Positions 1 to 64,000 of a DNA stretch of 64,000 bases are shown piece by piece; within the stretch, counting starts at the first letter, position 1, and the number at the start of each line of letters is the position of its first letter. The translations under genes were made by a program, and so were the position numbers. The notes under the pieces are model-generated. The model saw only the letters and a program-made list of their open reading frames with translations. It was not told where the DNA came from and did not search any database. The stretch comes from Parcubacteria group bacterium LiPW_15. Lineage in GTDB: Bacteria; Patescibacteriota; Minisyncoccia; UBA6257; 2-01-FULL-56-20. The stretch spans positions 134,256-198,255 of the forward strand of contig VMER01000001.1 of NCBI GenBank assembly GCA_007375645.1. Direction: 5' to 3'.

Positions 1-996
1 GAACTCGCGGTCTTTAAAAAAGTTATTGACGGTTCGCTCTCCCATGGAAGCGTCGGTGTTTCTTTCGGACTCGAATATTCTCACGGGAAGGGAACGCCGT
101 TCAAAGAAATAAAGATGCTCGCGGATTGCGTGGCCAAAGCCAACGGGGTCTGCGCCGTGCATTTGAGGAAACGCGACAAAGAGATCGCGGAAGCGTTTGA
201 AGAGGCGAAAGCGCTCGCGGAAACCACGAAGGTTAAAGTGCTGGTCAGCCACTTTTCTCCGATGATCGGAGCGGAATCGGAATACGAAAAAGTGCTCTCC
301 GAGCTCTACGATATTCCGGCGGAAACGGAACTTTATCTTACCGCCAGGCCATTTGAAGAAAATATCGTGCCGATCTATTTTATGCTTCCCGGCTGGGCGC
401 AAAAAGGGAGCTTGGAAGAAATGCTCGCTTCCGTGAAAGACGAGTGGCTGTCTTCAAGGGTCATGAAAGATATTCCGCAGCTGGACCCGGAAAAAGTCCG
501 GGTGCTCAAGGCGGTCAAGAATGAGAGCCTTGAAGGGAAAAGCATTAAGGAGCTCATGGAAATTTTCGGACTTAGCACTTTCGCCGAAACTCTGCGCAAG
601 GTTATGATCACAACCGGTTTGCGCGCCACGGTGACTTTGGGAGAATTGGATCCGAAACTTTTGATCGCTACCTGGAAGAATCCGCGCACAATGGTCGGAA
701 CTTTCGCTCCCAAGGCGATGTCCTCCAATTCCACACTCATGCATTTCTTGGGAAGGATCGAAAAAGAAGAATTGCTTTCTCTCGAGGACGCGGTTTGGAA
801 AGTTTCCGGTTTTCCCGCAAAAGTTTTCGGCTTTAAAGGCAGGGGGAGGGTTGGCGAAGGATATTTTGCGGATCTAACCGTATTCAAAAATGGAGAAGTA
901 AAATTCACCATCCTGGGCGGAAATCTGGCTTATCGGCCCGGAGAGAAAGCCGGACTCTTCGGAGAACCAAAATTGCATACGAAAAATGGCTTTTAG
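1..996 (+). CDS. Amidohydrolase-family protein (N-acyl-D-amino-acid deacylase-like), 5'-truncated by the window edge
   Basis: The frame is open from base 1 with no stop upstream of the M at 115. The C-terminal region resembles D-aminoacylase family proteins. Confidence 0.55.
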   Translation, partial: ELAVFKKVIDGSLSHGSVGVSFGLEYSHGKGTPFKEIKMLADCVAKANGVCAVHLRKRDKEIAEAFEEAKALAETTKVKVLVSHFSPMIGAESEYEKVLSELYDIPAETELYLTARPFEENIVPIYFMLPGWAQKGSLEEMLASVKDEWLSSRVMKDIPQLDPEKVRVLKAVKNESLEGKSIKELMEIFGLSTFAETLRKVMITTGLRATVTLGELDPKLLIATWKNPRTMVGTFAPKAMSSNSTLMHFLGRIEKEELLSLEDAVWKVSGFPAKVFGFKGRGRVGEGYFADLTVFKNGEVKFTILGGNLAYRPGEKAGLFGEPKLHTKNGF

Positions 997-2095
997 AGGG
1001 ATCAAGTCCGGACGAAAACCGGACATATTTTTAATGGCGCTTTTGGCCCTCCTTGTCTTGGGCGGATTGTTCATTCTGGCCAGCGCGTCATCGGAGCTCG
1101 GGCGCATAAAGTTCGGCGACAGTTATTATTATTTAAAACATCAGGCCGTTTACGGGCTTCTGCCGGGAGTTATCGGATTTCTGATTTGTTTTTTTCTGTC
1201 GTACCAGAATTTAAAAAAGCTGGCCTTTCCGCTTTTCATTTTTAACCTCGCCCTGCTGACCCTCGTATTCACTAAGTTCGGCCTCTCAAGCGGGGGAGCG
1301 AGCCGTTGGCTGCAATTGGGGCCTATTTCCTTCCAACCCGCTGAATTGTTGAAATTGTCTTTTATCATCTATATTTCCGCCTGGGTTGGAGGCCAGGCTA
1401 AGCGCACCGCCAGTTTTTTGGGCGGTTTTTTACCGTTCCTTGTGGCCTCGGGAATAATGGCCGGAATGTTGTTCTTACAGCCGGCAACGAGCACGGTAGT
1501 GATCCTTCTTGCTTCCGGCGGAATGGTTTATTTCTTGAGCGGGGCGGAATGGAAATATATTTTTATGGCCGCCGGGTTGATCGTCGTAATTTTGGGTTCG
1601 CTCATATATTTCACGCCCTACAGAATGAAAAGAATCGTGGGATTTTTGGATAAATCGTCTAATACTCAAACCATAAACTATCACGTGAATCAGGCGCTTA
1701 TCGCGATAGGCTCGGGAGGAGCTTTCGGAATGGGTTACGGGAAATCCACCGCAAAAGTAAATTATCTGCCGGCGGTCATTGATGATTCCATTTTTGCCGT
1801 AGTCGGCCAGGAATTGGGATTCCTCGGCACCGGGCTCATCACAATTCTTTTCGGTATGCTGGTTTTCCGTTTGTTCTGGCTCGCAAAAAAAACTCGCGAT
1901 AAGTTCGGCAGGAACATGCTCGTAGGCTTCGGTTCCATTATCGCTCTTCAGTCCCTGGTTAATATGGGCGCAATCTCCGGAATTCTACCGCTCACCGGCG
2001 TACCTCTTCCGTTCATAAGCTACGGAGGCACGGCGCTCGCGATATTTATGACCATGGGCGGCATTTCGCTCAACATTTCCAAATATACGGGGTAA
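986..2095 (+). CDS. ftsW: SEDS-family peptidoglycan glycosyltransferase FtsW
   Basis: 369-aa polytopic membrane protein with the FtsW/RodA signature region GGT.L..F.SYGG, sitting immediately upstream of murG. Confidence 0.85.
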   Translation: MAFRGIKSGRKPDIFLMALLALLVLGGLFILASASSELGRIKFGDSYYYLKHQAVYGLLPGVIGFLICFFLSYQNLKKLAFPLFIFNLALLTLVFTKFGLSSGGASRWLQLGPISFQPAELLKLSFIIYISAWVGGQAKRTASFLGGFLPFLVASGIMAGMLFLQPATSTVVILLASGGMVYFLSGAEWKYIFMAAGLIVVILGSLIYFTPYRMKRIVGFLDKSSNTQTINYHVNQALIAIGSGGAFGMGYGKSTAKVNYLPAVIDDSIFAVVGQELGFLGTGLITILFGMLVFRLFWLAKKTRDKFGRNMLVGFGSIIALQSLVNMGAISGILPLTGVPLPFISYGGTALAIFMTMGGISLNISKYTG

Positions 2096-2105
2096 ACTTA
2101 AGTAA

Positions 2106-3254
2106 ATGACAAAGGTCAAAAAATATAAAATTGTTCTCGCGGGCGGAGGAACCGGCGGACACATCTACCCGCTTCTTGCCGTGGCCGAAGAATTAAGGGG
2201 TGTTTTTGAAAAGAACGGATATCTTTTGGAACTGCATTTTGTGGGAACCCCGGGCAAATTCGAAGACGAGATAAAAGCCGCGGGAATTAAAATACATAAA
2301 ATACTCGCCGGAAAATTCAGAAGATATTTATCTTTCGGATACTTAATAGACATCCCGAAAATATTTATCGGCCTCATTCAAGCGTTTTTAAAGATCTACG
2401 CCATCATGCCCGATGAAGTTTTTTCGAAAGGCGGTCCGGGCGCGTTTCAAACGGTTCTTGCCGCCAAGTTCTATATGATACCGGTTATGATCCACGAGTC
2501 CGACGCTTATCCGGGACTTACCAACTTGCTCTCGGCCCGTTTTGCGAAAAAGATCGCGATAAGTTTTCCTAATGTGGCGAAATATTTTAACCCGGCCAAA
2601 ACCATCTTAACCGGAAATCCGCTCCGTCCTTCGCTTTTACGCCAGCGGTTGGAATCCGGAGCCGCGAAGGAGGCCCTCGGTTTTTCATCCGCTTCGCCGC
2701 TTGTTCTTATACTCGGCGGTTCGCAGGGTTCGGAACGCGTAAATGACTTTATAATATCCGTTTTGAAAAATGTGATAATTGACGCGCAAATTTTGCATCA
2801 AACCGGCGCGGCCAATTACGAGCTTGTCCAAAAAGCGGCCCAGGCCACGCTTGTGGATGTGGCGGTTTCCGCGGAAGCGAAAAATCGTTATAAGGCGGTT
2901 TCGTTTCTCGTGGGAAAAGAAATGGCTTACGCGCTTTCGGCGGCGGATGTGGTGATCGGCCGCGCGGGAAGCGGAACTATTTTTGAGATCGCCGCATTCG
3001 GCAAACCTTCGATCCTTATCCCGCTTCCGGAAGCTGCGGGCGACCATCAAAGAGAAAATGCTTATGCTTACGCCCAGACCGGCGCCGCGTATGTCACGGA
3101 GGAGTCTAATTTTTCGCCCAATATTTTGCTTTCGGGGATAAAGAGGCTAACCGGCGGGGGAGATCTCCCAAAGGCTATGGCAGAGGCAGCTCTAAAATTC
3201 GCTAAACCACAGGCCGCCGAGGCAATTGCGGCAGAAGTCTTCAAGCTTGCTTAG
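2106..3254 (+). CDS. murG: UDP-N-acetylglucosamine--N-acetylmuramyl-(pentapeptide) pyrophosphoryl-undecaprenol N-acetylglucosamine transferase MurG
   Basis: N-terminal GGGTGGHIYP motif, GT28 fold and length, and ftsW-murG synteny. Confidence 0.9.
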   Translation: MTKVKKYKIVLAGGGTGGHIYPLLAVAEELRGVFEKNGYLLELHFVGTPGKFEDEIKAAGIKIHKILAGKFRRYLSFGYLIDIPKIFIGLIQAFLKIYAIMPDEVFSKGGPGAFQTVLAAKFYMIPVMIHESDAYPGLTNLLSARFAKKIAISFPNVAKYFNPAKTILTGNPLRPSLLRQRLESGAAKEALGFSSASPLVLILGGSQGSERVNDFIISVLKNVIIDAQILHQTGAANYELVQKAAQATLVDVAVSAEAKNRYKAVSFLVGKEMAYALSAADVVIGRAGSGTIFEIAAFGKPSILIPLPEAAGDHQRENAYAYAQTGAAYVTEESNFSPNILLSGIKRLTGGGDLPKAMAEAALKFAKPQAAEAIAAEVFKLA

Positions 3255-3327
3255 GGCCTCTTGGCGGGCCATTTTGGGGCACAAAAGGGCTATTTAAAGG
3301 CCTAAATCGGCATGTTATACTCCAAAT

Positions 3328-4767
3328 ATGGAGCCGAAAGCATCAAAATCGGTCCGGGTTCGGTTTGCCCCGAGCCCCACAGGTCCCTTCCATTTGGGAA
3401 GTGCCCGAGCTGCGCTTTTCAATTGGATCTATGCCCGTCAACAGAACGGTGTTTTTGTCTTGCGCATTGAGGATACCGACAAAGAACGTTCCAAAAAGGA
3501 GCATGAAGACGGGATCTTGGAATCCTTGCGCTGGCTTGGTCTTGATTGGGACGAAGGACCGGATGTCGGCGGAGAATACGGACCGTATCGCCAGAGCGAA
3601 CGAGAACCTATCTACGAAAAATATCTGAAGGAGCTTTTGGAAGCCGGAAAGGCGTATTACTGTTATTGCACCAAAGAAGAACTTGAGGCGCAAAAAGAAG
3701 CGATGATCGCCCAAGGTCTTCCGCCGAAATACAGCGGCCGTTGCCGGAACCTGGAATCGGCGCCCACCGATCGCAAACCGGAACTTATCCGCTTCAAAAC
3801 TCCGGAAGTCAAAGTAGAGTTCAAAGATATGATCCGCGGAAGCATGAGTTTTGACGCATCCTTATTCGGAGATATTCCGATAGCCAAAGATCTTCGTTCT
3901 CCGCTCTATAACTTCGCGGTGGTCATCGACGACGAGCTTATGAAGATAACCCACGTTATCAGGGGCGAAGATCATCTCTCGAATACTCCGAAACAGATCC
4001 TGTTCGGGAAAGCTTTGGGTTTCTCGGAGCCGACATTCGCTCATCTGCCGCTCATTCTTTCTGCCGACCGAAGCAAGCTTTCCAAGCGCTACGCAGAAAC
4101 TTCGCTTATTGAATATGAGAAACAAGGCTATCTTCCGGAAGCAATGGTCAATTTTCTCGTTCTTTTAGGATGGCATCCTAAGGGCGATCGCGAAGTATTT
4201 AAGGTTTCGGAGCTCATTGAAACCTTTGATCTAAAGCGCGTTCAAAAAGCCGGAGCTATCTGGAACGAAGAAAAACTTTCTTGGTTGAACAGCGAACACA
4301 TCCGCTCCATGGACACGGAAAAGCTAACCGCGCTGCTTAAGCCTTTTGTGATCGAGAAGTTTCCCGAAGCGGACGAAAAATTCCTTTTTAAGGTGGTAGC
4401 TGTGCAAAAAGACCGGCTTCGGACGCTTAAAGAATTCGCGGACATCGCCGGATTCTTCTTTGAGTTGCCGGCTTACGAATGGGGATTGCTTGTTTGGAAT
4501 AAAGAACCGCAGGAGAAGATAAAAGAATCTCTTCTCGCTACAGAAGAAGCTTTTAAAAATATTCCGGACGGCGAATTTACCAAAGAAAAAATAACCGACA
4601 GCCTAGCCTCTCTTGCCGAAGGTTTGGGCAGGGGAGTGGTCTTCTGGCCGCTGCGGGTATCCCTTTCCGGACAAAAAGCCTCACCGGACCCCGTGTCTAT
4701 CGCTGAAACTTTAGGCAAAGAAGAATCGCTTCGGCGCATTGAAAAAGCAATTAAAAAACTTCCGTAA
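3328..4767 (+). CDS. gltX: Glutamyl-tRNA synthetase
   Basis: Class I HIGH-type motif (HLGSARAALFNW) and a KLSKR motif, at the length expected for a GluRS. Confidence 0.9.
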   Translation: MEPKASKSVRVRFAPSPTGPFHLGSARAALFNWIYARQQNGVFVLRIEDTDKERSKKEHEDGILESLRWLGLDWDEGPDVGGEYGPYRQSEREPIYEKYLKELLEAGKAYYCYCTKEELEAQKEAMIAQGLPPKYSGRCRNLESAPTDRKPELIRFKTPEVKVEFKDMIRGSMSFDASLFGDIPIAKDLRSPLYNFAVVIDDELMKITHVIRGEDHLSNTPKQILFGKALGFSEPTFAHLPLILSADRSKLSKRYAETSLIEYEKQGYLPEAMVNFLVLLGWHPKGDREVFKVSELIETFDLKRVQKAGAIWNEEKLSWLNSEHIRSMDTEKLTALLKPFVIEKFPEADEKFLFKVVAVQKDRLRTLKEFADIAGFFFELPAYEWGLLVWNKEPQEKIKESLLATEEAFKNIPDGEFTKEKITDSLASLAEGLGRGVVFWPLRVSLSGQKASPDPVSIAETLGKEESLRRIEKAIKKLP

Positions 4768-4774
4768 GACCACG

Positions 4775-6067
4775 ATGACAGATCTTTTAAAAAAGACCTT
4801 TTCCGTAATTTCGACCCTCATAATTATTATGGGGCCGTCTAATTCTTTGGGCGCAACAACCGCGCCGCAGACGCGGGAAGAATTGGAACAGCAGATAAAA
4901 GACAGGTCCAAACAGCTGGAGACCTTGAATCAGGCTATCCAGACCACTCAAAATACCCTGAAAGACGTTCAGGGCCAGAAAACCACGCTTCAAAAGGAAG
5001 TTAAAACCCTAGATACCTCGCTCAAACAATTGGATTTGAGCATTCAATCCGACCGGGTAAACGCGCAAAAAATAAATTACCAGATCGATTCCATCGACAT
5101 GGATATCGAGGATATCGAGGCTTCCGTGCTGCAAAAAAACAGTTCTATTTCGGATCTTTTCCGCGAGCTTCAGAGGAATCAGGATAAAAATACGCTGATG
5201 ATATTTTTGGAAAACAAGACTATCAGCGAAGGTCTTTTGGCAACAAAATCTTTGGAGGATATACGTTCTCAGCTCGCGGTGGATATCCAATCGCTTAAGG
5301 AGTTGAAGGATCAATATCGGCAAAAAATGGAAGATCTTAGCGTCAAACACAAAGAGCTGGTCTATCATGAAGAAAATTTGAAGAATCGCAAACAAATAAC
5401 CGAAGAAACGAAGCAGGAAAGAGCCACGCTTTTGAGCCAGACCAAAGAGAAAGAAAGTGTTTATCAAAAACAGTTGGCCGATCTGAAAAAACTTCAGGAA
5501 GATATCGCGAATGAAATGGAGGCGATGGACGCCCAGCTCCGAAGCAAAGTTGATCCGAAGTTCTTGCCGCCGCTAAGTTCAGGAGTGCTGGGCTATCCCA
5601 TTCAGGGAGATAAAAGCGATATGACTCAGAGCTATGGAGCAACGGCCTTCGCAAAATATGGATATAAGGGTAAGTGGCATAACGGTATAGATTTCGGCGT
5701 ACCCATTGGAACTCCGATATTTGCCGCGGAGACAGGAATCATTCTTGCGACCGGGAATCAGGACTCATTCTGCTACAAAGGCGCATATGGAAAATTTGTT
5801 TTGATAAAGCACGAAAATAATTTAACGAGCCTTTACGGCCATCTTTCCAAATACATAGTTTCGCCCGGACAGAAAGTTGAGCGGGGACAGGTCATCGGTT
5901 ATTCCGGAAAAACCGGTTACGCGACCGGACCGCATTTACATTTCTCGGTTTTTGCCACGCCGACTATTCCGCCTGCCACCGGCAAATATCCGGAAGGAAT
6001 CAGCCCCTCCAAAAGCTGCGGCCCGATGCCATACGGCGGCGACTTGAATCCGTTGGGTTATCTCTAA
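4775..6067 (+). CDS. M23-family metallopeptidase with N-terminal signal peptide and long coiled-coil (EnvC-like murein hydrolase)
   Basis: C-terminal LytM/M23 motifs HxxxD and HLHF, with an N-terminal coiled coil. An alternative upstream start at 4739 is possible. Confidence 0.8.
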   Translation: MTDLLKKTFSVISTLIIIMGPSNSLGATTAPQTREELEQQIKDRSKQLETLNQAIQTTQNTLKDVQGQKTTLQKEVKTLDTSLKQLDLSIQSDRVNAQKINYQIDSIDMDIEDIEASVLQKNSSISDLFRELQRNQDKNTLMIFLENKTISEGLLATKSLEDIRSQLAVDIQSLKELKDQYRQKMEDLSVKHKELVYHEENLKNRKQITEETKQERATLLSQTKEKESVYQKQLADLKKLQEDIANEMEAMDAQLRSKVDPKFLPPLSSGVLGYPIQGDKSDMTQSYGATAFAKYGYKGKWHNGIDFGVPIGTPIFAAETGIILATGNQDSFCYKGAYGKFVLIKHENNLTSLYGHLSKYIVSPGQKVERGQVIGYSGKTGYATGPHLHFSVFATPTIPPATGKYPEGISPSKSCGPMPYGGDLNPLGYL

Positions 6068-6071
6068 AAAG

Positions 6072-6404
6072 ATGAAAGGAAAAATAATCCAAACTTTTGT
6101 CATAATTCTCGTCGCGCTCGCGGTCATCTATCTTTTTCAAAAAGAAATTTTGAATCTTCTTGGAAATGTGAGCGAGAGCGGCTTTAAAAATTATCTGGAA
6201 AGGGGAATCGCATTTTTGGCCGATCTGTTTGCCAGGTTGTTCGCTATCATTAAGTCGATCTTCTCCTTCTTTGCCGGAATAGTTTTAAAGATAATCGGTA
6301 ACGCTACCGAGTTATTTAAGCTCATAGACGGCATTTTGTGGGTCCTGGGTAAACTTTTTGCCCTTATTAAGGCCTTCTTTGGGTTCATTGCCGGCCTGGT
6401 TTAG
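6072..6404 (+). CDS. Small hypothetical membrane protein with internal repeats
   Basis: 110 aa, hydrophobic, with repeated LF..I..F.F.AG-type segments. Confidence 0.45.
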   Translation: MKGKIIQTFVIILVALAVIYLFQKEILNLLGNVSESGFKNYLERGIAFLADLFARLFAIIKSIFSFFAGIVLKIIGNATELFKLIDGILWVLGKLFALIKAFFGFIAGLV

Positions 6405-6419
6405 AGATAGGTTCCGGTT

Positions 6420-6640
6420 CAGAACCTTGTCGCGCCCAGATCCGCATTTAATTAAACTTCTGTCGTATAACGAACGGATAGAGTGTGTTGTTGCGATAAC
6501 TATTGAGTATAGTGTCGCAAAACCGGATTTCGCGACAGATTATTAAGCAACCCCATCTGTCGCTAAATCCGGTGACCTTGTTGCGACATATACATATGTC
6601 GCAAAAGGTATATTGTGCGACAGGTAGTATTGTAAAAAAG
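6420..6640. promoter_or_regulatory. Array of TGTCGC/GCGACA inverted-repeat motifs, including a perfect 22-bp palindrome TGCGACATATACATATGTCGCA (6582-6603) and the inverted repeat TGTCGC-n13-GCGACA (6513-6537)
   Basis: Read directly from the sequence. About nine half-sites fall within about 200 bp of AT-rich non-coding DNA. Confidence 0.4.
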
Positions 6641-6678
6641 CCAGCAGAATGGACAATCCTCTGCTGGTTTTGGCACGT

Positions 6679-6876
6679 CTACTTGATGGGCGCCGGTTCG
6701 TACGGGTGTCGGCGTGGCTTGGACGACGTCTTTGCCCGCCGCGTGGCTCTTTCTCGGGCAGCAACGATCTTCTTTGCGAGGCGCTGAAGTTCTTTCCTAT
6801 TCCAGTTGAGCGCCCGGATATCCTTCTTCGAAAGCTTTACGAGATACATTCCGTTGCCGAGCGATATCTTTTGCAC
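6679..6876 (-). CDS. Hypothetical small basic protein (GC-rich cassette 1)
   Basis: 65-aa ORF with a GTG start and a GAAGGAGG Shine-Dalgarno. A TTGGAC-17-TATACA promoter lies upstream, and the composition is GC-richer than the flanks. Confidence 0.45.
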   Translation of the reverse strand: MQKISLGNGMYLVKLSKKDIRALNWNRKELQRLAKKIVAARERATRRAKTSSKPRRHPYEPAPIK

Positions 6877-6911
6877 TTTCCCCTCCTTCGGCTACAAGTG
6901 ACCATATTCAG

Positions 6912-6940
6912 TGTATAACGGCTAAAGCTTTATTGTCCAA
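6912..6940 (-). promoter_or_regulatory. Sigma70-like promoter for cassette 1
   Basis: Minus-strand TTGGAC, a 17-bp spacer, then TATACA. Confidence 0.35.
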
Positions 6941-6960
6941 ATACTTAGTAGCTCCTATAA

Positions 6961-8310
6961 TTGAATCTCGTGGCCAAGCAACATATTCATTTTGTCGGCA
7001 TCGGCGGTATTGGGATGAGCGCGCTAGCCCGTTATTACTTGGCTCAAAATTGGGCTGTTTTCGGGTCCGACGTGGAAAAAAGCATAATTACCTCGGATCT
7101 TATAAAAGACGGCATATCGGTCAAAATCGGGCAGAAAAAGGAGAACATATCCCCTATCTTTGACCGTATCATCAAGAGTCAGGCGGTACAGGAGACCAAC
7201 CCGGAGATCTTAGAGGCAAGGAGGCTTGGACTTAAAGTTTTTTCTTATCCGGAGGCTGTCGGCGAGCTGACTAAAGATATTAAAACGATTGCCATTGCCG
7301 GCGCGCACGGCAAAAGCACGACTACGGCGATGATCGCCAAAATTTTGGTTGATGCCAAATTGGACCCAATGGTCATTTTGGGAGCGAAGTTTGATTTTTT
7401 TGACGGAAGAAACTTTCGCCTTGGAAAGAATTATTTGGTTTTGGAAGCGGACGAGTTCGGCCGGGCATTTTTGAATTATTACCCCACGCACACGGTTATT
7501 TTGAATATCGACAGAGAGCATTTGGATATTTATAGCGGCCTTAAGGACATTAAAGACACCTTTCTGCGTTTCATCTCTCAAACCAAACCGGGCGGTATTC
7601 TTATTTTGAACCGGGACGACAAAAATATTTTCTCGCTTAAAAATAAAATAGAAAAAATAGCCCTAAAAAATAAACTCAAAATTATCTGGTTCTCTTACTC
7701 CGACAAAATTCAGGCGGAAATATTCGGCGCGCTCCCTATTCCCGGGCGGCAGAACCGAACGGATGCGATCGCCGCTTATAATCTGGCATTGAGCCTTAAG
7801 GTGTCCAAAAAGAAGATATTAGAGTCCCTCTCCGGATATCCCGGCCTCTGGCGGCGAATGGAGCATAAAGGACCGGCTTTCGACGGTCGAGCGACGGTTT
7901 TCGACGATTATGCCCATCATCCTTCGGAAATTAAAGCCACCCTTTCCGCGTTCCGTGAAAAATACCCCGACTCCCCTATCCTTTGTGTTTTTAAACCGCA
8001 CCAGGCGAGCCGCCTTAAAATTTTGTTTAGGGATTTCTTAAATTCATTTTCCGCGGCCGATAAAATAATTATTCTCCCAACTTATATTGTTTTGGGCCGG
8101 GACATAGACGAGAAGGTTTTAACTGCGAAAAAATTGGCTGAAGACTTAGCCAAAAAATATCCGACGAAAAAGATCGTGTATCTTTCCGACTCCGATAAGC
8201 TTAAATCAACCCTGTATTCTCTTTTGTCTGCCGCGAATCCAAAGCCATCAGTTATCATTATGATGGGCGCTGGTTCGATAGCGAATCTTACAAAAAGCAT
8301 TTTGAACTGA
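6961..8310 (+). CDS. murC: UDP-N-acetylmuramate--L-alanine ligase MurC
   Basis: N-terminal IHFVGIGGIGMS motif and Mur ligase central and C-terminal domains. The start is TTG at 6961 or GTG at 6970, and no clear Shine-Dalgarno precedes it. Confidence 0.9.
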   Translation: MNLVAKQHIHFVGIGGIGMSALARYYLAQNWAVFGSDVEKSIITSDLIKDGISVKIGQKKENISPIFDRIIKSQAVQETNPEILEARRLGLKVFSYPEAVGELTKDIKTIAIAGAHGKSTTTAMIAKILVDAKLDPMVILGAKFDFFDGRNFRLGKNYLVLEADEFGRAFLNYYPTHTVILNIDREHLDIYSGLKDIKDTFLRFISQTKPGGILILNRDDKNIFSLKNKIEKIALKNKLKIIWFSYSDKIQAEIFGALPIPGRQNRTDAIAAYNLALSLKVSKKKILESLSGYPGLWRRMEHKGPAFDGRATVFDDYAHHPSEIKATLSAFREKYPDSPILCVFKPHQASRLKILFRDFLNSFSAADKIIILPTYIVLGRDIDEKVLTAKKLAEDLAKKYPTKKIVYLSDSDKLKSTLYSLLSAANPKPSVIIMMGAGSIANLTKSILN

Positions 8311-8328
8311 TTATATTAATCACCTCCA

Positions 8329-9087
8329 ATGTTCGATAACTATAAAAACGAAGAAGATTACAAAGAGCAGAACGGTTATACCATTGATGGTATTTGGTAC
8401 CCGCGGGTCACGCGTATCGTCGGTATAAAATCCAAACCGGCCCTCTATCGGTTCTACGGCGAAGCTCAGAGCTTCAAGGCGGCGCAGGAAAGCACGGAGA
8501 ATTCGGCAAAAGAAGGCACGTTAGTACATGAGGCGGTGGAAGCCTTGATGCTAGGGCATTCTCCCGTGATCGACCCGCTGGTGGCGCCGGCCGTGCAAGC
8601 CTATTTAAATTTTGTGGAAAGCAGAAACATAGAGACTGCTCCGGAATGGGTAGAGCGGAGAATTAAACATGCCGACCATCGCTATGCCGGCACGATCGAT
8701 GCGCTTGCGCTCATGGACGGAAAATTCGGTGTTTTGGACATCAAAACTTCGCAGGGAATTTATCGCGACTATAATCTCCAAACTTCCGCTTATGTGGAGG
8801 CGCTTCTCGAGGATTTTCCGAATATTCAAACCCGTTGGATATTGCGCATCGATCAGCAGCAGGTCTGCAATGTTTGCGGAGCGACGATGAGGACTAAGGG
8901 CGGACGGGAAAAAATAAAACGCGGACGTTCTAAGCCCTGCGAAACGCACATTTGGAGCGAAACGAAAGGCATTGTGGAGTTGCAGGAGTTTCCATATTGG
9001 AAGAGCGACTTTCAAGGTTTTTTGGGCGCGAAACGGTTGTGGGAGTGGGAAAATGAAGAGTGGTTAAAAAGAGTCGGATATCTATAA
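8329..9087 (+). CDS. PD-(D/E)XK nuclease superfamily protein with inserted C4-type zinc ribbon
   Basis: D..D-IK motif (GTIDALALMDGKFGVLDIKTSQ) plus a CxxC-x18-CxxH segment. This resembles RecB/Cas4-type nucleases. Confidence 0.6.
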   Translation: MFDNYKNEEDYKEQNGYTIDGIWYPRVTRIVGIKSKPALYRFYGEAQSFKAAQESTENSAKEGTLVHEAVEALMLGHSPVIDPLVAPAVQAYLNFVESRNIETAPEWVERRIKHADHRYAGTIDALALMDGKFGVLDIKTSQGIYRDYNLQTSAYVEALLEDFPNIQTRWILRIDQQQVCNVCGATMRTKGGREKIKRGRSKPCETHIWSETKGIVELQEFPYWKSDFQGFLGAKRLWEWENEEWLKRVGYL

Positions 9088-9095
9088 AATGAAAA

Positions 9096-9113
9096 CCTCG
9101 CCGGATGGCGAGG
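9096..9113. terminator. Bidirectional hairpin terminator
   Basis: Hairpin CCTCGCC-GGAT-GGCGAGG with an A-run before it and a T-rich run after it. It lies between convergent genes. Confidence 0.55.
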
Positions 9114-9140
9114 CTGTTTGCTCTCTGAAGAACTGGTTGG

Positions 9141-9383
9141 TCAACAACCGACCTGGGGGTAGGACTCTTCCCCTTTGGGCGGATCGACAGCGGCCACCTT
9201 GCTTCGGATGATCCCCCCGACGATTCCGAAGATGTGCGGGTTCTCGAGAAACATCTCGCCGGCCGCTTCGACCTCGGTGCCTCGTTGCGGGCCAGACAAG
9301 GTGGTGCCGTTCACGTAGACGCTCATTGTGAAGCGGGAAGTGCCGTTCTGACCTTCGGATTCCGTGATTCGAACGCTGGCCAT
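9141..9383 (-). CDS. Hypothetical protein (GC-rich cassette 2)
   Basis: 80-aa ORF with an AAGGAG Shine-Dalgarno. A TTGACT-17-TATGTT promoter lies upstream, and GC is higher than the flanks. Confidence 0.45.
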   Translation of the reverse strand: MASVRITESEGQNGTSRFTMSVYVNGTTLSGPQRGTEVEAAGEMFLENPHIFGIVGGIIRSKVAAVDPPKGEESYPQVGC

Positions 9384-9416
9384 CGATATCTCCTTTCCGA
9401 TTTGGGGCTGTCGAAA

Positions 9417-9445
9417 AACATACAGTGACTCCCCTCCCGAGTCAA
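9417..9445 (-). promoter_or_regulatory. Sigma70-like promoter for cassette 2
   Basis: Minus-strand TTGACT, a 17-bp spacer, then TATGTT. Confidence 0.4.
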
Positions 9446-9455
9446 GAAGGATCGC

Positions 9456-9638
9456 CTATTGCAGTCCTGCGGTCGTAGAGCACTTCTCGATTATTATCGG
9501 AGCCCGTGAATCTTTTTTTCCGTAAAGCTCTCCGATATAGAAGCTCAAGGCGAGGGCCAGAACAGCCAGAATGGCCCAAAAGACCATATGTTTATTGGCT
9601 AAAGTCTTCTCACTCCCCTCTCCCATGAACATTGACAT
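9456..9638 (-). CDS. Small hypothetical membrane protein
   Basis: 60-aa ORF with one predicted TM helix. Support is weak. Confidence 0.25.
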   Translation of the reverse strand: MSMFMGEGSEKTLANKHMVFWAILAVLALALSFYIGELYGKKDSRAPIIIEKCSTTAGLQ

Positions 9639-9699
9639 GATATTAACTATAGCATAGAATAGATACTCGTTAGCGCTGTAAACAATTATTTAAACAAAT

Positions 9700-9972
9700 A
9701 TGGCACATACAAAAGCGCTCGGCTCTACAAAGTTAGGCCGCGATTCACGGGCCAAGAGACTGGGCGTAAAAATTCAGGATGGGCAGAAAGTGATGACCGG
9801 TCAGATAATTTTGCGTCAGCGCGGAACCCATTACCTTCCGGGAAAGAATGTTAAACTCGCCAAAGACGATACCATTTTCGCAATGAAAAACGGTATTGTT
9901 AAATTCGGCGTCACCATGAAGACCAAATTCGACGGAAATCGCAGGAAGGCAACCATAGTCGCAGTGGTCTAA
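9700..9972 (+). CDS. rpmA: 50S ribosomal protein L27
   Basis: [16 protein letters not shown]... matches the L27 signature. Confidence 0.9.
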
Positions 9973-10038
9973 CCAAAAGATTTTTTCAAAAACCCTCCGA
10001 GTTCCGGAGGGTTTTCGGTTTATTTTGCACCGAGCCGT

Positions 10039-10473
10039 TCATTCCGCCTCTATTTTAATTTTTAGCTTAGCCATTATTCCCTTGGGCAAGTGAGCTTCCG
10101 CTTCATGGACCCCAAGTTCTTTTAAAGGTTTTGATATTTTTATTTCAACCCTGTCTTTGGTTATCAGTCCGGTATCACGCAAGCCCTTCAGGATATCTTC
10201 TTTATTCACAGATCCGAATACCACGCCTTTTTTGTCTACCTTCAGATTAAACTGGAGTTCCCGTTCGGATAGGAGTTTTGCCAGCCTCTCTAGTCTTTCT
10301 TCGGTTGCCTTGTCGTTTTTTTGAATCGCGGAAAGTTCTCCAAGGCTTTGTTCATTCGCAATCCGTGCCAATTTTTGAGGAAGCAAAAAGTTTCGCGCAT
10401 ATCCGTCGGAAACACTCTTTACATCATTTCTTTTTCCAATGCCGCGAACATCACTTAGAAGAATTACTTTCAT
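10039..10473 (-). CDS. rplI: 50S ribosomal protein L9
   Basis: [10 protein letters not shown].....V..GYARNFL is the L9 N-terminal domain signature. Confidence 0.85.
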
Positions 10474-11684
10474 TATTTTTTAATTATGTTTTCCAGAACC
10501 TGGATGGCTTTATCGAGCTGAGGATCACGATTATTTTTTATGTCGTCGTCAGAAAGCTGTATCTCATAATCCGGTTTTAGTCCGCTGCCTTCGAGTATGT
10601 GTCCGGAAGGCAGAACCCAGTGGGCGATGGTAAGTTTAAGCTGGCTGCCGTCAGGAAGCTCCTTGAGCTGTTGGACAGTGCCCTTTCCGTAGCTGGTTTC
10701 GCCGACGAGCGGTATCTTAGCTTGGTCTCGGAGTGCTCCTGCCAAAATTTCGGAAGCCGAAGCGGAACCTTTATTTATCAATATTACGGTCGGAAATCCA
10801 TAAAGATCCGCGCTGCCGCTTGCTTTTAAGGTTTCGATCGGGCCGGTCTTGTCGTTTTCGCTCACCACTATCGTTCCGGATTTGAGGAACCAGCCGGCCA
10901 GATCTACGGCTACGTCCAGGAATCCTCCCGGATCGTCCCGAAGATCCAAAATTATACCTTCGGCATTATTCGAGGCCGCCTGTTTCAGCGCCCCGTAAAA
11001 ATCTTTGCTCGCATTGCCGTTGAAGTTGTGCAAAGAGATATGCGCAAATTTATTTTTCATTTCAAAATCCACGGTCGGCACTTCAATTCTGCCTCGTTTG
11101 ATACTTATATCTTTTGCCGCCGTCCAACCTTCGCGGAAAACATTCAAGACAACTTCGGTGTTCTCCGGTCCGCGGATATAATTTACCGCCTCATCAATTT
11201 GTATGCCGTCGGTAGAGGTAGAGTTGATCTTGAATATCCAATCCCCTGCCCTTAGCCCTGCCGCCGCTGCAGGCGAACCCTTGAGGGGTGCGATAACGGT
11301 GAGTTGTCCTTTTCTTATCCCAAGTTCGGCTCCGATTCCGCTAAAATTCCCCTGAACGTCTTCCATAAATTTCTTTCCCTCCTGCGGATTAAAATATTCC
11401 GAATAAGGATCGCCCAAGGACCCTACCAAACCTCTTATTGCGCCGTAGACCCGCGCCTGGCCGTCTATTTTGTCAGCCCTGAGATAGATGTCGTCTATAG
11501 TTTTCCAGGCCGACCAGAACGTGCGAAAATCAGCCGGAGCCTGCCCATCCACATTCGTCACCCCTTTTGCCACCACCACCTCCGGAGTTCTTTTTCCGAC
11601 TTCGTTTCCCCAGTAAAAACCGCTGCCCATGAGTGCTGCCGCGGAGAGAATCACTAATGTAAAAGAAATCAGCTTTTTTTGCAT
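10473..11684 (-). CDS. ctpA: Carboxyl-terminal processing protease, S41 family
   Basis: N-terminal TM helix, a PDZ domain and an S41 catalytic domain ([13 protein letters not shown]). Confidence 0.85.
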
Positions 11685-11724
11685 TGCTTAATTTTACCCT
11701 ATTGGCCTTGAATGGAGCAACAAA

Positions 11725-11753
11725 TTGAAAAAATGCTTTAAATTTCTTATGAT
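11725..11753 (+). promoter_or_regulatory. Sigma70-like promoter TTGAAA-17-TATGAT
   Basis: Read from the sequence. The GTG at 11760 follows 6 nt after the -10 box, so the transcript may be leaderless. Confidence 0.4.
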
Positions 11754-11759
11754 ACAGAC

Positions 11760-12062
11760 GTGCCGATAGACTCCTCCTATCTCGACGAAATAAAGAAAAG
11801 GAAGAAAGATTCCAAGGTCTATAAGGAGTTTCAATTGACCGGATTGGAGATAGCCGAGATATTGGACGATGAAAAGCATAAGTCTTTATATATCAAGCTC
11901 GCAAAGACCAATTCCCGGCAAAAACTAATGTCAGTCGCGAAGGACGTGGCGGACAGGAAAAACGTTAAAAATATGGGCGCTTATTTTATGAAGCTATGGA
12001 AGGAATCCAAGATCGCGAAATCCAGAAAAAAGATAATTCTTGCTAAAAACGCAAAATATTAA
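11760..12062 (+). CDS. Hypothetical lysine-rich protein
   Basis: 100-aa ORF upstream of def. The start codon is uncertain. Confidence 0.4.
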   Translation: MPIDSSYLDEIKKRKKDSKVYKEFQLTGLEIAEILDDEKHKSLYIKLAKTNSRQKLMSVAKDVADRKNVKNMGAYFMKLWKESKIAKSRKKIILAKNAKY

Positions 12063-12575
12063 ATGGATCACATTTGGAAACTAGCCGATAAAAAAGAAGA
12101 GAAGCTGCTTCGAGAGAAAGCGGTTCCTTTTGATTTTAACTCCATGAGCCGAAAGGAGATCCAGGAGATGGTGACCAAGATGCGCAAAATGATGAAGGAG
12201 GCGAACGGTGTTGGGCTTGCTGCGAATCAAGTAGGTCTTCCCTTTCACATGTTTGTGGCCGAAGTTCCTGATGAAAAATCCGGCGGGAAAAAGTTCTACG
12301 CTCTTTTTAACTCCAAGGTAGAACGAAACGGCAAGGAAACCAACAAAGTGGAAGAAGGATGTTTGAGCGTTCCTTTGACCTACGGTGAAGTGGAGCGGCC
12401 GAGCCGCGTGACCTTAACCGGACAGGACAAAACCGGAAAGCTCGTGAAAATCAAAGCCTGGGGTCTTTTAGCTCGGGTTTTTCAGCACGAGACAGACCAT
12501 TTAAACGGTATTGTTTTTATCGATCGCGCGAAAACACTTTACGACCTAGTTTTAGAGGAAGATGAAAAACATTAA
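12063..12575 (+). CDS. def: Peptide deformylase
   Basis: Motifs GVGLAANQVG, EGCLS and HETDHLNG. Confidence 0.9.
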   Translation: MDHIWKLADKKEEKLLREKAVPFDFNSMSRKEIQEMVTKMRKMMKEANGVGLAANQVGLPFHMFVAEVPDEKSGGKKFYALFNSKVERNGKETNKVEEGCLSVPLTYGEVERPSRVTLTGQDKTGKLVKIKAWGLLARVFQHETDHLNGIVFIDRAKTLYDLVLEEDEKH

Positions 12576-13434
12576 ATATATATTTTTCGGTTCGCCTGAA
12601 TTCGCGCAGACTATTCTTTCCGCGCTTATAACCGCCGGACTTCCCCCGATCGCGGTCGTGACCAATCCGGATAGGCCTTTCGGGCGAAAGAAAATACTCA
12701 CTCCCCCGCCGGTTAAGCTTTTGGCGGAAAAATACAACATTCCTGTCTTTCAACCGGAAAAGATCGGCGAAGAATGCGTTGAGGAGGTAAAGACCTTAGA
12801 AGCCGAGGCTTTCGTGGTGGCAGCATACGCCAAAATAATTCCAAAAACATTGATCGATGCCGTCCCGTTGGGCGCCTTGGGGATTCACCCGTCTCTCCTG
12901 CCGCTCTACCGAGGAGCTTCTCCTATCCAAGGCGCGATATTGGGTGGAGAAAAAGAAACGGGGGTCGCAATTTATAAGATGGATGAAGCCGTTGATCATG
13001 GCCCGGTCTTTGCCGAGCGCAAAACCGAGATAGGAGAAAACGAAACTTACGCGGAACTCCAAAAACAGCTGGCGAAGATAGCCAGCGAAATGATCGTGGA
13101 AATTTTACCGAAATTCGCGAGTGGCGAAATGACTCCGGTGGAACAAAGGCACGATGAAGCCACACTCACCAAAAAATTTAAAACCGAAGACGGATTTATA
13201 AGCGAAGAAATGCTCGCTAAGGCATTGTCCGGAGAAAACCAGGAAGAAGCAGAACGAGTTAGCCGAACTATCCGGGCCTTAAATCCGGATCCCGGAGTTT
13301 GGACCCTTCGACAAGCTCAGGGCAAGCCTCAGAGAATAAAGCTTCTTTCGGCGAAACTCGAAAATGGGCAGCTAAAATTGGAATCTGTTCAGATGGAGGG
13401 CAAGACTCCGCAATCGGCAAAACTATATTTTTAA
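12562..13434 (+). CDS. fmt: Methionyl-tRNA formyltransferase
   Basis: Formyltransferase N-terminal domain (HPSLLPLYRG) plus a C-terminal domain, and def-fmt synteny. Confidence 0.9.
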   Translation: MKNIKYIFFGSPEFAQTILSALITAGLPPIAVVTNPDRPFGRKKILTPPPVKLLAEKYNIPVFQPEKIGEECVEEVKTLEAEAFVVAAYAKIIPKTLIDAVPLGALGIHPSLLPLYRGASPIQGAILGGEKETGVAIYKMDEAVDHGPVFAERKTEIGENETYAELQKQLAKIASEMIVEILPKFASGEMTPVEQRHDEATLTKKFKTEDGFISEEMLAKALSGENQEEAERVSRTIRALNPDPGVWTLRQAQGKPQRIKLLSAKLENGQLKLESVQMEGKTPQSAKLYF

Positions 13435-13449
13435 GGCAGAAAACGGGAT

Positions 13450-14109
13450 TTATTCGCCGATCTTATCCAAACCCCACTTGGTGAGAAGACCGCTCAAGAA
13501 ATCCCAGTTCAGATTTTTGAAGAAACCGTCGATATAAGTTTTTCGGTCTATCGCGTAATCGATAAAATACGCATGCTCGTAAACGTCCAGGGGCAGGATG
13601 AGGGCGCAGTTCCAGACGGAACCGATATTATGCGCGTCGCTTCCGTAGATGTGGAGTTTCATATCTCCGAAGTCATAACAGAGAACTGCCCAACCTCTCG
13701 AAGACATTCCGGTCGCGATCATTTCTTCCTTCCAAGCGTCAACGGAGCCGAAATCCCGTTCGATCATTTCAACCAGAGCGCCCTTGGGTGTGCCATCCCC
13801 TCCCAGGGCGGCAAAATAAAATTCGTGAAGCTTCATTCCGTTCACCGCGAAAGTTTCCTGGCGTCTTAGCTCTCCATATTCGCTGTATACGCCGTTCGCG
13901 GTCTTTTTATCCGCAGTCTCGAGCTTTTCTTGTATCTCGTTGGTCTTTTTTACGTAGCCTTCGTAAAGCTTGTAATGGTTTTGGAGCATCTTGAGCGACA
14001 ATCCTTCCAAATCTTTTTCTATTTCTAACTTTTTAGCTTCAAATGGTTTTCTCATGTTGTTTTTGATTGGTTTTATATATATTAGCATACCGGTTCCCGC
14101 TATTGACAT
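13450..14109 (-). CDS. Fe/Mn superoxide dismutase
   Basis: C-terminal DVYEHAYFIDY..R..YI..F...NW signature. Confidence 0.8.
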   Translation of the reverse strand: MSIAGTGMLIYIKPIKNNMRKPFEAKKLEIEKDLEGLSLKMLQNHYKLYEGYVKKTNEIQEKLETADKKTANGVYSEYGELRRQETFAVNGMKLHEFYFAALGGDGTPKGALVEMIERDFGSVDAWKEEMIATGMSSRGWAVLCYDFGDMKLHIYGSDAHNIGSVWNCALILPLDVYEHAYFIDYAIDRKTYIDGFFKNLNWDFLSGLLTKWGLDKIGE

Positions 14110-14130
14110 TGAGGCAATATATGATATAAT
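14103..14130 (+). promoter_or_regulatory. Consensus sigma70 promoter TTGACA-16-TATAAT for cassette 3
   Basis: Read from the sequence. An AGGGAGG Shine-Dalgarno follows at about 14155. Confidence 0.5.
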
Positions 14131-14168
14131 GTGGGCTGAACTCTAAATCAGAAAGAGGGAGGCACAAG

Positions 14169-14438
14169 ATGGCCAACCAGTTCAATCTTCCCGTTCCTAC
14201 CACGGCCGAGGACGTCGAGCAGGCCGCAACGTTCCTCGTCGAGAAGGCCAGGGAGCTCTTCGCTCCCGTCGCCGGCGACTTCGAGGGCGCGGATTGCGCC
14301 ATCGTGATGCCGACCGACTCGCTGGAGGTCGCGGAGCAGAAGGTTCTCGTGGCTGCCCACGTGGACACCACGAAGTTCCTCTACGACGCGGAATTCGAGG
14401 ACGCGGAGTTCGTCGAACCTTTCGTCATGACCGACTGA
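14169..14438 (+). CDS. Hypothetical acidic protein (GC-rich cassette 3)
   Basis: 89-aa ORF with markedly GC-rich codons, bracketed by its own promoter, Shine-Dalgarno and terminator. Confidence 0.5.
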   Translation: MANQFNLPVPTTAEDVEQAATFLVEKARELFAPVAGDFEGADCAIVMPTDSLEVAEQKVLVAAHVDTTKFLYDAEFEDAEFVEPFVMTD

Positions 14439-14462
14439 CCACCTTTCCCCTCTCCAAGTTCG

Positions 14463-14509
14463 GCCCCGACTTCGCTTGCCTCACGGCAGGCAGGGTCGGG
14501 GCCTTTTTC
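14463..14509 (+). terminator. Rho-independent terminator
   Basis: 9-bp GC stem GGCCCCGAC...GTCGGGGCC followed by TTTTT. Confidence 0.65.
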
Positions 14510-14522
14510 ATATTTAAACAAT

Positions 14523-14549
14523 AAAAAAGCGGAGAGTTTCCCCTCCGCC
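14523..14549 (-). terminator. Rho-independent terminator for cassette 4
   Basis: Hairpin GCGGAG-n8-CTCCGC with a T-run on the minus strand. Confidence 0.5.
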
Positions 14550-14571
14550 GGTAAGCAATACTCTTCTTCGG

Positions 14572-15171
14572 CTAAACGATCACGAACTTTACGACGCCTG
14601 GTCGAACGGTAACAGGTCTGATCCGGTCGGCAGCGGTCGCCAGGACAACCTCCTTGGGCGACATCTGCGGTCCGCCCAGCTTCCGAATTCTTCGGTTCAC
14701 TACTTCGATCACAGATCTCGGCATTCCCGAGAGCATCATGATGTGATTGCTTTCCGTCAACGAGAACTTTCCCTCCGTGAGCGTGTAGGCCACGCGAGCT
14801 GCGAGAGTGTAGTACTCGATCGCGGCTTCGAGGAGGGCGATCTCCGGACGGACGCATTTGTTTCCCAGTTCGATCTCGAACCTAGAGAAACCGAGCCGTA
14901 TCATGCGGCGCTCGTTTTCCTCCCATGAGAACTCTTCGATCGCGGCCATGAAAAATCCGAGTGTAAGGTCGGCGCACAGCTTGACCTTACTCCTCAGCGC
15001 TGCCACTTCCCGCGGGAAGAAAAAGCCTGCTTTCGCGATCTCTTCGAGGCTGTGGGTTCTGCAGAACCTAAAGTCGATTTCATGACCGACGATGATCTCC
15101 GCCGAGATGGTCGAGCGTTTGGTCACTTCTCGCATACAAACGCAGCACCGAACCAGTTTATAACCTGCCAT
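14572..15171 (-). CDS. Hypothetical protein (GC-rich cassette 4), contains an Rx4H motif
   Basis: 199-aa ORF, GC-rich, with a strong AAGAGGAGG Shine-Dalgarno. The RFCRTH segment is HEPN-like; this is speculative. Confidence 0.45.
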   Translation of the reverse strand: MAGYKLVRCCVCMREVTKRSTISAEIIVGHEIDFRFCRTHSLEEIAKAGFFFPREVAALRSKVKLCADLTLGFFMAAIEEFSWEENERRMIRLGFSRFEIELGNKCVRPEIALLEAAIEYYTLAARVAYTLTEGKFSLTESNHIMMLSGMPRSVIEVVNRRIRKLGGPQMSPKEVVLATAADRIRPVTVRPGVVKFVIV

Positions 15172-15248
15172 TGTTTCCTCCTCTTTCCGGATCGGAGTTC
15201 TGGGGCTTGGAACATCTTGCCACTTTCTAAAACAAGGGTCAAACCAAT

Positions 15249-16412
15249 CTATTTTAAAAGATTCCAGACAGCCGGATCGATGTCTCCGTCCATCTTGAAG
15301 AAAACCACGCCTTTAAGCCCGTATTTTTTCGCAAGTTTTACTTTATCTTCCATCGCCTTCGCGTCGCTTATCGTGAGGAACCTAGTTACCGCGGGCGCTT
15401 GAAACAATCCTTTCGGCGCGACAAGCGATGCCAGCCCATAGGTTAGATTTTTGGAAACATCTATCGGCGTTGAAGACGCGTAGACTATGGCGAGTTCGCC
15501 CCAGGAAGTTCTAAATGGCTGTAATCCAAGATTGTCCGCGTGCGCCATAGCCTGCATAAATGTGCGGCTCCTCAAGCGTTTGTAGGTCGCAATCCCGTCG
15601 TTCCAGGAAACCTCATATTCATAGCCATAGCTCGGAATGCCAAGCATTATTTTTTTGGCTGGCACCATTTTTATGGTCTCCTTAATAACCTTTTCCACCC
15701 AGTCCGGATCGGCGACGGGCATATAGAGTCCCCCATTTCCTTTCTTCGCATTCAGCGTGATGTCCACTGCCTGCTGGTCGTAAGCCATAATGCGAATTTC
15801 ATCACAATATTTGTTGAGAGTTTTATAGTCGTTTGCATATTCCATCGTCTTCGGCGGATTTTTAAAGCGATCGGCCAAAGGCATTCGCGATTCAACGGTG
15901 CAGGTCAAGGTCTTCCCCATCGGTTTGAGGCGAATAGAAAGTCCGTAGATAAAAGTATTGAAATATTCCCTGGTCTTAGCCCACTTGTCTTCGTAATCGA
16001 TATCTATGCCGTCGAAATTATTATCTTTAACAAGTTTGGCGATGATGTCCTCGTGTTTAATTCTTCGGGTTTTGTTCGAGAGCAGGGTGTGAACGGCATC
16101 ACCGTCTAAAAGAGCGATGGTTGGGATAACTTTCACTCCTCCGTCTTTGACCGCATCAAGCCAGCCATCCCAGGAACCATTCTCGATCCGGAGGGAGTCC
16201 TTCAGGGTGCCATTGGCGTTCACTTCATAAGAAAAAGGGCTGATAGAGGCAAATTTCTCCATTCGAAGGGCAAAATCCCGGGCTCCCTCCCCTTTCTTCC
16301 AGAATGGAAGCCAGGCGGAATACTTGAGGGATGCGGCAAAAGAAGCGCTCGGAACGAGGGTGAAGACAAGGGTTGCTAAAGCAAGAATCCTTTTGGTAGT
16401 ATGGCGGTACAT
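15249..16412 (-). CDS. Glycoside hydrolase family 18 (chitinase-like) secreted protein
   Basis: Signal peptide plus the GH18 catalytic motif DGIDIDYE. Confidence 0.8.
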   Translation of the reverse strand: MYRHTTKRILALATLVFTLVPSASFAASLKYSAWLPFWKKGEGARDFALRMEKFASISPFSYEVNANGTLKDSLRIENGSWDGWLDAVKDGGVKVIPTIALLDGDAVHTLLSNKTRRIKHEDIIAKLVKDNNFDGIDIDYEDKWAKTREYFNTFIYGLSIRLKPMGKTLTCTVESRMPLADRFKNPPKTMEYANDYKTLNKYCDEIRIMAYDQQAVDITLNAKKGNGGLYMPVADPDWVEKVIKETIKMVPAKKIMLGIPSYGYEYEVSWNDGIATYKRLRSRTFMQAMAHADNLGLQPFRTSWGELAIVYASSTPIDVSKNLTYGLASLVAPKGLFQAPAVTRFLTISDAKAMEDKVKLAKKYGLKGVVFFKMDGDIDPAVWNLLK

Positions 16413-16465
16413 AAGAATATGATACTTTGGATCATTATAAAACCAAAATCTTAAAAACTGTCAAA

Positions 16466-16870
16466 ATGACCGGATTACCAAAACAATTTGAGCTCGGAAT
16501 TAATGAGATCGACGCTCAGCATGTGGAGTTTATTAAAATGCTGAGGGAGCTAAAGGCCAGGATGGGCTCTTCCCCGAGGCAGGAAGAAATATGCGTGTAT
16601 TTGGAACGGCTAAACAATTACGCGAAAGCCCACTTTAAGACCGAGAAAGAATACATGGACCGCTTTAAATATCCGGATATCGCCGGACATCTTACGGAAC
16701 ACGCTCACCTGCTTCAAGCGATAGAGCAGTTGGAGGGAAAATATACGGCAGAAAATTCTTCCGTGGCCGTTTATGCCCTTATTGATTTTATGGAAACCTG
16801 GCTTTTGGAGCATATTCCGATGTACGACAAAAAATTTGCCGAGTATCTGAGAGAGAATGTGATAGAATAG
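16466..16870 (+). CDS. Hemerythrin-like (bacteriohemerythrin) protein
   Basis: Hemerythrin H..xxxE / H..xxxH pattern. An alternative upstream start at 16427 is possible. Confidence 0.7.
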   Translation: MTGLPKQFELGINEIDAQHVEFIKMLRELKARMGSSPRQEEICVYLERLNNYAKAHFKTEKEYMDRFKYPDIAGHLTEHAHLLQAIEQLEGKYTAENSSVAVYALIDFMETWLLEHIPMYDKKFAEYLRENVIE

Positions 16871-16898
16871 ATGGAAAGGTTCATAAATATTAACTTAA

Positions 16899-17300
16899 AT
16901 GGAAGATAAAAAAGGAATGAAAGAGTGCTGTGATAATTGCGGTACATGCGAGAACGGCGCTTGCTCCGTTTCGGGTCACGGGCATATGGGCATGTGCAGT
17001 TACGGAGGCTGGCATGGGAGGTGTGGAATGGGCCACTGGGTCCTGCGCGCTATTGTCGGCATCGTAATACTAACTTTCGTATTCTGGGCCGGTATTAAGC
17101 TCGGCGAGCTCAGATCTATGCTTTACAACTCGGACTTCGGTTATGGAATGATGGGCGGAAAATCCGCTGTCTCCAACATGATGCGAAACAAATTTTTCTA
17201 TAACGTGGATCCTTATGACCAGAGCTGGATGATGGGCGGCTACCCCTCCAATCTGGAAACCAAAGCGACTCCGTCTGGGACTGCTATTCCCGCAAAGTAG
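16899..17300 (+). CDS. Hypothetical Cys/Gly/Met-rich membrane protein
   Basis: 133 aa with an N-terminal Cys cluster (CCDNCGTCENGAC) and one TM helix. Confidence 0.45.
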   Translation: MEDKKGMKECCDNCGTCENGACSVSGHGHMGMCSYGGWHGRCGMGHWVLRAIVGIVILTFVFWAGIKLGELRSMLYNSDFGYGMMGGKSAVSNMMRNKFFYNVDPYDQSWMMGGYPSNLETKATPSGTAIPAK

Positions 17301-17310
17301 TGTGCTATCA

Positions 17311-17344
17311 AAAACCCGGATAGTCTATGGACTATCCGGGTTTT
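17311..17344. terminator. Bidirectional palindromic terminator
   Basis: Palindrome CCCGGATAGTC-TATG-GACTATCCGGG flanked by an A-run and a T-run. A related copy lies at 34590-34625. Confidence 0.6.
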
Positions 17345-17346
17345 AG

Positions 17347-17592
17347 TTAGGGGCGGTTGTGGCGCATATTATCCAGGGCCCAGGTGTATTCGATGATGAG
17401 AATCGGAATCCATTGAGGCTCTTCATGGATAATGAACATATATATTCCAAAAAGGCCGGCCAGGGTGTTTATGATAAAGAAGGCTACGTCGAAATGCTGT
17501 TCATGGCGAGACTTACTTTCGTTATTCGTGATGTATAAAAACCATTTCCAAAGCATACATAAATTATACCGTTCAATTGATTTTTGAGCCAA
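17347..17592 (-). CDS. Small hypothetical membrane protein
   Basis: 81-aa ORF with two predicted TM helices. The start is uncertain. Confidence 0.3.
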   Translation of the reverse strand: MAQKSIERYNLCMLWKWFLYITNNESKSRHEQHFDVAFFIINTLAGLFGIYMFIIHEEPQWIPILIIEYTWALDNMRHNRP

Positions 17593-17648
17593 TTTTGGGG
17601 ATAATGAACCAGTTGATGGATATTGAGGTTAGGTTGAATTTTGTATAT

Positions 17649-17719
17649 TGCGGGGTCGTCTAACGGTAGGACATCGGCCTTTGAAGCCGAGTATTTTGGT
17701 TCGAGCCCAAACCCCGCAG
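17649..17719 (+). tRNA. tRNA-Gln (anticodon UUG)
   Basis: Hand-folded cloverleaf. Acceptor UGCGGGG/CCCCGCA with U1-A72, D stem GUCU/GGAC, anticodon stem UCGGC/GCCGA with loop CUUUGAA, T stem UUUGG/CCAAA with loop TTCGAGC. CCA is not encoded. Confidence 0.75.
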
Positions 17720-17837
17720 CAAGCGAGCAAAGGCGAAGCGCAGTGGCCAGGCCAGCAGGCAGTGGCTACAAGTATGACCAACTCATGATAGGTTATCCCG
17801 CTCGAGGAGCGCAAAGGTCGTCATATCAAACATCAAT

Positions 17838-18071
17838 ATGCTTACCGAAGAAGAAAAGAGTTTTTTGACAGGTCAATTCTTAAACCCCACTTTTGGCGAG
17901 GTAAATACGGAGGATCAGGAGAATTCGACGACATTTTCTTTTGCTCCTGCAAATCCTCAAAAAGAAGTTGAATCAATTTCAGAATTTCTTGCAAAATTCC
18001 CTCGTTGGGAACTAACAAAAGAAACTGATTCAGCAGGGAAAAAATTTGTACAGATAACACTAAAGAAATAA
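17838..18071 (+). CDS. Hypothetical protein
   Basis: 77-aa acidic ORF at the island edge. Confidence 0.35.
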   Translation: MLTEEEKSFLTGQFLNPTFGEVNTEDQENSTTFSFAPANPQKEVESISEFLAKFPRWELTKETDSAGKKFVQITLKK

Positions 18072-18095
18072 GTTGACCGGATCCCACCAAAGAAT

Positions 18096-18119
18096 CCACT
18101 CGCCTCTGAGTGGTTTTTT
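18096..18119 (+). terminator. Rho-independent terminator
   Basis: Hairpin CCACTC-GCCTCT-GAGTGG followed by TTTTTT. Confidence 0.6.
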
Positions 18120-18255
18120 GGTGGAATTTGACATATTATAATGGCATCAAAAATGTCTGAATTCTATTCTCCAGCTCCTCAAGAATCGCAAGTTTTGGAG
18201 CCTCCTTTTCTAAGCTCATCGTTTATAATTATAGCCCTCGTAACGCCTTATTACA

Positions 18256-18993
18256 TCAGTAGCTCAATAAGCTTTTCGCTTGTATCTCCTTGATTCCATT
18301 TGGAAGCAGATGGTAAAATCCATCCTTAACTGCAATAAATTTTTCAACCCTCATTGATTCAACGGTTTTATTGAAACGACTTCGATTGTTATCTTTCGTT
18401 TTCGAAAAAAGGAATTCAATATCCCGTTTTTGTTTACTGAGCAATACTAATATCTCTTGCTTTACAAGGAGGTCTTCCCTCGCTATAAATTCTTCGCCCT
18501 CAATTTCAAAAATAACTGGATAATTAGGGACGGCAATTTTATCAATAATAGCTTGGGCTTCATCCATGGAATAATTCCCGTAGACTCGGATTAACTCTGC
18601 CATAATCCAATTAGCGGAGGACAGAACAAAGCTTGCGTCAATTTTATTTGCACTGAATCCACCGAGATGTGCAACATTCCGATTGTTTCTAAAATCGAGG
18701 AGTAGTTTTGTTAAAACAGTAACTTTTTGACGAACATGCTCATCAATGACTGGGTCGTTAGTGACTTTATTAATAATGGTTGTTTTCTCTGCTGCTTTAA
18801 TATCCTGACCAGGCGGAGTGATGGGTATATCAAGCAAATGTTGGAAAATCCTTAAAACTGCCTCGGCAAATCTGCCTCCATTAAGCTGACTTGGCCCGCA
18901 ATCATTCAGCTGAAAGCGACGTTTGATCTCCACATATTCTGCGAAGAGACTGTCCTCAAGATTGTCGGGTATGGTTTTAAGACTTTTCGCCAT
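18256..18993 (-). CDS. Hypothetical protein with HEPN-like Rx6H motif (possible abortive-infection/DUF4145-like)
   Basis: The motif RNNRNVAHLGG fits the HEPN R-x4-6-H pattern. Start chosen at MAKSLKT. Island gene. Confidence 0.4.
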   Translation of the reverse strand: MAKSLKTIPDNLEDSLFAEYVEIKRRFQLNDCGPSQLNGGRFAEAVLRIFQHLLDIPITPPGQDIKAAEKTTIINKVTNDPVIDEHVRQKVTVLTKLLLDFRNNRNVAHLGGFSANKIDASFVLSSANWIMAELIRVYGNYSMDEAQAIIDKIAVPNYPVIFEIEGEEFIAREDLLVKQEILVLLSKQKRDIEFLFSKTKDNNRSRFNKTVESMRVEKFIAVKDGFYHLLPNGIKEIQAKSLLSY

Positions 18994-19411
18994 TCTTTTT
19001 AAGAATATCTTTCCATTGTTTTCCAAGAACATAAAATCCCCGAGTATTTTTTGCTGCATCAGCCCAACCGTTTTCTTTCGCTCTGGTTGAAAAGATCGAG
19101 GCATAGGGTTGCCCGATAATACCCGAACAGCTTTTCCAAATAGTTTTAATCTGCAATAAGTCTATGGGAACAGACTCTTTCCCGCCCGCCAAATACGCCA
19201 GAATAAGAACAAAGAACTCTTGACCATTAAAGCCGGGAGAATACTTTTTAATGAATGCTCGCTGATTCAATGAGAAGTCTAAACCATCGACACTCAGGTC
19301 TTTTATAGGTTCATTCTTTTTCCCAAAAACCGTTGCCTCAAGCCTTTCGATTCTCTCTTTGATTTCTGCGATTTCTTTTTCCATTTTGATTATTTGAAGA
19401 TTTCTTTCCAA
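18977..19411 (-). CDS. Hypothetical coiled-coil protein, paralog A
   Basis: 144 aa. Shares the pattern coiled-coil ... DFS.NQRAF.KK ... F.L..AY ... W...L with 19390-19821 and 19823-20233. Confidence 0.5.
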   Translation of the reverse strand: MERNLQIIKMEKEIAEIKERIERLEATVFGKKNEPIKDLSVDGLDFSLNQRAFIKKYSPGFNGQEFFVLILAYLAGGKESVPIDLLQIKTIWKSCSGIIGQPYASIFSTRAKENGWADAAKNTRGFYVLGKQWKDILKKNGEKS

Positions 19412-19821
19412 TTCGGCCTAAGGGAGTAAAGTGAATTTTTCGGAGACACGATCCAATCATTTTCCCTAGAGCGTACCGCAAATGTAGGTGAAAACTTCGG
19501 CTTGATTATGCTTTTCATCTTCGACCACTCTCCCTGTATGTCGGTCAGCGATGCCTCTTCGGTGCCCTTTTTATTAACGAAGTAAGCAACCATAAGGGTA
19601 AAAGTCTTTGGACCAGACATATCCTTCGCGTGCTTTTTGAAGAATGCTCTCGCTTGCATAGAAAAATCTATGTCCGAATCGACTGCGAGGCGAGCTGGAT
19701 TTTTAACGATCGCTGCTTCATTTTTATCATCTTCCGGCATAGACTCATTAAGAACCCGTAAGCATTTTTCGGCTGCATCCTTTATTAGTCGTAGTTGTCT
19801 TTCTAGTTCAGTTTTATTCAT
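19390..19821 (-). CDS. Hypothetical coiled-coil protein, paralog B
   Basis: 143 aa with clear similarity to paralog A. Confidence 0.5.
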   Translation of the reverse strand: MNKTELERQLRLIKDAAEKCLRVLNESMPEDDKNEAAIVKNPARLAVDSDIDFSMQARAFFKKHAKDMSGPKTFTLMVAYFVNKKGTEEASLTDIQGEWSKMKSIIKPKFSPTFAVRSRENDWIVSPKNSLYSLRPNWKEIFK

Positions 19822-19822
19822 T

Positions 19823-20233
19823 TTAATTTTTATTTAATTGGTCGATAAAACCTTCGCCCGAATCAGTGAGGTGCCAGGCCTTTTTCATCTCCTTTTTATC
19901 TTCTGCCTCCACCAAATATCCCTTATCAATGTTCTTGTTGATTTTGTCATTCAGGTTTGACGGGATAACCTCCTTTGCTAGTTTATACACCTTGGTTAAA
20001 TCATCGATATTGAACGGACTCGTTCCTAGCTTGTGCTCGATAAAATAACAAAGAACAAGTGTTTTTTGAACTTCGCCCGATGGTTTTTTTTCGATGAGAA
20101 ACTCTTTAGGAGAAATCTGTCTTTGAATGGATGTCGAAGCAGCTTTGTGAGGCGCGCCCAACAGCTTTTTTTCTAACGCCAGAAGTCGTTCCTCGTGATC
20201 TGCCAGCTTCCTTTCTATTGAAGTGTTATCCAT
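19823..20233 (-). CDS. Hypothetical coiled-coil protein, paralog C (more divergent)
   Basis: 136 aa with the same architecture: an N-terminal coiled coil followed by a KTLVLCYFIEHKLG segment. Confidence 0.45.
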   Translation of the reverse strand: MDNTSIERKLADHEERLLALEKKLLGAPHKAASTSIQRQISPKEFLIEKKPSGEVQKTLVLCYFIEHKLGTSPFNIDDLTKVYKLAKEVIPSNLNDKINKNIDKGYLVEAEDKKEMKKAWHLTDSGEGFIDQLNKN

Positions 20234-20242
20234 GATTTTGAT

Positions 20243-20647
20243 TTATTGTTTTTTTGAGTTTTTCTCGACGACCTCTTTGATTCGATAATTTGGCACGTAA
20301 TAACCCAATTCTTTGTTTTTTTTTATTTTTTTGGCATCAAACAGTTTTTTTAGTGTGCTCTTTACACTTCCCTCAGGAATGACACCCAAGTTCACAATCT
20401 GACCTTGATTCAGGCCATCGGGCGTACCGTCTTCCAATAAGGAAAGTGCCTTGGAAGCCAAGAGTATGATTTCCACTTTCTCTATATTATTATCCACTTT
20501 TTCAAACGCGGGCAGGAAACCGATTTGTTTCGATGCTCGATCAAAAACGACATACGGCTTAAGGAAGGTAGCGACGATTTGGCGATCTATCGACTTGATA
20601 TCATCTGCAAAAAGGTCGGCGAGTGGATCTTTTGGTTTTTGGTTCAT
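20243..20647 (-). CDS. Hypothetical protein
   Basis: 134-aa ORF, first gene of the minus-strand island cluster. Confidence 0.4.
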   Translation of the reverse strand: MNQKPKDPLADLFADDIKSIDRQIVATFLKPYVVFDRASKQIGFLPAFEKVDNNIEKVEIILLASKALSLLEDGTPDGLNQGQIVNLGVIPEGSVKSTLKKLFDAKKIKKNKELGYYVPNYRIKEVVEKNSKKQ

Positions 20648-20707
20648 GTTTTTACTATTTTTATAATTCTACCGCTATCGACTACAGAGTCAAGTGTATA
20701 GCGAATG

Positions 20708-20798
20708 TGAACTCGCTGTCAAATCCCAAAGAATCGCCAATGGACATTCGCCTCAAATATAATTTCATCGGCTGAGTAGCGCCCAAATCTAAAAGAGG
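20708..20798. repeat. 91-bp direct repeat, copy 1
   Basis: Identical base-for-base to 21088-21178. Confidence 0.9.
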
Positions 20799-21087
20799 CC
20801 ACTACCCTTAGTATCCCATAGTATATCTAATTATCCTATTAAGCACATCGGAGGGGAAGACTGATTGTGGGAGTGAGTAAAATTACCAAAAGATCAATAA
20901 AATACGGCCTTTTTCAGAAAGGAGCAAGGGATTGATTTTGGTTCAGTTACGCTAGATGGTTGATGAATTTATGATAATTACCTCGATTATCACGTTAATA
21001 CTGTGTTTTGACCATATAAATAAAGGGTTATCCCATTTAATGGATAGGATTAAATACTATAAATACAACAATACTCCAATATTCTTT

Positions 21088-21178
21088 TGAACTCGCTGTC
21101 AAATCCCAAAGAATCGCCAATGGACATTCGCCTCAAATATAATTTCATCGGCTGAGTAGCGCCCAAATCTAAAAGAGG
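21088..21178. repeat. 91-bp direct repeat, copy 2
   Basis: Identical to 20708-20798. The copies are separated by 289 bp of AT-rich DNA. Confidence 0.9.
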
Positions 21179-21396
21179 GGCGTGTGTTACCTTTGCCACT
21201 ATTTGAGATATGGAAGGGTGCTCGAGATGCGTCGTCAGATCGCCCGGAAAGGCTTCAAAAAATGCCTTACGGGTTTGAACCCAGTCGGTTCTAGCTCGAG
21301 TCCCCCAGCAAAGAATGTTGTGATGTTGAAGACCTTTTCGCCAAAGTAACTAAAAAGAGCGGTTTGATGTTATCGCACCGCTCCGTGGTTCGACGC

Positions 21397-22182
21397 TTAT
21401 AGGCGCCAGGGATTCGGCTTCAGAATCGGAAGTAGTCTTTTCCGAAAATCGAGTGCCAAGATGCTGAAGAAAACGTAACGTTCCGTTTGCTCTAACGACG
21501 CAAGCAGGAATTCCCCGTTCGGAAATGGTGATTCCGGACTCAGTAAGAATCTGCCCTCCTCGGCTTCGCAGGCGATTTTAAACGCCAGGTCTTTTCGGAT
21601 ATCGGCGTCCGTCAGGTCGAGGCCAGAATCTTCTCGAACCCAAGCCGCATGTCTCTCGAAATCAATTTCAAATGCCGAGGGAGAGACAAATTTAGACGTA
21701 TTCGCCTGGACCTCTTTTGCCGCGACGGGACGACCCCCGAGCACTTCTTCTTCCCAATCCAACAGGATGATGCTTCCAGCCGCCGGAGATTTATCAATCT
21801 GAGCCGAGAGCATTGTCTTGTATTGAGCTTCTACATTCGGACAAACTCTGCCGGTATCGATATAGGATCTGTTTAGGGTAATCCACCAATTAACCGTGGC
21901 TCCGTTTCCGGAGAACAGACCTATGATTTTAGGAATGAGCTCTTGAATCAGTTCCAATTCCGTTTTTATTGGTGAAAACTCCCCACCCTGCGCTTTCAGG
22001 CGTTCTTCCAAGTCCTTCGCAACGCACCACTGGGTCAGAATCTGAACCGGTCTGCCATTCAGAATACAGTCGTTAACGTAATCGTCTGCCCACTCGTCTA
22101 TTTTCTTGTTATTTGCTCTAACGAGTTTATTCTGCATTCGCAGGGCAGCCATGATTATCTGAGTCTGTTTCAACCTCATGGT
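21397..22182 (-). CDS. Hypothetical protein
   Basis: 262 aa from the ATG at 22182, which has a GGAAGGAG Shine-Dalgarno. The longer upstream extension would overlap tRNA-His and is rejected. Confidence 0.45.
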   Translation of the reverse strand, partial: TMRLKQTQIIMAALRMQNKLVRANNKKIDEWADDYVNDCILNGRPVQILTQWCVAKDLEERLKAQGGEFSPIKTELELIQELIPKIIGLFSGNGATVNWWITLNRSYIDTGRVCPNVEAQYKTMLSAQIDKSPAAGSIILLDWEEEVLGGRPVAAKEVQANTSKFVSPSAFEIDFERHAAWVREDSGLDLTDADIRKDLAFKIACEAEEGRFLLSPESPFPNGEFLLASLEQTERYVFFSILALDFRKRLLPILKPNPWRL

Positions 22183-22306
22183 TTTTTTCTCCTTCCATTG
22201 TAAAAGTGCTCCTGATCTCCCAAGGAGAACAGACTTAATTTGCACAAATTTATATTTGAGCCGATTAAGCCTGCTCTTCTTTATTTTTCTTTTTTTATAG
22301 CTCATG

Positions 22307-22379
22307 GGTCCTGGACGGGACTTGCACCCGCAACCAATGCCTTCACGGGGCACCGCTCTTCTATTGAGCTACCAGGACC
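22307..22379 (-). tRNA. tRNA-His (anticodon GUG) with encoded G-1
   Basis: Hand-folded. G-1 pairs with discriminator C73. Acceptor GUCCUGG/CCAGGAC, D arm GCTC-AATAGAA-GAGC, anticodon loop CCGUGAA, T arm GCGGG-TGCAAGT-CCCGT. Confidence 0.75.
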
Positions 22380-22570
22380 AGATAAGAGGGAGGGGAAAAA
22401 CTCCCCTCCCGAATAACGTGTGCGGTCCCGTGCCCCCCAAACTGACTCCGAGTTCATTCATCGCGACCTCCTTCGATGCGAATGAATTTGCCTCTCGCGG
22501 GCGGACAAACAAAACCCCCTCCAAACAAGGAGGGGGTTAGCTTTATGTTGAATATTTAATCAGAAAAATA

Positions 22571-22885
22571 TCAAGACAACCCTCTCCTTATTTGGATAGG
22601 ATTATGATGATGAAGGCGATCAATGATAGTGCGATAACCGCCAGCTTTGCCGTTCAACCATTTAGAAACCCTGGCGACCGTGGTCGAGCTTAGACCGGTT
22701 TTCAGTCCGATCGCAGAGTATGAGACATTTTCGCTTAGAAGTTCCGCCGTTTGTAGTCGGTTAGCAAATTCGGTTATTTCTTTTTCGGTCATTAAATCGC
22801 GCAAAAAACGCCTCGCCTCATCCGGTGTTTTGATAGCAAATATTGCCTGAATCAATCTATCGTTTTCGGTGCTGGTCCAGTTCAT
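22571..22885 (-). CDS. TrpR-like DNA-binding protein (YerC/YecD family)
   Basis: 104 aa matching the YerC/YecD Trp-repressor-like fold pattern. Confidence 0.65.
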   Translation of the reverse strand: MNWTSTENDRLIQAIFAIKTPDEARRFLRDLMTEKEITEFANRLQTAELLSENVSYSAIGLKTGLSSTTVARVSKWLNGKAGGYRTIIDRLHHHNPIQIRRGLS

Positions 22886-22976
22886 ATCGCCACTTTAGCA
22901 AACTAAAGCACTTTAGTCAAGTGGAGCGACCGCAAGGGTTAAAATGTGAGCTACCCCCAAGACTTTGGGTTGTTTC

Positions 22977-24584
22977 TTACAAACGCCTTTTTTTGCAATA
23001 GTTATTGACTTCTTGCTTTACAAAAACTATCCAGCCGAATATTCCTCCGGAAAGGAAAACGACCAGCAGGATCAATAATCCGATTGCCAAATAGACATTG
23101 TCTATGCTGATTGATCCGATGCTGATTACGGGAGCGCGCTCTATTTTCAAACTGACTGAGGGCGAGTCTCCGCTTGTAGCGCCGCGGCTGTCCATAACTG
23201 CGGCATACAGGCTATATATACCCTCCCTTAGCTCGCCTGCCCAAACGAGGCGAAAATTACCGAATGGATCGCTTCTTACGATCTGCGTTTTTGTTCCTCC
23301 TTCCTCATTTTTGATAAAGACGGTTACCGTGCTGTCCGGATAAGTTGTTCCTATAAATTCCAACACTTCACCGGTCTTTGATGCAATAGGATATTGAGTG
23401 AACTTCGGAGAATCGATCGCCACGACTTCAAATTCTTTTGCCGCCGTAGAAACATTTCCGGCTTTGTCCACCGCTTGAACCAAAAGTATTTTCTTTCCTG
23501 AGGCTTGATGATTTAAAACTAACGGCTGGTTTTGCAGAGTGAGTGCATCAACGTTATAAAAATCTTCGCCATCCACTTTGACCGCGAAATGATCAAGGCC
23601 GGAAGTCTTGTCTGTTGAGGTGACATTGAAAGCCGGCTCTGGATTGGTTTTGTCTTCCAGGGTTATTGCTTCTATGAGTGCTTGATCCGGCGGCAAGGTA
23701 TCAATCTGCACGCGGAAGTGGGAAATTGAACCCCAACCGTACTTATTTTTTTCCTGCACGTGGAAATACCATATCCCGTCGCCCAAACCGGTTATTTCCT
23801 TTGAGTCTATCGCCGGAGAATAAGTTTTGGTCGGATACGATTTGGCTGCTCTATCTAGCAAAATTCTTACTGAAGTAACTCCTTTGGGCAAAGGACCCCA
23901 GTCAAAACTTGCAGAAGATGTGGCATACCAGGCGGAAGGATCGGGATGAGTGAAAGAAATCACCTGGGGCGCGGCCGGAACGCCGCTTATAACCGACGGC
24001 GTAGTAGCTTCGGGAGAGGAAAGCGATGGAGGGGTTGAGACCTCCGGAACCTTCCCATTGTTTATTAGGTTGTAATTGGCGCCGGAAAGATCTTTGAGAA
24101 CATTTGTCCCCTGCCCGTCATTTGCGAGTACCGAACCATCGGTTATAACAAGAGATGCCGTTCCTGAGCTTTTTACCCTAAAATTTATTTTTATGATCGT
24201 ACCGGATAAGCCAATGTACCCCGGATTTAAAACCACTTCTTCAAAACTAACCTCGCCCGTAAAATTAGAAAGGGTCGGTTCTTGGGACCAGAGATTAACA
24301 ATAGAAGCTGCTTTAGAAATGGAAACCGCTTCCAATTTATCTTTGGGAAAAGCGATTGTGCCAGACATCGCGTTAATGCTTTGGTCTACGCTCGAAACCA
24401 CTACTGTCGTGGTGAAAGTATCACCTACCGAATAGCTGGCCGTATCCGGCAGAATTTCCAACAAGGCCGCGTCAGCTTTAAAGGCAGAGGAAAATAACAG
24501 AATGGACGCAAACAATATTAATCCTTTTAAAAAATTTTTATAAATATGCACGTTTTTATTTGTACCGTCTGCGCAAAAATACAT
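22977..24584 (-). CDS. Cohesin domain-containing cell-surface protein with C-terminal TM anchor
   Basis: N-terminal cohesin-like module (LEILPDTASYSVGDTFTTTVVVSS...) and a C-terminal hydrophobic helix. Confidence 0.65.
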   Translation of the reverse strand: MYFCADGTNKNVHIYKNFLKGLILFASILLFSSAFKADAALLEILPDTASYSVGDTFTTTVVVSSVDQSINAMSGTIAFPKDKLEAVSISKAASIVNLWSQEPTLSNFTGEVSFEEVVLNPGYIGLSGTIIKINFRVKSSGTASLVITDGSVLANDGQGTNVLKDLSGANYNLINNGKVPEVSTPPSLSSPEATTPSVISGVPAAPQVISFTHPDPSAWYATSSASFDWGPLPKGVTSVRILLDRAAKSYPTKTYSPAIDSKEITGLGDGIWYFHVQEKNKYGWGSISHFRVQIDTLPPDQALIEAITLEDKTNPEPAFNVTSTDKTSGLDHFAVKVDGEDFYNVDALTLQNQPLVLNHQASGKKILLVQAVDKAGNVSTAAKEFEVVAIDSPKFTQYPIASKTGEVLEFIGTTYPDSTVTVFIKNEEGGTKTQIVRSDPFGNFRLVWAGELREGIYSLYAAVMDSRGATSGDSPSVSLKIERAPVISIGSISIDNVYLAIGLLILLVVFLSGGIFGWIVFVKQEVNNYCKKRRL

Positions 24585-25389
24585 AAGCCACTACTATTAA
24601 TAGTAGCAAAACAAGCAAAACCGCGGCGTTAGTCCAATTCCAAAATGGTTTGTTTTTAGCCTCCAGTATTGCCTCCCGAACATTTCCCGCCCTATCTACT
24701 GCGCGTACATAAATATCGCTCGCGAGTTTTTGATCTTTTAAAAGGTAGGGAGATCCAGCGCTGGAAGAGGAGAATCTGCCGCCGCCCAGGACCAAAGAAT
24801 TTTCAATCAGTTCATAACGAGCTATTCCCGAGCCTTTATCCGTCGTTGAAAATACCAATGCCCACTTTCCGTCATATAAGCTGTCATTTTGAATTAGCTG
24901 AGGAACAAAACTTTCCGGTGAAATTTCATCGCTTAAATTCGCGCCCGGCATGGACCCGGGATTTACCAACGCGTCTCCGGCAAGAGAGATGGATCTTCCG
25001 CTGCCGTCGTTCAAATACGCGCTACCGGAAACACGGAAGCTTCCTTCCGAGGCAGGCGCCTTGGAAAAATTCAAATTAATCAGTTTTACTGCCGACCCCA
25101 TCATGCCTCCGGGAATCATTCCGGAAAAGCTGACTAAGCCGTCGTCGTTAGAAAACCCGGGCTTTGTTATCCAAAAATTGACCGCAGAATTCCCGTCTCC
25201 CAATGAAGCGATTTGAAACACCTTGGGATCAAACCTTAAGCTGACATCTATAACGTTTATCGCGTCTCCCTCGGTATCTAAAAGAACATCCACTTGTCCA
25301 AGTGCGGAGTTTTGAAATCTTATCGCCGCGCCAAGCACTTGGTTCGGAATAAGCAGGGTCGCCAATAATAGAAATAAATACTTTTTCAT
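24556..25389 (-). CDS. Cohesin domain-containing protein with C-terminal TM anchor
   Basis: Signal peptide, a cohesin-like module and a C-terminal TM helix followed by RRRYK. Confidence 0.65.
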   Translation of the reverse strand: MKKYLFLLLATLLIPNQVLGAAIRFQNSALGQVDVLLDTEGDAINVIDVSLRFDPKVFQIASLGDGNSAVNFWITKPGFSNDDGLVSFSGMIPGGMMGSAVKLINLNFSKAPASEGSFRVSGSAYLNDGSGRSISLAGDALVNPGSMPGANLSDEISPESFVPQLIQNDSLYDGKWALVFSTTDKGSGIARYELIENSLVLGGGRFSSSSAGSPYLLKDQKLASDIYVRAVDRAGNVREAILEAKNKPFWNWTNAAVLLVLLLLIVVAYVFLRRRYK

Positions 25390-25402
25390 TATATTTGCCG
25401 AG

Positions 25403-26545
25403 TTAGCCGGTCCAATAATAAGCCATTATGCTGAAATCCTTTAGGTCCACTTTGCCGTCGGCGTTCAAATCGGCTTTTTGAGCGGCAGGGGTCGTGAGAG
25501 CCCGTCTATACCAATACGCGAGTATAGAAAAGTCCACCAAGTTAACTCGTCCATCTCCGCTTATGTCGGTTTTTATGGTTTTCGGCGTTAAACTCGCCAA
25601 AATAGTTTTTGTTCCGACCTTAAATCCGGCGGTTTTAGAAAATGAGGTCATATCTCCGTCTTTTGCCGCGGTTGCCCTGGTGCTATGATCGCCGTAATCG
25701 ACTTCGGAAGTATCAAATTTATATAGCCAAATTCCTGACTCGTCGGAAATAGTCTTTTTTGTTAGCTGTCGCGGCGAATTGATAAGAACGGAAATAGTAG
25801 AACTTGGAGCGCTTTGACCAAAAATGCTTATCGGTTGTCCGCGCTGAACTTCTATTTTATCCACGGAAATTGTCGGTGCAAAAAATATTCCACTGACCAC
25901 CGTAGTAAAACCGGTGGTTACGCCGACCTGAAATTGTTGAGTCAAAGAACGATTATATTGCGAGTCTTCCGCCCAGATTCCGAAATTATACGAACCTGCG
26001 GTGAGTCCGCTGGCCCTGATCTCGAAATTCGCGTCATCTCCGGCCAAAGTGGTGCCAAAGATCTGCCCGTCTTTCAGAATAGTTATGACGCTCCTGGGGT
26101 ACGCTTTTCCGCGAAAGATCGCCTGAACTTCGGAGGGTGTTGGCGGCCAATATCCTCCTCCCCCTCCGCCACCGCCCCCGCCGCCCGAGGGCGGAGTAAC
26201 AACGCAATTCGCGTCTACCGTGCATGTATCCGTTCCCGCGCCGGTTATAGTAGCGCAAGTTTGACTCACGCAAGACTTATGGGTGGGCACCGGAGGAATC
26301 ACGTAATATAAAAATCCGCTGTTAATCCGATAGCTTGCGGTAAGACCGGAACCGGCGACCAATTGACCGACGGAACTTTGGAGTTTGTAGCTAGCGGACA
26401 CCGAAAGCCCGGCACCGGAATCTATAACCGGATCCGCGACTTTAAAATTTGAAGAGGAATAATTTTCTCCGGCCGCCAAAATCGGAATAACAAAAAAAGA
26501 AACGGTGGCTAATTGTAAAATAATTTTAGACCACGATTTTCTCAT
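25403..26545 (-). CDS. Secreted dockerin-containing protein with poly-Gly linker
   Basis: C-terminal tandem dockerin repeats DISGDGRVNLVDFSILA and DLNADGKVDLKDFSIMA, plus a run of 11 Gly. Confidence 0.7.
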   Translation of the reverse strand: MRKSWSKIILQLATVSFFVIPILAAGENYSSSNFKVADPVIDSGAGLSVSASYKLQSSVGQLVAGSGLTASYRINSGFLYYVIPPVPTHKSCVSQTCATITGAGTDTCTVDANCVVTPPSGGGGGGGGGGGYWPPTPSEVQAIFRGKAYPRSVITILKDGQIFGTTLAGDDANFEIRASGLTAGSYNFGIWAEDSQYNRSLTQQFQVGVTTGFTTVVSGIFFAPTISVDKIEVQRGQPISIFGQSAPSSTISVLINSPRQLTKKTISDESGIWLYKFDTSEVDYGDHSTRATAAKDGDMTSFSKTAGFKVGTKTILASLTPKTIKTDISGDGRVNLVDFSILAYWYRRALTTPAAQKADLNADGKVDLKDFSIMAYYWTG

Positions 26546-26642
26546 TTTAATACTGGGTCCAGACTGCCTGCCGGTAGGTAGAGATAAACATCACGAAATG
26601 GCGCGAGGGGAAATCCAGAACGGCAATGTTCTCGGTGCGAAG

Positions 26643-27053
26643 TTACTTGTCTTCTGTTTTCGCCGAAGGAGCGCTCTGGGTTTGCGGTTCCGAACCCAGA
26701 TTAACCGGAGCTATGTCCACAATCTTATTTTGAGATGGACTATAAAGTATCGCTTTTCTGGCATTGGTATAAAGAAGAACTTTATCCCCTTTTTGAGCGC
26801 TGGCGAAAAACGGCTGGCCGACCAGTTCTGCCGGATCCAAAATCGTGGCCATGGTCGGAATCTCACCCTGCGGAAGAACCATAAGCTTGCCGACTTCCGC
26901 CACTATCTTCTGAACTTCCTCCCGGGCGATTTGCTGAGGATCGGCCCTCAAACTTCTGACTTGAAAAAAGAAGTAAATTGCCAGACCGGCAGAAAGGATG
27001 AATAAAACTGCGACGGCTAAAAATAATTTTGCACTAACCCATCTTTCAAACAT
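26643..27053 (-). CDS. Hypothetical membrane-anchored protein
   Basis: 136 aa with an N-terminal TM helix. Confidence 0.45.
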   Translation of the reverse strand: MFERWVSAKLFLAVAVLFILSAGLAIYFFFQVRSLRADPQQIAREEVQKIVAEVGKLMVLPQGEIPTMATILDPAELVGQPFFASAQKGDKVLLYTNARKAILYSPSQNKIVDIAPVNLGSEPQTQSAPSAKTEDK

Positions 27054-27105
27054 TTTCTAATTAAATCTTAAATAATCGCGACTTGTTAATTTTTATTGTA
27101 TCACA

Positions 27106-36441: not shown

Positions 36442-38145
36442 TTAGTATTCCATCATTCGGCTCACGTTCGAGCCCTCGCTTTTATCAACCATTAATTCCG
36501 GCGTACCCCAATAAAGAATAGAGCTTCCGCTTCTGGCTTCGGCTTCCAATTTCGTTTTCGCGTTAACTCTTCCCGAGGAACCGCTCTTTGCGACGATGCT
36601 TACGGTTTTCGCGGCAAGGTTTTCGGCATCCAAAGAAGAACCGCTTTCGATATCAAACGCGGCAAGGACAGTGGCACCTTCTATTCTCATCCAGGAGCCG
36701 CTCTTAAGAATCGCGGTAAGGCTTTTTGTTGATGCCCCCAGGTGGATCACGGCGCTCGAGCCGCTTTCCACGTTTAAATCGAGCATGCTCGCGGCAGGAA
36801 GGGTCGCTTCGATGCGTCCGCCGCCGTCCATCTTAATGGAATCGTATTTTGGCGCGGTTATTTTGAAGTAAACATTTTTACTGAAACAGAAAAGACAAAT
36901 ACGCCCGTCTTTCGCGACAAACGCACGATCGATCGTAAGAACGCCGTCTTTGGATTCAAGGGTGAAAGACTGAAGCTCTTTTTCCGTGCCCCTGGCTTCA
37001 ACCGCAAACTCTGCTCCTTCCTGAATTTCCACCGTGACGTGGCCGATAGCGTTCACCCGGCTGAAATCTTTAACATCCGCATAGCTTTTCGCAACCTCCT
37101 TGAAGTCAGGATTATTTTGCACGGCATATTGATAGGCCGGAACAATTTTTGTCGCGCAAACTCCCAAAGAAATGAGCGAGGCAAACCAGAGGCCCAAAAG
37201 AACAAGTGCCAGCCAGCCTCTTTGCATCATGCGCATTCTGGCGAATAACAAGCCCAAGATAAGGATAAAGATGACCGGAACTGCGGCGGCCACGAACGCA
37301 GAGATGAGGGTTGTGAAGAGTAAACCGCTCGAAAGCATAGTTCGGAGCGGAAAATCAATGAGAGTCGAATCCAAATTGAAGATCAGCACGGCAAAAGCAA
37401 AAGTAAGAGCAAGAAGCGCCAAAATCGCCGAAACCAGTATAGACACGCCGACTATAATAGCCACAACCTTAAAGAAAACGGGGATCACTTTTTTGAAGAT
37501 CACGCCGAAAGCGGCGGAAAGCGCTTTGGATGTTGAGCGAACGGATCTCTTCCACCAGGTTTCGTTCTTAATTTTTTCCGCGGTCTGCTTCATCGCCTTG
37601 TCGATGGATTTAAGCGTTATAGGATCGCCTTTCATTTGGAGTTTTTCCGAAGCGGTTTTTGCTTCCGGTATAAGGATCCAGAGGAGGATATAAATAGCGA
37701 TTCCGAATCCCCAAGACAAAGTGAAGAGAACGAATGCGATCCTTACGATGATGGGTTCAATGCCGAAATATGCCGCTATTCCGGAGGCCACACCTCCGGC
37801 CATCATGTCGGTCGTGTCCCGGTAGAGTTTTTTATGAGGCGCGCCGCTTTTGGACGCCTGCGATGCCGGCTCGGAGTTGTTCTCATCCGCGAATTCTTCG
37901 GGCTTGCCCATCGAAGAGATCAGGGTTTCCACGTCAGCGATGGTCACAATCCGTTCCTTCTGCCCCTTGCCTTTCAAAAAATGTTCCGCGATACGGCTTT
38001 CAATGTCGGTAATTATCTCCTCGCCGTCGGAACGGTTGGCAAAATGCGATTTTATCGAGTCCAAGTAGTCCGAAAGAACGTCGTAGGCGTCTTCCTCGAC
38101 ATAAAAAATCGTATTGCCGATCGTGATTGTTATAGTTTTTTTCAT
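36442..38145 (-). CDS. PspC domain-containing membrane protein
   Basis: PspC-type segment (GGVASGIAAYFGIEPIIVRIAFVL), several TM helices and a C-terminal beta-rich domain. Confidence 0.7.
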   Translation of the reverse strand: MKKTITITIGNTIFYVEEDAYDVLSDYLDSIKSHFANRSDGEEIITDIESRIAEHFLKGKGQKERIVTIADVETLISSMGKPEEFADENNSEPASQASKSGAPHKKLYRDTTDMMAGGVASGIAAYFGIEPIIVRIAFVLFTLSWGFGIAIYILLWILIPEAKTASEKLQMKGDPITLKSIDKAMKQTAEKIKNETWWKRSVRSTSKALSAAFGVIFKKVIPVFFKVVAIIVGVSILVSAILALLALTFAFAVLIFNLDSTLIDFPLRTMLSSGLLFTTLISAFVAAAVPVIFILILGLLFARMRMMQRGWLALVLLGLWFASLISLGVCATKIVPAYQYAVQNNPDFKEVAKSYADVKDFSRVNAIGHVTVEIQEGAEFAVEARGTEKELQSFTLESKDGVLTIDRAFVAKDGRICLFCFSKNVYFKITAPKYDSIKMDGGGRIEATLPAASMLDLNVESGSSAVIHLGASTKSLTAILKSGSWMRIEGATVLAAFDIESGSSLDAENLAAKTVSIVAKSGSSGRVNAKTKLEAEARSGSSILYWGTPELMVDKSEGSNVSRMMEY

Positions 38146-38162
38146 TGGTTTATTTTGATTTT

Positions 38163-38504
38163 TTATTTTACGAGGGAATCTATCGATCTATTGAGAGCCT
38201 TCCAGGTGACCTTGAGCTTATCCAGAAATTCCCGCCCTTTGGGAGTCAGAGAATAATATTTCCTCGGCGGCCCGGCGCTCGACTCCACCCATGCGTATTT
38301 AAGAAGACCTTCACCCTTAAGACGGCTAAGAAGCGGATACAGAGTTCCCTCAACGACTATCAAATCCGCGACTTTCAGGGCTTCCAAAATATCCGAAGCA
38401 TACATTTCCTCTTTAGAAATGACCGCGAGCGTGCAAAACTCCAATAATCCCCTGCGCATTTGGGAACGGGAGTTCTCTATATTTAGAGTTTCTTTTTCTT
38501 CCAT
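38163..38504 (-). CDS. PadR-family transcriptional regulator
   Basis: Winged-helix PadR signature (GTLYPLLSRLKGEGLL). Confidence 0.8.
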   Translation of the reverse strand: MEEKETLNIENSRSQMRRGLLEFCTLAVISKEEMYASDILEALKVADLIVVEGTLYPLLSRLKGEGLLKYAWVESSAGPPRKYYSLTPKGREFLDKLKVTWKALNRSIDSLVK

Positions 38505-38521
38505 GTTGTCAGCGTATCACT

Positions 38522-38549
38522 TACTACCTTGTTCCGCAAGGTAGTAGGC
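38522..38549. promoter_or_regulatory. Inverted repeat TACTACCTTG-n5-CAAGGTAGTA about 15 nt upstream of the PadR start (candidate operator, or terminator of the upstream gene)
   Basis: Read from the sequence. Confidence 0.3.
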
Positions 38550-38602
38550 TGTTGATAACTCTGAAGCCAAAACTGGGCCCCGTTCTAAACGTTCTTTTTC
38601 CG

Positions 38603-38833
38603 TTACTCCTCGCTAGCTTTCCAAGCAGCTAAGCCGGAAACAATGACCAAGATCAAATAAACGAAAAAGCCATAAACGCAGGCGGGGTAACCGAAAACCG
38701 TATCGGCCGGACCGATCGCCGGACAGGTTGCCAGTGCTTCCCCAAATAATTCCTGGTAGGAAAGGTAGCCAGAGAACAACAATCCAAAAAGAGCAACATA
38801 AAATATTATTCTTAGAGATGTTGTTTTAGTCAT
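38603..38833 (-). CDS. Small hypothetical membrane protein with Cys pairs
   Basis: About 76 aa from MTKTT with two TM helices. The start is uncertain; the ORF extends to 38869. Confidence 0.4.
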   Translation of the reverse strand: MTKTTSLRIIFYVALFGLLFSGYLSYQELFGEALATCPAIGPADTVFGYPACVYGFFVYLILVIVSGLAAWKASEE

Positions 38834-38987
38834 ATATAGATTATCCTCCCCTACTCTCCCCAGGAGCAAGCGGGCAAACGCACAGGCCTTAAAAACAGCA
38901 TTTTCCCGGGGCTATTGCTATTTAATCCATAAAAGAATATAATCTGGCTACTTAGTCAAGAAACCCAAAAATAACAAAAATAAACAA

Positions 38988-39509
38988 ATGGGAAATTTTA
39001 AGAGATTTAGCGGCGGCGATTCAAGGGGCGGCGACAGAAAATTCGGCGGCAGACCCGGAGGCCATGGTTTTGGCGGACCGAGACGCGATGGCGAGAGGCC
39101 GGAAATGTTCCGCGCTACCTGCGCCAAGTGTGGAAATCCGTGCGAAGTGCCTTTTAGGCCGACCGGAGAACGACCCGTTTACTGCAGCGACTGCTTCGGC
39201 GCGAGCCGCGGCGATTCTCATGGCGCGAGGCCGGAAAGGAGAGATTTTGCTCCCCGCGCTCCGCAATTCGGAGGCGGCGACGTGAAAATGGACGAGTTGA
39301 AGCGCAAGATCGAATCTTTGGAATCTAAATTAGACAAAGCTCTCGGCCTCCTTGAAGGCTTGAAGAGAAACAAGGATGAAGAGGAAGCTGTCAAGACCAG
39401 AAAGCCAATGGCCACTCCGGAGTTCTATAAAAATCTGGAAAAAATAGAATCGGATATCAAATCCAAGAAAAAGACCGAAAAGAAACCGGCTCCGAAGAAA
39501 AAGAAATAA
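38988..39509 (+). CDS. Hypothetical zinc-ribbon protein, Gly/Arg-rich N-terminus and Lys-rich C-terminus
   Basis: CxxC-x19-CxxC (CAKCGNPC...YCSDCF), a coiled-coil and a KKKTEKKPAPKKKK tail. Confidence 0.5.
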   Translation: MGNFKRFSGGDSRGGDRKFGGRPGGHGFGGPRRDGERPEMFRATCAKCGNPCEVPFRPTGERPVYCSDCFGASRGDSHGARPERRDFAPRAPQFGGGDVKMDELKRKIESLESKLDKALGLLEGLKRNKDEEEAVKTRKPMATPEFYKNLEKIESDIKSKKKTEKKPAPKKKK

Positions 39510-39520
39510 GCATTGAAAAA

Positions 39521-39539
39521 CCCCCGCTCGCGCAGGGGT
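39521..39539. terminator. Bidirectional GC hairpin terminator
   Basis: CCCCCGCTCGCGCAGGGG between convergent genes, with an A-run and a T-rich run on its flanks. Confidence 0.45.
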
Positions 39540-39564
39540 CGCTTGTTGCTGACGTGTGGCTGGG

Positions 39565-40251
39565 TCAGAATTCACGAATATCTACCCAAGAAACCCCGAA
39601 AAGCATTCCCGGATACTGAAGGTGTTTCGCCATAAGAACTTCCACCTTTTCCTCGAGCTCTTCCCTGGCGCCCGGAGAAGCGAAATCGACGGATGTCATG
39701 AACTCTCTAATCTCGTCTCCGTTCCGAATCATGAATCCGTAAAAGAGCCGCCTTACCATCGGACTCCCGAATTTGTGATTGGGGTCGTAGGCTCCTGCAC
39801 GGAACACCCGTTCGAAAACCTCTGGATCCCGGATGTATGTGAATGTGATCCAGATGGTAGCCTCCCGAATTTTCCCGTCCTTCTCCGCCAGAAAGAAAAA
39901 AGGCTCGTTAGGTCGCCGCGTTTCGGACGGTACGCGAAGAATGCAAGAATCGTCCCGGGTCGCGAAAGTTACCCAATGATATTTCCCGCCCACCTTCCTA
40001 TACAGCAGGTCGTTAGGTGGCCTGCTCTGATACTCCAACAGGAACGGGGAGATGAAGGTGACGAAAAAGAACGGAGTGAAAGCCAACGCGGAGAAGAATC
40101 GAAAGCTCCTGCCGTGCCGCTGATTCTCGCAGTACCCGACAGGATTGAGCCGCGGATCCTGGCGACGGAGATAATGGAATATGCGGTGATAAAGCATGAA
40201 GCTGACGACAGAAACGATCATCGCAGTCAGACAAGCCGTGAAGTAGGACAT
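39565..40251 (-). CDS. Hypothetical membrane-anchored protein (GC-rich cassette 5)
   Basis: 229 aa from MSYFTACL with an AGAGGGAGG Shine-Dalgarno. Two N-terminal TM helices. GC is higher than the flanks. Confidence 0.5.
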   Translation of the reverse strand: MSYFTACLTAMIVSVVSFMLYHRIFHYLRRQDPRLNPVGYCENQRHGRSFRFFSALAFTPFFFVTFISPFLLEYQSRPPNDLLYRKVGGKYHWVTFATRDDSCILRVPSETRRPNEPFFFLAEKDGKIREATIWITFTYIRDPEVFERVFRAGAYDPNHKFGSPMVRRLFYGFMIRNGDEIREFMTSVDFASPGAREELEEKVEVLMAKHLQYPGMLFGVSWVDIREF

Positions 40252-40306
40252 CTGGGCCTCCCTCTTTCTCCGAAACACTCGGGTAGGTTTTCTTTGAGCT
40301 TTGTAG

Positions 40307-40335
40307 GTTATATATCTTTTTGTGATATTCGTCAA
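40307..40335 (-). promoter_or_regulatory. Sigma70-like promoter TTGACG-17-TATAAC for cassette 5
   Basis: Read from the minus strand. Confidence 0.45.
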
Positions 40336-40419
40336 TTGAAAAAGTCTCGATGACCCGTATAAAAGTTGCGTAAAACCTCAAAATAGTGCAAGATAAAGCT
40401 CTTGTTCAGCTTTTAAACC

Positions 40420-41874
40420 ATGGCAACAAACGAGGTAATCCTTAGATTTAACGGCGTGTCCTTCGAATACGGACCGCAGAAACCGATCCTAATGGAGGCG
40501 GAATTTTCGGTGCGCCGTGGATCGAAGATAACCTTGATGGGCCAGAACGGCTCCGGAAAAAGCACCATATTTAAACTCATAACCGGGGAGATAGAGCCGG
40601 AATCCGGCGCTATCAACATCGGAAATGGCCTTACCATCGCTCTTTCAAAGCAGGTGATCCCCCGCGCCCAGATGGATTCAACCGTTAAAGAATTCTTCGA
40701 ATCCGCTTTTTCAAAAAAGGTGTACGATATCGAACCGCGTATCGCAAAGATCTTGGAAGTAGTTAATCTCGATGCGCCGCTTGATAGACCGCTCAAGACT
40801 TTTTCGGGCGGACAACAGGCGAGACTTCTTTTAGCCCAGGCCCTTATCCAAGGCTCGGATATCTTGCTCCTCGACGAGCCGACCAACAATTTAGATAAAG
40901 ACGGCATCGCCCATCTCACCAAATTTCTTAAGGAATATAAGGAGACTGTTATTGTCATTTCCCACGACGCAGAGTTTTTAAACTCCTTCACCCAGGGCGT
41001 CATCTACCTGGATATCTTTACCAAGAAGACCGAACAATACGCCGGAGACTATCTTTTTTTGGTGGAGGAAATTAAAAACCGTTTGGAGCGGGAAAGAATG
41101 AAAAACGCGCGGCTCGAAAAAGAAATAGCCCATCGCAAGGAACAAGCCAACTTCTTCTCGCAGAAAGGAGGGCATATGCGCGATGTCGCGCGGAAAATGA
41201 ACGAGAATATCGAAAAACTTGAAGGCGAGATGGTAGAAACCAGGCAGGAAGACAAGACTATCAGAAACTTCGCCATTCCCTGCCAGGAGGATCTCGAAAA
41301 CCCCGTGCTTACTTTGAAATCGGTTTCGGTCATAAAAAATCATAAAGCCACGGCAAAGAAAGTTGATATTGTTTTGAAAAAGAAAGAACACCTGCTTTTG
41401 TCGGGCCCGAACGGCATCGGCAAGACCACACTTCTCGAAGCTCTGGCCTCCGGCCACGCCAAGGGCGAACATGTTTCAAAAGACGCCCGCATCGGCTATT
41501 ACCGGCAGGACTTTTCCACTTTGAACTTCGAGGAAACGGTTTATAACACCCTAAAAGAAGTAGCCGGCAAAATGTCCGAAGAAGACCTGCGTTCGCACGC
41601 GGCCGGATTCCTTTTAACCTCGGAAATATTAAAAACAAAAATCGGCTCCCTCTCCGAAGGACAAAAAGGATTGGTTGCCTTCGCGAGGCTGGTTTTGGAA
41701 CGCCCGGGACTCTTGATACTCGACGAGCCGACAAATCATATAAACTTTCGCCATATTCCGATTATTGCCGGCGCCCTGAATCGCTTTGAAGGAGCGATGG
41801 TGCTCGTAAGCCACATTCCGGATTTTGTAGCCAAAATTAAAATAGACAAGACACTTGACATGGGACTGCTTTAG
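40420..41874 (+). CDS. ABC-F family ATPase (tandem ABC domains, no TM domain)
   Basis: Two Walker A motifs (GQNGSGKST and GPNGIGKTT) with an inter-domain linker. Confidence 0.85.
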   Translation: MATNEVILRFNGVSFEYGPQKPILMEAEFSVRRGSKITLMGQNGSGKSTIFKLITGEIEPESGAINIGNGLTIALSKQVIPRAQMDSTVKEFFESAFSKKVYDIEPRIAKILEVVNLDAPLDRPLKTFSGGQQARLLLAQALIQGSDILLLDEPTNNLDKDGIAHLTKFLKEYKETVIVISHDAEFLNSFTQGVIYLDIFTKKTEQYAGDYLFLVEEIKNRLERERMKNARLEKEIAHRKEQANFFSQKGGHMRDVARKMNENIEKLEGEMVETRQEDKTIRNFAIPCQEDLENPVLTLKSVSVIKNHKATAKKVDIVLKKKEHLLLSGPNGIGKTTLLEALASGHAKGEHVSKDARIGYYRQDFSTLNFEETVYNTLKEVAGKMSEEDLRSHAAGFLLTSEILKTKIGSLSEGQKGLVAFARLVLERPGLLILDEPTNHINFRHIPIIAGALNRFEGAMVLVSHIPDFVAKIKIDKTLDMGLL

Positions 41875-41888
41875 AAAATATACCTTTT

Positions 41889-42746
41889 GTGATATCTTGG
41901 AATCGAGATATGTCCGAACGAAACCCGAACGAAAACCCCGACGAAAATGAGGCTTTGGAAGTTGCGCTGACACCGGAAATAGCAGAAAAAATTTCCGAAA
42001 AGGCGATAGATATCAACGCCAAGGGCTATGGCTATACTGTTTTAAATGCGTTTTCAGACAACGGCGCAAGGAATCTTGAGAGTGTGCTAAGAAATGGATT
42101 GCTGGGCACTGGAGCCGATGACTATAAAGAGGCTTCGCTGCTTGGCGGTGCCGCGACAAAAGAAAGCTGGGTTGAGCATGCTCGCGAGGGAAAAGAGACG
42201 AATTTTTATTTCAACATAACCGGTAGAGGAGGTCTGACATTTCAATATCCAGGCGAAGAGTTAGACGTAAAGAATTCCGAACATTTTGGTTATAGTGGAG
42301 AAAAAACCGCTTTAATATTTGACCTGTCCGGTTTTATGGAGGAAGAGCCTTCATCCAAGCCATTTACCCCAGGAACACGCAAATTTAGAGTCGATGATCC
42401 AAAATTTAACGATCCTGAAGATTGGAAATATCTGACAAACGCATTTGATAAAGAGGGTCTTCCCAAACCGAGCACCAAATACGGATTTATTGGTTCTAGG
42501 AGGGTACCTCCTCGTCTTTTTAAGGCATTGGTTTATAAATTTAGGGAGCCGAACAAGCTTATGGAAGTAATAAGGCGGAATAAACTTCAGCAAGAAATTT
42601 TGAAGAAGATGGGCCAAGCGGTTTTGTCCTCCTTTCCGACTCCGGAGGATGGCATACCGATATATGATGAGCACGGGAATATGATTTGGCCAAAGAGTAT
42701 TCCCCGCAAAGAAATTTTGGCGCGCAGTGAGCGAAGTATAAAATAG
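41889..42746 (+). CDS. Hypothetical protein
   Basis: 285-aa ORF. The start is GTG at 41889 or ATG at 41910. Confidence 0.45.
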   Translation: MISWNRDMSERNPNENPDENEALEVALTPEIAEKISEKAIDINAKGYGYTVLNAFSDNGARNLESVLRNGLLGTGADDYKEASLLGGAATKESWVEHAREGKETNFYFNITGRGGLTFQYPGEELDVKNSEHFGYSGEKTALIFDLSGFMEEEPSSKPFTPGTRKFRVDDPKFNDPEDWKYLTNAFDKEGLPKPSTKYGFIGSRRVPPRLFKALVYKFREPNKLMEVIRRNKLQQEILKKMGQAVLSSFPTPEDGIPIYDEHGNMIWPKSIPRKEILARSERSIK

Positions 42747-42751
42747 ACGGC

Positions 42752-43270
42752 ATGCTTACCGAAGCACAAGAGAAATGGGTTAATCATCTATCCGATGAGG
42801 ACAAAATAAAAATCGTCCCTTTTGATCCAAGAAGCCAAGAAGAATTCGAGCAAGTAAAGTTGTTAATACAATCGAAATTCGGTTCATCGGTTAAGGTTGA
42901 ACATCGCGGAGCCAGCAGTCTTGGCATATCCGGTCAAAACGAAATTGATATTTATGTTCCGGTACCGGCCGACTCCTTTGAAGATTTTATTGCAAAGCTT
43001 ACTCAATTATTCGGAGAGCCGCGCAGCCACTACTCCTTAGAAAGAGCAAGGTTCGTTGTTTCCGGCGTCGGCAAAAGAATTGATGTCCACCTAATGAATG
43101 AAGAGCATCTCGGATGGTTAAACTGCGAAAGATTCGAAACCTATCTTCGAGCCCATCCAGAAGCACTAGAAGAATATCGGCTGCTTAAAGAATCCGGAGA
43201 CGGCTCAAGCACCCGTGAATATTATCGAAGAAAAATTGAATTTATTAACGAGATTTTAGAAAAAATATAA
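42752..43270 (+). CDS. GrpB-family (UPF0157) protein
   Basis: Nucleotidyltransferase-like GrpB signature (GASSLGISGQNEIDIYVPV). Confidence 0.65.
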   Translation: MLTEAQEKWVNHLSDEDKIKIVPFDPRSQEEFEQVKLLIQSKFGSSVKVEHRGASSLGISGQNEIDIYVPVPADSFEDFIAKLTQLFGEPRSHYSLERARFVVSGVGKRIDVHLMNEEHLGWLNCERFETYLRAHPEALEEYRLLKESGDGSSTREYYRRKIEFINEILEKI

Positions 43271-43279
43271 AATACATTT

Positions 43280-43774
43280 ATGATCTTTACGCGCAGAAGA
43301 GATGATAGAATTCCGGATACCGGCCCCGTGCATCTAACGGCGGAAGGCATCGCCAATCTTAAAAAACGGCTCTCAAGGCTCAAGGAATCTTTGCCGCAGC
43401 TTATCGAAGAAACCAAGCGCACTGCGGCTTATGGCGATCGTTCCGATAGCGCGGAATATAAGGAAGCGAAATCGGCTCTCCGACGCGCCAATTCCCAGAT
43501 AATCGGGACGGAAGACAGATTAAGGCGGGCAGTTTTAATAAACCCGGTTAGAAATTTGGGAATCGTTCAAATCGGCTCCACGGTTATTTTAGACATTGAT
43601 AAAATTTCAAAGACTTTCGAGATAGTCGGTTCAATCGAAACGAACCCGGGCTCGGGGAGAATATCCAATAAGTCCCCCTTAGGCGAAGCTCTCTTGGGGA
43701 AAAAGATCGGAGACACGGTCAATATAAAAACTCCCGGAGGAGAAAAGAAGTACAGAGTAACGAAGATAGACTAA
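43280..43774 (+). CDS. greA: Transcription elongation factor GreA
   Basis: Gre N-terminal coiled-coil domain plus a C-terminal FKBP-like domain. Confidence 0.85.
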   Translation: MIFTRRRDDRIPDTGPVHLTAEGIANLKKRLSRLKESLPQLIEETKRTAAYGDRSDSAEYKEAKSALRRANSQIIGTEDRLRRAVLINPVRNLGIVQIGSTVILDIDKISKTFEIVGSIETNPGSGRISNKSPLGEALLGKKIGDTVNIKTPGGEKKYRVTKID

Positions 43775-43791
43775 TTTTGTATAATTAAGTA

Positions 43792-44505
43792 ATGCAAATA
43801 ATTAAAAAGATTTCTCTACTCGTAGTTCTTCTATTCATTGCCGTCGGTATAACATTTTTCGTAAAAGGAAGAGTTTCCGAACCCGAACAGGTTTTCTGCA
43901 CCATGGAAGCCTTAATCTGCCCGGACGGCTCATATGTGGGCAGGACCGGTCCGAAGTGTGCTTTTACCGCCTGCCAGAATCAGCGTTCCTTCACGGGTAT
44001 TTTAAAGCAGGATGGCGAAGGCTTTCGACTGATAACCGCCGCGCCAAAGGAAGCGATCAACTCCGCGACCTATGCAATGCCCTTGGACATCAGAGTTAGC
44101 AACGCTCTTTCGGAGTTTATAGATAAAAATGTTGAAGTTCGAGGAACGTTTGTGGAAGGAAATCGGTTGAAGGTTGAGTCTCTCAAAGCCGCGGTTCCCG
44201 ACAATGTTATCGGGGTCGGCGAAACAAAATATGTCGGCGGAATAAAAATTACTTTAAATAAAATAGTGTCCGACAGCCGTTGTCCCATAGACGTTCAATG
44301 CATCCAAGCCGGATGGGTGACGGCGAACGTGACACTTCTTAGCGACACCGATAAGGAAACCGTAGACATGTCTTCCAATAAACCCCCGAAGGCATTCGAT
44401 TCTTTCCAGGTCTCCATAATTGAAGTAAGGCCGATGAGAATTTCTACAGTGATGACGACCCCGGATTCCTACAAAGTAGTTTTCAAGGTAGAACCACTCC
44501 GCTAA
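43792..44505 (+). CDS. Hypothetical membrane-anchored/secreted protein
   Basis: N-terminal TM helix and a Cys-rich segment. Confidence 0.45.
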   Translation: MQIIKKISLLVVLLFIAVGITFFVKGRVSEPEQVFCTMEALICPDGSYVGRTGPKCAFTACQNQRSFTGILKQDGEGFRLITAAPKEAINSATYAMPLDIRVSNALSEFIDKNVEVRGTFVEGNRLKVESLKAAVPDNVIGVGETKYVGGIKITLNKIVSDSRCPIDVQCIQAGWVTANVTLLSDTDKETVDMSSNKPPKAFDSFQVSIIEVRPMRISTVMTTPDSYKVVFKVEPLR

Positions 44506-44517
44506 AGACTCCAAAAA

Positions 44518-44543
44518 ATCCCCGCTTTCGGGGATTTTTTTGT
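44518..44543. terminator. Bidirectional rho-independent terminator
   Basis: ATCCCCG-CTTTC-GGGGAT with an A6 run before and a T7 run after. Confidence 0.65.
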
Positions 44544-44554
44544 GGCATATATTT

Positions 44555-45835
44555 TTATCGATAAGGCCTTCTTCCGCCCGGTCTAGCGCTTCTGCCGAAA
44601 CCGGAAGTTCTTCGCGCCGGGGCTCCCCTTCTCGTGGGTCCATGAGACCCAAAGGATCGAGATGGCCCGCGTACCGGTCTGAACTCTCTTTCTTCCCGAG
44701 GGATAGGAGTTGTGGAACCGGAAAGTATCGGCAATTTGGAAACCGGAAGGGCGGAGCGGATGAGCCGTTCTATCGCATAAACATCGTTGCGTTCGTTTGG
44801 TCTCGCAAAAGATATCGCGTGTCCGCTAAGTCCCGCGCGCCCGGTGCGGCCGATACGATGGACATAATCTTCCGCGTTATCCGGCAGATCGTAGTTAATA
44901 ACCAATTCGATGTGATTGACGTCTATGCCGCGAGCGGCTATATCCGTGGCGACAAGAATGCGATATTTCCCGTTTTTAAATCCTTCAAGAGATTCTTTTC
45001 GCTGCGCCAAAGACCTGTTGGAATGGATTTCGGCGGCAGTGTGACCCATGGCCCGCACATGCGCGGCAATTCGCTTCGCGCCATATTTTAATCTTGAAAA
45101 TATAAGAACCGAGCCGCGATATTCTCCCAAAAGCTTTTCCAAAAGCCAGGGCTTGGTCTCCTGGGAGACGAAAAATAATTCCTGAGAAACATTGTTCGCG
45201 GCAGTGCCGGATTTCGCGATTTCAACTCTGACGGGAAGTTTTAAATAAGCTTTGGCCAAGCTCACTATCTCCTCGGGCATAGTCGCGGAAAAGAAAAGAG
45301 TCTGACGGTCCTCCGGAACTTCGGCTTTGATGCGCCTCAATTGCGGAGCAAAACCCATATCCAACATTCTATCCGCCTCATCCAAAACCAAAATTTTTGT
45401 TTTTAAAAAACTGACACTTTTCTGTTCCATATGATCGATAATTCTCCCCGGAGTGCCGATAATTATCTGCGGCCGGCGGGAAAGTTGCCTGAACTGTTTG
45501 CTGATAGGTTCACCGCCGATAAGAGTCGCGGTGTGGATTCCGAGCGGCAAACAAACTGTTTCCAGCGATTCCGCCACCTGTATCGCCAGTTCTCGCGTGG
45601 GGACGATAACCAGGGCCGGTCCTCCGCCTTGCATAATCCGCTGGGCGACAGGAATGCCGAAAGCCAAAGTTTTACCGGTGCCGGTCTGGGCAATACCCAT
45701 CACATCTTTGCCCTCCACAGCAATAGGAATAGCCTGCTCTTGTATGGGAGTAGGTTTCTTAAAACCGATCTTAGCGATTATATCCAATATCCCCGGGGCG
45801 ATGCCCAGGCCGTAAAAACCTTTATCTTCGTTCAT
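44555..45835 (-). CDS. DEAD-box ATP-dependent RNA helicase
   Basis: Q motif, GTGKT, DEAD and SAT motifs, and an Arg/Gly-rich C-terminal tail. Confidence 0.9.
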   Translation of the reverse strand: MNEDKGFYGLGIAPGILDIIAKIGFKKPTPIQEQAIPIAVEGKDVMGIAQTGTGKTLAFGIPVAQRIMQGGGPALVIVPTRELAIQVAESLETVCLPLGIHTATLIGGEPISKQFRQLSRRPQIIIGTPGRIIDHMEQKSVSFLKTKILVLDEADRMLDMGFAPQLRRIKAEVPEDRQTLFFSATMPEEIVSLAKAYLKLPVRVEIAKSGTAANNVSQELFFVSQETKPWLLEKLLGEYRGSVLIFSRLKYGAKRIAAHVRAMGHTAAEIHSNRSLAQRKESLEGFKNGKYRILVATDIAARGIDVNHIELVINYDLPDNAEDYVHRIGRTGRAGLSGHAISFARPNERNDVYAIERLIRSALPVSKLPILSGSTTPIPREEREFRPVRGPSRSFGSHGPTRRGAPARRTSGFGRSARPGGRRPYR

Positions 45836-45947
45836 ATGCGAGCATTATAACAGGTATTTGCCAAAATAGATAGGATGTGATGAAAATCATGAGTTTCCGG
45901 AAACATATCGAATTTTCCGAAAAGAGATAAAATGCTATATTTCGGTT

Positions 45948-46841
45948 ATGCGTAAATCAATTTTATTTTCGGGATTTGTGATGTTTGCCGTGTTGTTCAC
46001 TGGGACGGAAGCTCACGCCGCGCCTCTTAAAACAATCGACGGCATAATCACCCAGATAAACCTCCAGGAAGGGACGCTTCTTATCCGCGACCGAAACGGC
46101 AGTCCCATGACCATAAAACTGCCTTTTGCCGTAAATACCAATCTAAGCGCGAAAGGAATCTTTGATGATGTAAAAAATATTTTGGATAATGTTACCGAAA
46201 TTAAAATAAAAAATGCGACGGCCACAGACGCAATTCCGATAATTTCCAGGATATATCCCGGTTCGGGTACGATTGGGACCAAAATAACCATAACCGGAAC
46301 CGGATTTACCAAGAGAAATAACAGTATTTTTATAGACAACGTGCCCTATGCTTCGATGGGAATTCCATCCAAAGACGGCCTCACGCTTTCCTTCGGATTG
46401 CCGATAGCGCCCTGCGATCAACGCCAGAAAAAATGTTCCGGAACGGATATTTCGTTCGGCGAACATCAGTTATTGATTGCAAATAGCAACGGCAGGAGCA
46501 ATATAATTCCTTTTACCGTAGTTCCCTCTCCGGCGCTTTCTCTCCTGACCGATTCACTGCCCCAAGTTGTCGCCAAAACCCAATACAACGCCAAAATATC
46601 GGCCACCGGAGGCTCCAAGAGTTATTTTTGGCAGATAGTCGAGGGAAATCTCCCGCGCGGCATTAGACTGATCCAATCATATTGCCTTGACCTAATCTGC
46701 CGTGGCGATCTTACCCTTGTGGGAGTCCCGACGATACCCGGAAAATACGATTTGAAAATATCCTTGACCTCGGGAAGCGAAAATATAACCCGGCAATTTT
46801 CGATCGTTGTGGTTCAACCGATAAACACTCCGCAATATTAA
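45948..46841 (+). CDS. Secreted protein with IPT/TIG-like and Ig-like domains
   Basis: Signal peptide plus a YPGSGTIGTKITITGTGF segment. Confidence 0.5.
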   Translation: MRKSILFSGFVMFAVLFTGTEAHAAPLKTIDGIITQINLQEGTLLIRDRNGSPMTIKLPFAVNTNLSAKGIFDDVKNILDNVTEIKIKNATATDAIPIISRIYPGSGTIGTKITITGTGFTKRNNSIFIDNVPYASMGIPSKDGLTLSFGLPIAPCDQRQKKCSGTDISFGEHQLLIANSNGRSNIIPFTVVPSPALSLLTDSLPQVVAKTQYNAKISATGGSKSYFWQIVEGNLPRGIRLIQSYCLDLICRGDLTLVGVPTIPGKYDLKISLTSGSENITRQFSIVVVQPINTPQY

Positions 46842-46851
46842 CGTCCGTTTT

Positions 46852-48060
46852 TTATCTTCCGGCGTTCAGAGCGGCTCTGGTAATCGGTCCAACCGTTCCG
46901 GTTTGCGTTATTCCGTTCGCTTCCTGATATTTTCTTACCGCGGCTTCCGTAAGCGCGCCGAAATATCCTGTTGGCTCGGAAACGAGAAAACTTTTAGCTA
47001 TCAATATTTTCTGAAGTTCCACAACCGCACTGTTTCTAACTCCGCGATAAAGCGGGGTGGTGAATTTATATGTACTCGGAGAGATAATGGCAGGCACATG
47101 GCCGATCTCTGGATCGGCGACGGCTGCGGATTTGATCGGAGCGGCAGGCGAAGCCAAAAGTACGGGCCCCTCCCCCGCCAAGTTATAAGCTTTAATCGAA
47201 ACCGTGTAAAAAGTTCCATTATTTAAACCGTCTATGGTCGCGGAGAGTTCGGTGCTTGAAACATAAATCGTGGAGGTTGTTTCGAGAGTCGCGATTATAT
47301 AGCCGGTTAAACCACCGCCCAAAAATAATGGCCTCTCCCATGTTGCGAATAACTTTCCGTCCCCTTGCGAAACTTTTAAGTTTTTCGGAATATCGGGCTT
47401 GGTCGGAGTGGTGGCATCGGCCGGAATAGACGGTAATCCGATGCCGTACTGATTGATTGCGGTAACTCGATAATTGTATGTGACCCCCGGAGACAGATTG
47501 TTGTCGGTATAACTTGCAGCCGAAGAGCCGGCATTTGCGACCAGAGTCACAAAGCCGCTGCCATACGGAGCTTCTCGCTCAATCCGATATCCGGTGATGC
47601 TTACGGTGTCTGCTGCTGCAGTCCAGGAAATTGTGATTGCGGAAGCGCTGCTTGCAATCGCTTTCAAGTCGGAGGGTCGCCCAGGAAGGGTTCTGGCGCC
47701 GGCCGAATTCGTTGTGGCAGCAACAGCTGTTGATGCCGGGCCAACCCCGTCCGCATTGACCGCGGAAACACGATAATTGTAAGTGACGCCCGGCGACAAA
47801 GACGTATCTTTGTAGGAAGTCACGTTTGAGTTCGAAAACACCTGAGCAAAACCTCCGCCAACCGGAGATTCTCTCTCCAGAGTATATCCGGTCGCGACCG
47901 GATCGGCGGAAATAGCTACCCAGCTCAGATCTATCTCGGTTTGGCTTATTGTCGCCGCGGAAAGACAACAAGGGGCATAGATAAACGCACTTGCCCTCAT
48001 CGCGCCAAAAGCGAAAAACACAAACAACCCCAAAAATCCGATTACAATTAATTTCTTCAT
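46852..48060 (-). CDS. Secreted protein with fibronectin type III repeats and C-terminal peptidoglycan-binding domain
   Basis: Repeated FN3-like GVTYNYRV segments and a C-terminal PG_binding_1-like domain (VVELQKIL...AVRKYQ). Confidence 0.6.
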   Translation of the reverse strand: MKKLIVIGFLGLFVFFAFGAMRASAFIYAPCCLSAATISQTEIDLSWVAISADPVATGYTLERESPVGGGFAQVFSNSNVTSYKDTSLSPGVTYNYRVSAVNADGVGPASTAVAATTNSAGARTLPGRPSDLKAIASSASAITISWTAAADTVSITGYRIEREAPYGSGFVTLVANAGSSAASYTDNNLSPGVTYNYRVTAINQYGIGLPSIPADATTPTKPDIPKNLKVSQGDGKLFATWERPLFLGGGLTGYIIATLETTSTIYVSSTELSATIDGLNNGTFYTVSIKAYNLAGEGPVLLASPAAPIKSAAVADPEIGHVPAIISPSTYKFTTPLYRGVRNSAVVELQKILIAKSFLVSEPTGYFGALTEAAVRKYQEANGITQTGTVGPITRAALNAGR

Positions 48061-48132
48061 AACTTAATTCTAACAAATCGACTTGTCGATAAGCATCAAT
48101 ACCAAAAACGGCCCGATGGGCCGTTTCGTACA

Positions 48133-48522
48133 TTATTTCGCGAGAGTTCCGATAAGGAAGTATTTAAGCGCCGCTTCCGGTTTCTCCTGGCCGCCATGCT
48201 GCTTCGTAAAGGCACTCGTACCGTCCTTACCGCAAATCCCAAGAATCGCCCTATCCCCGCCGGGATGCTTGCTTATCCAGGAAGTGAGGTCGTAAACATT
48301 GCCGCCAATAACGGAGTAGCAGCCTGTAACGGTCGCATGTGCCGCCACATCGACAAGTGTAAATGTTTTTGCGCTATCCGATGTTCCCTGAATGGCTGAC
48401 AGAGAATTATCCGCCGGTTTATCGGCCGGAACACTTGGAATTTCCGGACCGGATAAAAAATTTATTCCGAGGATCACGGCCACTAAGACAAATGCCCCTA
48501 TCAATATATATTTTTTAGTCAT
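48133..48522 (-). CDS. Cytochrome b5-like heme/steroid-binding domain protein
   Basis: N-terminal TM anchor and the HPGG motif. Confidence 0.65.
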   Translation of the reverse strand: MTKKYILIGAFVLVAVILGINFLSGPEIPSVPADKPADNSLSAIQGTSDSAKTFTLVDVAAHATVTGCYSVIGGNVYDLTSWISKHPGGDRAILGICGKDGTSAFTKQHGGQEKPEAALKYFLIGTLAK

Positions 48523-48540
48523 TAAACTATTCTACCAAAA

Positions 48541-48966
48541 TCAGTTTACTTTCATAACCTGCGGACGAAGCTGGATAGACCCTGCGGTTATGCTTCCGTC
48601 GCCGTTCGCTGACCCGGAAACGGTCACCTGTCCTCCGACCCGAATATCGGACACGGTGCCAGTCGCGAATTTTAAAATCTCGGTCGCTCCGGAAAGAAAA
48701 ACTATTTTGGAACTTCCGTCGCGAAGTTTCACCGTAAAACCCTTATCGTCAACAGAAACCACTTCTCCGCCGGTAAATCCTCCGGTCTGACCGCCTCTCA
48801 TCATTCCGCCGTTCGGAGTTTGTTCATTTAAATTGCCGGCAAAAAACTGACCGTCCTTCGAGATTTTGGATCCTACGGAGTTTTTGCCGTAACTTAATCC
48901 TCCAAAAAAAGCGAGGAGTATGAGTAAGGCGGCACTACCAATTATTATCATTTTATCTTTTTTCAT
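48541..48966 (-). CDS. Hypothetical secreted Gly-rich protein
   Basis: 141 aa with a signal peptide. Confidence 0.45.
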   Translation of the reverse strand: MKKDKMIIIGSAALLILLAFFGGLSYGKNSVGSKISKDGQFFAGNLNEQTPNGGMMRGGQTGGFTGGEVVSVDDKGFTVKLRDGSSKIVFLSGATEILKFATGTVSDIRVGGQVTVSGSANGDGSITAGSIQLRPQVMKVN

Positions 48967-48985
48967 TTTTTATTCACCCCTTATT

Positions 48986-50209
48986 TTATTCATAGCGCAA
49001 CGCTTCGATGGGGTTCAGGCCCGAAGCGCGACGCGCAGGATAGTAGCCGAAAACAACTCCAATACCCGCGGATACTCCGAAAGCCAGGAGCACCGAAGAA
49101 AGAGAAACGCTCGTCGCGATACCCGCAAATTGCGTGACTGCAAGAGATATGAGCCAGCCCAAAATAAGCCCGATTATTCCGCCCGAGAATGTAAGCATTA
49201 TGGCTTCCGCCAAAAACTGCGTACTTATATTCGCCCGTTTCGCCCCGATAGCCTTCCTAAGTCCAATCTCTCTAGTACGCTCGGTTACGGTCGTAAGCAT
49301 CATATTCATTATTCCTATGCCTCCGACCAAAAGAGATATGCCGGCTATCGCTCCCAAAAGTATAGTAAAAGTTCCGGTGACCGAAGAAGCCGTAGCCACG
49401 ATATCCGCCTGGTTCATTACGCTAAAGTCCGCCTGAGTAGGATCGGAAATCTTATGCCTATCCAAAAGTAAATTGGTAACCTCGGTCTGCAATTCGGTCA
49501 TCGAGTCAGCATCTTTGGCTTGAACGCTTATCGTGGTCACATATGTATCCCCTGCCAAAAATCTCTGCGCGGTAGAAATCGGAACATAGATCATATCGTC
49601 CTGGCTTCCGAAACCGCTTCCGCCTTTTGATTTCGTTATTCCGATTACCTTAAAATCAACTTTATTTATGCGGATACTTTGCCCGATGGCGTCAGCGTTC
49701 TCGCCAAAAAGATCATCGCGCGTGGTGGGGCCCAAAACAGCAACCCGCGAAATGCCGTTTACGTTCTGACCGGATACAAAGTCTCCCTCCTCTATTTCGA
49801 TATTACGCACTGCCGGATATTCCGAAACCGTACCGACAACCTGAGTATTGGTATTCGTTCCCGGCGCGGTCACCTGGTAGCGACGGGAAATCTCCGGCGC
49901 AACCGCCTGAGCCAGCGATATTTCCTTAGCTATCGCTTCCGCATCTTCCTGCTTAAGGCTTGTGGCACTGCCTCGTCCGGCGCTCACTTGAACGCCAGCT
50001 CCTTTTTGCGCCCCAGGCGTGACCAATATCAAGTTGGAACCGATAGATTGGATGCTCGATTCGATAGTTCCCTGCGCGCCTTGCCCGATAGAGATCATAC
50101 CGATAACCGAACCGATGCCGATAATAATACCGAGCATCGTAAGCGCGGTACGTACCTTGTTGGAGACAAGCGAAAAATATGTTTCTTCAAAAATATCGAT
50201 GAGTTTCAT
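48986..50209 (-). CDS. ABC transporter permease, FtsX/MacB-like
   Basis: TM helix 1, a large periplasmic loop and three C-terminal TM helices. Confidence 0.8.
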   Translation of the reverse strand: MKLIDIFEETYFSLVSNKVRTALTMLGIIIGIGSVIGMISIGQGAQGTIESSIQSIGSNLILVTPGAQKGAGVQVSAGRGSATSLKQEDAEAIAKEISLAQAVAPEISRRYQVTAPGTNTNTQVVGTVSEYPAVRNIEIEEGDFVSGQNVNGISRVAVLGPTTRDDLFGENADAIGQSIRINKVDFKVIGITKSKGGSGFGSQDDMIYVPISTAQRFLAGDTYVTTISVQAKDADSMTELQTEVTNLLLDRHKISDPTQADFSVMNQADIVATASSVTGTFTILLGAIAGISLLVGGIGIMNMMLTTVTERTREIGLRKAIGAKRANISTQFLAEAIMLTFSGGIIGLILGWLISLAVTQFAGIATSVSLSSVLLAFGVSAGIGVVFGYYPARRASGLNPIEALRYE

Positions 50210-50919
50210 TGATATATATGCGTGGCCACGCGTTTTTGATGATTTTTCTTGTCCTCCAAAATTTTTCCGTCTTGAATATGAATTATCCTGTCTGCGTGTT
50301 CCGCCACATACGGTTCGTGAGTGATGAGTACGATAGTGTGCGCGTGCTTGCGATTCAATTCTTGAAAAGTCCCCAAAACTATTTCGCCGGTTTTGGTATC
50401 CAAATTTCCGGTGGGTTCGTCCGCGAGAATAAGCGCGGGGTTATTGACCAGGGCTCGCGCAATAGCCACGCGTTGCATTTGTCCGCCCGAAAGCTGATTT
50501 GAAAGATGTTCCCATCGGTCGCTGGACAATCCAGCCGCTTCGAGAGCCTCTTCCGCGGCTTTCTTGCGATGTTCCTTAGAAATATCCGCGTAAACAAGCG
50601 GTAGCATCACATTGCGTAAAACCGTCGCCCTGGAAAGAAGATTAAAGGATTGGAACACGAAGCCAATCTTGCTATTTCTTATTCCCGCCAATTCGTCATC
50701 TGTAAGTTTCGAAACATCTTTACCATCCAAAAAATATTCTCCTGAGGTCGGAGTGTCCAAAGCTCCCAAAATGTGCATGAGGGTGGATTTTCCGGAACCG
50801 GACGGTCCCATGATTGCGACAAATTCCCCGTCCTTGATCTCAAAATCGATTCCAAATAAAACCGGAGTTTCAACCCCGCTGTTGAAATAGGTTTTGTAAA
50901 TATCTTTACACTTTATCAT
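50206..50919 (-). CDS. ABC transporter ATP-binding protein (MacB/LolD-type)
   Basis: Walker [10 protein letters not shown] and signature [15 protein letters not shown]. Confidence 0.9.
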
Positions 50920-50920
50920 G

Positions 50921-52735
50921 TTATCTTGGAGTCGCTCCGCCGCTCATCACGCCCACACCCGGCAAACGAACGCTGGTTGTTCCACCGGTAGTCTGCGAAG
51001 TTGCGGATGCAGAAACGGTTCGCACAACCACGGCTTCACCACCGCTCAGCCCTTCGATTATTTCGGTATAGGAATCTCCCTCGACACCCGTGGAAACGAC
51101 TTGCCGCTCCAAGGCGGCGTCGGAAGACGCGGTTACCTGGCCGTTTTGAGAATCCGCGAATACGGAAGCGTCCACGTTCGGTAATATTTCCACATACTTG
51201 GCCGCACCTTGCGTTTTCACGGCCGAATTGGGAACGGCAAACACGTCGGTTTTTACCTCGGTGACTATAGACGCAGATACGCTCATTCCCGGCTTCACAT
51301 TATCATTCGGAGCTTCGAAAGATATTTTGACGGTGTAATTAACCACTCCTTGGCTTACGGCGCCTATCGCGTCTACCTGAGCAACCTTCCCGATGAGCGT
51401 CAAATCGGGAAAGGCATCAAAAGTCAGAGTCGCCTTCTGATCAACTTTGACCCTGGCGACATCCACTTCATTTAGTGTCACTTCCGCCACTCTGGTCGGA
51501 GTTATGATGATCGCGGCAGCAGTGGACGGCGAAACTGTATCTCCTTTTTTGACAGTTATGTCCGCCAACACCCCGTCAAACGGCGCACGAAGATAATAAT
51601 TCGAAAGTTCTTCCTTGGCGTCCAAGAGCGCGTTCTCACGCTGAGTTACCGCAAGCTCTTGGGACTTCAAATCCAGCGGATCCGTTCCGGCCCTAAGCTT
51701 CGCCAAACTCTCTGTTTTCTCGGCTATTGATAGGTCTGCGTTGGTTATCGCATCTTTGTCGTTCTTTATCGAATCTTTCGCGTTTAAAAGATTCGAAAAA
51801 TCATTATTGACCGTACCGGTATAAGTTTGGAGCGAGCTTTGATGGGTCGTAAGCGTTGCCGGCGGTTTCGTTCCATTCGCGCTATTCGATAACGCTTCAT
51901 TTACCAGATCTAAAAAGTTTTTGGTATTTTTTACGGCTTCGGATATGAGCTTGGTCGTATCATACGATTCGTTTATCAAGGAATCGATTATTGTTTTATC
52001 GGAATAGCGGCTGGCAGCCTTATAGTCATTGAAATTAAGATCGTAGGCCGCTTTGGCTTTAGTAAAACTATTTAAAGCCGAAGTTCTGAATTGCTCCGCG
52101 TTGGATTTTAAGTCGCGGATCATATCGAAATAGGCATAAGCATTGCTCTGACCCTGGCGGATGGCATAGCCATTTAAAATGCTATCCAATCCGGTCATCA
52201 CGCCGGGCAGATCCAAAAAGGTGTTGGAAATCGCACTAAATCCATCATCGTACGCCTTGGCCAGATCGGTCACGGTGTTCTGCTTGTTTTGTTTCGCTTG
52301 AGTCAACGCGTTCTCAGCCTGCAGGAGTGAGAGCGCATCCGCCGGTTGTTTGAGTTTCTCGAGAGCGATTTTAGCGCTATCCAAAGACGCTTGCGCGTCT
52401 CTCACCGCTTTTGCGGCGTCCTTAGAATCTATCTGTAAAATAAGCGCGCCGGCCTTAACGGTTTGACCTTCCGAAACCGGCAGATAGGTTACTTCCCCCG
52501 AAGCTTTCGGCTTGATATCAAATTGATTGGCGGCGGAAATCTGCCCGGTTCCGGTAACCGAGGAAATGACGGTTGTTTTCGCGGCCTCCGCAACCAGATA
52601 GCGCGGAATAGTGACCGTGGGATTCAATTTCCCATAAGCGTAGTAACCGCCAAAAAGCACAAGAGCAGCCACAACCACCGCTTTGATCTTATGACTCCAC
52701 ACCCAAGACTTCGTTGAATGCCAAATTTTTTTCAT
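50921..52735 (-). CDS. HlyD-family periplasmic adaptor (membrane fusion protein) with extended coiled-coil
   Basis: N-terminal TM anchor, a long alpha-helical hairpin and a beta-barrel C-terminus. Confidence 0.75.
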   Translation of the reverse strand: MKKIWHSTKSWVWSHKIKAVVVAALVLFGGYYAYGKLNPTVTIPRYLVAEAAKTTVISSVTGTGQISAANQFDIKPKASGEVTYLPVSEGQTVKAGALILQIDSKDAAKAVRDAQASLDSAKIALEKLKQPADALSLLQAENALTQAKQNKQNTVTDLAKAYDDGFSAISNTFLDLPGVMTGLDSILNGYAIRQGQSNAYAYFDMIRDLKSNAEQFRTSALNSFTKAKAAYDLNFNDYKAASRYSDKTIIDSLINESYDTTKLISEAVKNTKNFLDLVNEALSNSANGTKPPATLTTHQSSLQTYTGTVNNDFSNLLNAKDSIKNDKDAITNADLSIAEKTESLAKLRAGTDPLDLKSQELAVTQRENALLDAKEELSNYYLRAPFDGVLADITVKKGDTVSPSTAAAIIITPTRVAEVTLNEVDVARVKVDQKATLTFDAFPDLTLIGKVAQVDAIGAVSQGVVNYTVKISFEAPNDNVKPGMSVSASIVTEVKTDVFAVPNSAVKTQGAAKYVEILPNVDASVFADSQNGQVTASSDAALERQVVSTGVEGDSYTEIIEGLSGGEAVVVRTVSASATSQTTGGTTSVRLPGVGVMSGGATPR

Positions 52736-52744
52736 TTTAATATT

Positions 52745-53218
52745 TTATCTGGTTTGGATCCTGATGAATCCGGCATTCGGAGGCAAAAGACGGATAAGTT
52801 TCGCCCGTATCATGCCGGAATCTTCGGGAGAACCGATAACCGTAGCCGCATCACCGGTTTTTAGGTCGGAGAAAGGAATCCTATTCCGGAATATAAAGAA
52901 TTCCGTATCATCGTCTACGATCACTTCACGCTCCAAATTTTCCCTATCGGTCAAAACAATGCTGGTGCTTGAGATCCCCATAATTTTTCCCGCAACGCCG
53001 TGTGCCGGCATAAAATACTGCGCATCCATGTCGAACATGTGAGGACCGGGACCCGCGGCGTTCAAATAATAATTCTCGCCCCACTTAAACGAAAATGACG
53101 CCTTCTTAAATCCGACCAGTTCGCCCACCCGAAAAGCGCTAAAGAGCAATCCGAACATGACCAGCCCGAGGACTATTTTTGTGAACTTTTTGGAATTGAA
53201 AAAGTTATTTTCCTCCAT
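52745..53218 (-). CDS. Hypothetical membrane-anchored protein
   Basis: 157-aa ORF between the anti-sigma-like gene and the efflux operon. Confidence 0.4.
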   Translation of the reverse strand: MEENNFFNSKKFTKIVLGLVMFGLLFSAFRVGELVGFKKASFSFKWGENYYLNAAGPGPHMFDMDAQYFMPAHGVAGKIMGISSTSIVLTDRENLEREVIVDDDTEFFIFRNRIPFSDLKTGDAATVIGSPEDSGMIRAKLIRLLPPNAGFIRIQTR

Positions 53219-53624
53219 CTTTATATTTTTTTATTTTCTTCGACCAGAGAACGGAATCATGAATATTCTTTGAAACGTGCTTGAGAAATATGAGGATCAA
53301 AGCTGCAGCAAAGAACGCGATAGCTATCGATCCCGCGGGCAAGCCTTCCAAAATAAAGTAAAGAGTTTCTCTCGCGGCAAAAACGGCGGAATGCGGAGCA
53401 TAAAGAAAATAAGGCAGAGAATCCATTCCGGAAGTAAAAACCGAATGCTTCAGAGAAAAAAGAGCGAAAACCAGCAAGGAACACCCTGCGATCAAAAAAA
53501 GCGAAAAATATACCACCCGCTTTTTTGAACCCAGGAAATTCTTTTCGCTGCTTATACGGCCCAAGACCCGTTCCAAAAGGCCGGTTTCTTTGCCGTTCCC
53601 CGATTCTTTAATATCCGCTTCCAC
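53205..53624 (-). CDS. Putative anti-sigma factor (single-pass membrane protein)
   Basis: Position downstream of the ECF sigma gene with overlap, plus an N-terminal cytoplasmic segment and a TM helix. Confidence 0.4.
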   Translation of the reverse strand: MEADIKESGNGKETGLLERVLGRISSEKNFLGSKKRVVYFSLFLIAGCSLLVFALFSLKHSVFTSGMDSLPYFLYAPHSAVFAARETLYFILEGLPAGSIAIAFFAAALILIFLKHVSKNIHDSVLWSKKIKKYKDGGK

Positions 53625-53664
53625 CTCTCTTATACGCGCGAGTGGGACGGTTTTGGTGCGAAGC

Positions 53665-54240
53665 TCAAACCAAACGCTTGCCTAGATCGGCCCTGAGAGC
53701 CGAAAGAGTTCGCCGATAGCTGCTTTTAACCGTATTCAAAGGCGTTTTAAGGAGAATCGAAATGTCTTTAAATGTAAGGTCCAATTCCGTTCGGAGTGAA
53801 AATATTTTCCGATGCTTATCCGGCAGATCTTCGAGAGCTTCCGCGACACTCAGAGCAAGAAGCCTTTCGTCTAAAACATCATCCAATCCCCTGGCCGCGG
53901 GAATGAACCTGTCGACGGTTGTTTCCCCGTTTTCGTCCTCCAAAAGCGAAAGCGGAACGCTTTCCCTATGTCTCAGATAATCCAGCGCCGTATTTTTGGC
54001 GATGGTAAACAGCCAAGAACGAAAATTGCGTTTGGTATCAAAAGTTTTAATATTCTTCCAAACCTTAACGAATGTCTCCTGAGCGATATCTTCCGCTTTG
54101 TCGTTGTCTCCCACATACCCCCTCGCAAACCCGCAAACGGACGAAAGATATCTTTCGGCTAAAACACCAAAGGCCGATTCATTTCCATCGGTATAGATTT
54201 CGATAAGTTTTTCGTCCGAAATATTTTTAATGTCTTCCAT
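53665..54240 (-). CDS. ECF-type RNA polymerase sigma-70 factor
   Basis: Sigma-70 region 2 and region 4 signatures. Confidence 0.8.
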   Translation of the reverse strand: MEDIKNISDEKLIEIYTDGNESAFGVLAERYLSSVCGFARGYVGDNDKAEDIAQETFVKVWKNIKTFDTKRNFRSWLFTIAKNTALDYLRHRESVPLSLLEDENGETTVDRFIPAARGLDDVLDERLLALSVAEALEDLPDKHRKIFSLRTELDLTFKDISILLKTPLNTVKSSYRRTLSALRADLGKRLV

Positions 54241-54283
54241 GGTCTATATATAATACGGCTCAAAACGGCGTTAAGTTTCGTCT

Positions 54284-55117
54284 TCAGTTGAACGAGAATT
54301 TCTCCTGCACGCTTTTCAGGAAATAATTTTTCTCGAAAACCGCGAATTTCGCATAACGTTCGGCTTTACGAATTTCCACGATATCTCCCGGTTCAAGCGG
54401 GAAAATACTGTTGGAATCCGCGGATAAAACGACATCCACGGCCTTTCCGGTCTTACCGAGAGAAAGGAGACCGTGTTTCCTGAAGTTGAGCACTTTCAAT
54501 CGTACCACCTTATCTCCCGTTACGACAAAACTTGGCGTAGGAATATTGTGATCCAAAAGTTTCGTAATTATCATGCATTCCATTTCCGGCATAACCACCG
54601 GGCCGTGCGCGGATAGATTAAAAGCGGTGGAACCTGTTGCCGTGGAAACCAAGATCCCCGTACCCCGCACATATTGGAAAGGATGATCCTCGATATTTAC
54701 TTCCAACTCGACCATGCCCAGAGGACTCTGGATGGCCGCTTCGTTAAGCGACTCCGCCTCGAATACCAGTCTTTTCCCCCTATATGCGGAAATCGAAAGG
54801 AGCATCCTCTTTTCCTCGGAATATGCTCCTTTAAATAATTTTTGGAGTGCGGATAAAAACTTCTTGGGTGATCTGACCGAAGAAAGAAATCCCACATTTC
54901 CGAGATTCAGGGAGATAATTGCGGGTTCTCCCTTATATTTCTGCACTGCCGAAAGCACAGCTCCGTCTCCTCCTAAAACCAGCAAAAAATCCGGAGATTT
55001 AGAATTTTCTTTTATATCTGGATGCTCCTTGCGCATCCAAGCGCGGATCTTAACCGCCCATTTTTTTGCGACGGGCACATCTTTCCGATAAAAGAACGCG
55101 TAAGTCTTTGCCTCCAT
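54284..55117 (-). CDS. nadK: NAD+ kinase
   Basis: GGDG motif (LVLGGDGAVL) and NAD kinase C-terminal domain. Confidence 0.85.
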   Translation of the reverse strand: MEAKTYAFFYRKDVPVAKKWAVKIRAWMRKEHPDIKENSKSPDFLLVLGGDGAVLSAVQKYKGEPAIISLNLGNVGFLSSVRSPKKFLSALQKLFKGAYSEEKRMLLSISAYRGKRLVFEAESLNEAAIQSPLGMVELEVNIEDHPFQYVRGTGILVSTATGSTAFNLSAHGPVVMPEMECMIITKLLDHNIPTPSFVVTGDKVVRLKVLNFRKHGLLSLGKTGKAVDVVLSADSNSIFPLEPGDIVEIRKAERYAKFAVFEKNYFLKSVQEKFSFN

Positions 55118-55120
55118 GGC

Positions 55121-55321
55121 TTATAATCCTAAATTAGAAATATTTAGCGTGCTCAAAAACTGCGGGATAACAAAAACGAGGCCGATAAGCGGCAGGACAA
55201 TAACTATCGCGGTAACGATAAGGGTCCAAAAGAAATACTTTCTGATTTTTTCAACGGAAACGAACACGGCTCCAACTTTTTTCTCAAGTTCTTCCAATCG
55301 TCCTTTCATGTCTTCATCCAT
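55121..55321 (-). CDS. Small hypothetical membrane protein
   Basis: 66 aa with one TM helix. Confidence 0.35.
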   Translation of the reverse strand: MDEDMKGRLEELEKKVGAVFVSVEKIRKYFFWTLIVTAIVIVLPLIGLVFVIPQFLSTLNISNLGL

Positions 55322-55384
55322 AACCGAATAATATAATAAAAAATCAAAGCTGGCTAAAACCAGCGTTTGAGATAAAACGACTGA

Positions 55385-55648
55385 TCATTTGGCTTTTGCG
55401 CCCGCCCACGCCAGCAATTCTTCGTAAGTAGACTCGCCGCAAATCGTCTTCCCGGTTTCGGTATTTATAAAAAACGGCACTCCCCCGCACACGCCTTTGT
55501 CATACTCCTCCAACTTCTTGGCATTCGCTTCATCATGCCAAGTTTCGTATCGCTCCACCTTCAAGCCGGTCGCTTTTTCAAGTTTCTCGACCAGCGGGAC
55601 CATTCGCATGCAATGCACGCATTCTGTTCCGTAAAATTCCATCAACAT
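55385..55648 (-). CDS. Thioredoxin/glutaredoxin-family small redox protein
   Basis: CVHC active-site motif, 87 aa. Confidence 0.65.
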   Translation of the reverse strand: MLMEFYGTECVHCMRMVPLVEKLEKATGLKVERYETWHDEANAKKLEEYDKGVCGGVPFFINTETGKTICGESTYEELLAWAGAKAK

Positions 55649-55652
55649 GTAT

Positions 55653-55976
55653 TCATGTTATCACTTTGCCGCCCGCCAGTTTCCAATCCCTCAAGCCCCC
55701 GATGTTTTTGACATTACTGAATCCTTTTGAGGCCAAAATACTTTTGGCAGCTTCCGCTCTGCCTCCCGCGGCGCAATAAACACAAATTGCCTTATCTTTC
55801 GGAATTTCCGGCAGCTCTCCGGCTTCGAGGCGCGCAAGTTCAAAATGTATGGCGTTTTCCGCGTGACCGGTGTCCCACTCCTCTTTCGTCCGGACATCCA
55901 AAAGCACCGCCTTTCCACCCTTCATGTCTTCCATAAAACATTTAAGCGCCTCTTCGTTTATTTTGTTTATTTCCAT
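55653..55976 (-). CDS. Rhodanese-domain sulfurtransferase
   Basis: Active-site Cys loop CVYCAAGGRA. Start chosen at MEINK; the ORF extends to 56072. Confidence 0.65.
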   Translation of the reverse strand: MEINKINEEALKCFMEDMKGGKAVLLDVRTKEEWDTGHAENAIHFELARLEAGELPEIPKDKAICVYCAAGGRAEAAKSILASKGFSNVKNIGGLRDWKLAGGKVIT

Positions 55977-56156
55977 ATTTATTTTTAAATGGACGGCCTT
56001 TATTCCTGCCTTAATTATAGGGATGGGCCGTTCCGGCAAAAGCCCTTCTTTTGCACACGGCAAATCCTCCACGCTTTGCCGAATCTGTTACATACTCGGT
56101 TTGGTATAATCAAGGAAAAGGTCGAGGCATGCATATTCGGATACGACTATACAAAA

Positions 56157-56348
56157 ATGCTTCATAAAATCACCTGGGTACTGCTCATTATCGGCGGTTT
56201 GAACTGGGGGTTGAATATCTTTGGTTGGGAAGTTGGTCAATTTCTCGGCGTGACCTTGGCCAACATCGTTTACGCGCTTGTTGCCCTTTCCGCCCTCTAT
56301 CAGCTTTTCGTTCCCAAGAAAAGCAGCGCGCCCATGATGGCTCAGTAA
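56157..56348 (+). CDS. DUF378-family small membrane protein
   Basis: The segment MLHKITWVLLIIGGLNWGLNIFG is typical of DUF378. Confidence 0.5.
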   Translation: MLHKITWVLLIIGGLNWGLNIFGWEVGQFLGVTLANIVYALVALSALYQLFVPKKSSAPMMAQ

Positions 56349-56449
56349 AACAGAAAAACAAAAAGCGCCCGGAAACGGGTGTTTTTTGTTGGAAATTGAT
56401 TACGCCCCAAAAGTTAGCCTTCGGGAAGATTATCTGCTAGAATACCCGC

Positions 56450-57478
56450 GTGTTAATAGATGATGTCACAATAAAAATTCAAGCTGGAAACGGAGGCGAC
56501 GGCAAAGTCGCTTTTCAACGCATTAAAATGAGCCTGGGGCCGACCGGAGGCACGGGAGGCGCCGGAGGCAGTATTTATTTTGAAGGAGTTTCCGATCTCT
56601 CCGCTTTGCGGCAGTTTCGTTTTAAAAAAGATGTGCGCGCGGAAAACGGCGGAATCGGCCGTCCCCAGTTCGTGGACGGAAAAACTCCCGACGATATCGT
56701 CTTAAAAGTTCCCGTAGGCACGGTCATCCATAATCTGGACGCCGGAACGGACACGGAAATTGTTAAGATCGGTGAACGCGTTTTGATAGCGAAAGGCGGC
56801 CGGGGCGGACGGGGCAATTTTCATTTTCGCGGACCGAAAAATACTTCGCCCAAAGAATTTGAGAAAGGAAAGCCCGGAGAGAAATTTAATGTCCGCCTGG
56901 AACTGAAGCTCATTGCCGATGTCGGCTTCATCGGATTGCCCAATGCCGGCAAATCCAGCCTTTTAAACGAACTGACCCGCGCGAACGCCAAAGTTGCCAA
57001 TTATCCGTTTACCACGCTCGAACCGAACCTCGGCGCTTATTACGATCTTATTCTCGCCGACATCCCGGGACTTATCGAAGGCGCGTCCGTCGGCAAAGGT
57101 TTGGGCATAAAGTTCTTGCGCCACGTGGAACGCACCAAGGTTCTCTTTCATTTGATATCCGCGGAATCCTCTACCCCGTATGAAGATTACAAAACCATCC
57201 GCGAAGAACTCGGTACCTACAACAAAACGCTTTTGGAAAAAACAGAATACATGTTTTTGAGCAAGAACGATCTCTTGAGCGAAAAAGAGCTCAAAGAAAA
57301 GTTGAAAGAACTCAAAAAGATAAAAAAAGAAATTATTCCCATCTCTATCGCCGATGACGAAAGCTTGAAGAAAGTTAAAGCCATCTTGAACGAGATAGCC
57401 GACGAAAAGAGAGCAAAAGGAAAAAAGGAGTTGGAGATATTGGAAGAGGCAAGAAAACAGAAGGAAGAATCCGAATAA
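56450..57478 (+). CDS. obg: GTPase Obg
   Basis: Obg-fold N-terminal domain (IQAGNGGDGKVAFQR) and G domain with G1-G4 motifs. Confidence 0.9.
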   Translation: MLIDDVTIKIQAGNGGDGKVAFQRIKMSLGPTGGTGGAGGSIYFEGVSDLSALRQFRFKKDVRAENGGIGRPQFVDGKTPDDIVLKVPVGTVIHNLDAGTDTEIVKIGERVLIAKGGRGGRGNFHFRGPKNTSPKEFEKGKPGEKFNVRLELKLIADVGFIGLPNAGKSSLLNELTRANAKVANYPFTTLEPNLGAYYDLILADIPGLIEGASVGKGLGIKFLRHVERTKVLFHLISAESSTPYEDYKTIREELGTYNKTLLEKTEYMFLSKNDLLSEKELKEKLKELKKIKKEIIPISIADDESLKKVKAILNEIADEKRAKGKKELEILEEARKQKEESE

Positions 57479-57518
57479 GCTCCTCCGTTGGTCCTTTTTA
57501 TAGGACCAGCAATAGAGT

Positions 57519-57547
57519 TGACATACGGACGTATTTTCGGCATAATT
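57519..57547 (+). promoter_or_regulatory. Consensus sigma70 promoter TTGACA-17-CATAAT for cassette 6
   Basis: Read from the sequence. An about 80-nt leader follows, then an AGGAGG Shine-Dalgarno. Confidence 0.55.
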
Positions 57548-57631
57548 TCGGCAGAATTCACGTCTTGAAAATCGATTACCCATTCTTCTTCGTGCGAAGA
57601 GAAGCTCAGTGAAGGAAGTCAGGAGGTCAAC

Positions 57632-58012
57632 ATGGCAACCGAGAAACGCTTCGTAGTCCTCGTGGAAGCCTGCAACGGAAGCAGCGGCCTCACGTGGTCA
57701 ACCGTCGTCCTCGACACGAGCGACGGCGCCCGGGCGATTCGCACCGCCAGAGAGGTCGAGAAGCTCGGCTACAAGATCGACTGGGAAAACGAAGATCAGG
57801 TGAAAGTTCTGCGTCTGGAACCCGAGAAGATCTACCCTGAGCGAGTTTTCGAGTGCGCGGACGACTCATTCGATCGGAGCCCCGTCGTCTACAAAAGGTG
57901 CAGGGACGCTTCCGCGGGTGTTCTGGTCGAGTACTTCTTCGACCCCAAACTTGCCTATGAGTTTGGGATGAGCATGGCCACGAGATTCCCGTCAGAGCCA
58001 ATCGAGGGATGA
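57632..58012 (+). CDS. Hypothetical cytoplasmic protein (GC-rich cassette 6, gene 1)
   Basis: 126 aa with GC-rich codons and an AGGAGG Shine-Dalgarno. Confidence 0.5.
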   Translation: MATEKRFVVLVEACNGSSGLTWSTVVLDTSDGARAIRTAREVEKLGYKIDWENEDQVKVLRLEPEKIYPERVFECADDSFDRSPVVYKRCRDASAGVLVEYFFDPKLAYEFGMSMATRFPSEPIEG

Positions 58013-58033
58013 ACTCGAAAAAGGAGAAGAGAA

Positions 58034-58561
58034 GTGAAGAAGTCTTCCCTCATTCCGATTCTGAGCGTCATCGCGCTCACCATCCTTCTTCTGCCCCCTC
58101 CGAAAGGACCGAGCGCCGACCCGAGGAATGCTCCCGTGACCACGAGCCCTGACAAACTCGCCGTTGCCATCGGCGGCGGTCAACGAGACCCGATGAATCT
58201 CTTCCCGCCGGACAATCACAAGGCGAAGACGGCGGTCATCGCGCCGCAGTTCGAGGAGAACACCTCTGCTCGCCCGGCTGATTTCTTCCTCATCGATTCG
58301 GACGGGAGCACAAGCACCGTTCACCTTCCGGACGGTTGGGAGATCATGAGCGTCCAGCGGCATGGTCTTCCATTGAATCTTCACGTTGGCTTCGGCGACG
58401 ACGCTTACCACCTCGCTGTCGAGCTAAACGAAGCCAGCGAGCGTCTCGCACATACCTACACGGTAACGTGTAGGGTCAGTGCCACATTCAAAACGGCTGC
58501 GAGATTCGAGGTGAGAACCTTGACCATCCCGGGCGAGAAAATCACGTTCGACTCGCCGTAG
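58034..58561 (+). CDS. Hypothetical secreted protein (GC-rich cassette 6, gene 2)
   Basis: 175 aa with an N-terminal signal peptide and an AAGGAG Shine-Dalgarno. Confidence 0.5.
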   Translation: MKKSSLIPILSVIALTILLLPPPKGPSADPRNAPVTTSPDKLAVAIGGGQRDPMNLFPPDNHKAKTAVIAPQFEENTSARPADFFLIDSDGSTSTVHLPDGWEIMSVQRHGLPLNLHVGFGDDAYHLAVELNEASERLAHTYTVTCRVSATFKTAARFEVRTLTIPGEKITFDSP

Positions 58562-58565
58562 CCCT

Positions 58566-58596
58566 TCGCCCCGCCCGCGCATCCGCGTCGGACGGG
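58566..58596 (+). terminator. Rho-independent terminator
   Basis: GC-rich hairpin GCCCCGCCCGCGC...GGACGGGGC followed by TTTTTT. Confidence 0.65.
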
Positions 58597-58602
58597 GCTT
58601 TT

Positions 58603-59352
58603 TTATATTCCTAAATTCTTTAAAAAAGTATCAAGTTCTTTGCCTTCCAGTTTCCTAAATTTTCCCGCGGGAAGGTATCCGAGTTTTATATTCATAATCC
58701 GCATCCGTTTAAGCGAGACCACTTCATAACCCAAAGCGGTACACATTCTTCTTATCTGATGCTTTTTGCCTTCGGTCAAGATCAGACGGAAAGTCCTCTC
58801 CCCTTCTTTAATAAGAATCGCGGGCTTGGTTTTGTAGCCTTCAATAAATAATCCTTTCTGTATGCGACGCACAAAATCTCCGTTCAAAGATTTATTTACC
58901 TTAACCAGATATTCTTTTTCATGGCCGTATTCTGGATTCAAAAGCCGGTCGGTTATCCGGCCGTCGTTGGTCAAAATTATGAGGCCCTCGGAGTTCTTGT
59001 CCAAACGGCCAAGCGGAAATAACTTTTCCTGTGGTGAACCGGGTCGAACCACCTTGAACTTCGACTGGATCTCGTCGGCAATAGAACGTTCCCCCTTCTG
59101 CGGAGTGTGAGTCACAATTTCTTTTGGCTTATTGTAAGCGATATAAATGAGTTCCTTGGCCGGTCTCGCTACGGCAGTTACGTCGTCTCCCGCATGCACC
59201 TGATCGCCAAGGCGGGCACGCCTCCCGTTTATTTTTACCTTGCCGGCACGAATCAGCTCGTCGGCCTCCCGGCGCGCGGCGATTCCCTTAAGAGCCAGAA
59301 ATCTGTTTATGCGAACAGGATAATCAATTCTATCCGACTCGGAATTAGCCAT
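58603..59352 (-). CDS. RsuA/RluB-family rRNA pseudouridine synthase
   Basis: N-terminal S4 domain and the catalytic GRLDKNSEGLIILTNDG motif. Confidence 0.85.
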   Translation of the reverse strand: MANSESDRIDYPVRINRFLALKGIAARREADELIRAGKVKINGRRARLGDQVHAGDDVTAVARPAKELIYIAYNKPKEIVTHTPQKGERSIADEIQSKFKVVRPGSPQEKLFPLGRLDKNSEGLIILTNDGRITDRLLNPEYGHEKEYLVKVNKSLNGDFVRRIQKGLFIEGYKTKPAILIKEGERTFRLILTEGKKHQIRRMCTALGYEVVSLKRMRIMNIKLGYLPAGKFRKLEGKELDTFLKNLGI

Positions 59353-60085
59353 TATAATCGGACACAGTCACGCTCTCCATTTTGACCGGGCTTAACGGCC
59401 TGTCGCCCGCGCCAGTCGTGGCAGAGCCGATAGCATCCACAACTTCCTGTCCTTTTACAACTTTACCGAAAATCGTGTAATCGTGCTGAAGCGGATTATC
59501 CGCGAGCATGATGAAGAATTGGCTGCCGTTGGTGTTCGGTCCGGCATTAGCCATCGCCACAACACCTTTTTTGTAGCCCGCCTGATAAGACAAAGTAGCC
59601 GGGTTCAATTCGTCATCAAATTTGTAGCCAGGTCCGCCAGTGCCGGTGCCGGTCGGGTCCCCTCCCTGGATCATAAAACCCGAAATGACGCGGTGGAAGA
59701 TAACCCCGTTATAAAAACTTTGATTCGCAAGCTTAATAAAATTCTCAACGGTCTTCGGTGCGTCTTCGTCGTAAGTGGCGATTTGAATTTCGCCGACATT
59801 GGTCTTAATAGTTACTAAATGTTTCATTATTGGTTGATTATTGGTTTGATCTTGGGTTTGTTCCGTGTTTTCGGTTTGAGGAGGATTCCATCCCCCGACA
59901 AAGATGGAGCTGACGACCATGGAGATAAACACCAGAACGACTATCGCAGTGCCGATATGCTTTGTTTTCATAAAAGATATAATAACAGCATAAACCAGAT
60001 TTGAGAATAAGGCATATGGAACGCGAGCTATATCCTGTAAGATTCTCATAACCCCTCCGTCAATATATATGAAGGGATACTCCAA
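59345..60085 (-). CDS. Cyclophilin-type peptidyl-prolyl cis-trans isomerase with N-terminal TM anchor
   Basis: FHRVISGFMIQGGDP signature. Confidence 0.85.
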   Translation of the reverse strand: MEYPFIYIDGGVMRILQDIARVPYALFSNLVYAVIISFMKTKHIGTAIVVLVFISMVVSSIFVGGWNPPQTENTEQTQDQTNNQPIMKHLVTIKTNVGEIQIATYDEDAPKTVENFIKLANQSFYNGVIFHRVISGFMIQGGDPTGTGTGGPGYKFDDELNPATLSYQAGYKKGVVAMANAGPNTNGSQFFIMLADNPLQHDYTIFGKVVKGQEVVDAIGSATTGAGDRPLSPVKMESVTVSDYNG

Positions 60086-60599
60086 TATGGACGCGAATAA
60101 CGCCCAAAAAAACTTTTTGAAAGGCTACGACGACTATTCGGCGGATCTTTTACGCCATGCCGTTATTAAGACCAGCAATGAGGAATTGGCGAAGGACCTG
60201 GTTTCGGAAACGTTCCTGAAGACCTGGGAATTCGTCCAAAAAGAGAAGGTTAAAAATATGAGGGCTCTGCTTTATAAAATATTAAATAATCTCATAATCG
60301 ATCACTACCGCGCCAAAAAACCGTTTATCTCGCTCGAAGACATGCCGGAATCGGAGGAACCGGCGGACAGAACCGATCTTCAGGCGGGACTCGAAGTGAA
60401 GCTGGCCGCAGAAACCGCGAGGGGGTATCTCGCGCTCCTTCCGGCAGATTACCGGGAAATATTCAACTACAGGTTCATAGACGGGCTTTCGACCGGCGAG
60501 ATAAAGAAGCTTACCGGTAAGACTTTGACCAACATTTACGTCATCATCCACAGAGGGACAAAAATCCTCAAAGAAAAGCTGCAACACCATGAAATCTAA
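60069..60599 (+). CDS. ECF-type RNA polymerase sigma factor
   Basis: Sigma-70 region 2 and region 4. Confidence 0.75.
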   Translation: MKGYSNMDANNAQKNFLKGYDDYSADLLRHAVIKTSNEELAKDLVSETFLKTWEFVQKEKVKNMRALLYKILNNLIIDHYRAKKPFISLEDMPESEEPADRTDLQAGLEVKLAAETARGYLALLPADYREIFNYRFIDGLSTGEIKKLTGKTLTNIYVIIHRGTKILKEKLQHHEI

Positions 60600-61548
60600 G
60601 GAGGTTAAAAAAATATTTTCCGAATTCAAAAATATCCCCGTGGATCGGGAGTTTTTGCACGAGCTTAGAGGAAAACTGGAGATTCAAACCGCGTTTGATG
60701 TCCGGGAGGCCGGCAAACTGCCTGGTTTTAGTTTTAAACGCATCGCCTCCGCCGTTACCCTCGCCTCGTTGCTTTTGGGCAGCACCGGCACGGTTTTTGC
60801 CTCCCAAGCCAGTCTCCCCGGAGAAACTCTGTATCCGGTTAAAAAACTGGTGGAAAATGTCCGCCTTGCCGCCGCTATAGACCAAAAAACCAAAGCGGAT
60901 ATCCGACTCGGCATCGCCGAAGAGAGACTTACGGAGATCAATGCCCTTCTTGCCGAAAAGCAAGTCCAAAATTCTTCTTCCTCATCCGCCCTCGAAAATA
61001 ATATCGAAGAAGCCGCAAAAGATTTTGACTCCCAACTCAAAGAGATTTCCCGAAATGCCGAAGAGCTTGAGCGCGCCGGAAAGATCGAGAAAGCTTTGCG
61101 AATAAATACCGATCTTTATTTTTTCGGAAAAAATTATAAAAAGCTGATCGAAAAGAACAAAGAAGATTCTTCGAAGCCGATCAAAGTTCGCTTGGAAGGT
61201 TCTTCCCGGGAAAACGACAGAGCCACCGAAAATGCGAAGGAACGCATGGAGCATCTCAAAAAAGATAACGACAAAAAAAGCGACTCCGAAGACGGCGAAG
61301 GCACTTCTTCAACTTCCGTTCAAATCTCAGGCCAAGCTACCATATCCAACAGTTATAATATAAGGGACGAAAAGAAGGCGCCGGATCCATTTATCTGGGT
61401 CCCGCCCAAAAATGACTCCCAAGGAAAGGTCGATTCGAATCCGGAAAACCGAATTTCCGAAAACGAAGAGGAAAATCCGGAAAACCGGAGAGAGCCAGAA
61501 AAACAACCAAGAGAAACTAATTCGTTCCAAATTAAAATAAACCTATGA
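60589..61548 (+). CDS. Putative anti-sigma factor / membrane-anchored coiled-coil protein
   Basis: Overlaps the ECF sigma gene stop. One TM helix followed by a coiled-coil. Confidence 0.4.
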   Translation: MKSKEVKKIFSEFKNIPVDREFLHELRGKLEIQTAFDVREAGKLPGFSFKRIASAVTLASLLLGSTGTVFASQASLPGETLYPVKKLVENVRLAAAIDQKTKADIRLGIAEERLTEINALLAEKQVQNSSSSSALENNIEEAAKDFDSQLKEISRNAEELERAGKIEKALRINTDLYFFGKNYKKLIEKNKEDSSKPIKVRLEGSSRENDRATENAKERMEHLKKDNDKKSDSEDGEGTSSTSVQISGQATISNSYNIRDEKKAPDPFIWVPPKNDSQGKVDSNPENRISENEEENPENRREPEKQPRETNSFQIKINL

Positions 61549-62417
61549 CAAAAAAACTCAAATACGCATCCGTGATCTTTGCCATTCTTACCATTTCCCT
61601 CGGCGCGATGAACGCCAAAGCGGACAACGATGACAACGGAAAAGACGACAATGGGAAAAAGAATTTCCCGGCCGGCATAACCAAACAGATACAGGCCTTT
61701 GACATCAACAAACTGCTTTCGAACGTTAAAATCTCCGATGATGATCTGAAAAGCAAACCTGCTTCTTTGACCATCAATCCGAACGGAGAATTCAAGCTCA
61801 ATGGCGGTGTTGTTGTGACCATTCCGGCTGCAGGCAACCCTTCGTTTACCGTAAAATCCTGGGGAATCACTTTTGCGGTGAATTATTCCACCCTAACCAA
61901 TCTTCGGACGCAAAACGGAGCGATGCTTATCACCGAATTGCATGTTGGCGACATTGTGAATATCCAGGGCAAGATCGACGCTAATGGAGTTGTTCTCGCC
62001 ACGCGCGTGGAAAATCTCTCGATTGCTTCCAGCGAGCAAAATGTCCAGCTGCGCAATCAGATAAATGCGCTCATCGAAAGGCTTAACCTCCTTCTCGGCA
62101 AAGCCGGTTTGCCGCCGATCGCAACTCCGACCGCCACCCAAGCGATGGTTGTCCCGACCCTGGCTTCTGTCTCCCCCGCCTCTACCACGTTCGGTAGCGC
62201 CGGCTTTACCCTGACTCTCACCGGTACAAACTTCACCAGCGCTTCTATTGCCAAATGGGCGGGCACCGCGCTTACGACAACGTTTGTATCCCAGACCCAA
62301 TTGAATGCCGCAGTTCCGGCCGCAAATGTTGCGACGACCACGAATGTGCTCATCACCGTGTTTAATCCGGGTACTTACGGAGGAACCTCGAACGCCCTAC
62401 CGTTCTCCGTTCAATAA
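61545..62417 (+). CDS. Secreted protein with C-terminal IPT/TIG-like domain
   Basis: Signal peptide, a coiled segment and a C-terminal beta-sandwich-like domain (PASTTFGSAGFTLTLTGTNF). Confidence 0.45.
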   Translation: MTKKLKYASVIFAILTISLGAMNAKADNDDNGKDDNGKKNFPAGITKQIQAFDINKLLSNVKISDDDLKSKPASLTINPNGEFKLNGGVVVTIPAAGNPSFTVKSWGITFAVNYSTLTNLRTQNGAMLITELHVGDIVNIQGKIDANGVVLATRVENLSIASSEQNVQLRNQINALIERLNLLLGKAGLPPIATPTATQAMVVPTLASVSPASTTFGSAGFTLTLTGTNFTSASIAKWAGTALTTTFVSQTQLNAAVPAANVATTTNVLITVFNPGTYGGTSNALPFSVQ

Positions 62418-62515
62418 AAATCTCTTGTTTTTCCCCACCCTAAACGCATTAGCGTCGGGTGGGTTTTTTGTTTGCAGGGTTTTCATTTGCGCAAAAAACT
62501 CTTATGCTTGTATCT

Positions 62516-63637
62516 ATGAAACGACTATTCGTGGATTTTTGCGGCGTTGTTTACCGGGCATTGCGTCCCGTTCTTTTTCTCACGAACTCCGAGACAATCC
62601 ATGAATTTTTGGTGAACTTTGGCGGGGTTTTGGGCGCCATCCCGCCGGTCAGATGTATCTTCTATTCTTTATGGGTAAAAGAGAGCCAGACGCTTGCTCA
62701 AAACATCCTGGGGATTGAGTTTAGGAACCCAATCGGACTTGCCACGGGCTTCGATTATAAGGCCAAATTAACCCGAATTTTGCCATTTATTGGCTTCGGA
62801 TTCGGAACTGTGGGGACTATCACCAATAACCCTTATGAGGGCAATCCCCGTCCGATGCTCGGCCGTTTAGTTAAATCCCGCGCACTCCTCGTAAACAAAG
62901 GTTTTAAAAATGACGGTATTGACGCAGTAGTCAAAAAATTCAAAAACACGGAAACTTTTTATCCCGTCGGACTTTCCATCGGTAAAACCAATTCCAAAGA
63001 AACCGCGACCCAGGAAGCAGCCATCGCCGACATTATCGCCGCTTTTAAAAAAGCGGAGGCCGCAGATCTTCCTTTTGCCTACTACGAACTGAATATCAGC
63101 TGTCCGAATCTTTTTGGAAACGTAAGTTTTTATCCACCGGGAAATCTAGAGGCGCTTCTTTTGGCAGTTGCGGACCTTAATCTTAAAAAACCACTGTTCA
63201 TAAAAATGCCGATCACCGAATCCGACGAAGATGTGATGAAAATGTTTGAGGTCATTCACTCCTTCAGGGTGGATGGCGTAATATTCGGGAATCTCCAAAA
63301 AGACCGATCACACCCGGATCTGCTGCCGGAAGAAGTGGCGCTTCACGGCAAAGGAAACTTCAGCGGCAAGCCGACCGAAAAACGTTCCAACGAGTTGATA
63401 AAATTGGCTTATAAAACTTTCGGTAAAAAATTGATTATCATCGGTTGTGGAGGGGTTTTCTCCGCCGAAGATGCTTATACAAAAATCAAAAATGGAGCCT
63501 CTCTGGTCCAGCTCATAACAGGTTTGATATTCATGGGTCCTCAGCTTGCCGCGCAGATAAACCTGCAACTCCCAAGACTTCTTAAAAAAGACGGATTTAA
63601 AAATATAAGCGAAGCGATAGGCGCGGGAGTGAAATAA
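62516..63637 (+). CDS. pyrD: Dihydroorotate dehydrogenase (quinone-type, class 2)
   Basis: FMN-binding motifs and ELNISCPN. Start chosen at MKRLF; the ORF opens at 62459. Confidence 0.85.
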   Translation: MKRLFVDFCGVVYRALRPVLFLTNSETIHEFLVNFGGVLGAIPPVRCIFYSLWVKESQTLAQNILGIEFRNPIGLATGFDYKAKLTRILPFIGFGFGTVGTITNNPYEGNPRPMLGRLVKSRALLVNKGFKNDGIDAVVKKFKNTETFYPVGLSIGKTNSKETATQEAAIADIIAAFKKAEAADLPFAYYELNISCPNLFGNVSFYPPGNLEALLLAVADLNLKKPLFIKMPITESDEDVMKMFEVIHSFRVDGVIFGNLQKDRSHPDLLPEEVALHGKGNFSGKPTEKRSNELIKLAYKTFGKKLIIIGCGGVFSAEDAYTKIKNGASLVQLITGLIFMGPQLAAQINLQLPRLLKKDGFKNISEAIGAGVK

Positions 63638-63693
63638 AAAAGAACCCGCCCCGCCGCAGCCGAGGCTGCGCGCGAAAACGGGTTCGAGAGGGG

Positions 63694-63882
63694 TCAGGCG
63701 AGAAGCTTCGGAAAGGCGTTGCAGATGTGACTCCACAGAGCCCTGAATCGGATCTCCCGTTCATAGCAGGCCTGTGTTTCGGTCTGTTCCCGACAGAGAT
63801 CGCACTTCCCCGACTCGTGACGACCGTTGATGTAGTCGTGGCCAGAGAGTACGAACTTCTCGGGCTTGTCGTCTCGCTTCAT
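63694..63882 (-). CDS. Hypothetical small Cys-containing protein (GC-rich cassette 7)
   Basis: 62 aa with a TAGGAGG Shine-Dalgarno. A TTGACT-17-TAATAT promoter lies upstream. Confidence 0.45.
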   Translation of the reverse strand: MKRDDKPEKFVLSGHDYINGRHESGKCDLCREQTETQACYEREIRFRALWSHICNAFPKLLA

Positions 63883-63903
63883 ACCGTCCTCCTACCGCCA
63901 GAG

Positions 63904-63932
63904 ATATTACCACAATATTTTGGAAAAGTCAA
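63904..63932 (-). promoter_or_regulatory. Consensus sigma70 promoter TTGACT-17-TAATAT for cassette 7
   Basis: Read from the minus strand. A hairpin ACACCC-TTTC-GGGTGT lies just beyond it at 63950-63965. Confidence 0.5.
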
Positions 63933-64000
63933 TCAATGCTTCAAACAAAAAACACCCTTTCGGGTGTTTTTTGTTTAGGCTACTTGATTGTGTAAGCGGC

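Follow-up and report, generated by a model that had tools for sequence, protein, structure and literature searches.

A candidate chromosomal dif site adjoined by degenerate copies of its own arms in the Parcubacteria bacterium LiPW_15

The Xer family of tyrosine recombinases requires a central region of 6-8 bp in its sites. In streptococci, xerS adjoins difSL. The plasmid sites cer and psi have accessory sequences of ~180 bp beside the XerC arm, and this accessory DNA binds PepA together with ArgR or ArcA and is not built of Xer-arm repeats. In the pdif modules of Acinetobacter plasmids, gene-sized segments are accompanied by full 28-bp sites in alternating orientation. The dif site of E. coli, which is served by XerC-XerD with FtsK, is GGTGCGCATAATGTATATTATGTTAAAT (PMC3325230), and Kono et al. 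(2011) called dif as a unique 28-bp palindromic site at the skew shift point (PMC3025954). Prophages in oral TM7 were reported without an attachment site (PMC7739484). A described dif for the phylum did not emerge from our literature search, in which dif was combined with Patescibacteria, CPR or Saccharibacteria, and a full-text search for the motif analyzed below returned one unrelated primer.

Here, we analyzed a repeat cluster in a 64-kb (64,000-nt) stretch of a contig of Parcubacteria group bacterium LiPW_15; this whole stretch is called the window, and all positions refer to it unless a locus (L plus a number) is named. An earlier note on the window, made from the letters alone, had described the cluster as a dense array of TGTCGC/GCGACA half-sites and had proposed an operator, a centromere or replication iterons. 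We propose that positions 6596-6623 are the chromosomal dif site of this Parcubacteria, to which we assign a probability of about 0.8, judging from the anatomy of the site, its likeness to canonical dif, its single occurrence per contig among the matches listed, its location at the terminus, the Xer genes near it in relatives, and integration footprints. The array as a whole would very probably consist of this dif site and lineage-specific, degenerate copies of dif arms (6428-6591) that are hairpin-paired with each other and with the true left arm. As in the dif/Xer family at large, Xer-type tyrosine recombinases would bind the two 11-bp arms, and strand exchange across the 6-bp centre would resolve chromosome dimers at the replication terminus.

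The repeat cluster and its 28-bp core

The window contains 33 exact copies of TGTCGC/GCGACA, 7 of which fall within 6428-6622 (Table 1). Given the other 26 hits, 0.08 hexamers were expected per 195 bp, so that the Poisson probability of at least 7 was 3.7e-12, and in the rest of the 64 kb the hexamer occurred at the chance rate (26 observed vs 24 expected). The density claimed for the array was borne out, and its "some nine" motif copies correspond to seven exact and two degenerate ones. The pairs TGTCGC-n13-GCGACA (6513-6537) and TGTCGC-n18-TGCGACA (6558-6588) were both present as described. What had been called a perfect 22-bp palindrome at 6582-6603 proved to be a perfect 11-nt inverted repeat (6581-6591 / 6594-6604), but its 2-nt centre, AC, is not self-complementary. 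The region was rightly taken as non-coding; the non-coding segment, 6405-6678, is flanked by ORFs of 110 and 65 aa. On the other hand, the array does not lie directly upstream of murC, because the 65-aa ORF intervenes.

Table 1. Features of the locus in the window, and of related loci where a locus is named
Feature	Position	Strand	Remarks
Membrane ORF, 110 aa	6072-6404	+	
Exact TGTCGC	6428, 6513, 6558, 6597	+	sequence read at 6420-6640
Exact GCGACA (TGTCGC on the opposite strand)	6532, 6583, 6617	-	sequence read at 6420-6640
Degenerate copies	6461 (TGTCGT), 6491 (TTGCGAT)		sequence read at 6420-6640
Outlying TGTCGC hexamer	6428-6433	+	no partner arm
Left-arm-like CTGTCGTATAA	6460-6470	+	9/11
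Hairpin H2	6491-6520	+	predicted folds
Pseudo-dif A, GTGTCGCAAAA-CCGGA-TTTCGCGACAG	6512-6538	+	5-nt centre vs 6; arms 10/11 (+, 6512) and 9/11 (-, 6528)
Hairpin H3, 19-nt inverted repeat 6522-6540 / 6555-6573	6522-6573	+	14-nt loop; 95% complementary; folds
Pseudo-dif B, left-arm-like CTGTCGCTAAA (6557-6567) and inverted arm TGTTGCGACAT (6579-6589)	6557-6589	+	11-nt centre; arms 9/11 and 10/11
Hairpin H4, inverted left-arm copy and start of central region	6575-6591	+	pairs with 6594-6609; contains the "22-bp palindrome"
Candidate dif core, 28 bp, ATGTCGCAAAA-GGTATA-TTGTGCGACAG	6596-6623	+	last inverted pair of the cluster
Left arm of candidate dif	6596-6606	+	aligns with XerC-side arm of E. 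coli dif (putative assignment)
Central region, 6 bp, GGTATA	6607-6612	+	
Right arm of candidate dif, TTGTGCGACAG	6613-6623	+	
Terminator-like hairpin	6637-6671		T-run on - strand (end of 65-aa ORF), weaker one on + strand
Basic ORF, 65 aa, between candidate dif and murC	6679-6876	-	presence varies among relatives
murC	6961-8310		
XerC/D-type recombinase genes	L115 829-1765	-	also L049, L078, L015, L103, L108, L085, L072, L021
Inovirus-like elements, 5.2-5.5 kb	L151 2195-7631		also L149, L166, L161, L164, L141, L101; full site left, hybrid site right

The last inverted pair of the cluster has the anatomy of a dif site, i.e., inverted arms of ~11 bp around a centre of 6-8 bp, here as 11-6-11. 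It matched the consensus ATGTCGYAAAAGRTATATTGTGCGACRT at 27 of 28 positions, the second-best site in the 64 kb reaching 20 of 28. When the window site, ATGTCGCAAAAGGTATATTGTGCGACAG, was compared directly with the 28-bp dif of E. coli, 17 of 28 positions were identical, and the kinship was closest in the inner arms and centre (positions 5-22), where 15 of 18 agreed (CGCAAAA-GGTATA-TTGTG vs CGCATAA-TGTATA-TTATG). Specifically, the left arm reads CGCAAAA against CGCATAA in E. coli (PMC3325230), and the central region was GRTATA or TGTATA among the loci collected below, the TGTATA variants being exactly the central region of E. coli dif (PMC3325230). The outer arms differ, in that those of the window site are near-palindromic (CTGTCGCAAAA vs CTGTCGCACAA) whereas the XerC and XerD arms of E. 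coli are asymmetric. Near-palindromic arms are shared with difH/XerH of Helicobacter and difSL/XerS of streptococci, but the sequence of difH, as printed in PMC3325230, is unrelated to the site described here.

Relatives of the site, its genomic position and its occupants

Three relatives were found by MurC homology alone. The closest, L005 (MurC 80% identical), has the array whole and lacks the 65-aa ORF; L006 (60%) has retained nothing of the array but its last inverted pair, after which come a terminator hairpin and a 66-aa ORF; and L001 (47%) has kept the last pair ~30 nt before the start of murC. The window and all three carry (C/T/A)TGTCGYAAAA-NNTATA-TTGTGCGACA, and the 24-nt core is identical in the four save for three free positions, namely core position 5 (C or T) and the two bases that open the central region. 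The right arm, TTGTGCGACAG, is the same in all four, which were found independently of the pattern search described below. In L002-L004, distant relatives from the MurC search of genome contigs, the motif was absent near murC.

The 65-aa basic protein had been suggested as a binding partner of the array, and this was rejected given that L005 keeps the array without the ORF. No homologues of the ORF were detected in a large protein search or by tblastn in the compared loci, and it had no Pfam hit. The basic 66-aa ORF of L006, which is at the same position and together with its own terminator hairpin occupies 515-783, matched it weakly (pairwise E = 5e-4), KLSKK..AL....LQ.LA being common to both. 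In addition, 9 nt 3' of the right arm at 6624-6632 (AGGTAGTAT; AGGTAGGAT in L006) are conserved in the window lineage only (L005, L006, L014, L047 and L057). They exceed the general 28-bp consensus and may represent an extension of the arm or else a -10-like box that serves murC.

The pattern GTCGNAAAANNTATATTGTGCGAC was found in at least 120 metagenome stretches and in 42 IMG/VR viral contigs with unrelated flanks, and more than 160 loci with the 24-nt core were obtained by pattern search. Note that the pattern fixes 21 bases, so that invariance at these bases among the loci found with it is a selection effect and only the free positions and flanks carry information. The information profile of 153 loci read wAT-GTCGYAAAA, GRTATA and TTGTGCGAC-RYw in succession. 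Information content at the free positions and flanks was at background beyond 2-3 nt on either side, which delimits a site of ~28-30 bp with an 11-6-11 layout. Core position 5 was C in 63, T in 83 and G in 7 of the 153 loci; G at this position would make a G.G mismatch in a hairpin, and the flank positions -1 and +24 did not covary, which is the behaviour of a duplex site recognized by protein and not that of a hairpin. One exact match per contig was seen among the matches listed, including ten contigs of 0.3-1.2 Mb, a consensus scan of the 64-kb window gave one site, and no second full site was found in 1.15 Mb of locus sequence. Hosts of the core include Parcubacteria (LiPW_15), TM7, Pacebacteria and Lloydbacteria.

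In ~15 loci of one lineage (e.g., L064, L099, L141, L032, L048 and L122), a hairpin of the form AAGAYG..N10..CRTCTT was observed ~17-20 nt to the left of the site, and its stem bases appear to covary. The same lineage has a conserved right flank, GTTAAGTCTAT, and in 11 of its loci a VirD4/TrwB-like gene lies ~300 nt to the right of the site.

In nine loci, a tyrosine recombinase gene with 52-66% identity to the copy in L115 is encoded on the opposite strand, 317-1362 bp left of the site (Table 1); one of these loci was labelled Pacebacteria by its source. The L115 protein scored 141 bits with Pfam Phage_integrase, in addition to a SAM_1 domain, and ~248 bits with the NCBIfam XerC and XerD models, which is under their equivalog cut-offs. 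Its best PDB match was E. coli XerD (1a0p, 1e-39). No Xer gene was found by tblastn within the 64-kb window. The combination of a recombinase gene beside the site, within 1.4 kb in the nine loci, and near-palindromic arms recalls single-recombinase systems such as difH/XerH and difSL/XerS. The L115 recombinase, however, scored far higher with the XerC/XerD models than with that of XerS (125 bits), and it matched the XerH structure at 1e-12.

We also examined where the site lies relative to GC skew. In the window, skew was positive to ~10 kb and negative beyond, and the cumulative G-C maximum at 9163 lies 2.5 kb from the site, which places the site at a skew shift point; given that just 6.6 kb of the window lies left of the site, this maximum could be local. 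Of 47 loci whose flanks reach 2 kb or more in both directions, 20 showed a + to - change of skew across the site and 3 a - to + change. This polarity does not depend on the orientation of the site and distinguishes a terminus from an origin. As in E. coli, the site is at a GC-skew shift point. Among the matches listed it occurs once per contig, and the neighbouring recombinase in relatives' loci is closest to XerD. Of the coding bases left of the site, 83% belong to the + strand; on the right, mobile elements make for a mixed pattern, with 54% on the - strand. Within the window, the ~600 nt at 9088-9699 between a PD-(D/E)XK-like gene and rpmA had no convincing ORF and no Rfam match; this segment holds the cumulative skew maximum and a switch in gene orientation.

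The left neighbourhood was shared to an unexpected degree. Genes for an M23 peptidase, MurG, GltX and an FtsQ-like protein recur there in 20-30 loci, as does FtsW, all transcribed towards the site and across distant CPR lineages (115-6404 in the window included). Such synteny is more than expected around a dif site and counts against the dif reading; the shared genes indicate that, in many of these genomes, a cell-division/cell-wall cluster ends right beside the terminus. On the right, the neighbours differ from locus to locus, with ribosomal protein L9, a VirD4-like gene or prophages in this place and murC in only 9 loci, and they usually converge on the site.

Evidence of site-specific recombination, in the form of occupied and empty sites and of full and hybrid junctions, came from TM7 relatives only. 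Relaxed matching detected a second, hybrid site in L141, L149, L151, L161, L163 and L166, at a distance of ~5.2-5.9 kb to the right; in L101 it lay 2.2 kb away on the same side. All of these run in direct orientation, retain the centre and right arm, and differ in the left arm. The interval in L151, whose host is TM7, encodes small coat-like ORFs, a Zot-like ATPase and a rolling-circle initiator, and no integrase; the element in L149 is related to it. The DNA past the hybrid site is the chromosomal right flank that directly follows the full site in the empty loci L128, L132, L134 and L135, and L161 and L164 carry two elements in tandem. This arrangement is, by analogy, the behaviour of mobile elements that borrow the host Xer at dif. 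It resembles Vibrio cholerae dif1 with the CTX and TLC phages (IMEX using the host Xer), likewise integrase-less filamentous-phage-like elements with Zot and a rolling-circle initiator, sometimes in tandem, and bounded by one full and one hybrid site. The elements differ from these in having TM7 as hosts and only family-level similarity to known inoviruses, and none is present in the window itself, where no hybrid site, which would mark an integrated element, was found to the right of the 65-aa ORF at up to 5 mismatches.

The additional half-sites and their hairpins

Arm-like 11-mers (at least 9/11) are located at 6460, 6512, 6557 and 6596 (+ strand) and at 6528, 6579 and 6613 (- strand), and all arm-like clusters of the 64 kb are confined to 6460-6623. 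The register is 16 for 6512/6528 and 22 for 6557/6579, and 17 only at the candidate dif itself; given the central region of 6-8 bp needed by the family, the upstream pairs cannot be normal Xer substrates. The half-sites at 6428-6591, with spacings of 5, 11 or more nt, would accordingly be unfit for recombination and would instead form three strong hairpins present in few lineages. Pseudo-dif A is conserved in L005. The 19-nt inverted repeat of H3 had been missing from the repeats described previously.

Comparison with L005 showed conserved arms and diverged spacers. Nine of 35 predicted pairs were altered on both sides and still paired, with six compensatory double changes in H3 and three compensatory pair changes in H4, indicating that the palindromes have been maintained, whether through selection on their capacity to form hairpins or cruciforms or through a homogenizing process. 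The strand that matters may be RNA, as a terminator or insulator of the upstream operon, or DNA. Folding z-scores were -9.0 for + strand RNA (-107 kcal/mol), -7.1 for - strand RNA and -9.4 for single-stranded DNA; any alternating set of inverted repeats would fold in this way.

Among the sampled loci, at least three extra upstream half-sites were found only in the window, L005, L030, L080, L093, L123 and L124. The array is extra DNA, since L057, of the same lineage as the window, does not have it. Single pseudo-dif sites lie upstream in L047 and L124. In L080 (1473-1746), three tandem modules of 86 nt beside dif contain dif-like pairs in the 11-6-11 register with divergent centres, and look like a more extreme version of the array in the window. 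An inverted copy of the left arm, similar to that of H4, was present within 50 nt upstream in 19 of 147 loci, as compared with 2 of 147 in the mirror control, and in L028 and L091 the upstream inverted copy (CCGAC) tracks the rare GTCGG variant of the arm. Such copies include the first central bases, lie 3-30 nt upstream and form a hairpin with the left arm of the site (13-15 nt in L028, L078, L091 and L080).

The ~170 bp of conserved extra DNA, on the side that aligns with the XerC arm, resemble the accessory DNA of cer and psi, and this is a resemblance only. Similarly, several Xer-type sites bounding short DNA modules are reminiscent of pdif, but the modules here are 39-86 bp and non-coding, and their extra sites are defective.

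The extra half-sites were most likely born of Xer-mediated duplications or insertions at dif, with their complementarity maintained since. It is possible, although we hold it somewhat doubtful, that they are scars or miniature derivatives of Xer-integrated elements, with a hybrid pseudo-dif on the left and a restored dif on the right. Such a history would account solely for how the array arose and does not conflict with the dif explanation. Integration at the site is documented in TM7, with tandem elements and hybrid sites; the 86-nt modules of L080 preserve the 11-6-11 register; and the single upstream pseudo-dif of L047 and L124, together with the lack of an array in L057, fits such a history. 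However, the segments between the pseudo-sites in the window are just 39-52 bp and code for nothing, the TM7 elements and their hybrid sites lie to the right and not to the left of the full site, and the centre of pseudo-dif A is 5 nt and unrelated to GGTATA. In addition, the compensatory changes that keep the palindromes paired speak for selection and not for decay, and they are not explained by a scar model alone.

Alternatively, the pseudo-dif array might be a working accessory module, in which Xer-arm decoys are held as hairpins or cruciforms, or a miniature, non-autonomous element mobilized by Xer. We consider this unlikely. If true, it could halt transcription of the upstream operon before dif, or steer Xer loading or the direction of recombination; to our knowledge, an accessory module of this kind has not been described beside a chromosomal dif.

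The strong folding raised the question of whether the ~200-nt region is a structured RNA, be it a free-standing small RNA or the 3' UTR or terminator that ends the upstream 110-aa gene, with stems that would share GUCGC/GCGAC by chance. In line with this, the + strand folds well with doubly changed pairs relative to L005, the upstream genes read towards the region, there is no other terminator in 6404-6637, L005 has a + strand terminator 3' of the element, and C/T at core position 5 fits G-U pairing on the + strand. But the - strand RNA and single-stranded DNA fold nearly as well, and only the last inverted pair is common to the pattern-found loci, with three or more extra half-sites in a handful. 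The flanks of that last pair show no covariation, G.G is accepted within it, and the pair serves in recombination. Rfam searches at permissive and gathering thresholds gave chance-level hits only and two tRNAs elsewhere, and a promoter and terminator scan of the array detected neither a promoter-like site on the + strand nor a canonical terminator, the hairpins being followed by no U-tracts. Covariation across diverse relatives would be expected of a structured RNA, and it was seen only between the two closest genomes; over at least 150 loci, the flanks lacked covariation and G.G variants were present. We therefore regard an RNA as improbable.

Regulatory and replicative readings, and use of the site

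The leading proposal of the earlier note, a multi-site operator for a dimeric transcription factor, which would control murC or cell-wall genes, now appears very improbable. The inverted repeats near murC, the position of the site ~30 nt before murC in L001 and a -10-like TATATT in the central region are in its favor. An operator or regulon should show several copies upstream of promoters, but the consensus site occurs once per contig among the matches listed and mostly between converging genes, its right neighbours are variable with murC in few loci, the spacing of paired half-sites varies from 2 to 19 nt, and the site is occupied by integrated elements. A parS-type centromere or an iteron-bearing replication origin, to which a cluster of short repeats in non-coding DNA might point, has next to no chance of being correct, as the skew change is of terminus and not of origin type, the repeats alternate in orientation and do not form direct iterons, no dnaA, parA or parB is among the recurrent neighbours surveyed, and the site has the anatomy and core of dif and serves as an attachment site. 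What stands of the original proposal is the idea of inverted-repeat binding sites for a dimeric DNA-binding protein, which on present sequence evidence would serve chromosome maintenance, while the operator, the centromere and the iterons are each unsupported.

Several known repeat types were also considered. Dispersed repeats of the REP or MITE kind were rejected given the confinement of arm-like clusters and the chance-level occurrence of TGTCGC elsewhere. By reading of the sequence, an NrdR box, a LexA box, an integron attC (R''/R' cores), a GTAG-tetranucleotide REP and a degenerate CRISPR repeat were rejected because their consensus or orientation does not fit and the element is confined to a single locus.

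The dif reading makes the element an ordinary housekeeping recombination site with lineage-specific decoration. It provides a usable dif consensus for Patescibacteria/CPR, ATGTCGYAAAA-GRTATA-TTGTGCGACRT, and, as a marker of the replication terminus, the site aids assembly checks and the orientation of replichores in CPR genomes and metagenome bins. The attachment site of the integrase-less inovirus-like prophages of TM7 is likewise identified, and these elements can therefore be delimited exactly. Finally, the near-palindromic arms, together with the site-adjacent recombinase gene of some lineages, pose a testable question, namely whether a single Xer recombinase serves CPR bacteria.

Follow-up and report, generated by a model that had tools for sequence, protein, structure and literature searches.

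What are the compact, GC-rich transcription units that lie between the genes of this tiny, uncultured Saccharibacteria-like CPR bacterium, and are they recent arrivals or long-standing residents? In the 64,000-nt stretch of DNA analysed here (the window), a preliminary description had reported seven modular units, each with its own promoter, Shine-Dalgarno (SD) sequence, coding sequence and terminator, and nine encoded proteins. All seven units and their modular architecture were recovered where they had been described, but they contain eight ORFs, not nine. They are as follows (the strand applies to each unit and its ORFs):

c1, 6634-6939, minus strand: promoter TGGACA-18-TACACT at 6939-6910; SD GAAGGAGGGG; ORF 6679-6876 (65 aa, basic, GTG start); terminator hairpin at about 6641-6667 followed by a T-run.
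c2, 9088-9445, minus strand: promoter TTGACT-17-TATGTT at 9445-9417; leader; SD GGAAAGGAG; ORF 9141-9383 (80 aa); terminator 9094-9115.
c3, 14103-14508, plus strand: consensus promoter TTGACA-16-TATAAT, with TG upstream, at 14103-14130; SD AGAGGGAGG; ORF 14169-14438 (89 aa, acidic, GC3 0.86); terminator 14462-14503.
c4, 14522-15242, minus strand: promoter TTGACC-17-CAAGAT at 15242-15214; SD AAGAGGAGG; ORF 14572-15171 (199 aa); terminator 14528-14549.
c5, 39513-40335, minus strand: promoter TTGACG-17-TATAAC at 40335-40307; small hairpin in the leader; SD AGAGGGAGG; ORF 39565-40251 (228-aa membrane protein); terminator 39519-39540.
c6, 57518-58605, plus strand, two genes: promoter TTGACA-17-CATAAT at 57518-57546; 85-nt leader with a hairpin; c6a 57632-58012 (126 aa); c6b 58034-58561 (175 aa, signal peptide); terminator 58568-58598.
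c7, 63636-63932, minus strand: promoter TTGACT-17-TAATAT, with TG upstream, at 63932-63904; SD TAGGAGG; ORF 63694-63882 (62 aa, Cys-containing); terminator 63642-63685.

The expression signals of the units differ from those of the native genes around them. The strong SD sequences attributed to every cassette are present: anti-SD duplex energies lie between -9.3 and -13.0 kcal/mol in the eight ORFs, against a native mean of -2.2 (p = 3e-6). All seven units match the TTGACA -35 box at five or more of its six positions, with a spacing of 16-18 nt (background probability 0.014 per site), and their -10 boxes match at three to six of six positions; the near-consensus sigma70 promoter that had been ascribed to every unit holds for c3 (12/12) and c6 (11/12) and not for the other five. 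A GC-rich hairpin and T-run directly follow the stop codon in each unit (fold z -1.8 to -5.3), as had been proposed, and in c5 and c6 the small leader hairpin precedes the SD. Totals of promoter-like and terminator-like sites across the window show no excess over shuffled expectation; the cassette signal is the co-occurrence of these elements at the units, not the number of sites. The native flanking genes do use different signals, as suspected: they lack -35 boxes, mostly lack an SD and rely on -10-only promoters, in some cases of the extended type with TG upstream, whose -10 box ends some 6 nt ahead of the start codon, and from their sequences many of them look leaderless. Four native genes carry a strong SD, and the GC3 of those four is normal. 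The same dichotomy of two expression grammars holds in L001, L011 and L014 (labels of this kind denote assemblies compared with the window).

Composition separates the same two sets of genes. GC3 of the eight cassette ORFs is 0.63-0.86 and their coding GC 52-63 %, while the 64 native ORFs have a mean GC3 of 0.505 (sd 0.057, range 0.37-0.61); all eight exceed the native maximum (z 2.2-6.1; Mann-Whitney p = 8e-11), GC1 and GC2 are likewise elevated, and in pooled tetranucleotide distance the cassettes stand 19 sd beyond native subsamples. The foreign-looking composition was thereby borne out, although the contrast of around 60 % with low-to-mid 40s G+C, right in direction, was somewhat overstated in size (the window mean is 46.9 %), and the antisense shadow ORFs said to be limited to the cassettes also occur at other spots. 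Cassette codon usage runs to TTC 84 %, ATC 77 %, GAG 62 %, AAG 65 % and CTC 46 %, whereas cassette promoters and leaders are AT-rich and native-like. Expression-linked codon bias was ruled out as the cause of the GC3 values, because the genes for ribosomal proteins L27 and L9 have GC3 of only 0.54 and 0.38. In L013, cassettes have a GC3 of 0.57 over a host baseline of 0.35; the corresponding values here are 0.72 and 0.50.

Equivalent units occur in five other public genomes or contigs, and six of the eight genes (c2, c3, c5, c6a, c6b and c7) have positional homologues with the same flanks and conserved regulatory frames in related genomes, about 80-88 % identical in DNA, which argues against the recent acquisition originally proposed. 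The frame of c2, c3, c5, c6 and c7 (promoter, leader, SD and terminator) is roughly as conserved as the housekeeping genes next to it; in the same relatives, neighbouring native proteins are 81-98 % identical and cassette homologues 33-57 %. Native orthologues show dN of 0.03-0.13 and omega of 0.02-0.12, compared with dN of 0.32-0.67 and omega of about 0.3-0.65 for cassette genes, the omega values being rough because dS between the compared genomes is near saturation. At non-synonymous sites, cassette payloads evolve some 5-10 times faster, and domains are gained and lost.

Individual slots illustrate this pattern. For c2, promoter, leader and terminator align well with those of L001 and L007, but the encoded homologues share 33-41 % protein identity; c3 is 46 % identical in L001, with a conserved promoter; and c5 has a positional homologue in L011. 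Both c6 genes have homologues in L014 and in L018, and L013, whose Obg protein is only 68 % identical, carries a c6b-like gene. In L018, the slot between the dihydroorotate dehydrogenase (DHODH) and SIMPL genes holds a 70-aa c7 homologue that is 40 % identical over 35 aa, next to a DHODH protein that is 95 % identical. The remaining two genes have no homologue among the relatives sampled, except for a 99 % identical strain variant of c4, so c1 and c4 could be newer arrivals. In L001 and L007, the c1 slot contains an unrelated 51-aa zinc-ribbon ORF (SD-led in L001, with a native GC3 of 0.52), and homology restarts inside the 3' arm of the terminator; the c4 position in L001 is occupied by a gene of native composition, a putative DNA-3-methyladenine-glycosylase-like gene.

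Some horizontal exchange, also part of the earlier proposal, is evident among close strains. Contig L020 is 97-100 % identical to the window through GH18, c4 (the 99 % variant, in the same context) and both terminators, and identity then falls to about 40 % over 14181-14443, almost the entire c3 coding sequence; the slot holds an unrelated 103-aa ORF (GC3 0.85) that BLASTP does not match to c3, and the contig ends before the 5' breakpoint of the swap is reached. In L021, patches of 55-87 % identity interrupt an otherwise 97-100 % identical c6. Distances in c6 are also discordant with the flanks, the pair A-B being the closest in c6a and c6b and the most distant in obg and rluB. Such mosaicism and tree discordance imply continuing exchange, and by these sequence comparisons recombination is demonstrably frequent at cassette loci. 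Near-neutral drift alone could produce much of the inter-species payload divergence, but not the strain-level c3 swap.

Of the other explanations for the units, assembly or binning chimerism or engineered DNA is hardly conceivable. The textbook order of promoter, SD, ORF and terminator does look designed; however, an independent Logan assembly of SRR8863432 (L010) is 100 % identical to window positions 50589-64000 (13.4 kb, including c6 and c7), and NCBI, ENA, JGI and Logan assemblies from different samples show homologous units flanked by the same housekeeping genes, comparisons by which artefact and engineering are already refuted for c2-c7. In addition, one protein encoded in the window matches a protein of the public NCBI MAG 'Parcubacteria group bacterium LiPW_15' at 100 % identity. 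It is also very unlikely that the units belong to a single modular selfish or defence-type cassette family that entered the intergenic gaps recently. Such a family would fit the atypical GC3 and tetranucleotide composition, the full set of signals in each unit, the absence of c1 and c4 from L001, extra cassettes seen only in relatives and the c3 payload swapped in a near-identical strain. Synteny nevertheless largely refutes a recent mobile origin, given the six genes in shared positions and frames and a c6b positional homologue that persists even at the Obg divergence of L013. Moreover, the seven units share no repeats or common ends, cross-slot homology or attC-like cores; no recombinase, integrase or transposase appeared when window proteins were scanned against Pfam (where several ORFs had no match) or among the gene calls seen; and there were no matches in PADLOC, PHROGs, NCBIfam, phage, plasmid or IMG/VR data.

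Two further readings concern the origin of the GC excess. A single ancient transfer of whole transcription units from GC-rich, SD-using donors (e.g. actinobacterial hosts of Saccharibacteria, or phages of those hosts), followed by vertical inheritance under weak constraint with incomplete amelioration and no special ongoing process, is unlikely, though it has points in its favour: the codon usage fits a genome of about 60-65 % GC, GC1 and GC2 are raised too, SD sequences and hairpin terminators are expected of such donors, and by our estimate a GC3 that began near 0.9-0.95 could still stand at about 0.7 at a pairwise dS of about 1. Against it, the relatives recovered by HMMER from 1.84 billion representative proteins and by a word-seeded search of 5.8 billion were confined to a few small families; every contig looked up for their members is of CPR-type context, and none of the members led back to a GC-rich organism. 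The AT-rich promoters and leaders, the unrelated L020 payload of equal GC3 and the continuing exchange also speak against one old transfer, as does the GC3 offset of about +0.2 that persists in L013, whose Obg is so diverged and where amelioration should be complete. We consider it rather improbable, too, that the cassettes are ordinary native lineage-specific genes made GC-rich in place, without foreign origin, by GC-biased gene conversion at hot spots of recombination or through selection favouring mRNAs that are GC-rich, stable and SD-translated. Native and conserved regulatory frames, frequent recombination, a roughly constant GC3 offset over the host baseline and two unrelated c3-slot payloads both of GC3 about 0.85 are consistent with this. 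The known bacterial GC3 shifts ascribed to biased gene conversion are, however, much smaller than +0.2, the four strong-SD native genes keep a normal GC3, and so does the SD-led zinc-ribbon gene that L001 has in the c1 slot.

Among known systems, the units resemble phage morons, autonomous transcription units that have been added in between the conserved genes of a phage (PMC3594210). Like morons, they have a promoter and terminator of their own, a GC content unlike that of neighbouring genes, a position between conserved genes with presence and content varying among relatives, and small accessory products of unknown function. Unlike morons, they sit among chromosomal housekeeping genes (a Mur-ligase gene, obg, DHODH, an ABC-F ATPase gene and sod) and gave no match to PHROGs or phages, their slots are for the most part old and conserved and not 'more DNA' in a single genome, and the payload is swapped inside a conserved frame; by analogy, the cassettes are best read as moron-like but chromosomal. 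Replacement flexible genomic islands or islets, described by Rodriguez-Valera and colleagues, reportedly carry divergent or unrelated content at one locus in close strains, and share with the units a fixed locus, a sharp drop of identity at the edge (97-100 % to about 40 % at c3), highly divergent or unrelated alleles among near-identical strains, atypical composition and some envelope-associated products. The units differ in comprising one or two small genes instead of multi-gene glycosylation or surface clusters, in the bounding of the exchanged stretch by the gene's own SD and terminator, and in their tie to an expression grammar other than the host genome's own. Integron gene cassettes are likewise small, exchangeable, mostly orphan ORFs that are expressed from a fixed site and have a 3' hairpin; here, however, there are no attC core sites, integrase or array, every unit brings a promoter of its own, and the units are spread over 57 kb with a payload family for each slot. 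Rare SD-led genes are known from mostly SD-less lineages, such as Bacteroidetes and the leaderless-rich Actinobacteria and Deinococcus, and there, as here, a minority of genes has a strong SD while most have none, so a distinct translational regime would apply to that minority. The SD set here differs in consisting of GC-rich, hypervariable, clade-restricted small genes with -35-dependent promoters; we know of no described case of this combination, and a literature search for SD-led, GC-rich, hypervariable small genes with -35-dependent promoters found none.

We therefore favour, with a probability of roughly 0.6, the reading that the units are natural accessory loci, long resident in fixed slots and transcribed independently, with an inherited frame and a hypervariable, exchanged payload. 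Each intergenic slot would provide a -35/-10 promoter, leader, strong SD and intrinsic terminator, and this frame would have been passed on vertically for c2, c3, c5, c6 and c7. The payload between SD and terminator is GC-rich, clade-restricted and fast-evolving, and would be exchanged by homologous recombination within the conserved frame and flanks, up to full replacement by an unrelated ORF. Its GC excess may reflect either a pool of GC-rich donors or a bias specific to the locus, for instance GC-biased gene conversion. The products are probably envelope or interaction proteins: c6b has a signal peptide and, in its L018 and L021 versions, a LIGC lipobox predicting a lipoprotein in these relatives, and c5 combines N-terminal transmembrane helices with an SPFH/FliL-like domain. 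Selection may maintain the diversity of such envelope or host- or phage-interaction proteins, while the remainder of the genome would run on a separate expression grammar of -10-only promoters and leaderless, SD-less genes.

Seven GC-rich units of the window, the cassettes c1 to c7, contain eight ORFs, two of them (c6a and c6b) in c6; the preliminary description had counted nine proteins.

6679-6876, minus strand, c1 ORF
9141-9383, minus strand, c2 ORF
14169-14438, plus strand, c3 ORF
14572-15171, minus strand, c4 ORF
39565-40251, minus strand, c5 ORF
57632-58012, plus strand, c6a ORF
58034-58561, plus strand, c6b ORF
63694-63882, minus strand, c7 ORF

These eight ORFs have a coding G+C of 52-63 % and a GC3 of 0.63-0.86. 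Sixty-four native ORFs of the window average 0.505 +/- 0.057 in GC3 and reach 0.61 at most, a value that every cassette ORF exceeds (z 2.2-6.1, Mann-Whitney p = 8e-11), and the pooled cassette tetranucleotide vector lies 19 sd off native subsamples; both checks separate the cassettes from the native genes, bearing out the foreign-like composition first proposed for them. C- and G-ending codons are favoured in the cassettes (TTC 84 %, ATC 77 %, CAG 84 %, GAG 62 %, AAG 65 %). The periodicity GC1 > GC2 << GC3, together with protein motifs conserved in small families, indicates that the cassette ORFs are truly coding, and on the same grounds a structured non-coding RNA was ruled out as the identity of the units; at the Rfam gathering threshold the window returned two tRNAs and nothing else. 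Codon bias of highly expressed genes was also ruled out as the cause of the raised GC3, the ribosomal protein genes L27 and L9 having values of 0.54 and 0.38, respectively. A GC peak is not by itself diagnostic of a cassette, since the native zf_Tbcl_2 zinc-finger gene (38988-39509) is locally very GC-rich (62 % in its 5′ part, over 39001-39300); this gene is 93 % conserved in the related contig L011.

The source organism is an uncultured CPR/Patescibacteria bacterium: one protein of the window has a 100 % identical counterpart in the NCBI MAG 'Parcubacteria group bacterium LiPW_15' (on a 481,644-bp contig), and the closest other genomes are MAGs that bear the label Candidatus Saccharibacteria or Saccharimonadales. 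The window as a whole (G+C 46.9 %) encodes ordinary housekeeping proteins in its large ORFs: FtsW, MurG, GltX, an M23 peptidase, a Mur ligase, the ribosomal proteins L27 and L9, CtpA, Def, Fmt, SOD, a GH18 enzyme, an ABC-F ATPase, GreA, a DEAD-box helicase, Obg, an RluB-like pseudouridine synthase, a PPIase, ECF sigma factors and dihydroorotate dehydrogenase (DHODH). Exact-sequence look-ups of c4 and one native protein returned no match. Large surface-type proteins are clustered at 22977-31233, where the Pfam scan detected cohesin, dockerin and Big_13 domains; a 1375-aa ORF without a Pfam match belongs to this cluster. A perfect direct repeat of 91 nt (20708-20798 and 21088-21178, 380 nt apart) lies inside the ORF-poor stretch 20650-21400.

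The units are also set apart by the expression signals predicted from their sequence. All seven have a TTGAC-type -35 box with at least five of six matches (background probability 0.014) and, 16-18 nt from it, a -10 box matching at 3-6 of 6 positions, and in 7/7 a GC-rich hairpin with a T-run lies directly 3′ of the stop codon. Near-consensus promoters had been claimed for every unit; this holds for c3 and c6 and not for the others. Because promoter-like and terminator-like sites show no excess over shuffled expectation when counted over the whole window, the non-random feature is the co-occurrence of these signals at the units. The predicted duplex between the Shine-Dalgarno (SD) and anti-SD sequences is -9.3 to -13.0 kcal/mol in 8/8 cassette ORFs, compared with a native mean of -2.2 (64 ORFs, p = 3e-6); a strong SD was found in just 4 of 64 native ORFs, and the GC3 of those four is ordinary.

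In about 20 native genes that open transcription units, the -10 box lies close to the ATG or GTG, ending ~6 nt (range 6-8) ahead of it, a spacing expected for leaderless mRNAs. About a quarter of the scanned native -10 promoters carry an upstream TG (TGnTAnAAT), and the best -35 match of these genes is at background (2.8/6 vs 2.4/6). Since most native genes also lack an SD, leaderless mRNAs appear to account for most of the expression of the core genome. The earlier reading of native signals as weaker thus caught a real contrast but understated it, as the native genes differ in expression grammar. Examples of the SD-less, putatively leaderless layout are the ORFs at 44555-45835, 46852-48060, 48133-48522, 56450-57478 and 27106-31233. 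In the related contigs L001, L011 and L014, strong SDs are confined to cassette genes (-8.8 to -16.1); the one cassette gene without a strong SD in these relatives is c6b of L014, the second gene of its unit (-6.2).

Small hairpins lie directly upstream of the SD in the leaders of c6 (57575-57600) and c5 (40268-40285). Pairing is kept in the c6 leader despite sequence changes in L014 and L018, and in the c5 leader, which reads CCGAGTGTTTCGG in the window vs CCGAAGATTTCGG in L011. A pyrimidine tract, CCTTTCCCCTC (14439-14455), immediately 3′ of the c3 stop codon shows rough complementarity to the unit's own purine-rich SD region, and it is kept in L001 and L020, although the L020 coding sequence is unrelated.

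An assembly artefact, raised earlier as an alternative, is refuted by two observations: window 50589-64000, c6a, c6b and c7 included, is matched without gaps and at 100 % identity by the Logan assembly made directly from run SRR8863432, and assemblies of different samples from NCBI/GTDB, ENA, JGI and Logan have equivalent units flanked by the same housekeeping genes. Window 1-17602 has a collinear counterpart in contig L001 (CAZHBZ010000001.1) at ~80 % DNA identity, and L007 (Ga0209518_1004934) spans window 2012-11696. In each of the two, the c2 position is occupied by a 79-aa ORF whose promoter, leader, SD and terminator are those of c2; the DNA of this locus aligns well outside the coding sequence and poorly inside it, and the proteins are 33-41 % identical to c2. 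The c3 homologue in L001 (66 aa) is 46 % identical and has a nearly identical TTGACA...TATAAT promoter. L011 and L014 are two contigs of GCA_964489165.1 (~85 % DNA identity to the window); c5 keeps its ABC-F and zinc-finger neighbours in L011 (57 % protein identity), and in L014 c6a and c6b lie between obg and the pseudouridine synthase gene (50-51 %). Contig L018, whose DHODH protein is 95 % identical to that of the window, has c6a and c6b in place and a 70-aa homologue of c7 in the DHODH-SIMPL slot (40 % identity over 35 aa). The more distant L013 (Obg 68 % identical, obg GC3 0.35) carries two more units downstream of obg, each with a promoter, SD and terminator and with GC3 values of 0.57-0.58; one of the two is c6b-like. 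By synteny, c2, c3, c5, c6 and c7 therefore occupy slots common to relatives, which contradicts the recent acquisition originally proposed.

Within these fixed sites, coding sequences diverge far faster than native ones. Native orthologues show 81-98 % protein identity, with dN of 0.03-0.13 and omega of 0.02-0.12, compared with dN of 0.32-0.67 and omega of roughly 0.3-0.65 for the cassette genes, dN/dS ratios being approximate because dS is near saturation. Some positions differ altogether. The c1 slot of L001 and L007 holds an unrelated 51-aa zinc-ribbon ORF, with homology returning within the 3′ arm of the terminator; the c4 position of L001 holds a gene of native composition, which on our own reading of its sequence resembles a DNA-3-methyladenine glycosylase; and L001, L007 and L018 have extra units that are absent from the window.

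Adjoining the c1 slot is a further difference in gene content: the Mur-ligase gene at 6961-8310, of native composition, is missing from the syntenic position in L001 and L007 (~285 bp there). Also beside this slot, TGTCGC(A/G)/GCGACA half-sites cluster as inverted pairs at 6428-6622, six of the 15 window-wide matches falling in 195 bp of ORF-free gap. The cluster is kept in two relatives (L001, 9985-10130; L007, 5260-5400) and may form an array bound by a regulator or replication protein.

Exchange is seen most sharply at shorter range, in L020 and L021, contigs of a strain-level relative (JGI sample 3300014208) that we compared for c3, c4 and c6. Over window 14444-16480, a stretch that takes in GH18, the complete c4 unit and both terminators, L020 is 92-100 % identical per 60-nt window (mostly 97-100 %). 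Identity collapses to 38-48 % over 14181-14443, nearly the entire c3 coding sequence (14169-14438), where L020 has a 103-aa ORF without BLASTP similarity to c3 and with a GC3 of 0.85 (c3, 0.86); the 5′ breakpoint of this swap lies outside the view, as the L020 contig ends at the SD. L021 is 97-100 % identical to window 57435-58440 except in three patches, namely the leader hairpin (75 %), the middle of c6a (80-87 %), where c6a is frameshifted, and the c6b signal peptide (55-70 %), which makes it a recombination-type mosaic. Gene distances among three genomes are also discordant: for obg and rluB the window is nearest L014 and L014-L018 is the most distant pair, whereas for c6a and c6b L014-L018 is the closest pair by far. 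The replaced c3 payload, the c6 mosaic and these discordant distances substantiate the horizontal exchange that had been suspected.

Taken together, the description that suits the units best is one of hypervariable accessory loci of long standing, in which a conserved, vertically inherited expression frame surrounds a GC-rich payload. Between species the payload diverges almost neutrally, and within species it is reshuffled or replaced by recombination, probably homologous and acting through the conserved frame and the genes next to it.

For the cassette proteins, exhaustive HMMER against 1.84 billion representative proteins returned only a small family for each of c3, c5, c6a and c6b, one 99 % identical variant for c4, self only for c2 and c7, and no match, not even self, for c1; all family members whose contig was looked up lie in a CPR-type context. 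Searches of the cassette proteins against Pfam and PDB sequences gave nothing significant, and those against PHROGs and NCBIfam gave no match. The assignment to defence-type cassettes found no backing in PADLOC, which matched none of the eight proteins at E <= 0.01. From sequence, c6b is predicted to have a signal peptide or lipobox and c5 transmembrane helices; inspection of c1, c2, c3, c4, c6a and c7 revealed no export signal. c5 may resemble SPFH/Band-7 (prohibitin, HflK/C, stomatin) or FliL-like membrane proteins, in which an N-terminal membrane anchor is followed by an SPFH-type alpha/beta domain. An extra domain of ~120 aa in the c6a of L014 and L018 is missing from that of the window. 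Relative to L021 and L018, the window c6b has lost ~11 nt encoding the LIGC lipobox (58034-58120), and its product may be secreted without lipidation, or impaired.

Several known systems share features with these loci. Like phage morons, 7/7 units have a putative promoter and terminator of their own and a composition unlike that of their neighbours (GC3 0.63-0.86, no native ORF exceeding 0.61; tetranucleotide z = 19). Morons sit among conserved phage genes, whereas the units are flanked by chromosomal genes (Mur ligase, L27/L9, SOD, GH18, ABC-F, Obg, RluB-like and DHODH) with no PHROGs or phage match, and, not being in a phage, they fail the defining context of morons. A moron is also an extra insertion relative to related genomes, which is the case for c1, c4 and the extra cassettes of L001, L007 and L018, but not for c2, c3, c5, c6 and c7, whose slots are shared. 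Integron cassettes end in an attC site (R''/R' cores RYYYAAC...GTTRRRY) and lie in an array beside IntI and attI. A pattern scan found no attC-type core overlapping any unit, neither the window ORFs scanned against Pfam nor the locus gene calls included an integrase, transposase or recombinase, and the units are dispersed, each with its own promoter; they fail every defining feature of integron cassettes examined. A common mobile-element family, as the preliminary description had envisaged, was rejected, the units having no shared direct repeats, no attC sites and no cross-slot homology (all-against-all BLASTP linked proteins only within the same slot). Diversity-generating retroelements have a nearby reverse transcriptase and a template repeat; within the window no direct repeat touches a cassette and Pfam scans detected no reverse transcriptase, and unit variation spans whole coding sequences and includes length changes. 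In populations the units behave like replacement flexible genomic islets, where one locus has unrelated or highly divergent content in closely related strains, within sharp boundaries, as at c3 (97-100 % falling to ~40 %) and in the c6 mosaic. The products of those islets are exposed cell-surface structures; in the units, c6b and c5 have predicted export or membrane features, and inspection of the other six proteins showed no export signal. We found no prior description of this combination in Saccharibacteria/Patescibacteria, which is weak evidence given the incomplete coverage of the literature.

The GC excess may have either of two explanations. Drawing the payloads from a GC-rich, SD-using donor pool would agree with the codon usage and SDs of the cassettes; however, the databases searched contain no donor homologue, and the GC3 offset is still present both in a distant relative and in a replacement allele that is unrelated. 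A word-seeded search of 5.8 billion proteins with the eight-protein concatenate gave no homologue, tblastn of the same concatenate against phage and plasmid collections gave no match, and nothing was found in an IMG/VR scan with c6a. A locus-bound bias would instead raise GC in place and agrees with the evident recombination, although the required shift is unusually large. Three-taxon polarisation of c6a and c6b third positions gave 47 GC-to-AT and 19 AT-to-GC changes, which at face value would point to amelioration; with a near-saturated outgroup, parsimony alone predicts ~2.5:1 at a GC3 of ~0.72, and we judged the test uninformative.

Extending the description of the units as old, hypervariable loci, we consider it possible but unlikely in its entirety, at a little over one chance in five, that this CPR clade combines two expression grammars in one small genome: a leaderless, SD-less core, and vertically inherited slots (each a -35 promoter, leader, SD and terminator) that take up unrelated GC-rich payloads exchanged among strains, without integron-like machinery. 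The payload pool may come from the high-GC, SD-using hosts on which these epibionts live, or be tuned to them, and the payloads could act as host-interaction effectors.

The genomes of CPR bacteria and Saccharibacteria are tiny and are mostly read as a streamlined core metabolism plus 'hypotheticals'. The units form a discrete class of locus recognisable from sequence alone: within an otherwise leaderless, SD-less genome they combine an SD with a -35 promoter and excess GC3. Methods are affected as well. At such loci gene callers pick antisense shadow ORFs by mistake; the public gene call at 4972-5469 (minus strand) in L018, for example, is the antisense shadow of c6b, which lies at 5014-5547 (plus strand). 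Assemblies also break here, the L020 contig ending inside the c3 slot, and a single translation-initiation model per genome is a misfit for one of the two gene classes. Should the GC excess turn out to be generated in place, bacterial GC-biased conversion or mRNA-level selection could be studied in these slots as an unusually clean natural system. Finally, species and strain variation is concentrated in these loci, making them candidates for genes of host or phage interaction in epibiotic bacteria.

Follow-up and report, generated by a model that had tools for sequence, protein, structure and literature searches.

The 64-kb window analyzed here (the whole stretch of DNA under study, 64,000 nucleotides) contains, just upstream of murC, a short segment with a gene for a small basic protein and, beside it, an array of TGTCGC palindromes. 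The question raised by this locus is how the small gene, the palindromes and the start of murC are related to one another. In the initial annotation, the protein was suggested to bind nucleic acid, the palindromes were called operator-like, and the segment was seen as an insertion that may have displaced the upstream region of a murC gene that had lost its ribosome-binding site. We instead favor, with a probability of roughly 60%, a strain-specific accessory cassette lying beside what would be the chromosome's dif site at the terminus, with a murC gene that is native. The result is mainly corrective: the gene is real, although it is an orphan accessory gene, and neither "operator array" nor "lost RBS" is a correct reading of the locus. 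Of greater use is the by-product, a candidate dif site for an uncultivated lineage that probably belongs to the Patescibacteria.

The small gene, the murC start and a cassette-free sister strain

The small gene and the murC start comprise the following features:

6637..6671, strand not assigned: hairpin terminator of the 65-aa gene, with U-runs on both strands (inverted repeat and RNA fold)
6679..6876, minus strand: gene for a 65-aa basic orphan protein, GTG start (ORF list)
6882..6886, minus strand: Shine-Dalgarno (SD) sequence GGAGG of the 65-aa gene, 5 nt before the GTG (read from the sequence)
6910..6939, minus strand: predicted sigma70-type promoter of the 65-aa gene, TGGACA-N18-TACACT (consensus scan, 9/12 matches)
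6933..6961, plus strand: predicted murC promoter, TTGTCC-N17-TATAAT (consensus scan, 10/12 matches)
6970..8310, plus strand: murC, probable GTG start 8 nt past the -10 box (Pfam Mur_ligase, Mur_ligase_M and Mur_ligase_C)

The ORF with its GTG start corresponds exactly to the protein sequence given in the initial annotation, and the description of that protein as highly basic is borne out by its 19 K+R against 4 D+E and its pI of 11.5. The ORF is 55.6% GC, with a GC3 of 0.68 compared with 0.51 for all coding sequences of the window, and its strong SD is unusual among the large ORFs of the window, 8 of 67 of which carry any SD-like motif. The terminator hairpin has a dG of -16.2 kcal/mol and a z of -2.6 by RNA folding. 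An 89-aa ORF overlaps the gene in antisense.

Two short sister-strain contigs, L001 (ENA ERZ27249449) and L002 (JGI 3300014208), encode a 110-aa membrane protein identical to one encoded upstream in the window. Comparison with L001 by blastn and MAFFT divides the locus as follows:

up to 6446: left flank and first half-site, 100% identity to L001
6447-6589: variable part of the palindrome array, 53% identity to L001
6590-6645: canonical palindrome and flank, 90% identity to L001
6646-6948, strand not assigned: strain-specific segment of 303 bp (hereafter the cassette), missing in L001, which has 47 unrelated nt in its place, and in L002
murC start (TATAAT box, GTG and onward): 100% identity to L001, with MurC proteins 97% identical

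The cassette starts 23 nt past the canonical palindrome and codes for the 65-aa protein alone. Because L001 is without 6646-6948 and yet has near-identical flanks (96-100%), the cassette is, on this alignment, a strain-level presence/absence polymorphism that arose by insertion or replacement; the difference from L001 takes the form of a replacement and not of a clean insertion. Since the cassette-free sister strain keeps the palindromes, the array is independent of the cassette. The cassette had been called GC-rich, and at 51.2% GC against 46.9% for the window it is so, although the excess is modest, as 19% of 303-nt windows are equally or more GC-rich. Its composition and translation signals are nonetheless foreign to the genome. 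The combination of a strong SD with high GC3 makes the 65-aa gene, as well as a few other ORFs of the window that have no Pfam family, probable acquisitions, and the 65-aa gene itself is probably an acquired, strain-specific orphan. Within the window, native genes of an SD-less, leaderless style thus contrast with acquired genes that have a strong SD and high GC3, a contrast by which recent transfers could be recognized simply in genomes of this kind.

As previously noted, murC has no SD, and we found none before either the TTG at 6961 or the GTG at 6970. This does not, however, reflect the loss of a ribosome-binding site. Starts without an SD are the rule here (59 of the 67 large ORFs in the window), and many of these ORFs carry a TAnnnT box a few nt before the start codon. 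Moreover, the cassette-free L001 has an identical murC start (TATAAT-N8-GTG), and the same arrangement recurs in relatives, with spacings of TATAAT-N6-ATG in L046, TATAAT-N8-ATG in L058 and TATAAT-N9-ATG in L005. Judging from these starts, murC is a native gene whose start is probably leaderless or near-leaderless. The proposal that an insertion displaced the native murC upstream region is correct in that all of the DNA upstream of the -10 box has been replaced, but the missing SD is native. The -35 element TTGTCC (6933-6938) lies inside cassette DNA while the -10 box lies inside conserved DNA, so that the cassette gives murC a new and better predicted -35, overlapping the -35 of the cassette's own divergent promoter. 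Arrival of the module would simply have swapped the DNA upstream of the murC -10 and yielded a different -35.

A candidate dif site

The array to the left of the cassette consists of the following units:

6427..6446, plus strand: half-site TTGTCGCG and left edge of the strain-variable stretch (100% identity to L001 until 6446, then 53%)
6461..6497, plus strand: degenerate dif-like unit (TGTCGTATAA-N17-TTGTTGCGAT); L001 and L127 have corresponding units
6513..6537, plus strand: dif-like palindrome with a 5-nt spacer (TGTCGCAAAA-ccgga-TTTCGCGACA)
6558..6588, plus strand: dif-like palindrome with an 11-nt spacer (TGTCGCTAAA-N11-TGTTGCGACA), in the stretch with 53% identity between the sisters
6596..6623, plus strand: canonical 11-6-11 palindrome ATGTCGCAAAA-GGTATA-TTGTGCGACAG, putative dif

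Three perfect units of the form TGTCGC-N(5,11,6)-GCGACA are present (6513-6537, 6558-6588 and 6597-6622) where 0.06 would be expected by chance. The 64-kb window has no comparable palindrome elsewhere, and only one of its units has the N6 spacing. A single copy of the palindrome was also seen just before murC in L004, whose murC is a relative (47% identical), and a metagenome scan with the palindrome was therefore undertaken, using TGTCGYAAAA-N6-TTGTGCGACA as the query and accepting exact matches only.

The exact 26-nt core was present on at least 120 metagenome contigs and on 40 IMG/VR contigs. Among the matches listed, each contig had one match, including contigs of 956, 545, 347 and 337 kb. 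The central 6 nt, which the query left unconstrained, were conserved as g-n-T-A-T-A in the 119 non-identical contexts among the matches listed, and in the same contexts the flanking positions were biased toward A at -1 (72%) and T or C at +27 (87%), lengthening the 10-nt arms to 11. The consensus of the site is ATGTCGYAAAA-gaTATA-TTGTGCGACAt. The palindrome at 6596-6623 accordingly has two inverted arms of 11 bp around a 6-bp center, the 11-6-11 arrangement found in core sites of tyrosine recombinases (PMC5357621).

We found a shift in GC skew across the motif loci. Among the matches listed, the skew to the left minus that to the right was positive in 34 of the 39 loci with enough flank (Wilcoxon p 1.8e-7), and a pattern of positive skew on the left and negative skew on the right occurred at 18 loci compared with 2 with the reverse, although convergent genes contribute to this signal and their orientation confounds it. 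In the window itself, cumulative GC skew climbs until about 8-10 kb, beyond which it declines steadily to 64 kb, as would suit a terminus. The genes flanking the motif are mostly convergent and can be grouped into a few conserved syntenies; the M23 peptidase gene of the window is found at 19 of the listed loci. In 9 listed loci, a gene for a recombinase of 309-347 aa lies 42-1041 nt from the motif. The recombinase has Phage_integrase and SAM-like domains, and its best NCBIfam matches are XerC (TIGR02224, 5.6e-72) and XerD (TIGR02225, 6.3e-71), both as full-length alignments. There is no Xer gene within the 64-kb window. Direct comparison of 6596-6623 with E. coli dif gave 17 of 28 identical positions, a value that is not above chance because 13 other 28-mers of the window reach at least 17. 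We found no published account of such a dif site in the searchable literature.

We read the palindrome at 6596-6623 as dif because of its architecture, its occurrence once per listed contig, the skew switch, its Xer neighbors and the prophage junction described below, and on these comparisons the 28-bp palindrome is very probably the dif site of this, probably Patescibacteria, group of bacteria. The near-perfect symmetry of the arms suggests that a single recombinase would act on it. Known systems (XerCD/dif of E. coli and B. subtilis, and the single-recombinase systems XerS/difSL, XerH/difH and archaeal XerA/dif) likewise use a 28-bp site of 11-6-11 structure, and the candidate resembles them further in lying at a GC-skew shift, in occurring once per contig among the matches listed, in sometimes adjoining the recombinase gene, as for xerS and xerH, and in being exploited by phages that lack an integrase (PMC5357621, PMC3025954). 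It differs from them in that its sequence is distinct, its arms are almost perfectly symmetric, and a few of the lineages studied here have 2-7 extra palindromes of non-canonical spacing.

In the explanation that we propose, the locus would be the region where replication terminates on a small chromosome, probably that of a member of the Patescibacteria (CPR). Each 11-bp arm of 6596-6623 would bind a Xer tyrosine recombinase, and the 6-bp center would be the strand-exchange region for chromosome dimer resolution. The palindromes to the left would be variant or decayed copies, with good arms at the wrong spacing. Such extra palindromes of non-canonical spacing occur at 8 of 127 loci among the matches listed, with the canonical unit nearly always to their right, and it is in this part of the locus that the sister strains differ most. 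They may be scars, decoys or accessory sites for Xer binding.

Occupants of the slot beside the site and the route of entry

The clearest case of DNA placed immediately to the right of the motif came from a comparison of two closely related loci. The sequences flanking the motif on either side are 93% identical between L164 and L054, and L164 has a 5.1-kb insert immediately to the right of the motif that ends in a half site, GATATA-TTGTGCGACA, together with a duplicated flank. The insert has genes for a Zot-like ATPase and a rolling-circle Rep, and there is no integrase among its ORFs of at least 70 aa. Judging from its gene content and boundaries, it is an integrase-less inovirus-like prophage, in a lineage other than that of the window, with the motif at its junction, and it behaves like the filamentous phages that exploit XerCD at dif (PMC5357621, PMC3025954). 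The prophage represents one mechanism able to place DNA to the right of the site.

Other loci have smaller occupants in the same slot. The only homologue of the 65-aa protein, P0002 on contig L127 (described below), is encoded there. Reading from this ORF, the order in L127 is the small ORF, a hairpin terminator, the canonical motif, dif-like units and a small membrane-protein gene; the two family members thus share both slot and orientation beside the motif, in diverged organisms. In L058 the slot contains a gene of about 166 aa before murC, and in L059 it contains genes of 83 and 95 aa before a PD-(D/E)XK gene; all of these are on the minus strand and carry an SD, and no Pfam family was found for any of them. 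Since unrelated orphan genes, the family pair and a prophage all occupy it, the zone immediately to the right of the site is, from these comparisons, a recurrent landing place for foreign genes. SD-bearing ORFs numbered 16 to the right and 5 to the left of the motif, a count that is contaminated by internal starts of long native genes. The candidate dif motif may be used to mark replication termini on metagenomic contigs and to flag integrase-less filamentous prophages, and it points to a small hypervariable zone in which foreign orphan genes gather; the motif and the adjoining hotspot are the parts of this work worth pursuing.

In the proposed explanation, 6646-6948 would be a strain-specific accessory module consisting of one self-contained gene with its promoter, strong SD, 65-aa ORF and terminator. 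It may be cargo left behind by an element that integrated at dif by means of the host Xer recombinase and then decayed. We put forward this origin only tentatively, because no second site was found, the difference from L001 is a replacement and not an insertion, and similar orphan genes occur elsewhere without a dif site. Nor does it explain why insertions are seen on the right of the canonical site when the extra palindromes are on its left.

Comparison with known elements gives a mixed picture. The IMEXs (CTXphi, VGJphi, TLCphi and the gonococcal genetic island) have no integrase of their own, insert at dif and leave a functional site on one side. The L164 prophage follows this pattern, and the cassette is likewise to the right of the motif, directly at the candidate dif and without its own integrase. 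It differs in being 303 bp long with one 65-aa gene, in having no replication or morphogenesis genes, and in having no recognizable second att site; at best, the cassette would be a remnant. No dif-like site with 5 or fewer mismatches was found in the window outside 6513-6622, and the best remnant near the right edge of the cassette, at 6927, matches at 10 of 16 positions, with about 0.15 such matches expected by chance. There is likewise no dif-like site beside the other GC-rich islands of the window. With respect to replication, propagation or a free form, the cassette has no such genes, and neither the 40 motif-bearing viral contigs nor the phage and plasmid collections contained a relative. 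The pdif modules of Acinetobacter plasmids and chromosomes are also small gene modules at Xer sites that vary among close relatives and come with multiple dif-like sites in one region (PMC12907356, PMC11705084). A pdif module, however, has a XerC/XerD site at each end, the two in opposite orientations, whereas the cassette is flanked by one canonical site and the extra sites are on its other side.

Alternatively, the entry of the cassette may have been unrelated to Xer, through ordinary horizontal transfer and illegitimate recombination into permissive intergenic DNA near the terminus, so that it would belong to a set of GC-rich orphan genes with an SD that are dispersed over the genome. At least five other ORFs of the window are GC-rich, have a strong SD and lack a Pfam family, and none of them is near any dif-like site; Xer therefore need not have been the route of entry, and both the missing second recombination site at the right edge and the replacement seen against L001 agree with such a route. 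We nevertheless consider it somewhat unlikely, given that the sole homologue of the protein is found at the same position and in the same orientation beside the motif in a diverged organism, that unrelated orphan genes fill the same slot in L058 and L059, and that the L164 prophage uses the same side of the motif.

By analogy with pdif modules or one-site integrons, the terminus dif might also act as a platform for the capture and exchange of tiny modules. The palindromes on the left would then be working accessory or exchange sites, the orphan genes on the right cargo shuffled by Xer, and the 65-aa protein a new factor directing Xer or setting its directionality. We regard this as unlikely. 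The orphan genes that it would count as mobile cargo are the 65-aa gene here and the others in L058, L059 and L127.

The 65-aa protein and regulatory readings of the palindromes

Some features of the motif might suggest that the palindromes are not a recombination site at all but control murC and cell-envelope genes at the level of transcription or RNA, for example as an operator overlapping a -10-like TATATT or as a 5' hairpin. The copy in L004 has TATATT at its center and ends 3 nt before the start of murC, murC follows the motif in about 11 listed loci with murI and M23 peptidase genes as other frequent neighbors, and the C/T variation at position 6 preserves a G-U pair in one orientation only. 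Most of the listed copies, however, lie between convergent genes or beside unrelated genes, and long contigs have a single copy each among the matches listed. There is no conserved -35 and no Rfam match. Together with the Xer gene beside the motif in 9 listed loci and a prophage junction with half-site duplication, this distribution makes a control element very unlikely.

Several other identities were considered for the palindromes and rejected. The operators of NrdR, LexA, Zur and 434-type repressors show partial half-site resemblance only, and the distribution of the motif is unlike that of a regulon. The spacers are too short for a CRISPR-like array, and REP/BIME elements were discarded on the grounds that there is one cluster per contig and that different lineages have a conserved sequence. 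Against a structured RNA stand the absence of any Rfam match and a loop sequence that is conserved and does not covary. A sigma70 promoter centered on TATATT was rejected for want of a conserved -35. A C-rich box located 30-50 nt to the right of the motif proved to be the 3' arm of the terminator hairpins of convergent genes.

The initial annotation had combined the two halves of the locus, taking the 65-aa protein for a RHH or AbrB-like regulator and the TGTCGC palindromes for its operators, acting on its own gene or on murC. The array beside the gene is indeed real, its last unit ending 57 nt from the stop codon of the ORF, the protein is very basic, and protein and array are together in both known instances (the window and L127). 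But the array is not in the promoter of the gene: it sits past the terminator, on the 3' side, between convergent genes. Arrays are also present in L001, L058, L030 and L087, where the 65-aa gene is not, and the core unit occurs on more than 160 contigs without the protein. Finally, half-site spacings of 5, 6, 11 and 17 nt are a poor fit to one dimeric repressor. An operator function is hardly credible in light of these observations.

The predicted structure does not favor such a regulator either. An AF2 model of the 65-aa protein (pLDDT 82) consists of a beta-hairpin (residues 2-14), a helix (residues 17-51) and a basic tail that is disordered. RHH and AbrB/SpoVT repressors are also small proteins in which an N-terminal beta element is followed by a helix, but a hairpin with a single 35-residue helix is neither beta-alpha-alpha nor a swapped hairpin, and there were no Pfam or structural hits for the expected folds. 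Excisionases and other recombination directionality factors, as well as the Xer activation factor XafT of TLCphi, are similar in size, in high pI and in having a gene that adjoins a recombination site, and in our reading of the P0004 repeat alignment the N-terminal hairpin is loosely wing-like, as in the winged helices of excisionases. This is pure analogy, as the 65-aa protein has no sequence or fold match to these proteins and no helix-turn-helix. Binding of nucleic acid by the basic tail, which the initial annotation had suggested, is plausible, if somewhat less likely than not. If so, the protein might oligomerize through the hairpin and long helix, bind nucleic acid through its tail, and act for its mobile element and not on the TGTCGC array. 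With a family of two members and no fold match, any function assigned to it is a guess.

Searches for relatives were otherwise negative. The 65-aa protein had no match in Pfam, PHROGs, NCBIfam or PADLOC or among PDB sequences, and no relative was found by word-index search and exact look-up, by a metagenome tblastn scan, or by tblastn against phage and plasmid collections. None of the 40 motif-bearing viral contigs encodes a relative, and none was present near the motif at any locus other than the window and L127. The one match in the viral scan was spurious, to a DnaD-like protein that shares ALNWNRKE. In phmmer against 1.84 billion representative proteins, P0002 (82 aa) showed 54% identity to residues 1-46 with an E-value of 1.9e-4 that refers to the whole library, and three other matches were discounted as repeat proteins. 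When P0002 was used as the word-index query, it was a singleton. The phmmer and word-index searches thus define a family of two members.

The comparison of these two genes bears on whether the ORF is a gene at all. Over the 46 codons compared, 32, 34 and 18 nucleotides are identical at codon positions 1, 2 and 3, respectively, and 14 codons are synonymous but different, which implies purifying selection on the 65-aa frame. Considering this pattern along with the SD and the terminator, we take the ORF to be a genuine gene under purifying selection. A chance origin in non-coding DNA of higher GC content, which its lack of a family or fold match and its overlap with the antisense ORF might suggest, is extremely improbable, since it has a strong, correctly spaced SD and a terminator and its frame has been kept over 46 codons at 61% nucleotide identity while the third positions diverged.

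Prophages, recombinase genes and palindromes at the dif-like motif

Inovirus-like prophages were found at the dif-like motif, the putative Xer recombination site, in contigs L164 (IMG/VR 3300008515_000118; ~2084-7226, in coordinates with the motif oriented forward), L137, L130, L136, L138, L143, L162 and L084. These prophages are ~5 kb in length and carry genes for a Zot-like ATPase and a rolling-circle Rep, with no integrase. They are integrated immediately to the right of the motif, and the right prophage junction retains only the central region and right arm of the motif. The gene upstream of the prophage-bearing motif appeared ftsQ-like by eye, without a Pfam hit.

A gene for a XerC/XerD-like tyrosine recombinase lies at most ~1 kb from the motif in nine contigs (L039, L015, L060, L061, L086, L113, L117, L119 and L126), and the near symmetry of the motif arms suggests that these bacteria use a single-recombinase system. 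To the right of the motif, at a distance of 104-627 nt, seven contigs of one lineage (L011, L017, L068, L076, L078, L100 and L106) have a convergent gene; its ~780-1040 aa product contains domains of the TrwB/TraG coupling-protein and HerA-like ATPase types. The most extreme case of a palindrome array of the type seen in the window was L058 (Ga0209541_10083611), in which a ~100-nt unit is repeated 330 nt left of the motif; each unit contains two variant palindromes, with N5 and N12 spacing, and its repetition yields 7 extra half-sites.

Possible cassette remnants and the genes beyond murC

In the sister-strain contig L001, which lacks the cassette carrying the 65-aa gene, the 47-nt spacer from the motif to murC (~1205-1250) includes CCCCTCGCG. 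In L059 (100-130), the cassette gene is followed by a terminator hairpin whose 3′ arm is this same sequence, and its presence in the L001 spacer may represent the scar of a lost cassette. A second small ORF was present in L127, the contig encoding P0002, the 82-aa homologue of the 65-aa protein:

L127 123-275: 50-aa ORF starting MSLSKKDLKTLERATKAL, overlapping the start of P0002

The LSKKD-helix motif of the 65-aa gene recurs in this ORF, as does its start context AGGGGAAAGTG, so the ORF may be a truncated paralogue.

Downstream of murC, the window contains the following genes:

8329-9087: PD-(D/E)XK nuclease-family gene, 3′ of murC
9088-9699 (-): two small genes (80 aa; 60-aa membrane protein), between the PD-(D/E)XK gene and rpmA

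Orthologues of the PD-(D/E)XK gene come directly after the dif-like motif in L031, L122, L029 and L059, so its position beside the putative terminus site is conserved. The sister-strain contig L168 carries both small genes too. Relatives of the 60-aa membrane protein occur in L031, L004 and L012, and this protein is therefore native and not part of a cassette.

GC-rich ORFs and translation starts across the window

Five further GC-rich ORFs with a strong SD and no Pfam match were recognized:

9141-9383 (-)
14572-15171 (-), inside a GC-rich island at ~14.1-15.2 kb with GC up to 0.65
57632-58012 (+)
58034-58561 (+)
63694-63882 (-)

The GC3 of this class is 0.69-0.74 versus 0.51. These ORFs are probably the other "GC-rich cassettes" of the initial annotation; a search of the window revealed no dif-like site near any of the five. 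Among all large ORFs of the window, an SD-like motif was present in only 8 of 67, and many had a -10-like TAnnnT box 5-12 nt upstream of the start codon. Together, these features suggest that translation in the window is mostly leaderless or short-leader.

Follow-up and report, generated by a model that had tools for sequence, protein, structure and literature searches.

A predicted HEPN-winged-helix gene cassette in a small strain-variable island beside a tRNA-Gln gene of a Parcubacteria bacterium

In the 64,000-nucleotide stretch of contig VMER01000001.1 analysed here (the window), which derives from Parcubacteria group bacterium LiPW_15, a tRNA-Gln and a tRNA-His gene lie with their 3' ends facing inward. 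Both were found by ARAGORN and score far above the 29-bit cut-off of the Rfam tRNA model, confirming them as real tRNA genes. The genes between them are all on the minus strand except for a 77-aa ORF (Table 1), and none has a credible match in Pfam, NCBIfam, PHROGs or PADLOC, in keeping with the preliminary description of the interval as holding only hypothetical genes.

Table 1. Features between and including the two tRNA genes (window positions; aa, amino acids).
Feature	Position	Strand	Remarks
tRNA-Gln (anticodon TTG)	17649..17720	+	ARAGORN; Rfam RF00005 60.8 bits; 3' end 57 nt from island end
34-nt conserved segment, left island end	17778..17811	.	97% identity to L033 2116-2149
77-aa ORF	17838..18071	+	From ORF list; coding status uncertain; terminator-like hairpin after
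HEPN gene, 245 aa (not 282)	18256..18993	-	Predicted N-terminal HEPN-like helical bundle and C-terminal winged helix
w144, 135 aa (corrected)	18977..19384	-	Predicted N-terminal helix, linker, winged helix; overlaps HEPN gene start by 17 nt
w143, 143 aa	19390..19821	-	w144 paralogue
w136, 136 aa	19823..20233	-	Predicted N-terminal helix and winged-helix-like C-terminus
w134, 134 aa	20243..20647	-	First operon gene; separate small family, winged-helix-like C-terminus
Two overlapping sigma-70-like promoter matches	20666..20722	-	Consensus scan, 10/12 each; consensus match only
Direct repeat copy 1 (91 nt)	20708..20798	.	100% identical to 21088-21178
AT-rich spacer (289 nt)	20799..21087	.	GC 0.33
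Direct repeat copy 2 (91 nt)	21088..21178	.	Exact match to copy 1; L001 contig breaks 30 nt inside
Right terminal island segment	21179..21349	.	GC 0.49; absent from L034 (identity ends at 21350)
Intrinsic terminator of 302-aa gene	21352..21382	-	Hairpin and T-run read from sequence; last core sequence before island
302-aa gene	21397..22305	-	Parcubacteria-specific core, function not assigned; 70 homologues; GC 0.465; outside island; corrected coordinates
tRNA-His (GTG)	22306..22378	-	ARAGORN; Rfam tRNA model 57.5 bits; partner of 302-aa gene

The two tRNAs had been proposed to bracket a genomic island, which does not hold on the tRNA-His side. In 12/12 related loci checked, tRNA-His is followed directly by the 302-aa gene, whose homologues are all of Parcubacteria type and whose GC content is normal. 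Because this arrangement is common to all 12 relatives, the pair is, judging by gene order, a conserved ancestral core unit and no island border, and the island stops at the terminator of the 302-aa gene. The border is fixed by a near-identical strain (L034), which shares 98.6% identity over 1917 nt up to this terminator, keeps the terminator as far as the breakpoint, and diverges at 21349/21350 into unrelated low-GC DNA with no cassette at this right junction, the one that the comparison covers. Of the empty site that had been proposed for comparison, L034 shows one side, where it carries other low-GC DNA from 21349 onward. The closest long-contig relative (L008, 72% amino acid identity) has PriA at the island position. 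For annotation, the locus illustrates that inward-facing tRNAs alone do not define an island, while a near-identical strain can fix its border to the base.

The island so delimited (approximately 17778-21349, 3.57 kb) has a GC content of 0.400, compared with 0.476 and 0.472 in its flanks, and begins close to the tRNA-Gln 3' end, as is characteristic of tRNA-targeting elements. Its atypical composition, together with the difference from L034 at one junction, supports the view that the region is probably horizontally acquired, strain-variable DNA between tRNA-Gln and the tRNA-His/302-aa unit; the proposed island therefore stands as foreign, variable DNA of patchily distributed genes, but not in its tRNA-His end. 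The left end is marked by the 34-nt segment shared with a second genome, L033; this segment includes a small hairpin (CGCTC-ctc-GAGCG), and homology between the window and L033 ends at GAGTTGG in both, with unrelated DNA beyond. Near the right end, positions 21300-21312 weakly match, over 13 nt, the 3' end of an L033 sequence that resembles a tRNA. The 77-aa ORF near the left end, which is followed by a hairpin at 18096-18113 in the terminator scan, has no family match in Pfam, PADLOC, NCBIfam or PHROGs and no counterpart in related loci.

Upstream of the operon, the 91-bp direct repeats reported for the non-coding block proved exact, and the 702-749-bp stretch that holds them has no convincing ORF. 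No ORF, Rfam match or fold signal was found in the spacer. The promoter matches are located just upstream of w134, and the first -35 box (TTGACA) falls within repeat copy 1. An error in metagenome assembly or binning is a highly improbable origin for the whole island, or even for no more than the 380-bp duplication. The sequence does come from a metagenome-assembled genome, and a perfect repeat of exactly 91 nt has a length compatible with a k-mer overlap. However, an independent Logan assembly (SRR8863432) reproduces 21149-22341 at 100% identity, its contig (L001) spans the 21349 junction, and it breaks exactly one k-1 (30 nt) inside copy 2, as a true graph branch would. In addition, the spacer and copy 2 form a unit of about 300 nt with 79% identity to non-coding DNA in two other loci (L042 and L043), where repeat and spacer are contiguous, and L033 independently ties the cassette to tRNA-Gln.

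The five operon genes, w134-w136-w143-w144-HEPN, are separated by overlaps or gaps of at most 9 nt. Paralogy is clear between the w144 and w143 proteins (31% identity, BLASTP E 2e-20; hhalign probability 98.5%). Three tandem paralogs had been described, and the third, the 136-aa protein, is linked to them by profile comparisons only, remotely and through a further family, B3 (hhalign 92.5% and 55.6%). By BLASTP, w136 shares 31-45% identity with proteins at 14 loci, and its family adjoins the HEPN gene in Alphaproteobacteria and Saccharibacteria. The 134-aa protein belongs to a family apart from this set; its homologues occupy the first cassette position in 9 other loci, and two family members have weak MarR_2 matches (E 0.006 at best). 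The w144 protein was modelled as a helix plus winged helix, and the other three small proteins are probably similar to it in fold.

The last gene of the operon carries the motif R102-N-N-R105-x3-H109, which conforms to the Rx4-6H pattern of the HEPN superfamily, with a polar residue after the arginine. The motif is invariant, as FRNNR[DN]VAHLGGF, in an alignment of 41 homologues spanning 51-89% identity, so the HEPN-like motif noticed earlier is real. A winged-helix fold is predicted for the C-terminus of this protein, as it is for w144. The protein matches no Pfam or NCBIfam HEPN family, its profile finds no PDB sequence, and among the matches listed 0/120 homologues have precomputed Pfam domains. 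In PADLOC-DB v2.0.0, it has only a weak match to WH_III-A (E 0.0026), which falls on the C-terminal winged helix, and the seven other ORFs scanned (four small proteins, a 260-aa gene, the 77-aa ORF and a 49-aa ORF) have none. The protein may be a latent RNase, a toxin or an abortive-infection effector. The small partner proteins have no nucleotidyltransferase match in Pfam, so that the MNT partner characteristic of HEPN-MNT pairs is lacking.

The lack of a recognisable recombinase, pointed out in the preliminary description, was borne out by the searches. Pfam, NCBIfam, PHROGs and PADLOC profiles revealed no integrase, recombinase or transposase in any ORF, tblastn with the serine recombinases of related elements found no remnant in the window, and no window gene combines the Resolvase, Recombinase and Zn_ribbon_recom domains of large-serine-recombinase elements. 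Partial tRNA 3' duplications, a suggested signature of insertion, were likewise missing: with up to 3 mismatches allowed, neither the tRNA-Gln nor the tRNA-His 3' end recurs, and the two island flanks share no significant repeat of att type. The two 91-nt copies are only 380 bp from each other, both to one side of the cassette; they therefore do not enclose it and are not flanking att repeats. Because no recombinase remnant is detectable, integration is suggested only by analogy with other loci.

Elsewhere, the cassette is rare and patchy. The HEPN protein occurs in only 21 of 185,579 species representatives, with 50-92% identity across Patescibacteria, Deltaproteobacteria and Alphaproteobacteria, and the HEPN-winged-helix gene is sporadic in Patescibacteria and Alphaproteobacteria. 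Collections of phage, plasmid and viral sequences contained no copy. Two to four small co-oriented ORFs precede the HEPN gene in most loci whose upstream sequence is available, L026 being an exception. In L003, L015 and L016, the gene immediately upstream of the cassette encodes a large serine recombinase, and in three genomes the cassette is the sole cargo of a serine-recombinase element of about 3.6-3.9 kb. The L017 cassette adjoins a tmRNA gene and lies between the copies of a 71-nt direct repeat (93% identical), with no recombinase encoded. A tRNA-Ser is 264 nt from the cassette in L014, and a tRNA-Asn is 102 nt from the recombinase in L015. Since the L033 cassette adjoins its own tRNA-Gln and others are found beside tRNA-Ser, tRNA-Asn and tmRNA genes, the tRNA-Gln side of the island appears to behave like an integration hotspot, in agreement with the earlier remark that tRNA 3' ends are integration sites.

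These observations bear on whether the element moves by machinery of its own. If it were a new type of self-mobile element, its own winged-helix and HEPN proteins would integrate and excise the DNA, with the 91-nt repeats as recombination sites. No known recombinase is present, the repeats are perfect, the 34-nt end is shared with L033, and the L017 copy also sits between direct repeats without a recombinase, all of which would fit. Nevertheless, none of the proteins has a predicted domain that would catalyse DNA strand exchange, both 91-nt copies are on one side of the cassette, and the conventional large serine recombinase adjoining related cassettes offers a simpler route, including mobilisation in trans. 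This possibility is therefore most improbable, and the novel-type integrative element proposed earlier is not needed, given that the same cassette travels elsewhere with an ordinary recombinase.

The L033 locus also raises the question of ancestry. It carries the same cassette, at 85.5% nucleotide identity, next to a tRNA-Gln that is orthologous to the one in the window and has diverged by compensatory changes. The locus could be ancestral, and the cassette simply a regulatory operon of this lineage, coding for winged-helix transcription factors and lying between the two tRNAs by chance. This would account for the arrangement, for a winged-helix domain (partly predicted) in every product, and for the lack of att sites and a recombinase in the window. 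This is very unlikely, however: the 98.6%-identical L034 has no cassette at the junction, the GC content is 7 points under that of the genome, occurrence across phyla is patchy at identities reaching 92%, recombinases and direct repeats accompany the cassette elsewhere, and against the 85.5% nucleotide identity of the L033 cassette, the tRNA-Gln next to it reaches only about 85-87%.

The region 17778-21349 is probably a non-autonomous or decayed integrative mini-island with a new HEPN toxin or defence module. The mini-island, which has no integrase, would have been acquired horizontally and would occupy a hotspot that varies among strains and is flanked by tRNA-Gln and the tRNA-His/302-aa unit. 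Elsewhere, the HEPN-winged-helix gene and its small ORFs seem to ride a compact large-serine-recombinase element; the window copy would have lost the recombinase or never had one, and would therefore be either in decay or dependent on mobilisation in trans. The small winged-helix proteins may be partners of a HEPN RNase that neutralise it, regulate their own expression and possibly sense foreign nucleic acid, and the whole could form a toxin-antitoxin-like defence or addiction module. Several features of the locus do not sit easily with this explanation. Four partners per toxin are unusual for toxin-antitoxin systems, and L033 could mean shared locus ancestry and not independent insertion. Furthermore, there is no flanking att repeat or tRNA copy, recombinase, PADLOC match, or copy in phages, plasmids or viruses.

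The neighbours of the cassette in other genomes, namely MmeI, an Eco57I-like methylase, the MvaI REase and its MTase, zeta and PemK toxins, a Schlafen-like helicase, a GIY-YIG nuclease and DUF3800, make a defence role plausible. The suggestion of a defence island is plausible in this respect, but PADLOC recognises no known system here. Degraded cassette copies in L028, L031 and L032 fit the expectation for dispensable conflict genes. A rather unlikely alternative is that the cassette is an addiction module of a mobile element and not anti-phage, the HEPN toxin and unstable partners retaining the island. Its position as sole cargo of small recombinase elements, the lack of a PADLOC counterpart, and the resemblance of the partners to DNA-binding autoregulators typical of type II antitoxins are consistent with this alternative, while the three degraded copies show ready loss and the repeated clustering with R-M and other defence genes points away from it. 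Addiction and defence roles are compatible with each other.

To our knowledge, few defence systems are known in Patescibacteria. A more tentative extension of the mini-island explanation, possible yet short of being probable, is an undescribed immune or addiction system in which a HEPN-winged-helix RNase is combined with a shuffled set of two to four small partners from about six families and spread by an element. Small coiled-coil/winged-helix proteins would check or trigger the RNase, and a serine-recombinase element of less than 4 kb would pass between Patescibacteria and Alphaproteobacteria, landing preferentially beside tRNA or tmRNA genes, with the window copy as a recombinase-less derivative. 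Such a locus would be an example of a very small cargo element that travels with a recombinase between the ultra-small Patescibacteria and the Alphaproteobacteria.

Compared with tRNA/tmRNA integrative islands, the window island is similar in its distance of 57 nt from a tRNA 3' end, atypical GC content and strain-variable content, and sister copies lie beside tRNA-Ser, tRNA-Asn and tmRNA genes, one with 71-nt flanking repeats. It differs in being only 3.6 kb and in lacking an integrase or tRNA-derived att repeat; moreover, such islands usually encode a tyrosine integrase, whereas the recombinase of the sister cassettes is a large serine recombinase. Integrase-less mobilisable islands resemble it as compact, cargo-only islands at a hotspot with related copies next to a recombinase, but here no att sites or helper element are demonstrated. 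The small proteins recall PadR, AphA, TubR and MarR winged-helix proteins without sequence-level membership, apart from the MarR_2 matches of the w134 family, and they differ in their N-terminal extension and HEPN operon context. With HEPN toxins (HEPN-MNT, AbiD/AbiF/Abi2 and AbiV), the cassette shares an R-polar-x-H motif, in a domain tentatively predicted to be a four-helix HEPN-like one, a tight operon of a small gene and partners, patchy spread, and a setting on mobile elements and in the company of R-M and toxin genes. In contrast to these toxins, the window protein has no profile match to the Pfam, NCBIfam or PADLOC HEPN families, its partners are not MNT nucleotidyltransferases but small helix-plus-winged-helix proteins, two to four in number and drawn from several interchangeable families, and the toxin itself has a C-terminal winged helix. 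In the 2013 HEPN survey, winged-helix fusions were found only in giant helicase/REase proteins and the EC042_2821 family (PMC3710099). Should the cassette prove functional as a HEPN toxin or defence module, it would represent a new HEPN-family architecture, with a winged helix fused to the effector and small winged-helix partners, arranged in a modular array, in place of the MNT antitoxin.

The observations are best fitted by a small, horizontally acquired, integrase-less island that lies in a strain-variable hotspot adjoining tRNA-Gln and carries a previously undescribed, putatively HEPN-based module. The preliminary description had suggested that an integrative element or defence island could lie between the inward-facing 3' ends of tRNA-Gln and tRNA-His. 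Its overall observation was confirmed and its interpretation supported in part: the island is real and acquired, but its extent is less than proposed, and of the two tRNA sides only that of tRNA-Gln matters. Both tRNAs are genuine, being called by ARAGORN and scored by the Rfam tRNA model against a gathering score of 29, and the interval between them has six ORFs on the minus strand and a single small one on the plus strand. The hypothetical genes and the 91-nt repeats were also borne out, whereas some gene starts and the number of paralogues were not. The GC content is 0.39-0.40 over 18-21 kb versus ~0.47 elsewhere. No description of the cassette or of the source genome was found in the literature.

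Features of the island, its flanks and other segments discussed (window coordinates)
Feature	Position	Strand	Remarks
Gene blocks shared with L008 and L009	3328-13434		gltX-M23 peptidase, L27-L9, def-fmt
tRNA-Gln(TTG)	17649-17720	+	60.8 bits
Island	17778-21349		3572 bp; GC 0.40
Segment shared with L033	17778-17811		34 nt; 97% identity
Terminator-like bidirectional hairpin	18096-18113		CCACTCGCCTCTGAGTGG; T-run on plus strand
HEPN-winged-helix gene	18256-18993	-	last gene of the operon
w144	start 19384	-	product 135 aa
91-nt repeat, copy 1	20708-20798		exact direct repeat
98-codon frame	21050-21349		rejected as a gene
91-nt repeat, copy 2	21088-21178		exact direct repeat
13-nt exact match to L033	21300-21312		
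Terminator of 302-aa gene	21352-21382		intrinsic
302-aa gene	21397-22305	-	GC 0.465
tRNA-His(GTG)	22306-22378	-	57.5 bits
Second low-GC stretch	31001-35000		GC 0.40-0.42

The right border is defined by L034, a JGI metagenome contig of a sister strain, with 98.6% identity to window 23266-21350 over 1917 nt. Its similarity to the window ends immediately past the 302-aa gene's intrinsic terminator, and the following unrelated low-GC DNA (L034 1918-2681, GC 0.391), with ORFs for a 108-aa protein and a membrane protein, has no match anywhere within the 64-kb window. Because L034 bears different low-GC DNA there, the site behind the terminator is considered a cargo-swapping hotspot. The independent Logan contig L001 reproduces window 21149-22341 exactly, which shows that the junction is not chimeric. 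The rival reading as an assembly artefact is contradicted by one or more direct observations. At the left border, the second genome with the cassette (L033, an ENA contig of 3349 nt) shares 85.5% identity with window 19903-18271, a span that covers the HEPN gene together with w143 and w144. At its end lies an orthologous tRNA-Gln carrying compensatory changes. Similarity in the shared 34-nt segment stops at GAGTTGG in both genomes, and the island limits were therefore set from this end and the L034 divergence point. An exact-sequence look-up of the left-flank 133-aa protein gave no record. Conserved gene order, which the preliminary description had named as evidence against an island, was not found: in L008, the nearest relative represented by a long contig (72% amino acid identity), PriA follows the 302-aa gene. 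Together with the L034 divergence at the terminator, this indicates that the cassette is not conserved at the locus, and an ancestral regulatory operon is at odds with one or more direct observations. Another part of the window that was possibly acquired is the second low-GC stretch, which encodes a ThiI/PP-loop-like protein, a 219-aa unknown protein, a family-9 glycosyltransferase and a lycopene-cyclase-domain protein.

The proposed bracketing by tRNA-His did not hold. tRNA-His lies directly upstream of the 302-aa gene in the same orientation in 12 of 12 related loci (L008-L011, L034-L041; 44-98% protein identity), at a spacing of 0-60 nt, and the window has the start codon immediately next to the tRNA 3' end. 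This start was assigned because protein-level conservation of the N-terminal extension is seen in the homologues, which number 70, come without exception from Parcubacteria-type genomes and are mostly annotated at ~301-306 aa. As the pair is conserved and the GC content of the gene is normal, the inward-facing 3' end of tRNA-His is no integration junction; tRNA-His and the Parcubacteria-specific 302-aa gene are an ancestral unit, a strikingly conserved pair that is possibly co-transcribed. Relative to the gene blocks that the window retains in common with the relatives L008 and L009, this unit is displaced and PriA is not adjacent, showing frequent local rearrangement in the lineage.

A tblastn search of the ~700-bp non-coding block with three large serine recombinases revealed no recombinase remnant. 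No second partial copies of the tRNA 3' ends, as sought within the island following the preliminary description, were found, and no att-type repeats between the island flanks exceeded shuffled sequences except for one marginal match with a score of 29. A 13-nt exact match between the right end of the island and the 3' terminus of a sequence in L033 that resembles a tRNA is at best suggestive. This ~115-nt sequence, located beside tRNA-Gln (L033 3106-3225), is recognised by neither ARAGORN nor Rfam. Its 3' terminal 22-23 nt (GCTGGGGGACAGGGAATCGAAC) are duplicated ~930 nt away (2149-2171), and an alpha/beta-hydrolase gene lies between the two copies, an arrangement resembling a second small insertion stacked alongside the cassette.

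Patescibacteria cassettes are often located near tRNA-type genes. In the window, tRNA-Gln lies 535 nt from the HEPN stop codon; a tRNA-Ser lies at 264 nt in L014, and a tRNA-Asn lies 102 nt from the recombinase in L015. In L017 (Saccharibacteria), a 71-nt direct repeat with 93% identity (5764-5834 and 9107-9177) brackets the whole 3.3-kb recombinase-less cassette, with one of its copies right against the 3' end of the tmRNA, which is a textbook att-like arrangement. The two tRNA-Ser genes of L014 are distinct isoacceptors and were rejected as att duplicates. With a tRNA-type gene within 600 nt in four of ~12 cassette loci, and assuming one tRNA per 15-30 kb, chance proximity is unlikely (0.01 or below by our own rough binomial estimate, not a tool output).

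The island ORFs have no match at a meaningful level among Pfam, PADLOC, NCBIfam and PHROGs profiles. The five operon genes (w134-w136-w143-w144-HEPN) overlap or are separated by gaps of ≤9 nt. The HEPN gene has 278 homologues, typically of 244-264 aa and 50-92% identical, in Patescibacteria, a Deltaproteobacteria bin, Bradyrhizobium and Hyphomicrobiales; none of the 120 listed carries a precomputed Pfam domain. The HEPN-like motif noticed earlier proved to be an invariant FRNNR[DN]VAHLGGF block (R102-N-x5-H109 plus R105) in an alignment of 41 homologues. In the predicted structure of w144, an N-terminal helix is joined through a disordered linker to a PadR/AphA/TubR-like winged helix. The three tandem paralogues of the preliminary description reduce to one clear pair, w143 and w144 (31% identity, E 2e-20); w136 belongs to another family, tied to that of w144 through profile comparisons only, and w134 belongs to a further family with a winged-helix-like C-terminus. 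A terminator-like hairpin sits between the 77-aa plus-strand ORF and the operon end.

The 91-nt repeats lie in a stretch without a convincing ORF. A homologue of copy 2 plus ~210 nt of spacer occurs in single copy and with 79% identity in L042 and L043 (115-408), where this ~300-nt unit occupies non-coding contexts and, read by eye, is followed by a truncated PemK/MazF-like reading frame. The open frame through copy 2 is thus no gene: in a full HMMER search against 1.84 billion representatives, it matched only junk tandem-repeat translations and one 66-aa ORF, the latter reflecting DNA-level homology of the non-coding unit. A structured RNA was also rejected, as an Rfam search extending to E 1 gave no match for the unit and its folding energy showed no excess (z-scores -0.56 and +0.14). 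Two promoter-like sites, one with its -35 box within the repeat, lie between copy 1 and the w134 start, and we read the block as an operon leader with a recent 380-bp partial duplication. A separate conserved leader of 330-700 nt, unrelated to that of the window, precedes the common Patescibacteria-type cassettes, with up to 81.6% identity over 450 nt between L003 (8386-8863) and L013 (6353-6863). Conserved non-coding leaders also occur in L014, L002, L015, L016 and L029, irrespective of recombinase adjacency; these leaders may contain regulatory or recombination sites.

The HEPN gene is carried by only 21 of 185,579 species representatives, and the cassette was not found in phage, plasmid and viral collections. 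In most loci with upstream sequence, the HEPN-winged-helix gene follows two to four small ORFs of the same orientation, L026 being an exception. These ORFs belong to ~6 families shuffled between loci, in the order A1-A2-A3-HEPN in most Patescibacteria, B1-B2-HEPN in Alphaproteobacteria and A1-B2-A3'-A3-HEPN in the window. Three HEPN copies are truncated or frameshifted (L028, L031, L032). In several Hyphomicrobiales genomes (L020, L021, L025), a convergent gene of ~990-1070 aa, presumably uvrA from our own reading of its N-terminal sequence, directly follows the cassette ~750 nt downstream of the HEPN gene, which points to either a common insertion site or vertical inheritance in that clade. 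Immediately upstream of the cassette, L003/L012, L015 and L016 encode a large serine recombinase; cassette and recombinase together form a ~3.6-3.9-kb unit inserted in differing contexts. The mobility of the island would most simply be accounted for by such recombinases of related elements, lost from the window copy or working in trans; a new type of self-mobile element would be inconsistent with one or more direct observations.

Elsewhere, the cassette neighbours MmeI, an Eco57I-like methylase, a methyltransferase with MvaI endonuclease, zeta and PemK toxins, a Schlafen-like helicase, a GIY-YIG nuclease and DUF3800. The module may serve either addiction or defence. Established HEPN biology includes RNase toxins in both toxin-antitoxin and abortive-infection systems (PMC3710099). 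By analogy with these toxins, the HEPN-winged-helix protein probably acts as a latent RNase, and the small winged-helix proteins probably serve as its neutralising, regulatory or sensing partners.

Follow-up and report, generated by a model that had tools for sequence, protein, structure and literature searches.

Both the HEPN fold and the winged-helix fold are familiar, and the logic of a nuclease effector that is encoded together with small DNA-binding partners is known. The described proteins that come closest to the HEPN protein considered in the present work are the minimal HEPN proteins AF0298, TM0613 and TT1696, which belong to HEPN-MNT modules, and AbiV, while those closest to its partners are winged-helix factors of the MarR, PadR and AphA types, together with TubR and the archaeal viral protein F-93. 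Classical type II toxin-antitoxin (TA) modules consist of two genes. Bacteria of the Candidate Phyla Radiation (CPR) have tiny genomes, in which few defence or TA systems are recognised. A further point of reference is provided by the CnuE effectors of the CoCoNuT type IV restriction systems, in which a winged helix and coiled coils are combined with a HEPN effector, with PLD alternatives (PMC11090510).

The locus described here lies in a window of 64,000 nucleotides, which is the whole stretch of DNA that was analysed, and encodes a HEPN protein (H) together with four small proteins (D, C, B and A). With somewhat less than even confidence, we tentatively read D-C-B-A-H as a TA-like or abortive-infection-like (Abi-like) conflict module in which the small proteins would regulate or neutralise the HEPN effector.

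Layout of the locus

According to the ORF calls the five genes all lie on the minus strand, and they are read as one operon. The genes and the features that flank them are as follows.

20243-20647, minus strand: gene D (LiPW15_177), 134 aa, first in the operon, in a family of its own (c4)
19823-20233, minus strand: gene C (LiPW15_176), 136 aa, 100% identical to TSC60298.1; coiled-coil helix and winged helix
19390-19821, minus strand: gene B (LiPW15_175), 143 aa; coiled-coil helix and basic winged helix
18977-19384, minus strand: gene A (LiPW15_174, NCBI TSC60296.1), 135 aa; coiled-coil helix, disordered linker and winged helix
18256-18993, minus strand: gene H, 245 aa, read from M38 of a 282-aa ORF (18256-19104)
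18096-18113: bidirectional GC-rich hairpin with runs of T on either strand, lying past the end of H and before a convergent 77-aa ORF; likely the terminator of the operon
17649-17720, plus strand: tRNA-Gln, on one flank of the low-GC island in which the operon lies
22306-22378, minus strand: tRNA-His, flanking the other side of the island

The reading frames that the initial annotation had given for A, B and C were recovered, all three on the minus strand, except that gene A begins at the ATG at 19384 and not at the TTG at 19411. The correct start is equivalent to M10 of the longer ORF, and it was adopted because nearly all of the A homologs in the alignment (39 were found, mostly of 133-137 aa) begin at the equivalent methionine and because the NCBI annotation, which also gives 135 aa, agrees. 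The 245-aa form of H was likewise adopted because the H homologs begin at M38. The overlaps of 4-22 nt between the small genes that had been reported earlier resulted from the wrong start of A: the genes are in fact separated by 9 nt (D-C), 1 nt (C-B) and 5 nt (B-A), and the one true overlap is that of A with H (17 nt, 18977-18993). The GC content of the operon region is 0.39 (18-20 kb), compared to about 0.47 elsewhere, and the two tRNAs were the sole matches in an Rfam search. A, B and D are labelled "hypothetical" by NCBI.

Relationships and folds of the encoded proteins

The relationship between A and B is evident from direct comparison (31% identity over 141 aa, BLASTP E 2e-20), and judged by this alignment the two are true paralogs whose resemblance goes far past coiled-coil bias. 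For C, which the initial annotation had presented as a third paralog, the relationship appears at the level of family profiles and not of single sequences, since BLASTP detects no pairwise similarity between C and A or between C and B (E 19 and 21), nor any between C and D. When upstream ORFs from 80 fetched metagenome loci with relatives of H were clustered, C fell into a family of 38 members and A and B together into one of 16, and the profiles of these two families match one another with an hhalign probability of 96% (E 4.5e-9, 130 columns), or 91% (E 1.1e-6) after the N-terminal helix has been trimmed, so that here too the similarity extends beyond the coiled coil. Because the other neighbour families, namely D and those of the 112-aa and 180-aa proteins, score at most 11.6% in the same test, the match between C and A/B is specific, and reflects neither coiled-coil bias nor a generic winged-helix likeness. 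The core motif DFS(L/M)(N/Q)RAF(I/F)KK...F(V/T)L(I/M).AY, previously attributed to all three proteins, occurs in A and B only, and C carries a diverged counterpart of it (SPKEFLIEKK...TLVLCYF...KKAWHLT).

By these comparisons A, B and C are ancient relatives, with 28-31% and about 15% identity, each of which has its own orthologs elsewhere. Computed against the nearest orthologs (locus L093), dN/dS reaches 0.147 in B and 0.170 in A but only 0.040 in H; these values indicate purifying selection on all three, with the small proteins changing faster than H. Positive or diversifying selection is ruled out by this range of values (0.04-0.17), and the earlier description of the genes as tandem diversifying paralogs does not hold for proteins that are ancient and have separate orthologs. 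A recent local tandem duplication that produced A and B is also ruled out, by their 28-31% identity, their separate orthologs and the mosaic identities. The orthologs of B are 82% identical in L093, 84% in L095, 58% in L012 and 53% in L011, and in the last two loci they fill the slot adjoining H. The D, C and B of the window are akin to the cassettes of L011 and L012 (53-69% identity), while its A and H are akin to cassettes of the form D-112-A-H, an example being L003 (71% identity for A and 89% for H, but only 33% for D). Given this mosaic likeness, the B+A pair looks less like a local duplication than like the product of two cassette types that have recombined or fused.

The N-terminal heptad coiled coils proposed for A, B and C are borne out by the sequences, in which hydrophobic residues occupy 6/6, 6/8 and 5/6 of the heptad a/d positions, respectively, and by an AF2 model of A, in which a helix at residues 2-20 is connected by a disordered linker to a winged helix at residues 41-132. 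The winged helix-turn-helix (wHTH) fold of the MarR/PadR families was found when A, B, C and D were tested for it, and Pfam contains no MarR or PadR match to A, B or C. The net charge of the winged-helix domain is +7 in A and in B and 0 in C, and C might for this reason not bind DNA. D probably carries a MarR-like winged helix at its C-terminus, as suggested by weak matches of its family profile to MarR-type structures (E 0.018-0.4; MJ223 E 0.018, MarR E 0.022) which always cover the same region, 74-110; hhalign does not connect the D profile with A or C. Searches of the PDB sequences with the A profile (E up to 10) and with the H profile returned no match. No nucleotidyltransferase domain is present in D, C, B or A according to Pfam or NCBIfam, the fold of A being a winged helix, and none of the five proteins has a significant family in Pfam, PADLOC, NCBIfam or PHROGs. 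The only match in PHROGs was a weak one, between C and a family of unknown function (phrog_2475, E 0.0033).

The identification of the neighbouring gene as HEPN was correct. In H, an N-terminal HEPN domain is followed by a beta hairpin and, at the C-terminus, by a winged helix that is MarR/PadR-like; the HEPN domain is the four-helix up-down bundle that is characteristic of the fold. In the segment LLDFRNNRDvAHLGG the residues R102, N103, R105, A108 and H109 are invariant across 33 homologs, down to 46% identity, and R102-x6-H109 conforms to the HEPN catalytic motif Rx4-6H; on these grounds H is predicted to be an RNase effector. Profile libraries do not recognise the protein: the Pfam HEPN-clan models do not detect it, the profiles of the Abi HEPN families (AbiV, AbiU2, AbiJ, AbiD/F) do not include it, and at E up to 1 nothing in Pfam, PADLOC or NCBIfam matches it except WH_III-A, a PADLOC profile that falls on its wHTH and is the best defence or TA match obtained for the operon (E 0.0026, below significance). 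In a Foldseek comparison of H, AbiV came up as a weak match only (E 0.2).

Cassette composition, effector exchange and upstream DNA

The H family comprises 145 protein clusters at 90% identity and occurs in 412 metagenome loci. Among the 47 non-redundant loci with sufficient upstream sequence, H is directly preceded by a C-type gene in 23, which makes C the commonest direct partner, and by an A/B-type gene in 12; the preceding gene belongs to the 112-aa family in 3 and to the 180-aa family in 1, is unclassified in 3, and was not called in the remaining 5. A C-type or A/B-type gene thus adjoins H in 35/47 loci, and the association with a HEPN gene that the initial annotation had pointed to is not accidental. 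In the 47 loci, partner and H for the most part overlap by 4 nt or are separated by 3 nt (-4 to +3 nt).

The cassettes vary in composition. Two-gene C-H minimal modules coexist with forms of three to five genes, which include C-C-H, C-A-H, D-112-A-H, D-C-A/B-H, 112-180-C-H and the D-C-B-A-H of the window, and the D family has 15 members in related cassettes. The complete five-gene order is intact in the independent metagenome-assembled genome L095 (GCA_040960095.1; identity to the window 96% for D, 95% for C, 84% for B, 92% for A and 87% for H), and its B-A-H part is found in L093 as well; a scan of genome contigs with a single protein returned two loci only. The partner families have been shuffled among the cassettes, and it is in this respect that the variable specificity suggested earlier is borne out, the sequences themselves not being hyper-diversified; a role of the small proteins as immunity components or regulators is plausible. 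When 1.84 billion representatives were searched with a profile built jointly from A, B and C, 829 clusters (defined at 50% identity) matched at E<=1e-3 and 407 did so at E<=1e-10; among the matches listed nearly all are 125-155 aa long. None of ten sampled members of this superfamily has a Pfam family (0/10), and the distant members that were sampled come from cassettes of the same kind (3/3).

In two loci, L090 and L098, the effector itself has been exchanged, the slot of H being held by a protein of 246-248 aa which is not H. The N-terminus of this protein is recognised by the winged-helix profile of the A family (E 5e-12 and 3e-12), and its C-terminal domain bears the sequence LHDRFxVVD-x6-GPS. 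The PLD motif is HxK-x4-D-x6-GS, of which this sequence would be an HxR variant; the PLD assignment is inferred from the motif, and the match to Pfam PLDc_2 is weak (E 0.05). L090 also contains a 112-type protein (L090_5685) that carries an A-type N-terminal helix, LTRLEKAVFG (BLASTP E 5.6e-4), which suggests that the helix is a pairing module common to the partner families.

The surroundings of the cassettes include genes of conflict systems in some loci: type I restriction-modification (R-M) systems adjoin the cassettes of L073, L090 and L092, an MmeI-type IIG R-M system lies near that of L008, a type II R-M system near that of L003 and an N6/N4 methyltransferase near that of L098, and AbiEii, zeta and PemK toxins and serine recombinases flank the cassette in some loci. 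Other loci are flanked by housekeeping genes only (RNR, GMP synthase, FtsH, UvrA). The behaviour of the cassette is that of a small mobile unit which is self-contained, and its association with defence genes is moderate and not exclusive. A phage or plasmid origin was considered and rejected, there being no relatives in IMG/VR contigs or in GenBank phages and only one plasmid match, a distant one from Natronomonas.

The TA-like or Abi-like reading is favoured because the upstream partner is coupled, because minimal forms of two genes exist, because the distribution is mobile and patchy, and because the nuclease effector is exchangeable. Also in its favour are the paralogy of A, B and C, the winged-helix fold of A, the invariant HEPN residues of H, the linkage of partner genes to H in 35/47 loci and in the sampled distant members, the conflict genes adjoining several cassettes, the conserved palindrome and concerted repeats upstream, and the purifying selection on the genes. 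Under this reading, H would be a HEPN ribonuclease effector that carries its own winged helix, and A, B and C, as its obligate partners, would pair with one another, with H, or with both through their three-heptad N-terminal helices. The gene immediately upstream of H would be translationally coupled to it, and the partners would keep H inactive through direct contact and would bind an upstream operator, which would lead to autoregulation of the operon; loss or titration of the partners, for example when a phage infects the cell or the element is lost, would then free the RNase. A total of five genes is unusual for a type II TA system and counts against this reading, as do the only moderate enrichment in defence islands that follows from the many housekeeping flanks, the net charge of 0 on the winged helix of C, and the absence of significant matches to TA or defence profiles.

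The main rival interpretation assigns the opposite sense to the partners, which would hetero-oligomerise through their N-terminal helices, together with D, 112-aa or 180-aa proteins, sense foreign nucleic acid by offering it several winged helices, and activate the HEPN RNase or the PLD-like nuclease. It would account for the alike N-terminal helices on different winged-helix families within one cassette, as in the case of L090_5685, for the retention of several winged-helix partners per cassette, all under purifying selection, and for the exchange of the effector while the partners remain; the R-M genes nearby agree with it, as does the parallel with CnuE, in which the effector, HEPN or PLD, is combined with a wHTH and coiled coils (PMC11090510). 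The absence of an NTPase or other obvious signal-transducing component, and the resemblance of the minimal C-H pairs to simple TA modules, argue against it, and we regard activation by a sensing scaffold as rather unlikely.

The DNA upstream of D bears on both the TA-like or Abi-like reading and two further alternatives. It is a non-coding stretch of 750 nt with a perfect 91-nt direct repeat, and contains the following features.

20666-20722, minus strand: two sigma-70-like promoter matches that overlap each other, close upstream of the start codon of D (consensus matches only)
20708-20798: proximal copy of the 91-nt repeat, which along the operon strand ends about 60 nt upstream of the start of D
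20972-20992: palindrome TGATAAT-N7-ATTATCA, between the repeat copies and about 325 nt upstream of D
21088-21178: distal copy of the 91-nt repeat, at a distance of 380 nt from the proximal one

A TTGACA -35 box sits within the proximal copy. Both copies are present in L095, and since L095 is an independent genome, an assembly artefact is ruled out as the source of the repeat. Six between-genome substitutions are common to both copies, and within a genome (window or L095) the copies differ at only 0-2 positions, from which it follows that they evolve in concert. Repeat pairs also precede the cassettes of L011, L012, L009 and L032, at spacings of 300-470 nt, and loci of the D-112-A-H type have no such repeats upstream. 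The sequences of the repeats vary by cassette type; those of L011 and L012 share their last ~17 nt with the repeat of the window, and the repeats of the window, L095, L011 and L012 each end in ATATTTGACAG..AGTTCA, which contains the -35-like TTGACA.

The palindrome occurs once in the 64-kb window, compared to 0.01 occurrences expected by chance. Its half-sites and N7 spacing are kept in the inter-repeat segments of L095, L012 and L011, in which the sequence of the spacer differs, and since this is a typical pattern for the site of a dimeric DNA-binding protein, the palindrome is a candidate operator for a dimeric winged-helix protein. Its distance from D counts against the TA-like or Abi-like reading, as it does not lie over the proximal promoter. 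The inter-repeat segment is not a degenerate 5' end of D, to which it has no residual similarity, nor is it a structured RNA or an ORF (z 0.33, no convincing ORF, no Rfam match).

The operator-like palindrome and the duplicated promoter region, together with the presence of a winged helix in all five proteins, would suit a purely regulatory island, in which the small proteins serve a mobile or accessory element as its transcription factors, and H, a HEPN protein without toxicity, acts in RNA processing or regulation. This interpretation is improbable, given that the cassette has no cargo to regulate and moves self-contained into unrelated contexts, and that the invariant Rx6H motif and the replacement of HEPN by a PLD-like domain indicate an effector role. 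The repeats could alternatively give rise to a transcript that the HEPN RNase processes or binds, an RNA antitoxin of the kind found in type III TA systems, with the small proteins as accessories. Repeat pairs or tandem units do lie upstream of the cassettes in six loci, with sequences that are unrelated between cassette types, and they evolve in concert within a genome. They are, however, 64-300 nt long with spacings of 300-470 nt, unlike the known ToxI-type arrays of 34-36 nt; the RNA between the repeats shows neither a fold signal (z 0.33) nor an Rfam match, cassettes of the D-112-A-H type lack repeats altogether, and the TTGACA -35 box at the end of each repeat is a better fit to duplicated promoter DNA. 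An RNA antitoxin is therefore very improbable, and both of these explanations are less likely than the sensing scaffold.

Comparison with known systems

The protein families found here, their multi-paralog architecture and the effector swap were absent from the domain and defence libraries and from the literature that were searched. It is conceivable, if doubtful, that the cassettes represent an undescribed and widespread multi-winged-helix conflict system, in which the paralogous proteins, joined by their N-terminal helices, would form a hetero-oligomeric platform that senses nucleic acid and controls an exchangeable nuclease effector (HEPN-wHTH or wHTH-PLD-like), with a co-evolving duplicated promoter/operator as the regulatory switch. 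A conserved, unannotated HEPN cassette would add a defence or TA system to the repertoire of CPR and other uncultured bacteria. The partner family, with its 829 clusters of uniform size which are invisible to domain libraries and tied to a nuclease, would be a useful marker for further conflict systems. The mix of four or five winged-helix partner families with an effector swap, concerted repeats and a palindrome would also make a tractable system for studying how HEPN RNases are controlled by small DNA-binding proteins.

Compared to the described HEPN systems, the cassette differs from HEPN-MNT (HepT-MntA) modules in that it has no MNT nucleotidyltransferase partner, and from HEPN toxins of TA and Abi systems in that H has a fused C-terminal winged helix and its partners are coiled-coil winged-helix proteins. 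The partners, for their part, differ from MarR/PadR proteins in lacking membership of those profiles and in an architecture limited to an N-terminal heptad helix and a wHTH; their dimerisation would use the short heptad helix and not a helical dimer interface, and they are genomically tied to a nuclease effector. With type III TA systems of the ToxIN kind the contrast lies in the repeats, which are two 91-nt copies 380 nt apart and not an array of short tandem RNA repeats placed between promoter and toxin gene.

The alternation between H and a wHTH-PLD-like protein in these cassettes mirrors the HEPN and PLD alternatives of CnuE. The order of the domains in H, however, is HEPN followed by wHTH, and the coiled coil is found on separate small proteins; moreover, in contrast to CoCoNuT systems, neither a CnuH (UPF1-like) helicase nor a McrBC GTPase is encoded in or near the cassette, whose five small genes have no ATPase or GTPase domains, and the McrB/C family is absent from the top-25 Pfam families in a tally of the 146 ORFs that flank 26 cassette loci. 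Type II TA systems differ from the cassette in that up to four different small partners accompany H and in that the toxin itself bears a winged helix, but they share with it a small protein of a DNA-binding fold which lies directly upstream of a nuclease-fold protein and is co-oriented and coupled with it, the two-gene minimal form that is represented here by C-H, and a patchy, mobile distribution.

Repeat pairs and a palindrome upstream of the cassette

Long direct repeat pairs of 64-300 nt, spaced 300-470 nt apart, lie directly 5' of the first cassette gene at six loci: the window, which carries the D-C-B-A-H operon, and five metagenome loci with related cassettes. The palindrome TGATAAT-N7-ATTATCA accompanies them in the window and at three of the metagenome loci, where it is in every case placed in the segment between the repeats.

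Upstream repeats and palindrome, by locus
Window: repeat pair 20708-20798 and 21088-21178; palindrome 20972-20992
L095: repeat pair 3650-3744 and 4029-4123; palindrome 3840-3860
L012: repeat pair 3165-3228 and 3629-3692; palindrome 3319-3339
L011: repeat pair 41-107 and 507-573; palindrome 203-223
L009: repeat region 3765-4458
L032: repeat region 2980-3458

The half-sites of the palindrome and their spacing are kept at all four loci while the spacer sequence is variable, and its single occurrence in the 64-kb window compares with an expectation of 0.01. The palindrome is a candidate operator for one winged-helix protein of the cassette.

The repeat sequence itself varies with cassette type, and the part that the window repeat has in common with those of L011 and L012 is restricted to the last ~17 nt. 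The two copies have evolved in concert in the window and in L095: six substitutions between these loci are common to both copies, with 0-2 differences inside one genome. At the end of every copy stands a -35-like box, TTGACA, and the pairs are possibly a duplicated promoter and operator. A partial inverted copy of the repeat core (18 nt, TCGCCTCAAATATAATTT) occurs at window 22247-22264. The gene adjoining the L009 cassette (165-3629) encodes a ribonucleotide reductase with a LAGLIDADG homing-endonuclease insertion, in an intein-like arrangement.

Genes flanking the operon in the window

17838-18071, plus: 77-aa ORF, convergent with H, directly past tRNA-Gln
21397-22353, minus: 318-aa ORF
22571-22885, minus: 104-aa Trp repressor domain protein (PF01371, E 5e-18)

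The 77-aa ORF matched no family and is absent from the cassette at other loci. The 5' end of the 318-aa ORF, which is without a match in Pfam, PADLOC, NCBIfam and PHROG, overlaps tRNA-His, and the true start must therefore be internal (e.g. M58 at 22182). The Trp repressor domain protein, which adjoins the far side of this tRNA, is an ordinary neighbour. A second low-GC stretch at 32001-34000 (0.406, GC skew -0.127) might be another island.

Partner and HEPN proteins in related cassettes

L090, 5685-6017: '112-aa' family gene with A-family helix (LTRLEKAVFG)
L092, 5682-6017: '112-aa' family gene with A-family helix (LVKLEHAVFG)
L090, 6468-7208: HEPN-replacing gene
L098, 4438-5184: HEPN-replacing gene

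Because these '112-aa' winged-helix proteins (110-111 aa) bear the N-terminal helix motif of the relatives of gene A, the short coiled-coil helix is suggested to be a shuffled pairing module common to otherwise unrelated partner families.

The protein of 246-248 aa that takes the place of the HEPN gene product in L090 and L098 begins with an A-type winged helix and carries LHDRFxVVD-x6-GPS in its C-terminal domain, a putative PLD-like HxR variant whose Pfam PLDc_2 match reaches just E 0.05. In L090 a Hypoth_Ymh (PF09509) gene lies immediately downstream, and a type I R-M system immediately upstream.

Among plasmids and phages of cultured organisms, the sole match to H, the predicted HEPN RNase, is a distant one on Natronomonas pharaonis plasmid PL131 (NC_007427.1, 2135-2515; 27.6% identity, E 4e-5), which covers the HEPN part of H in a haloarchaeal product annotated 'hypothetical protein'.
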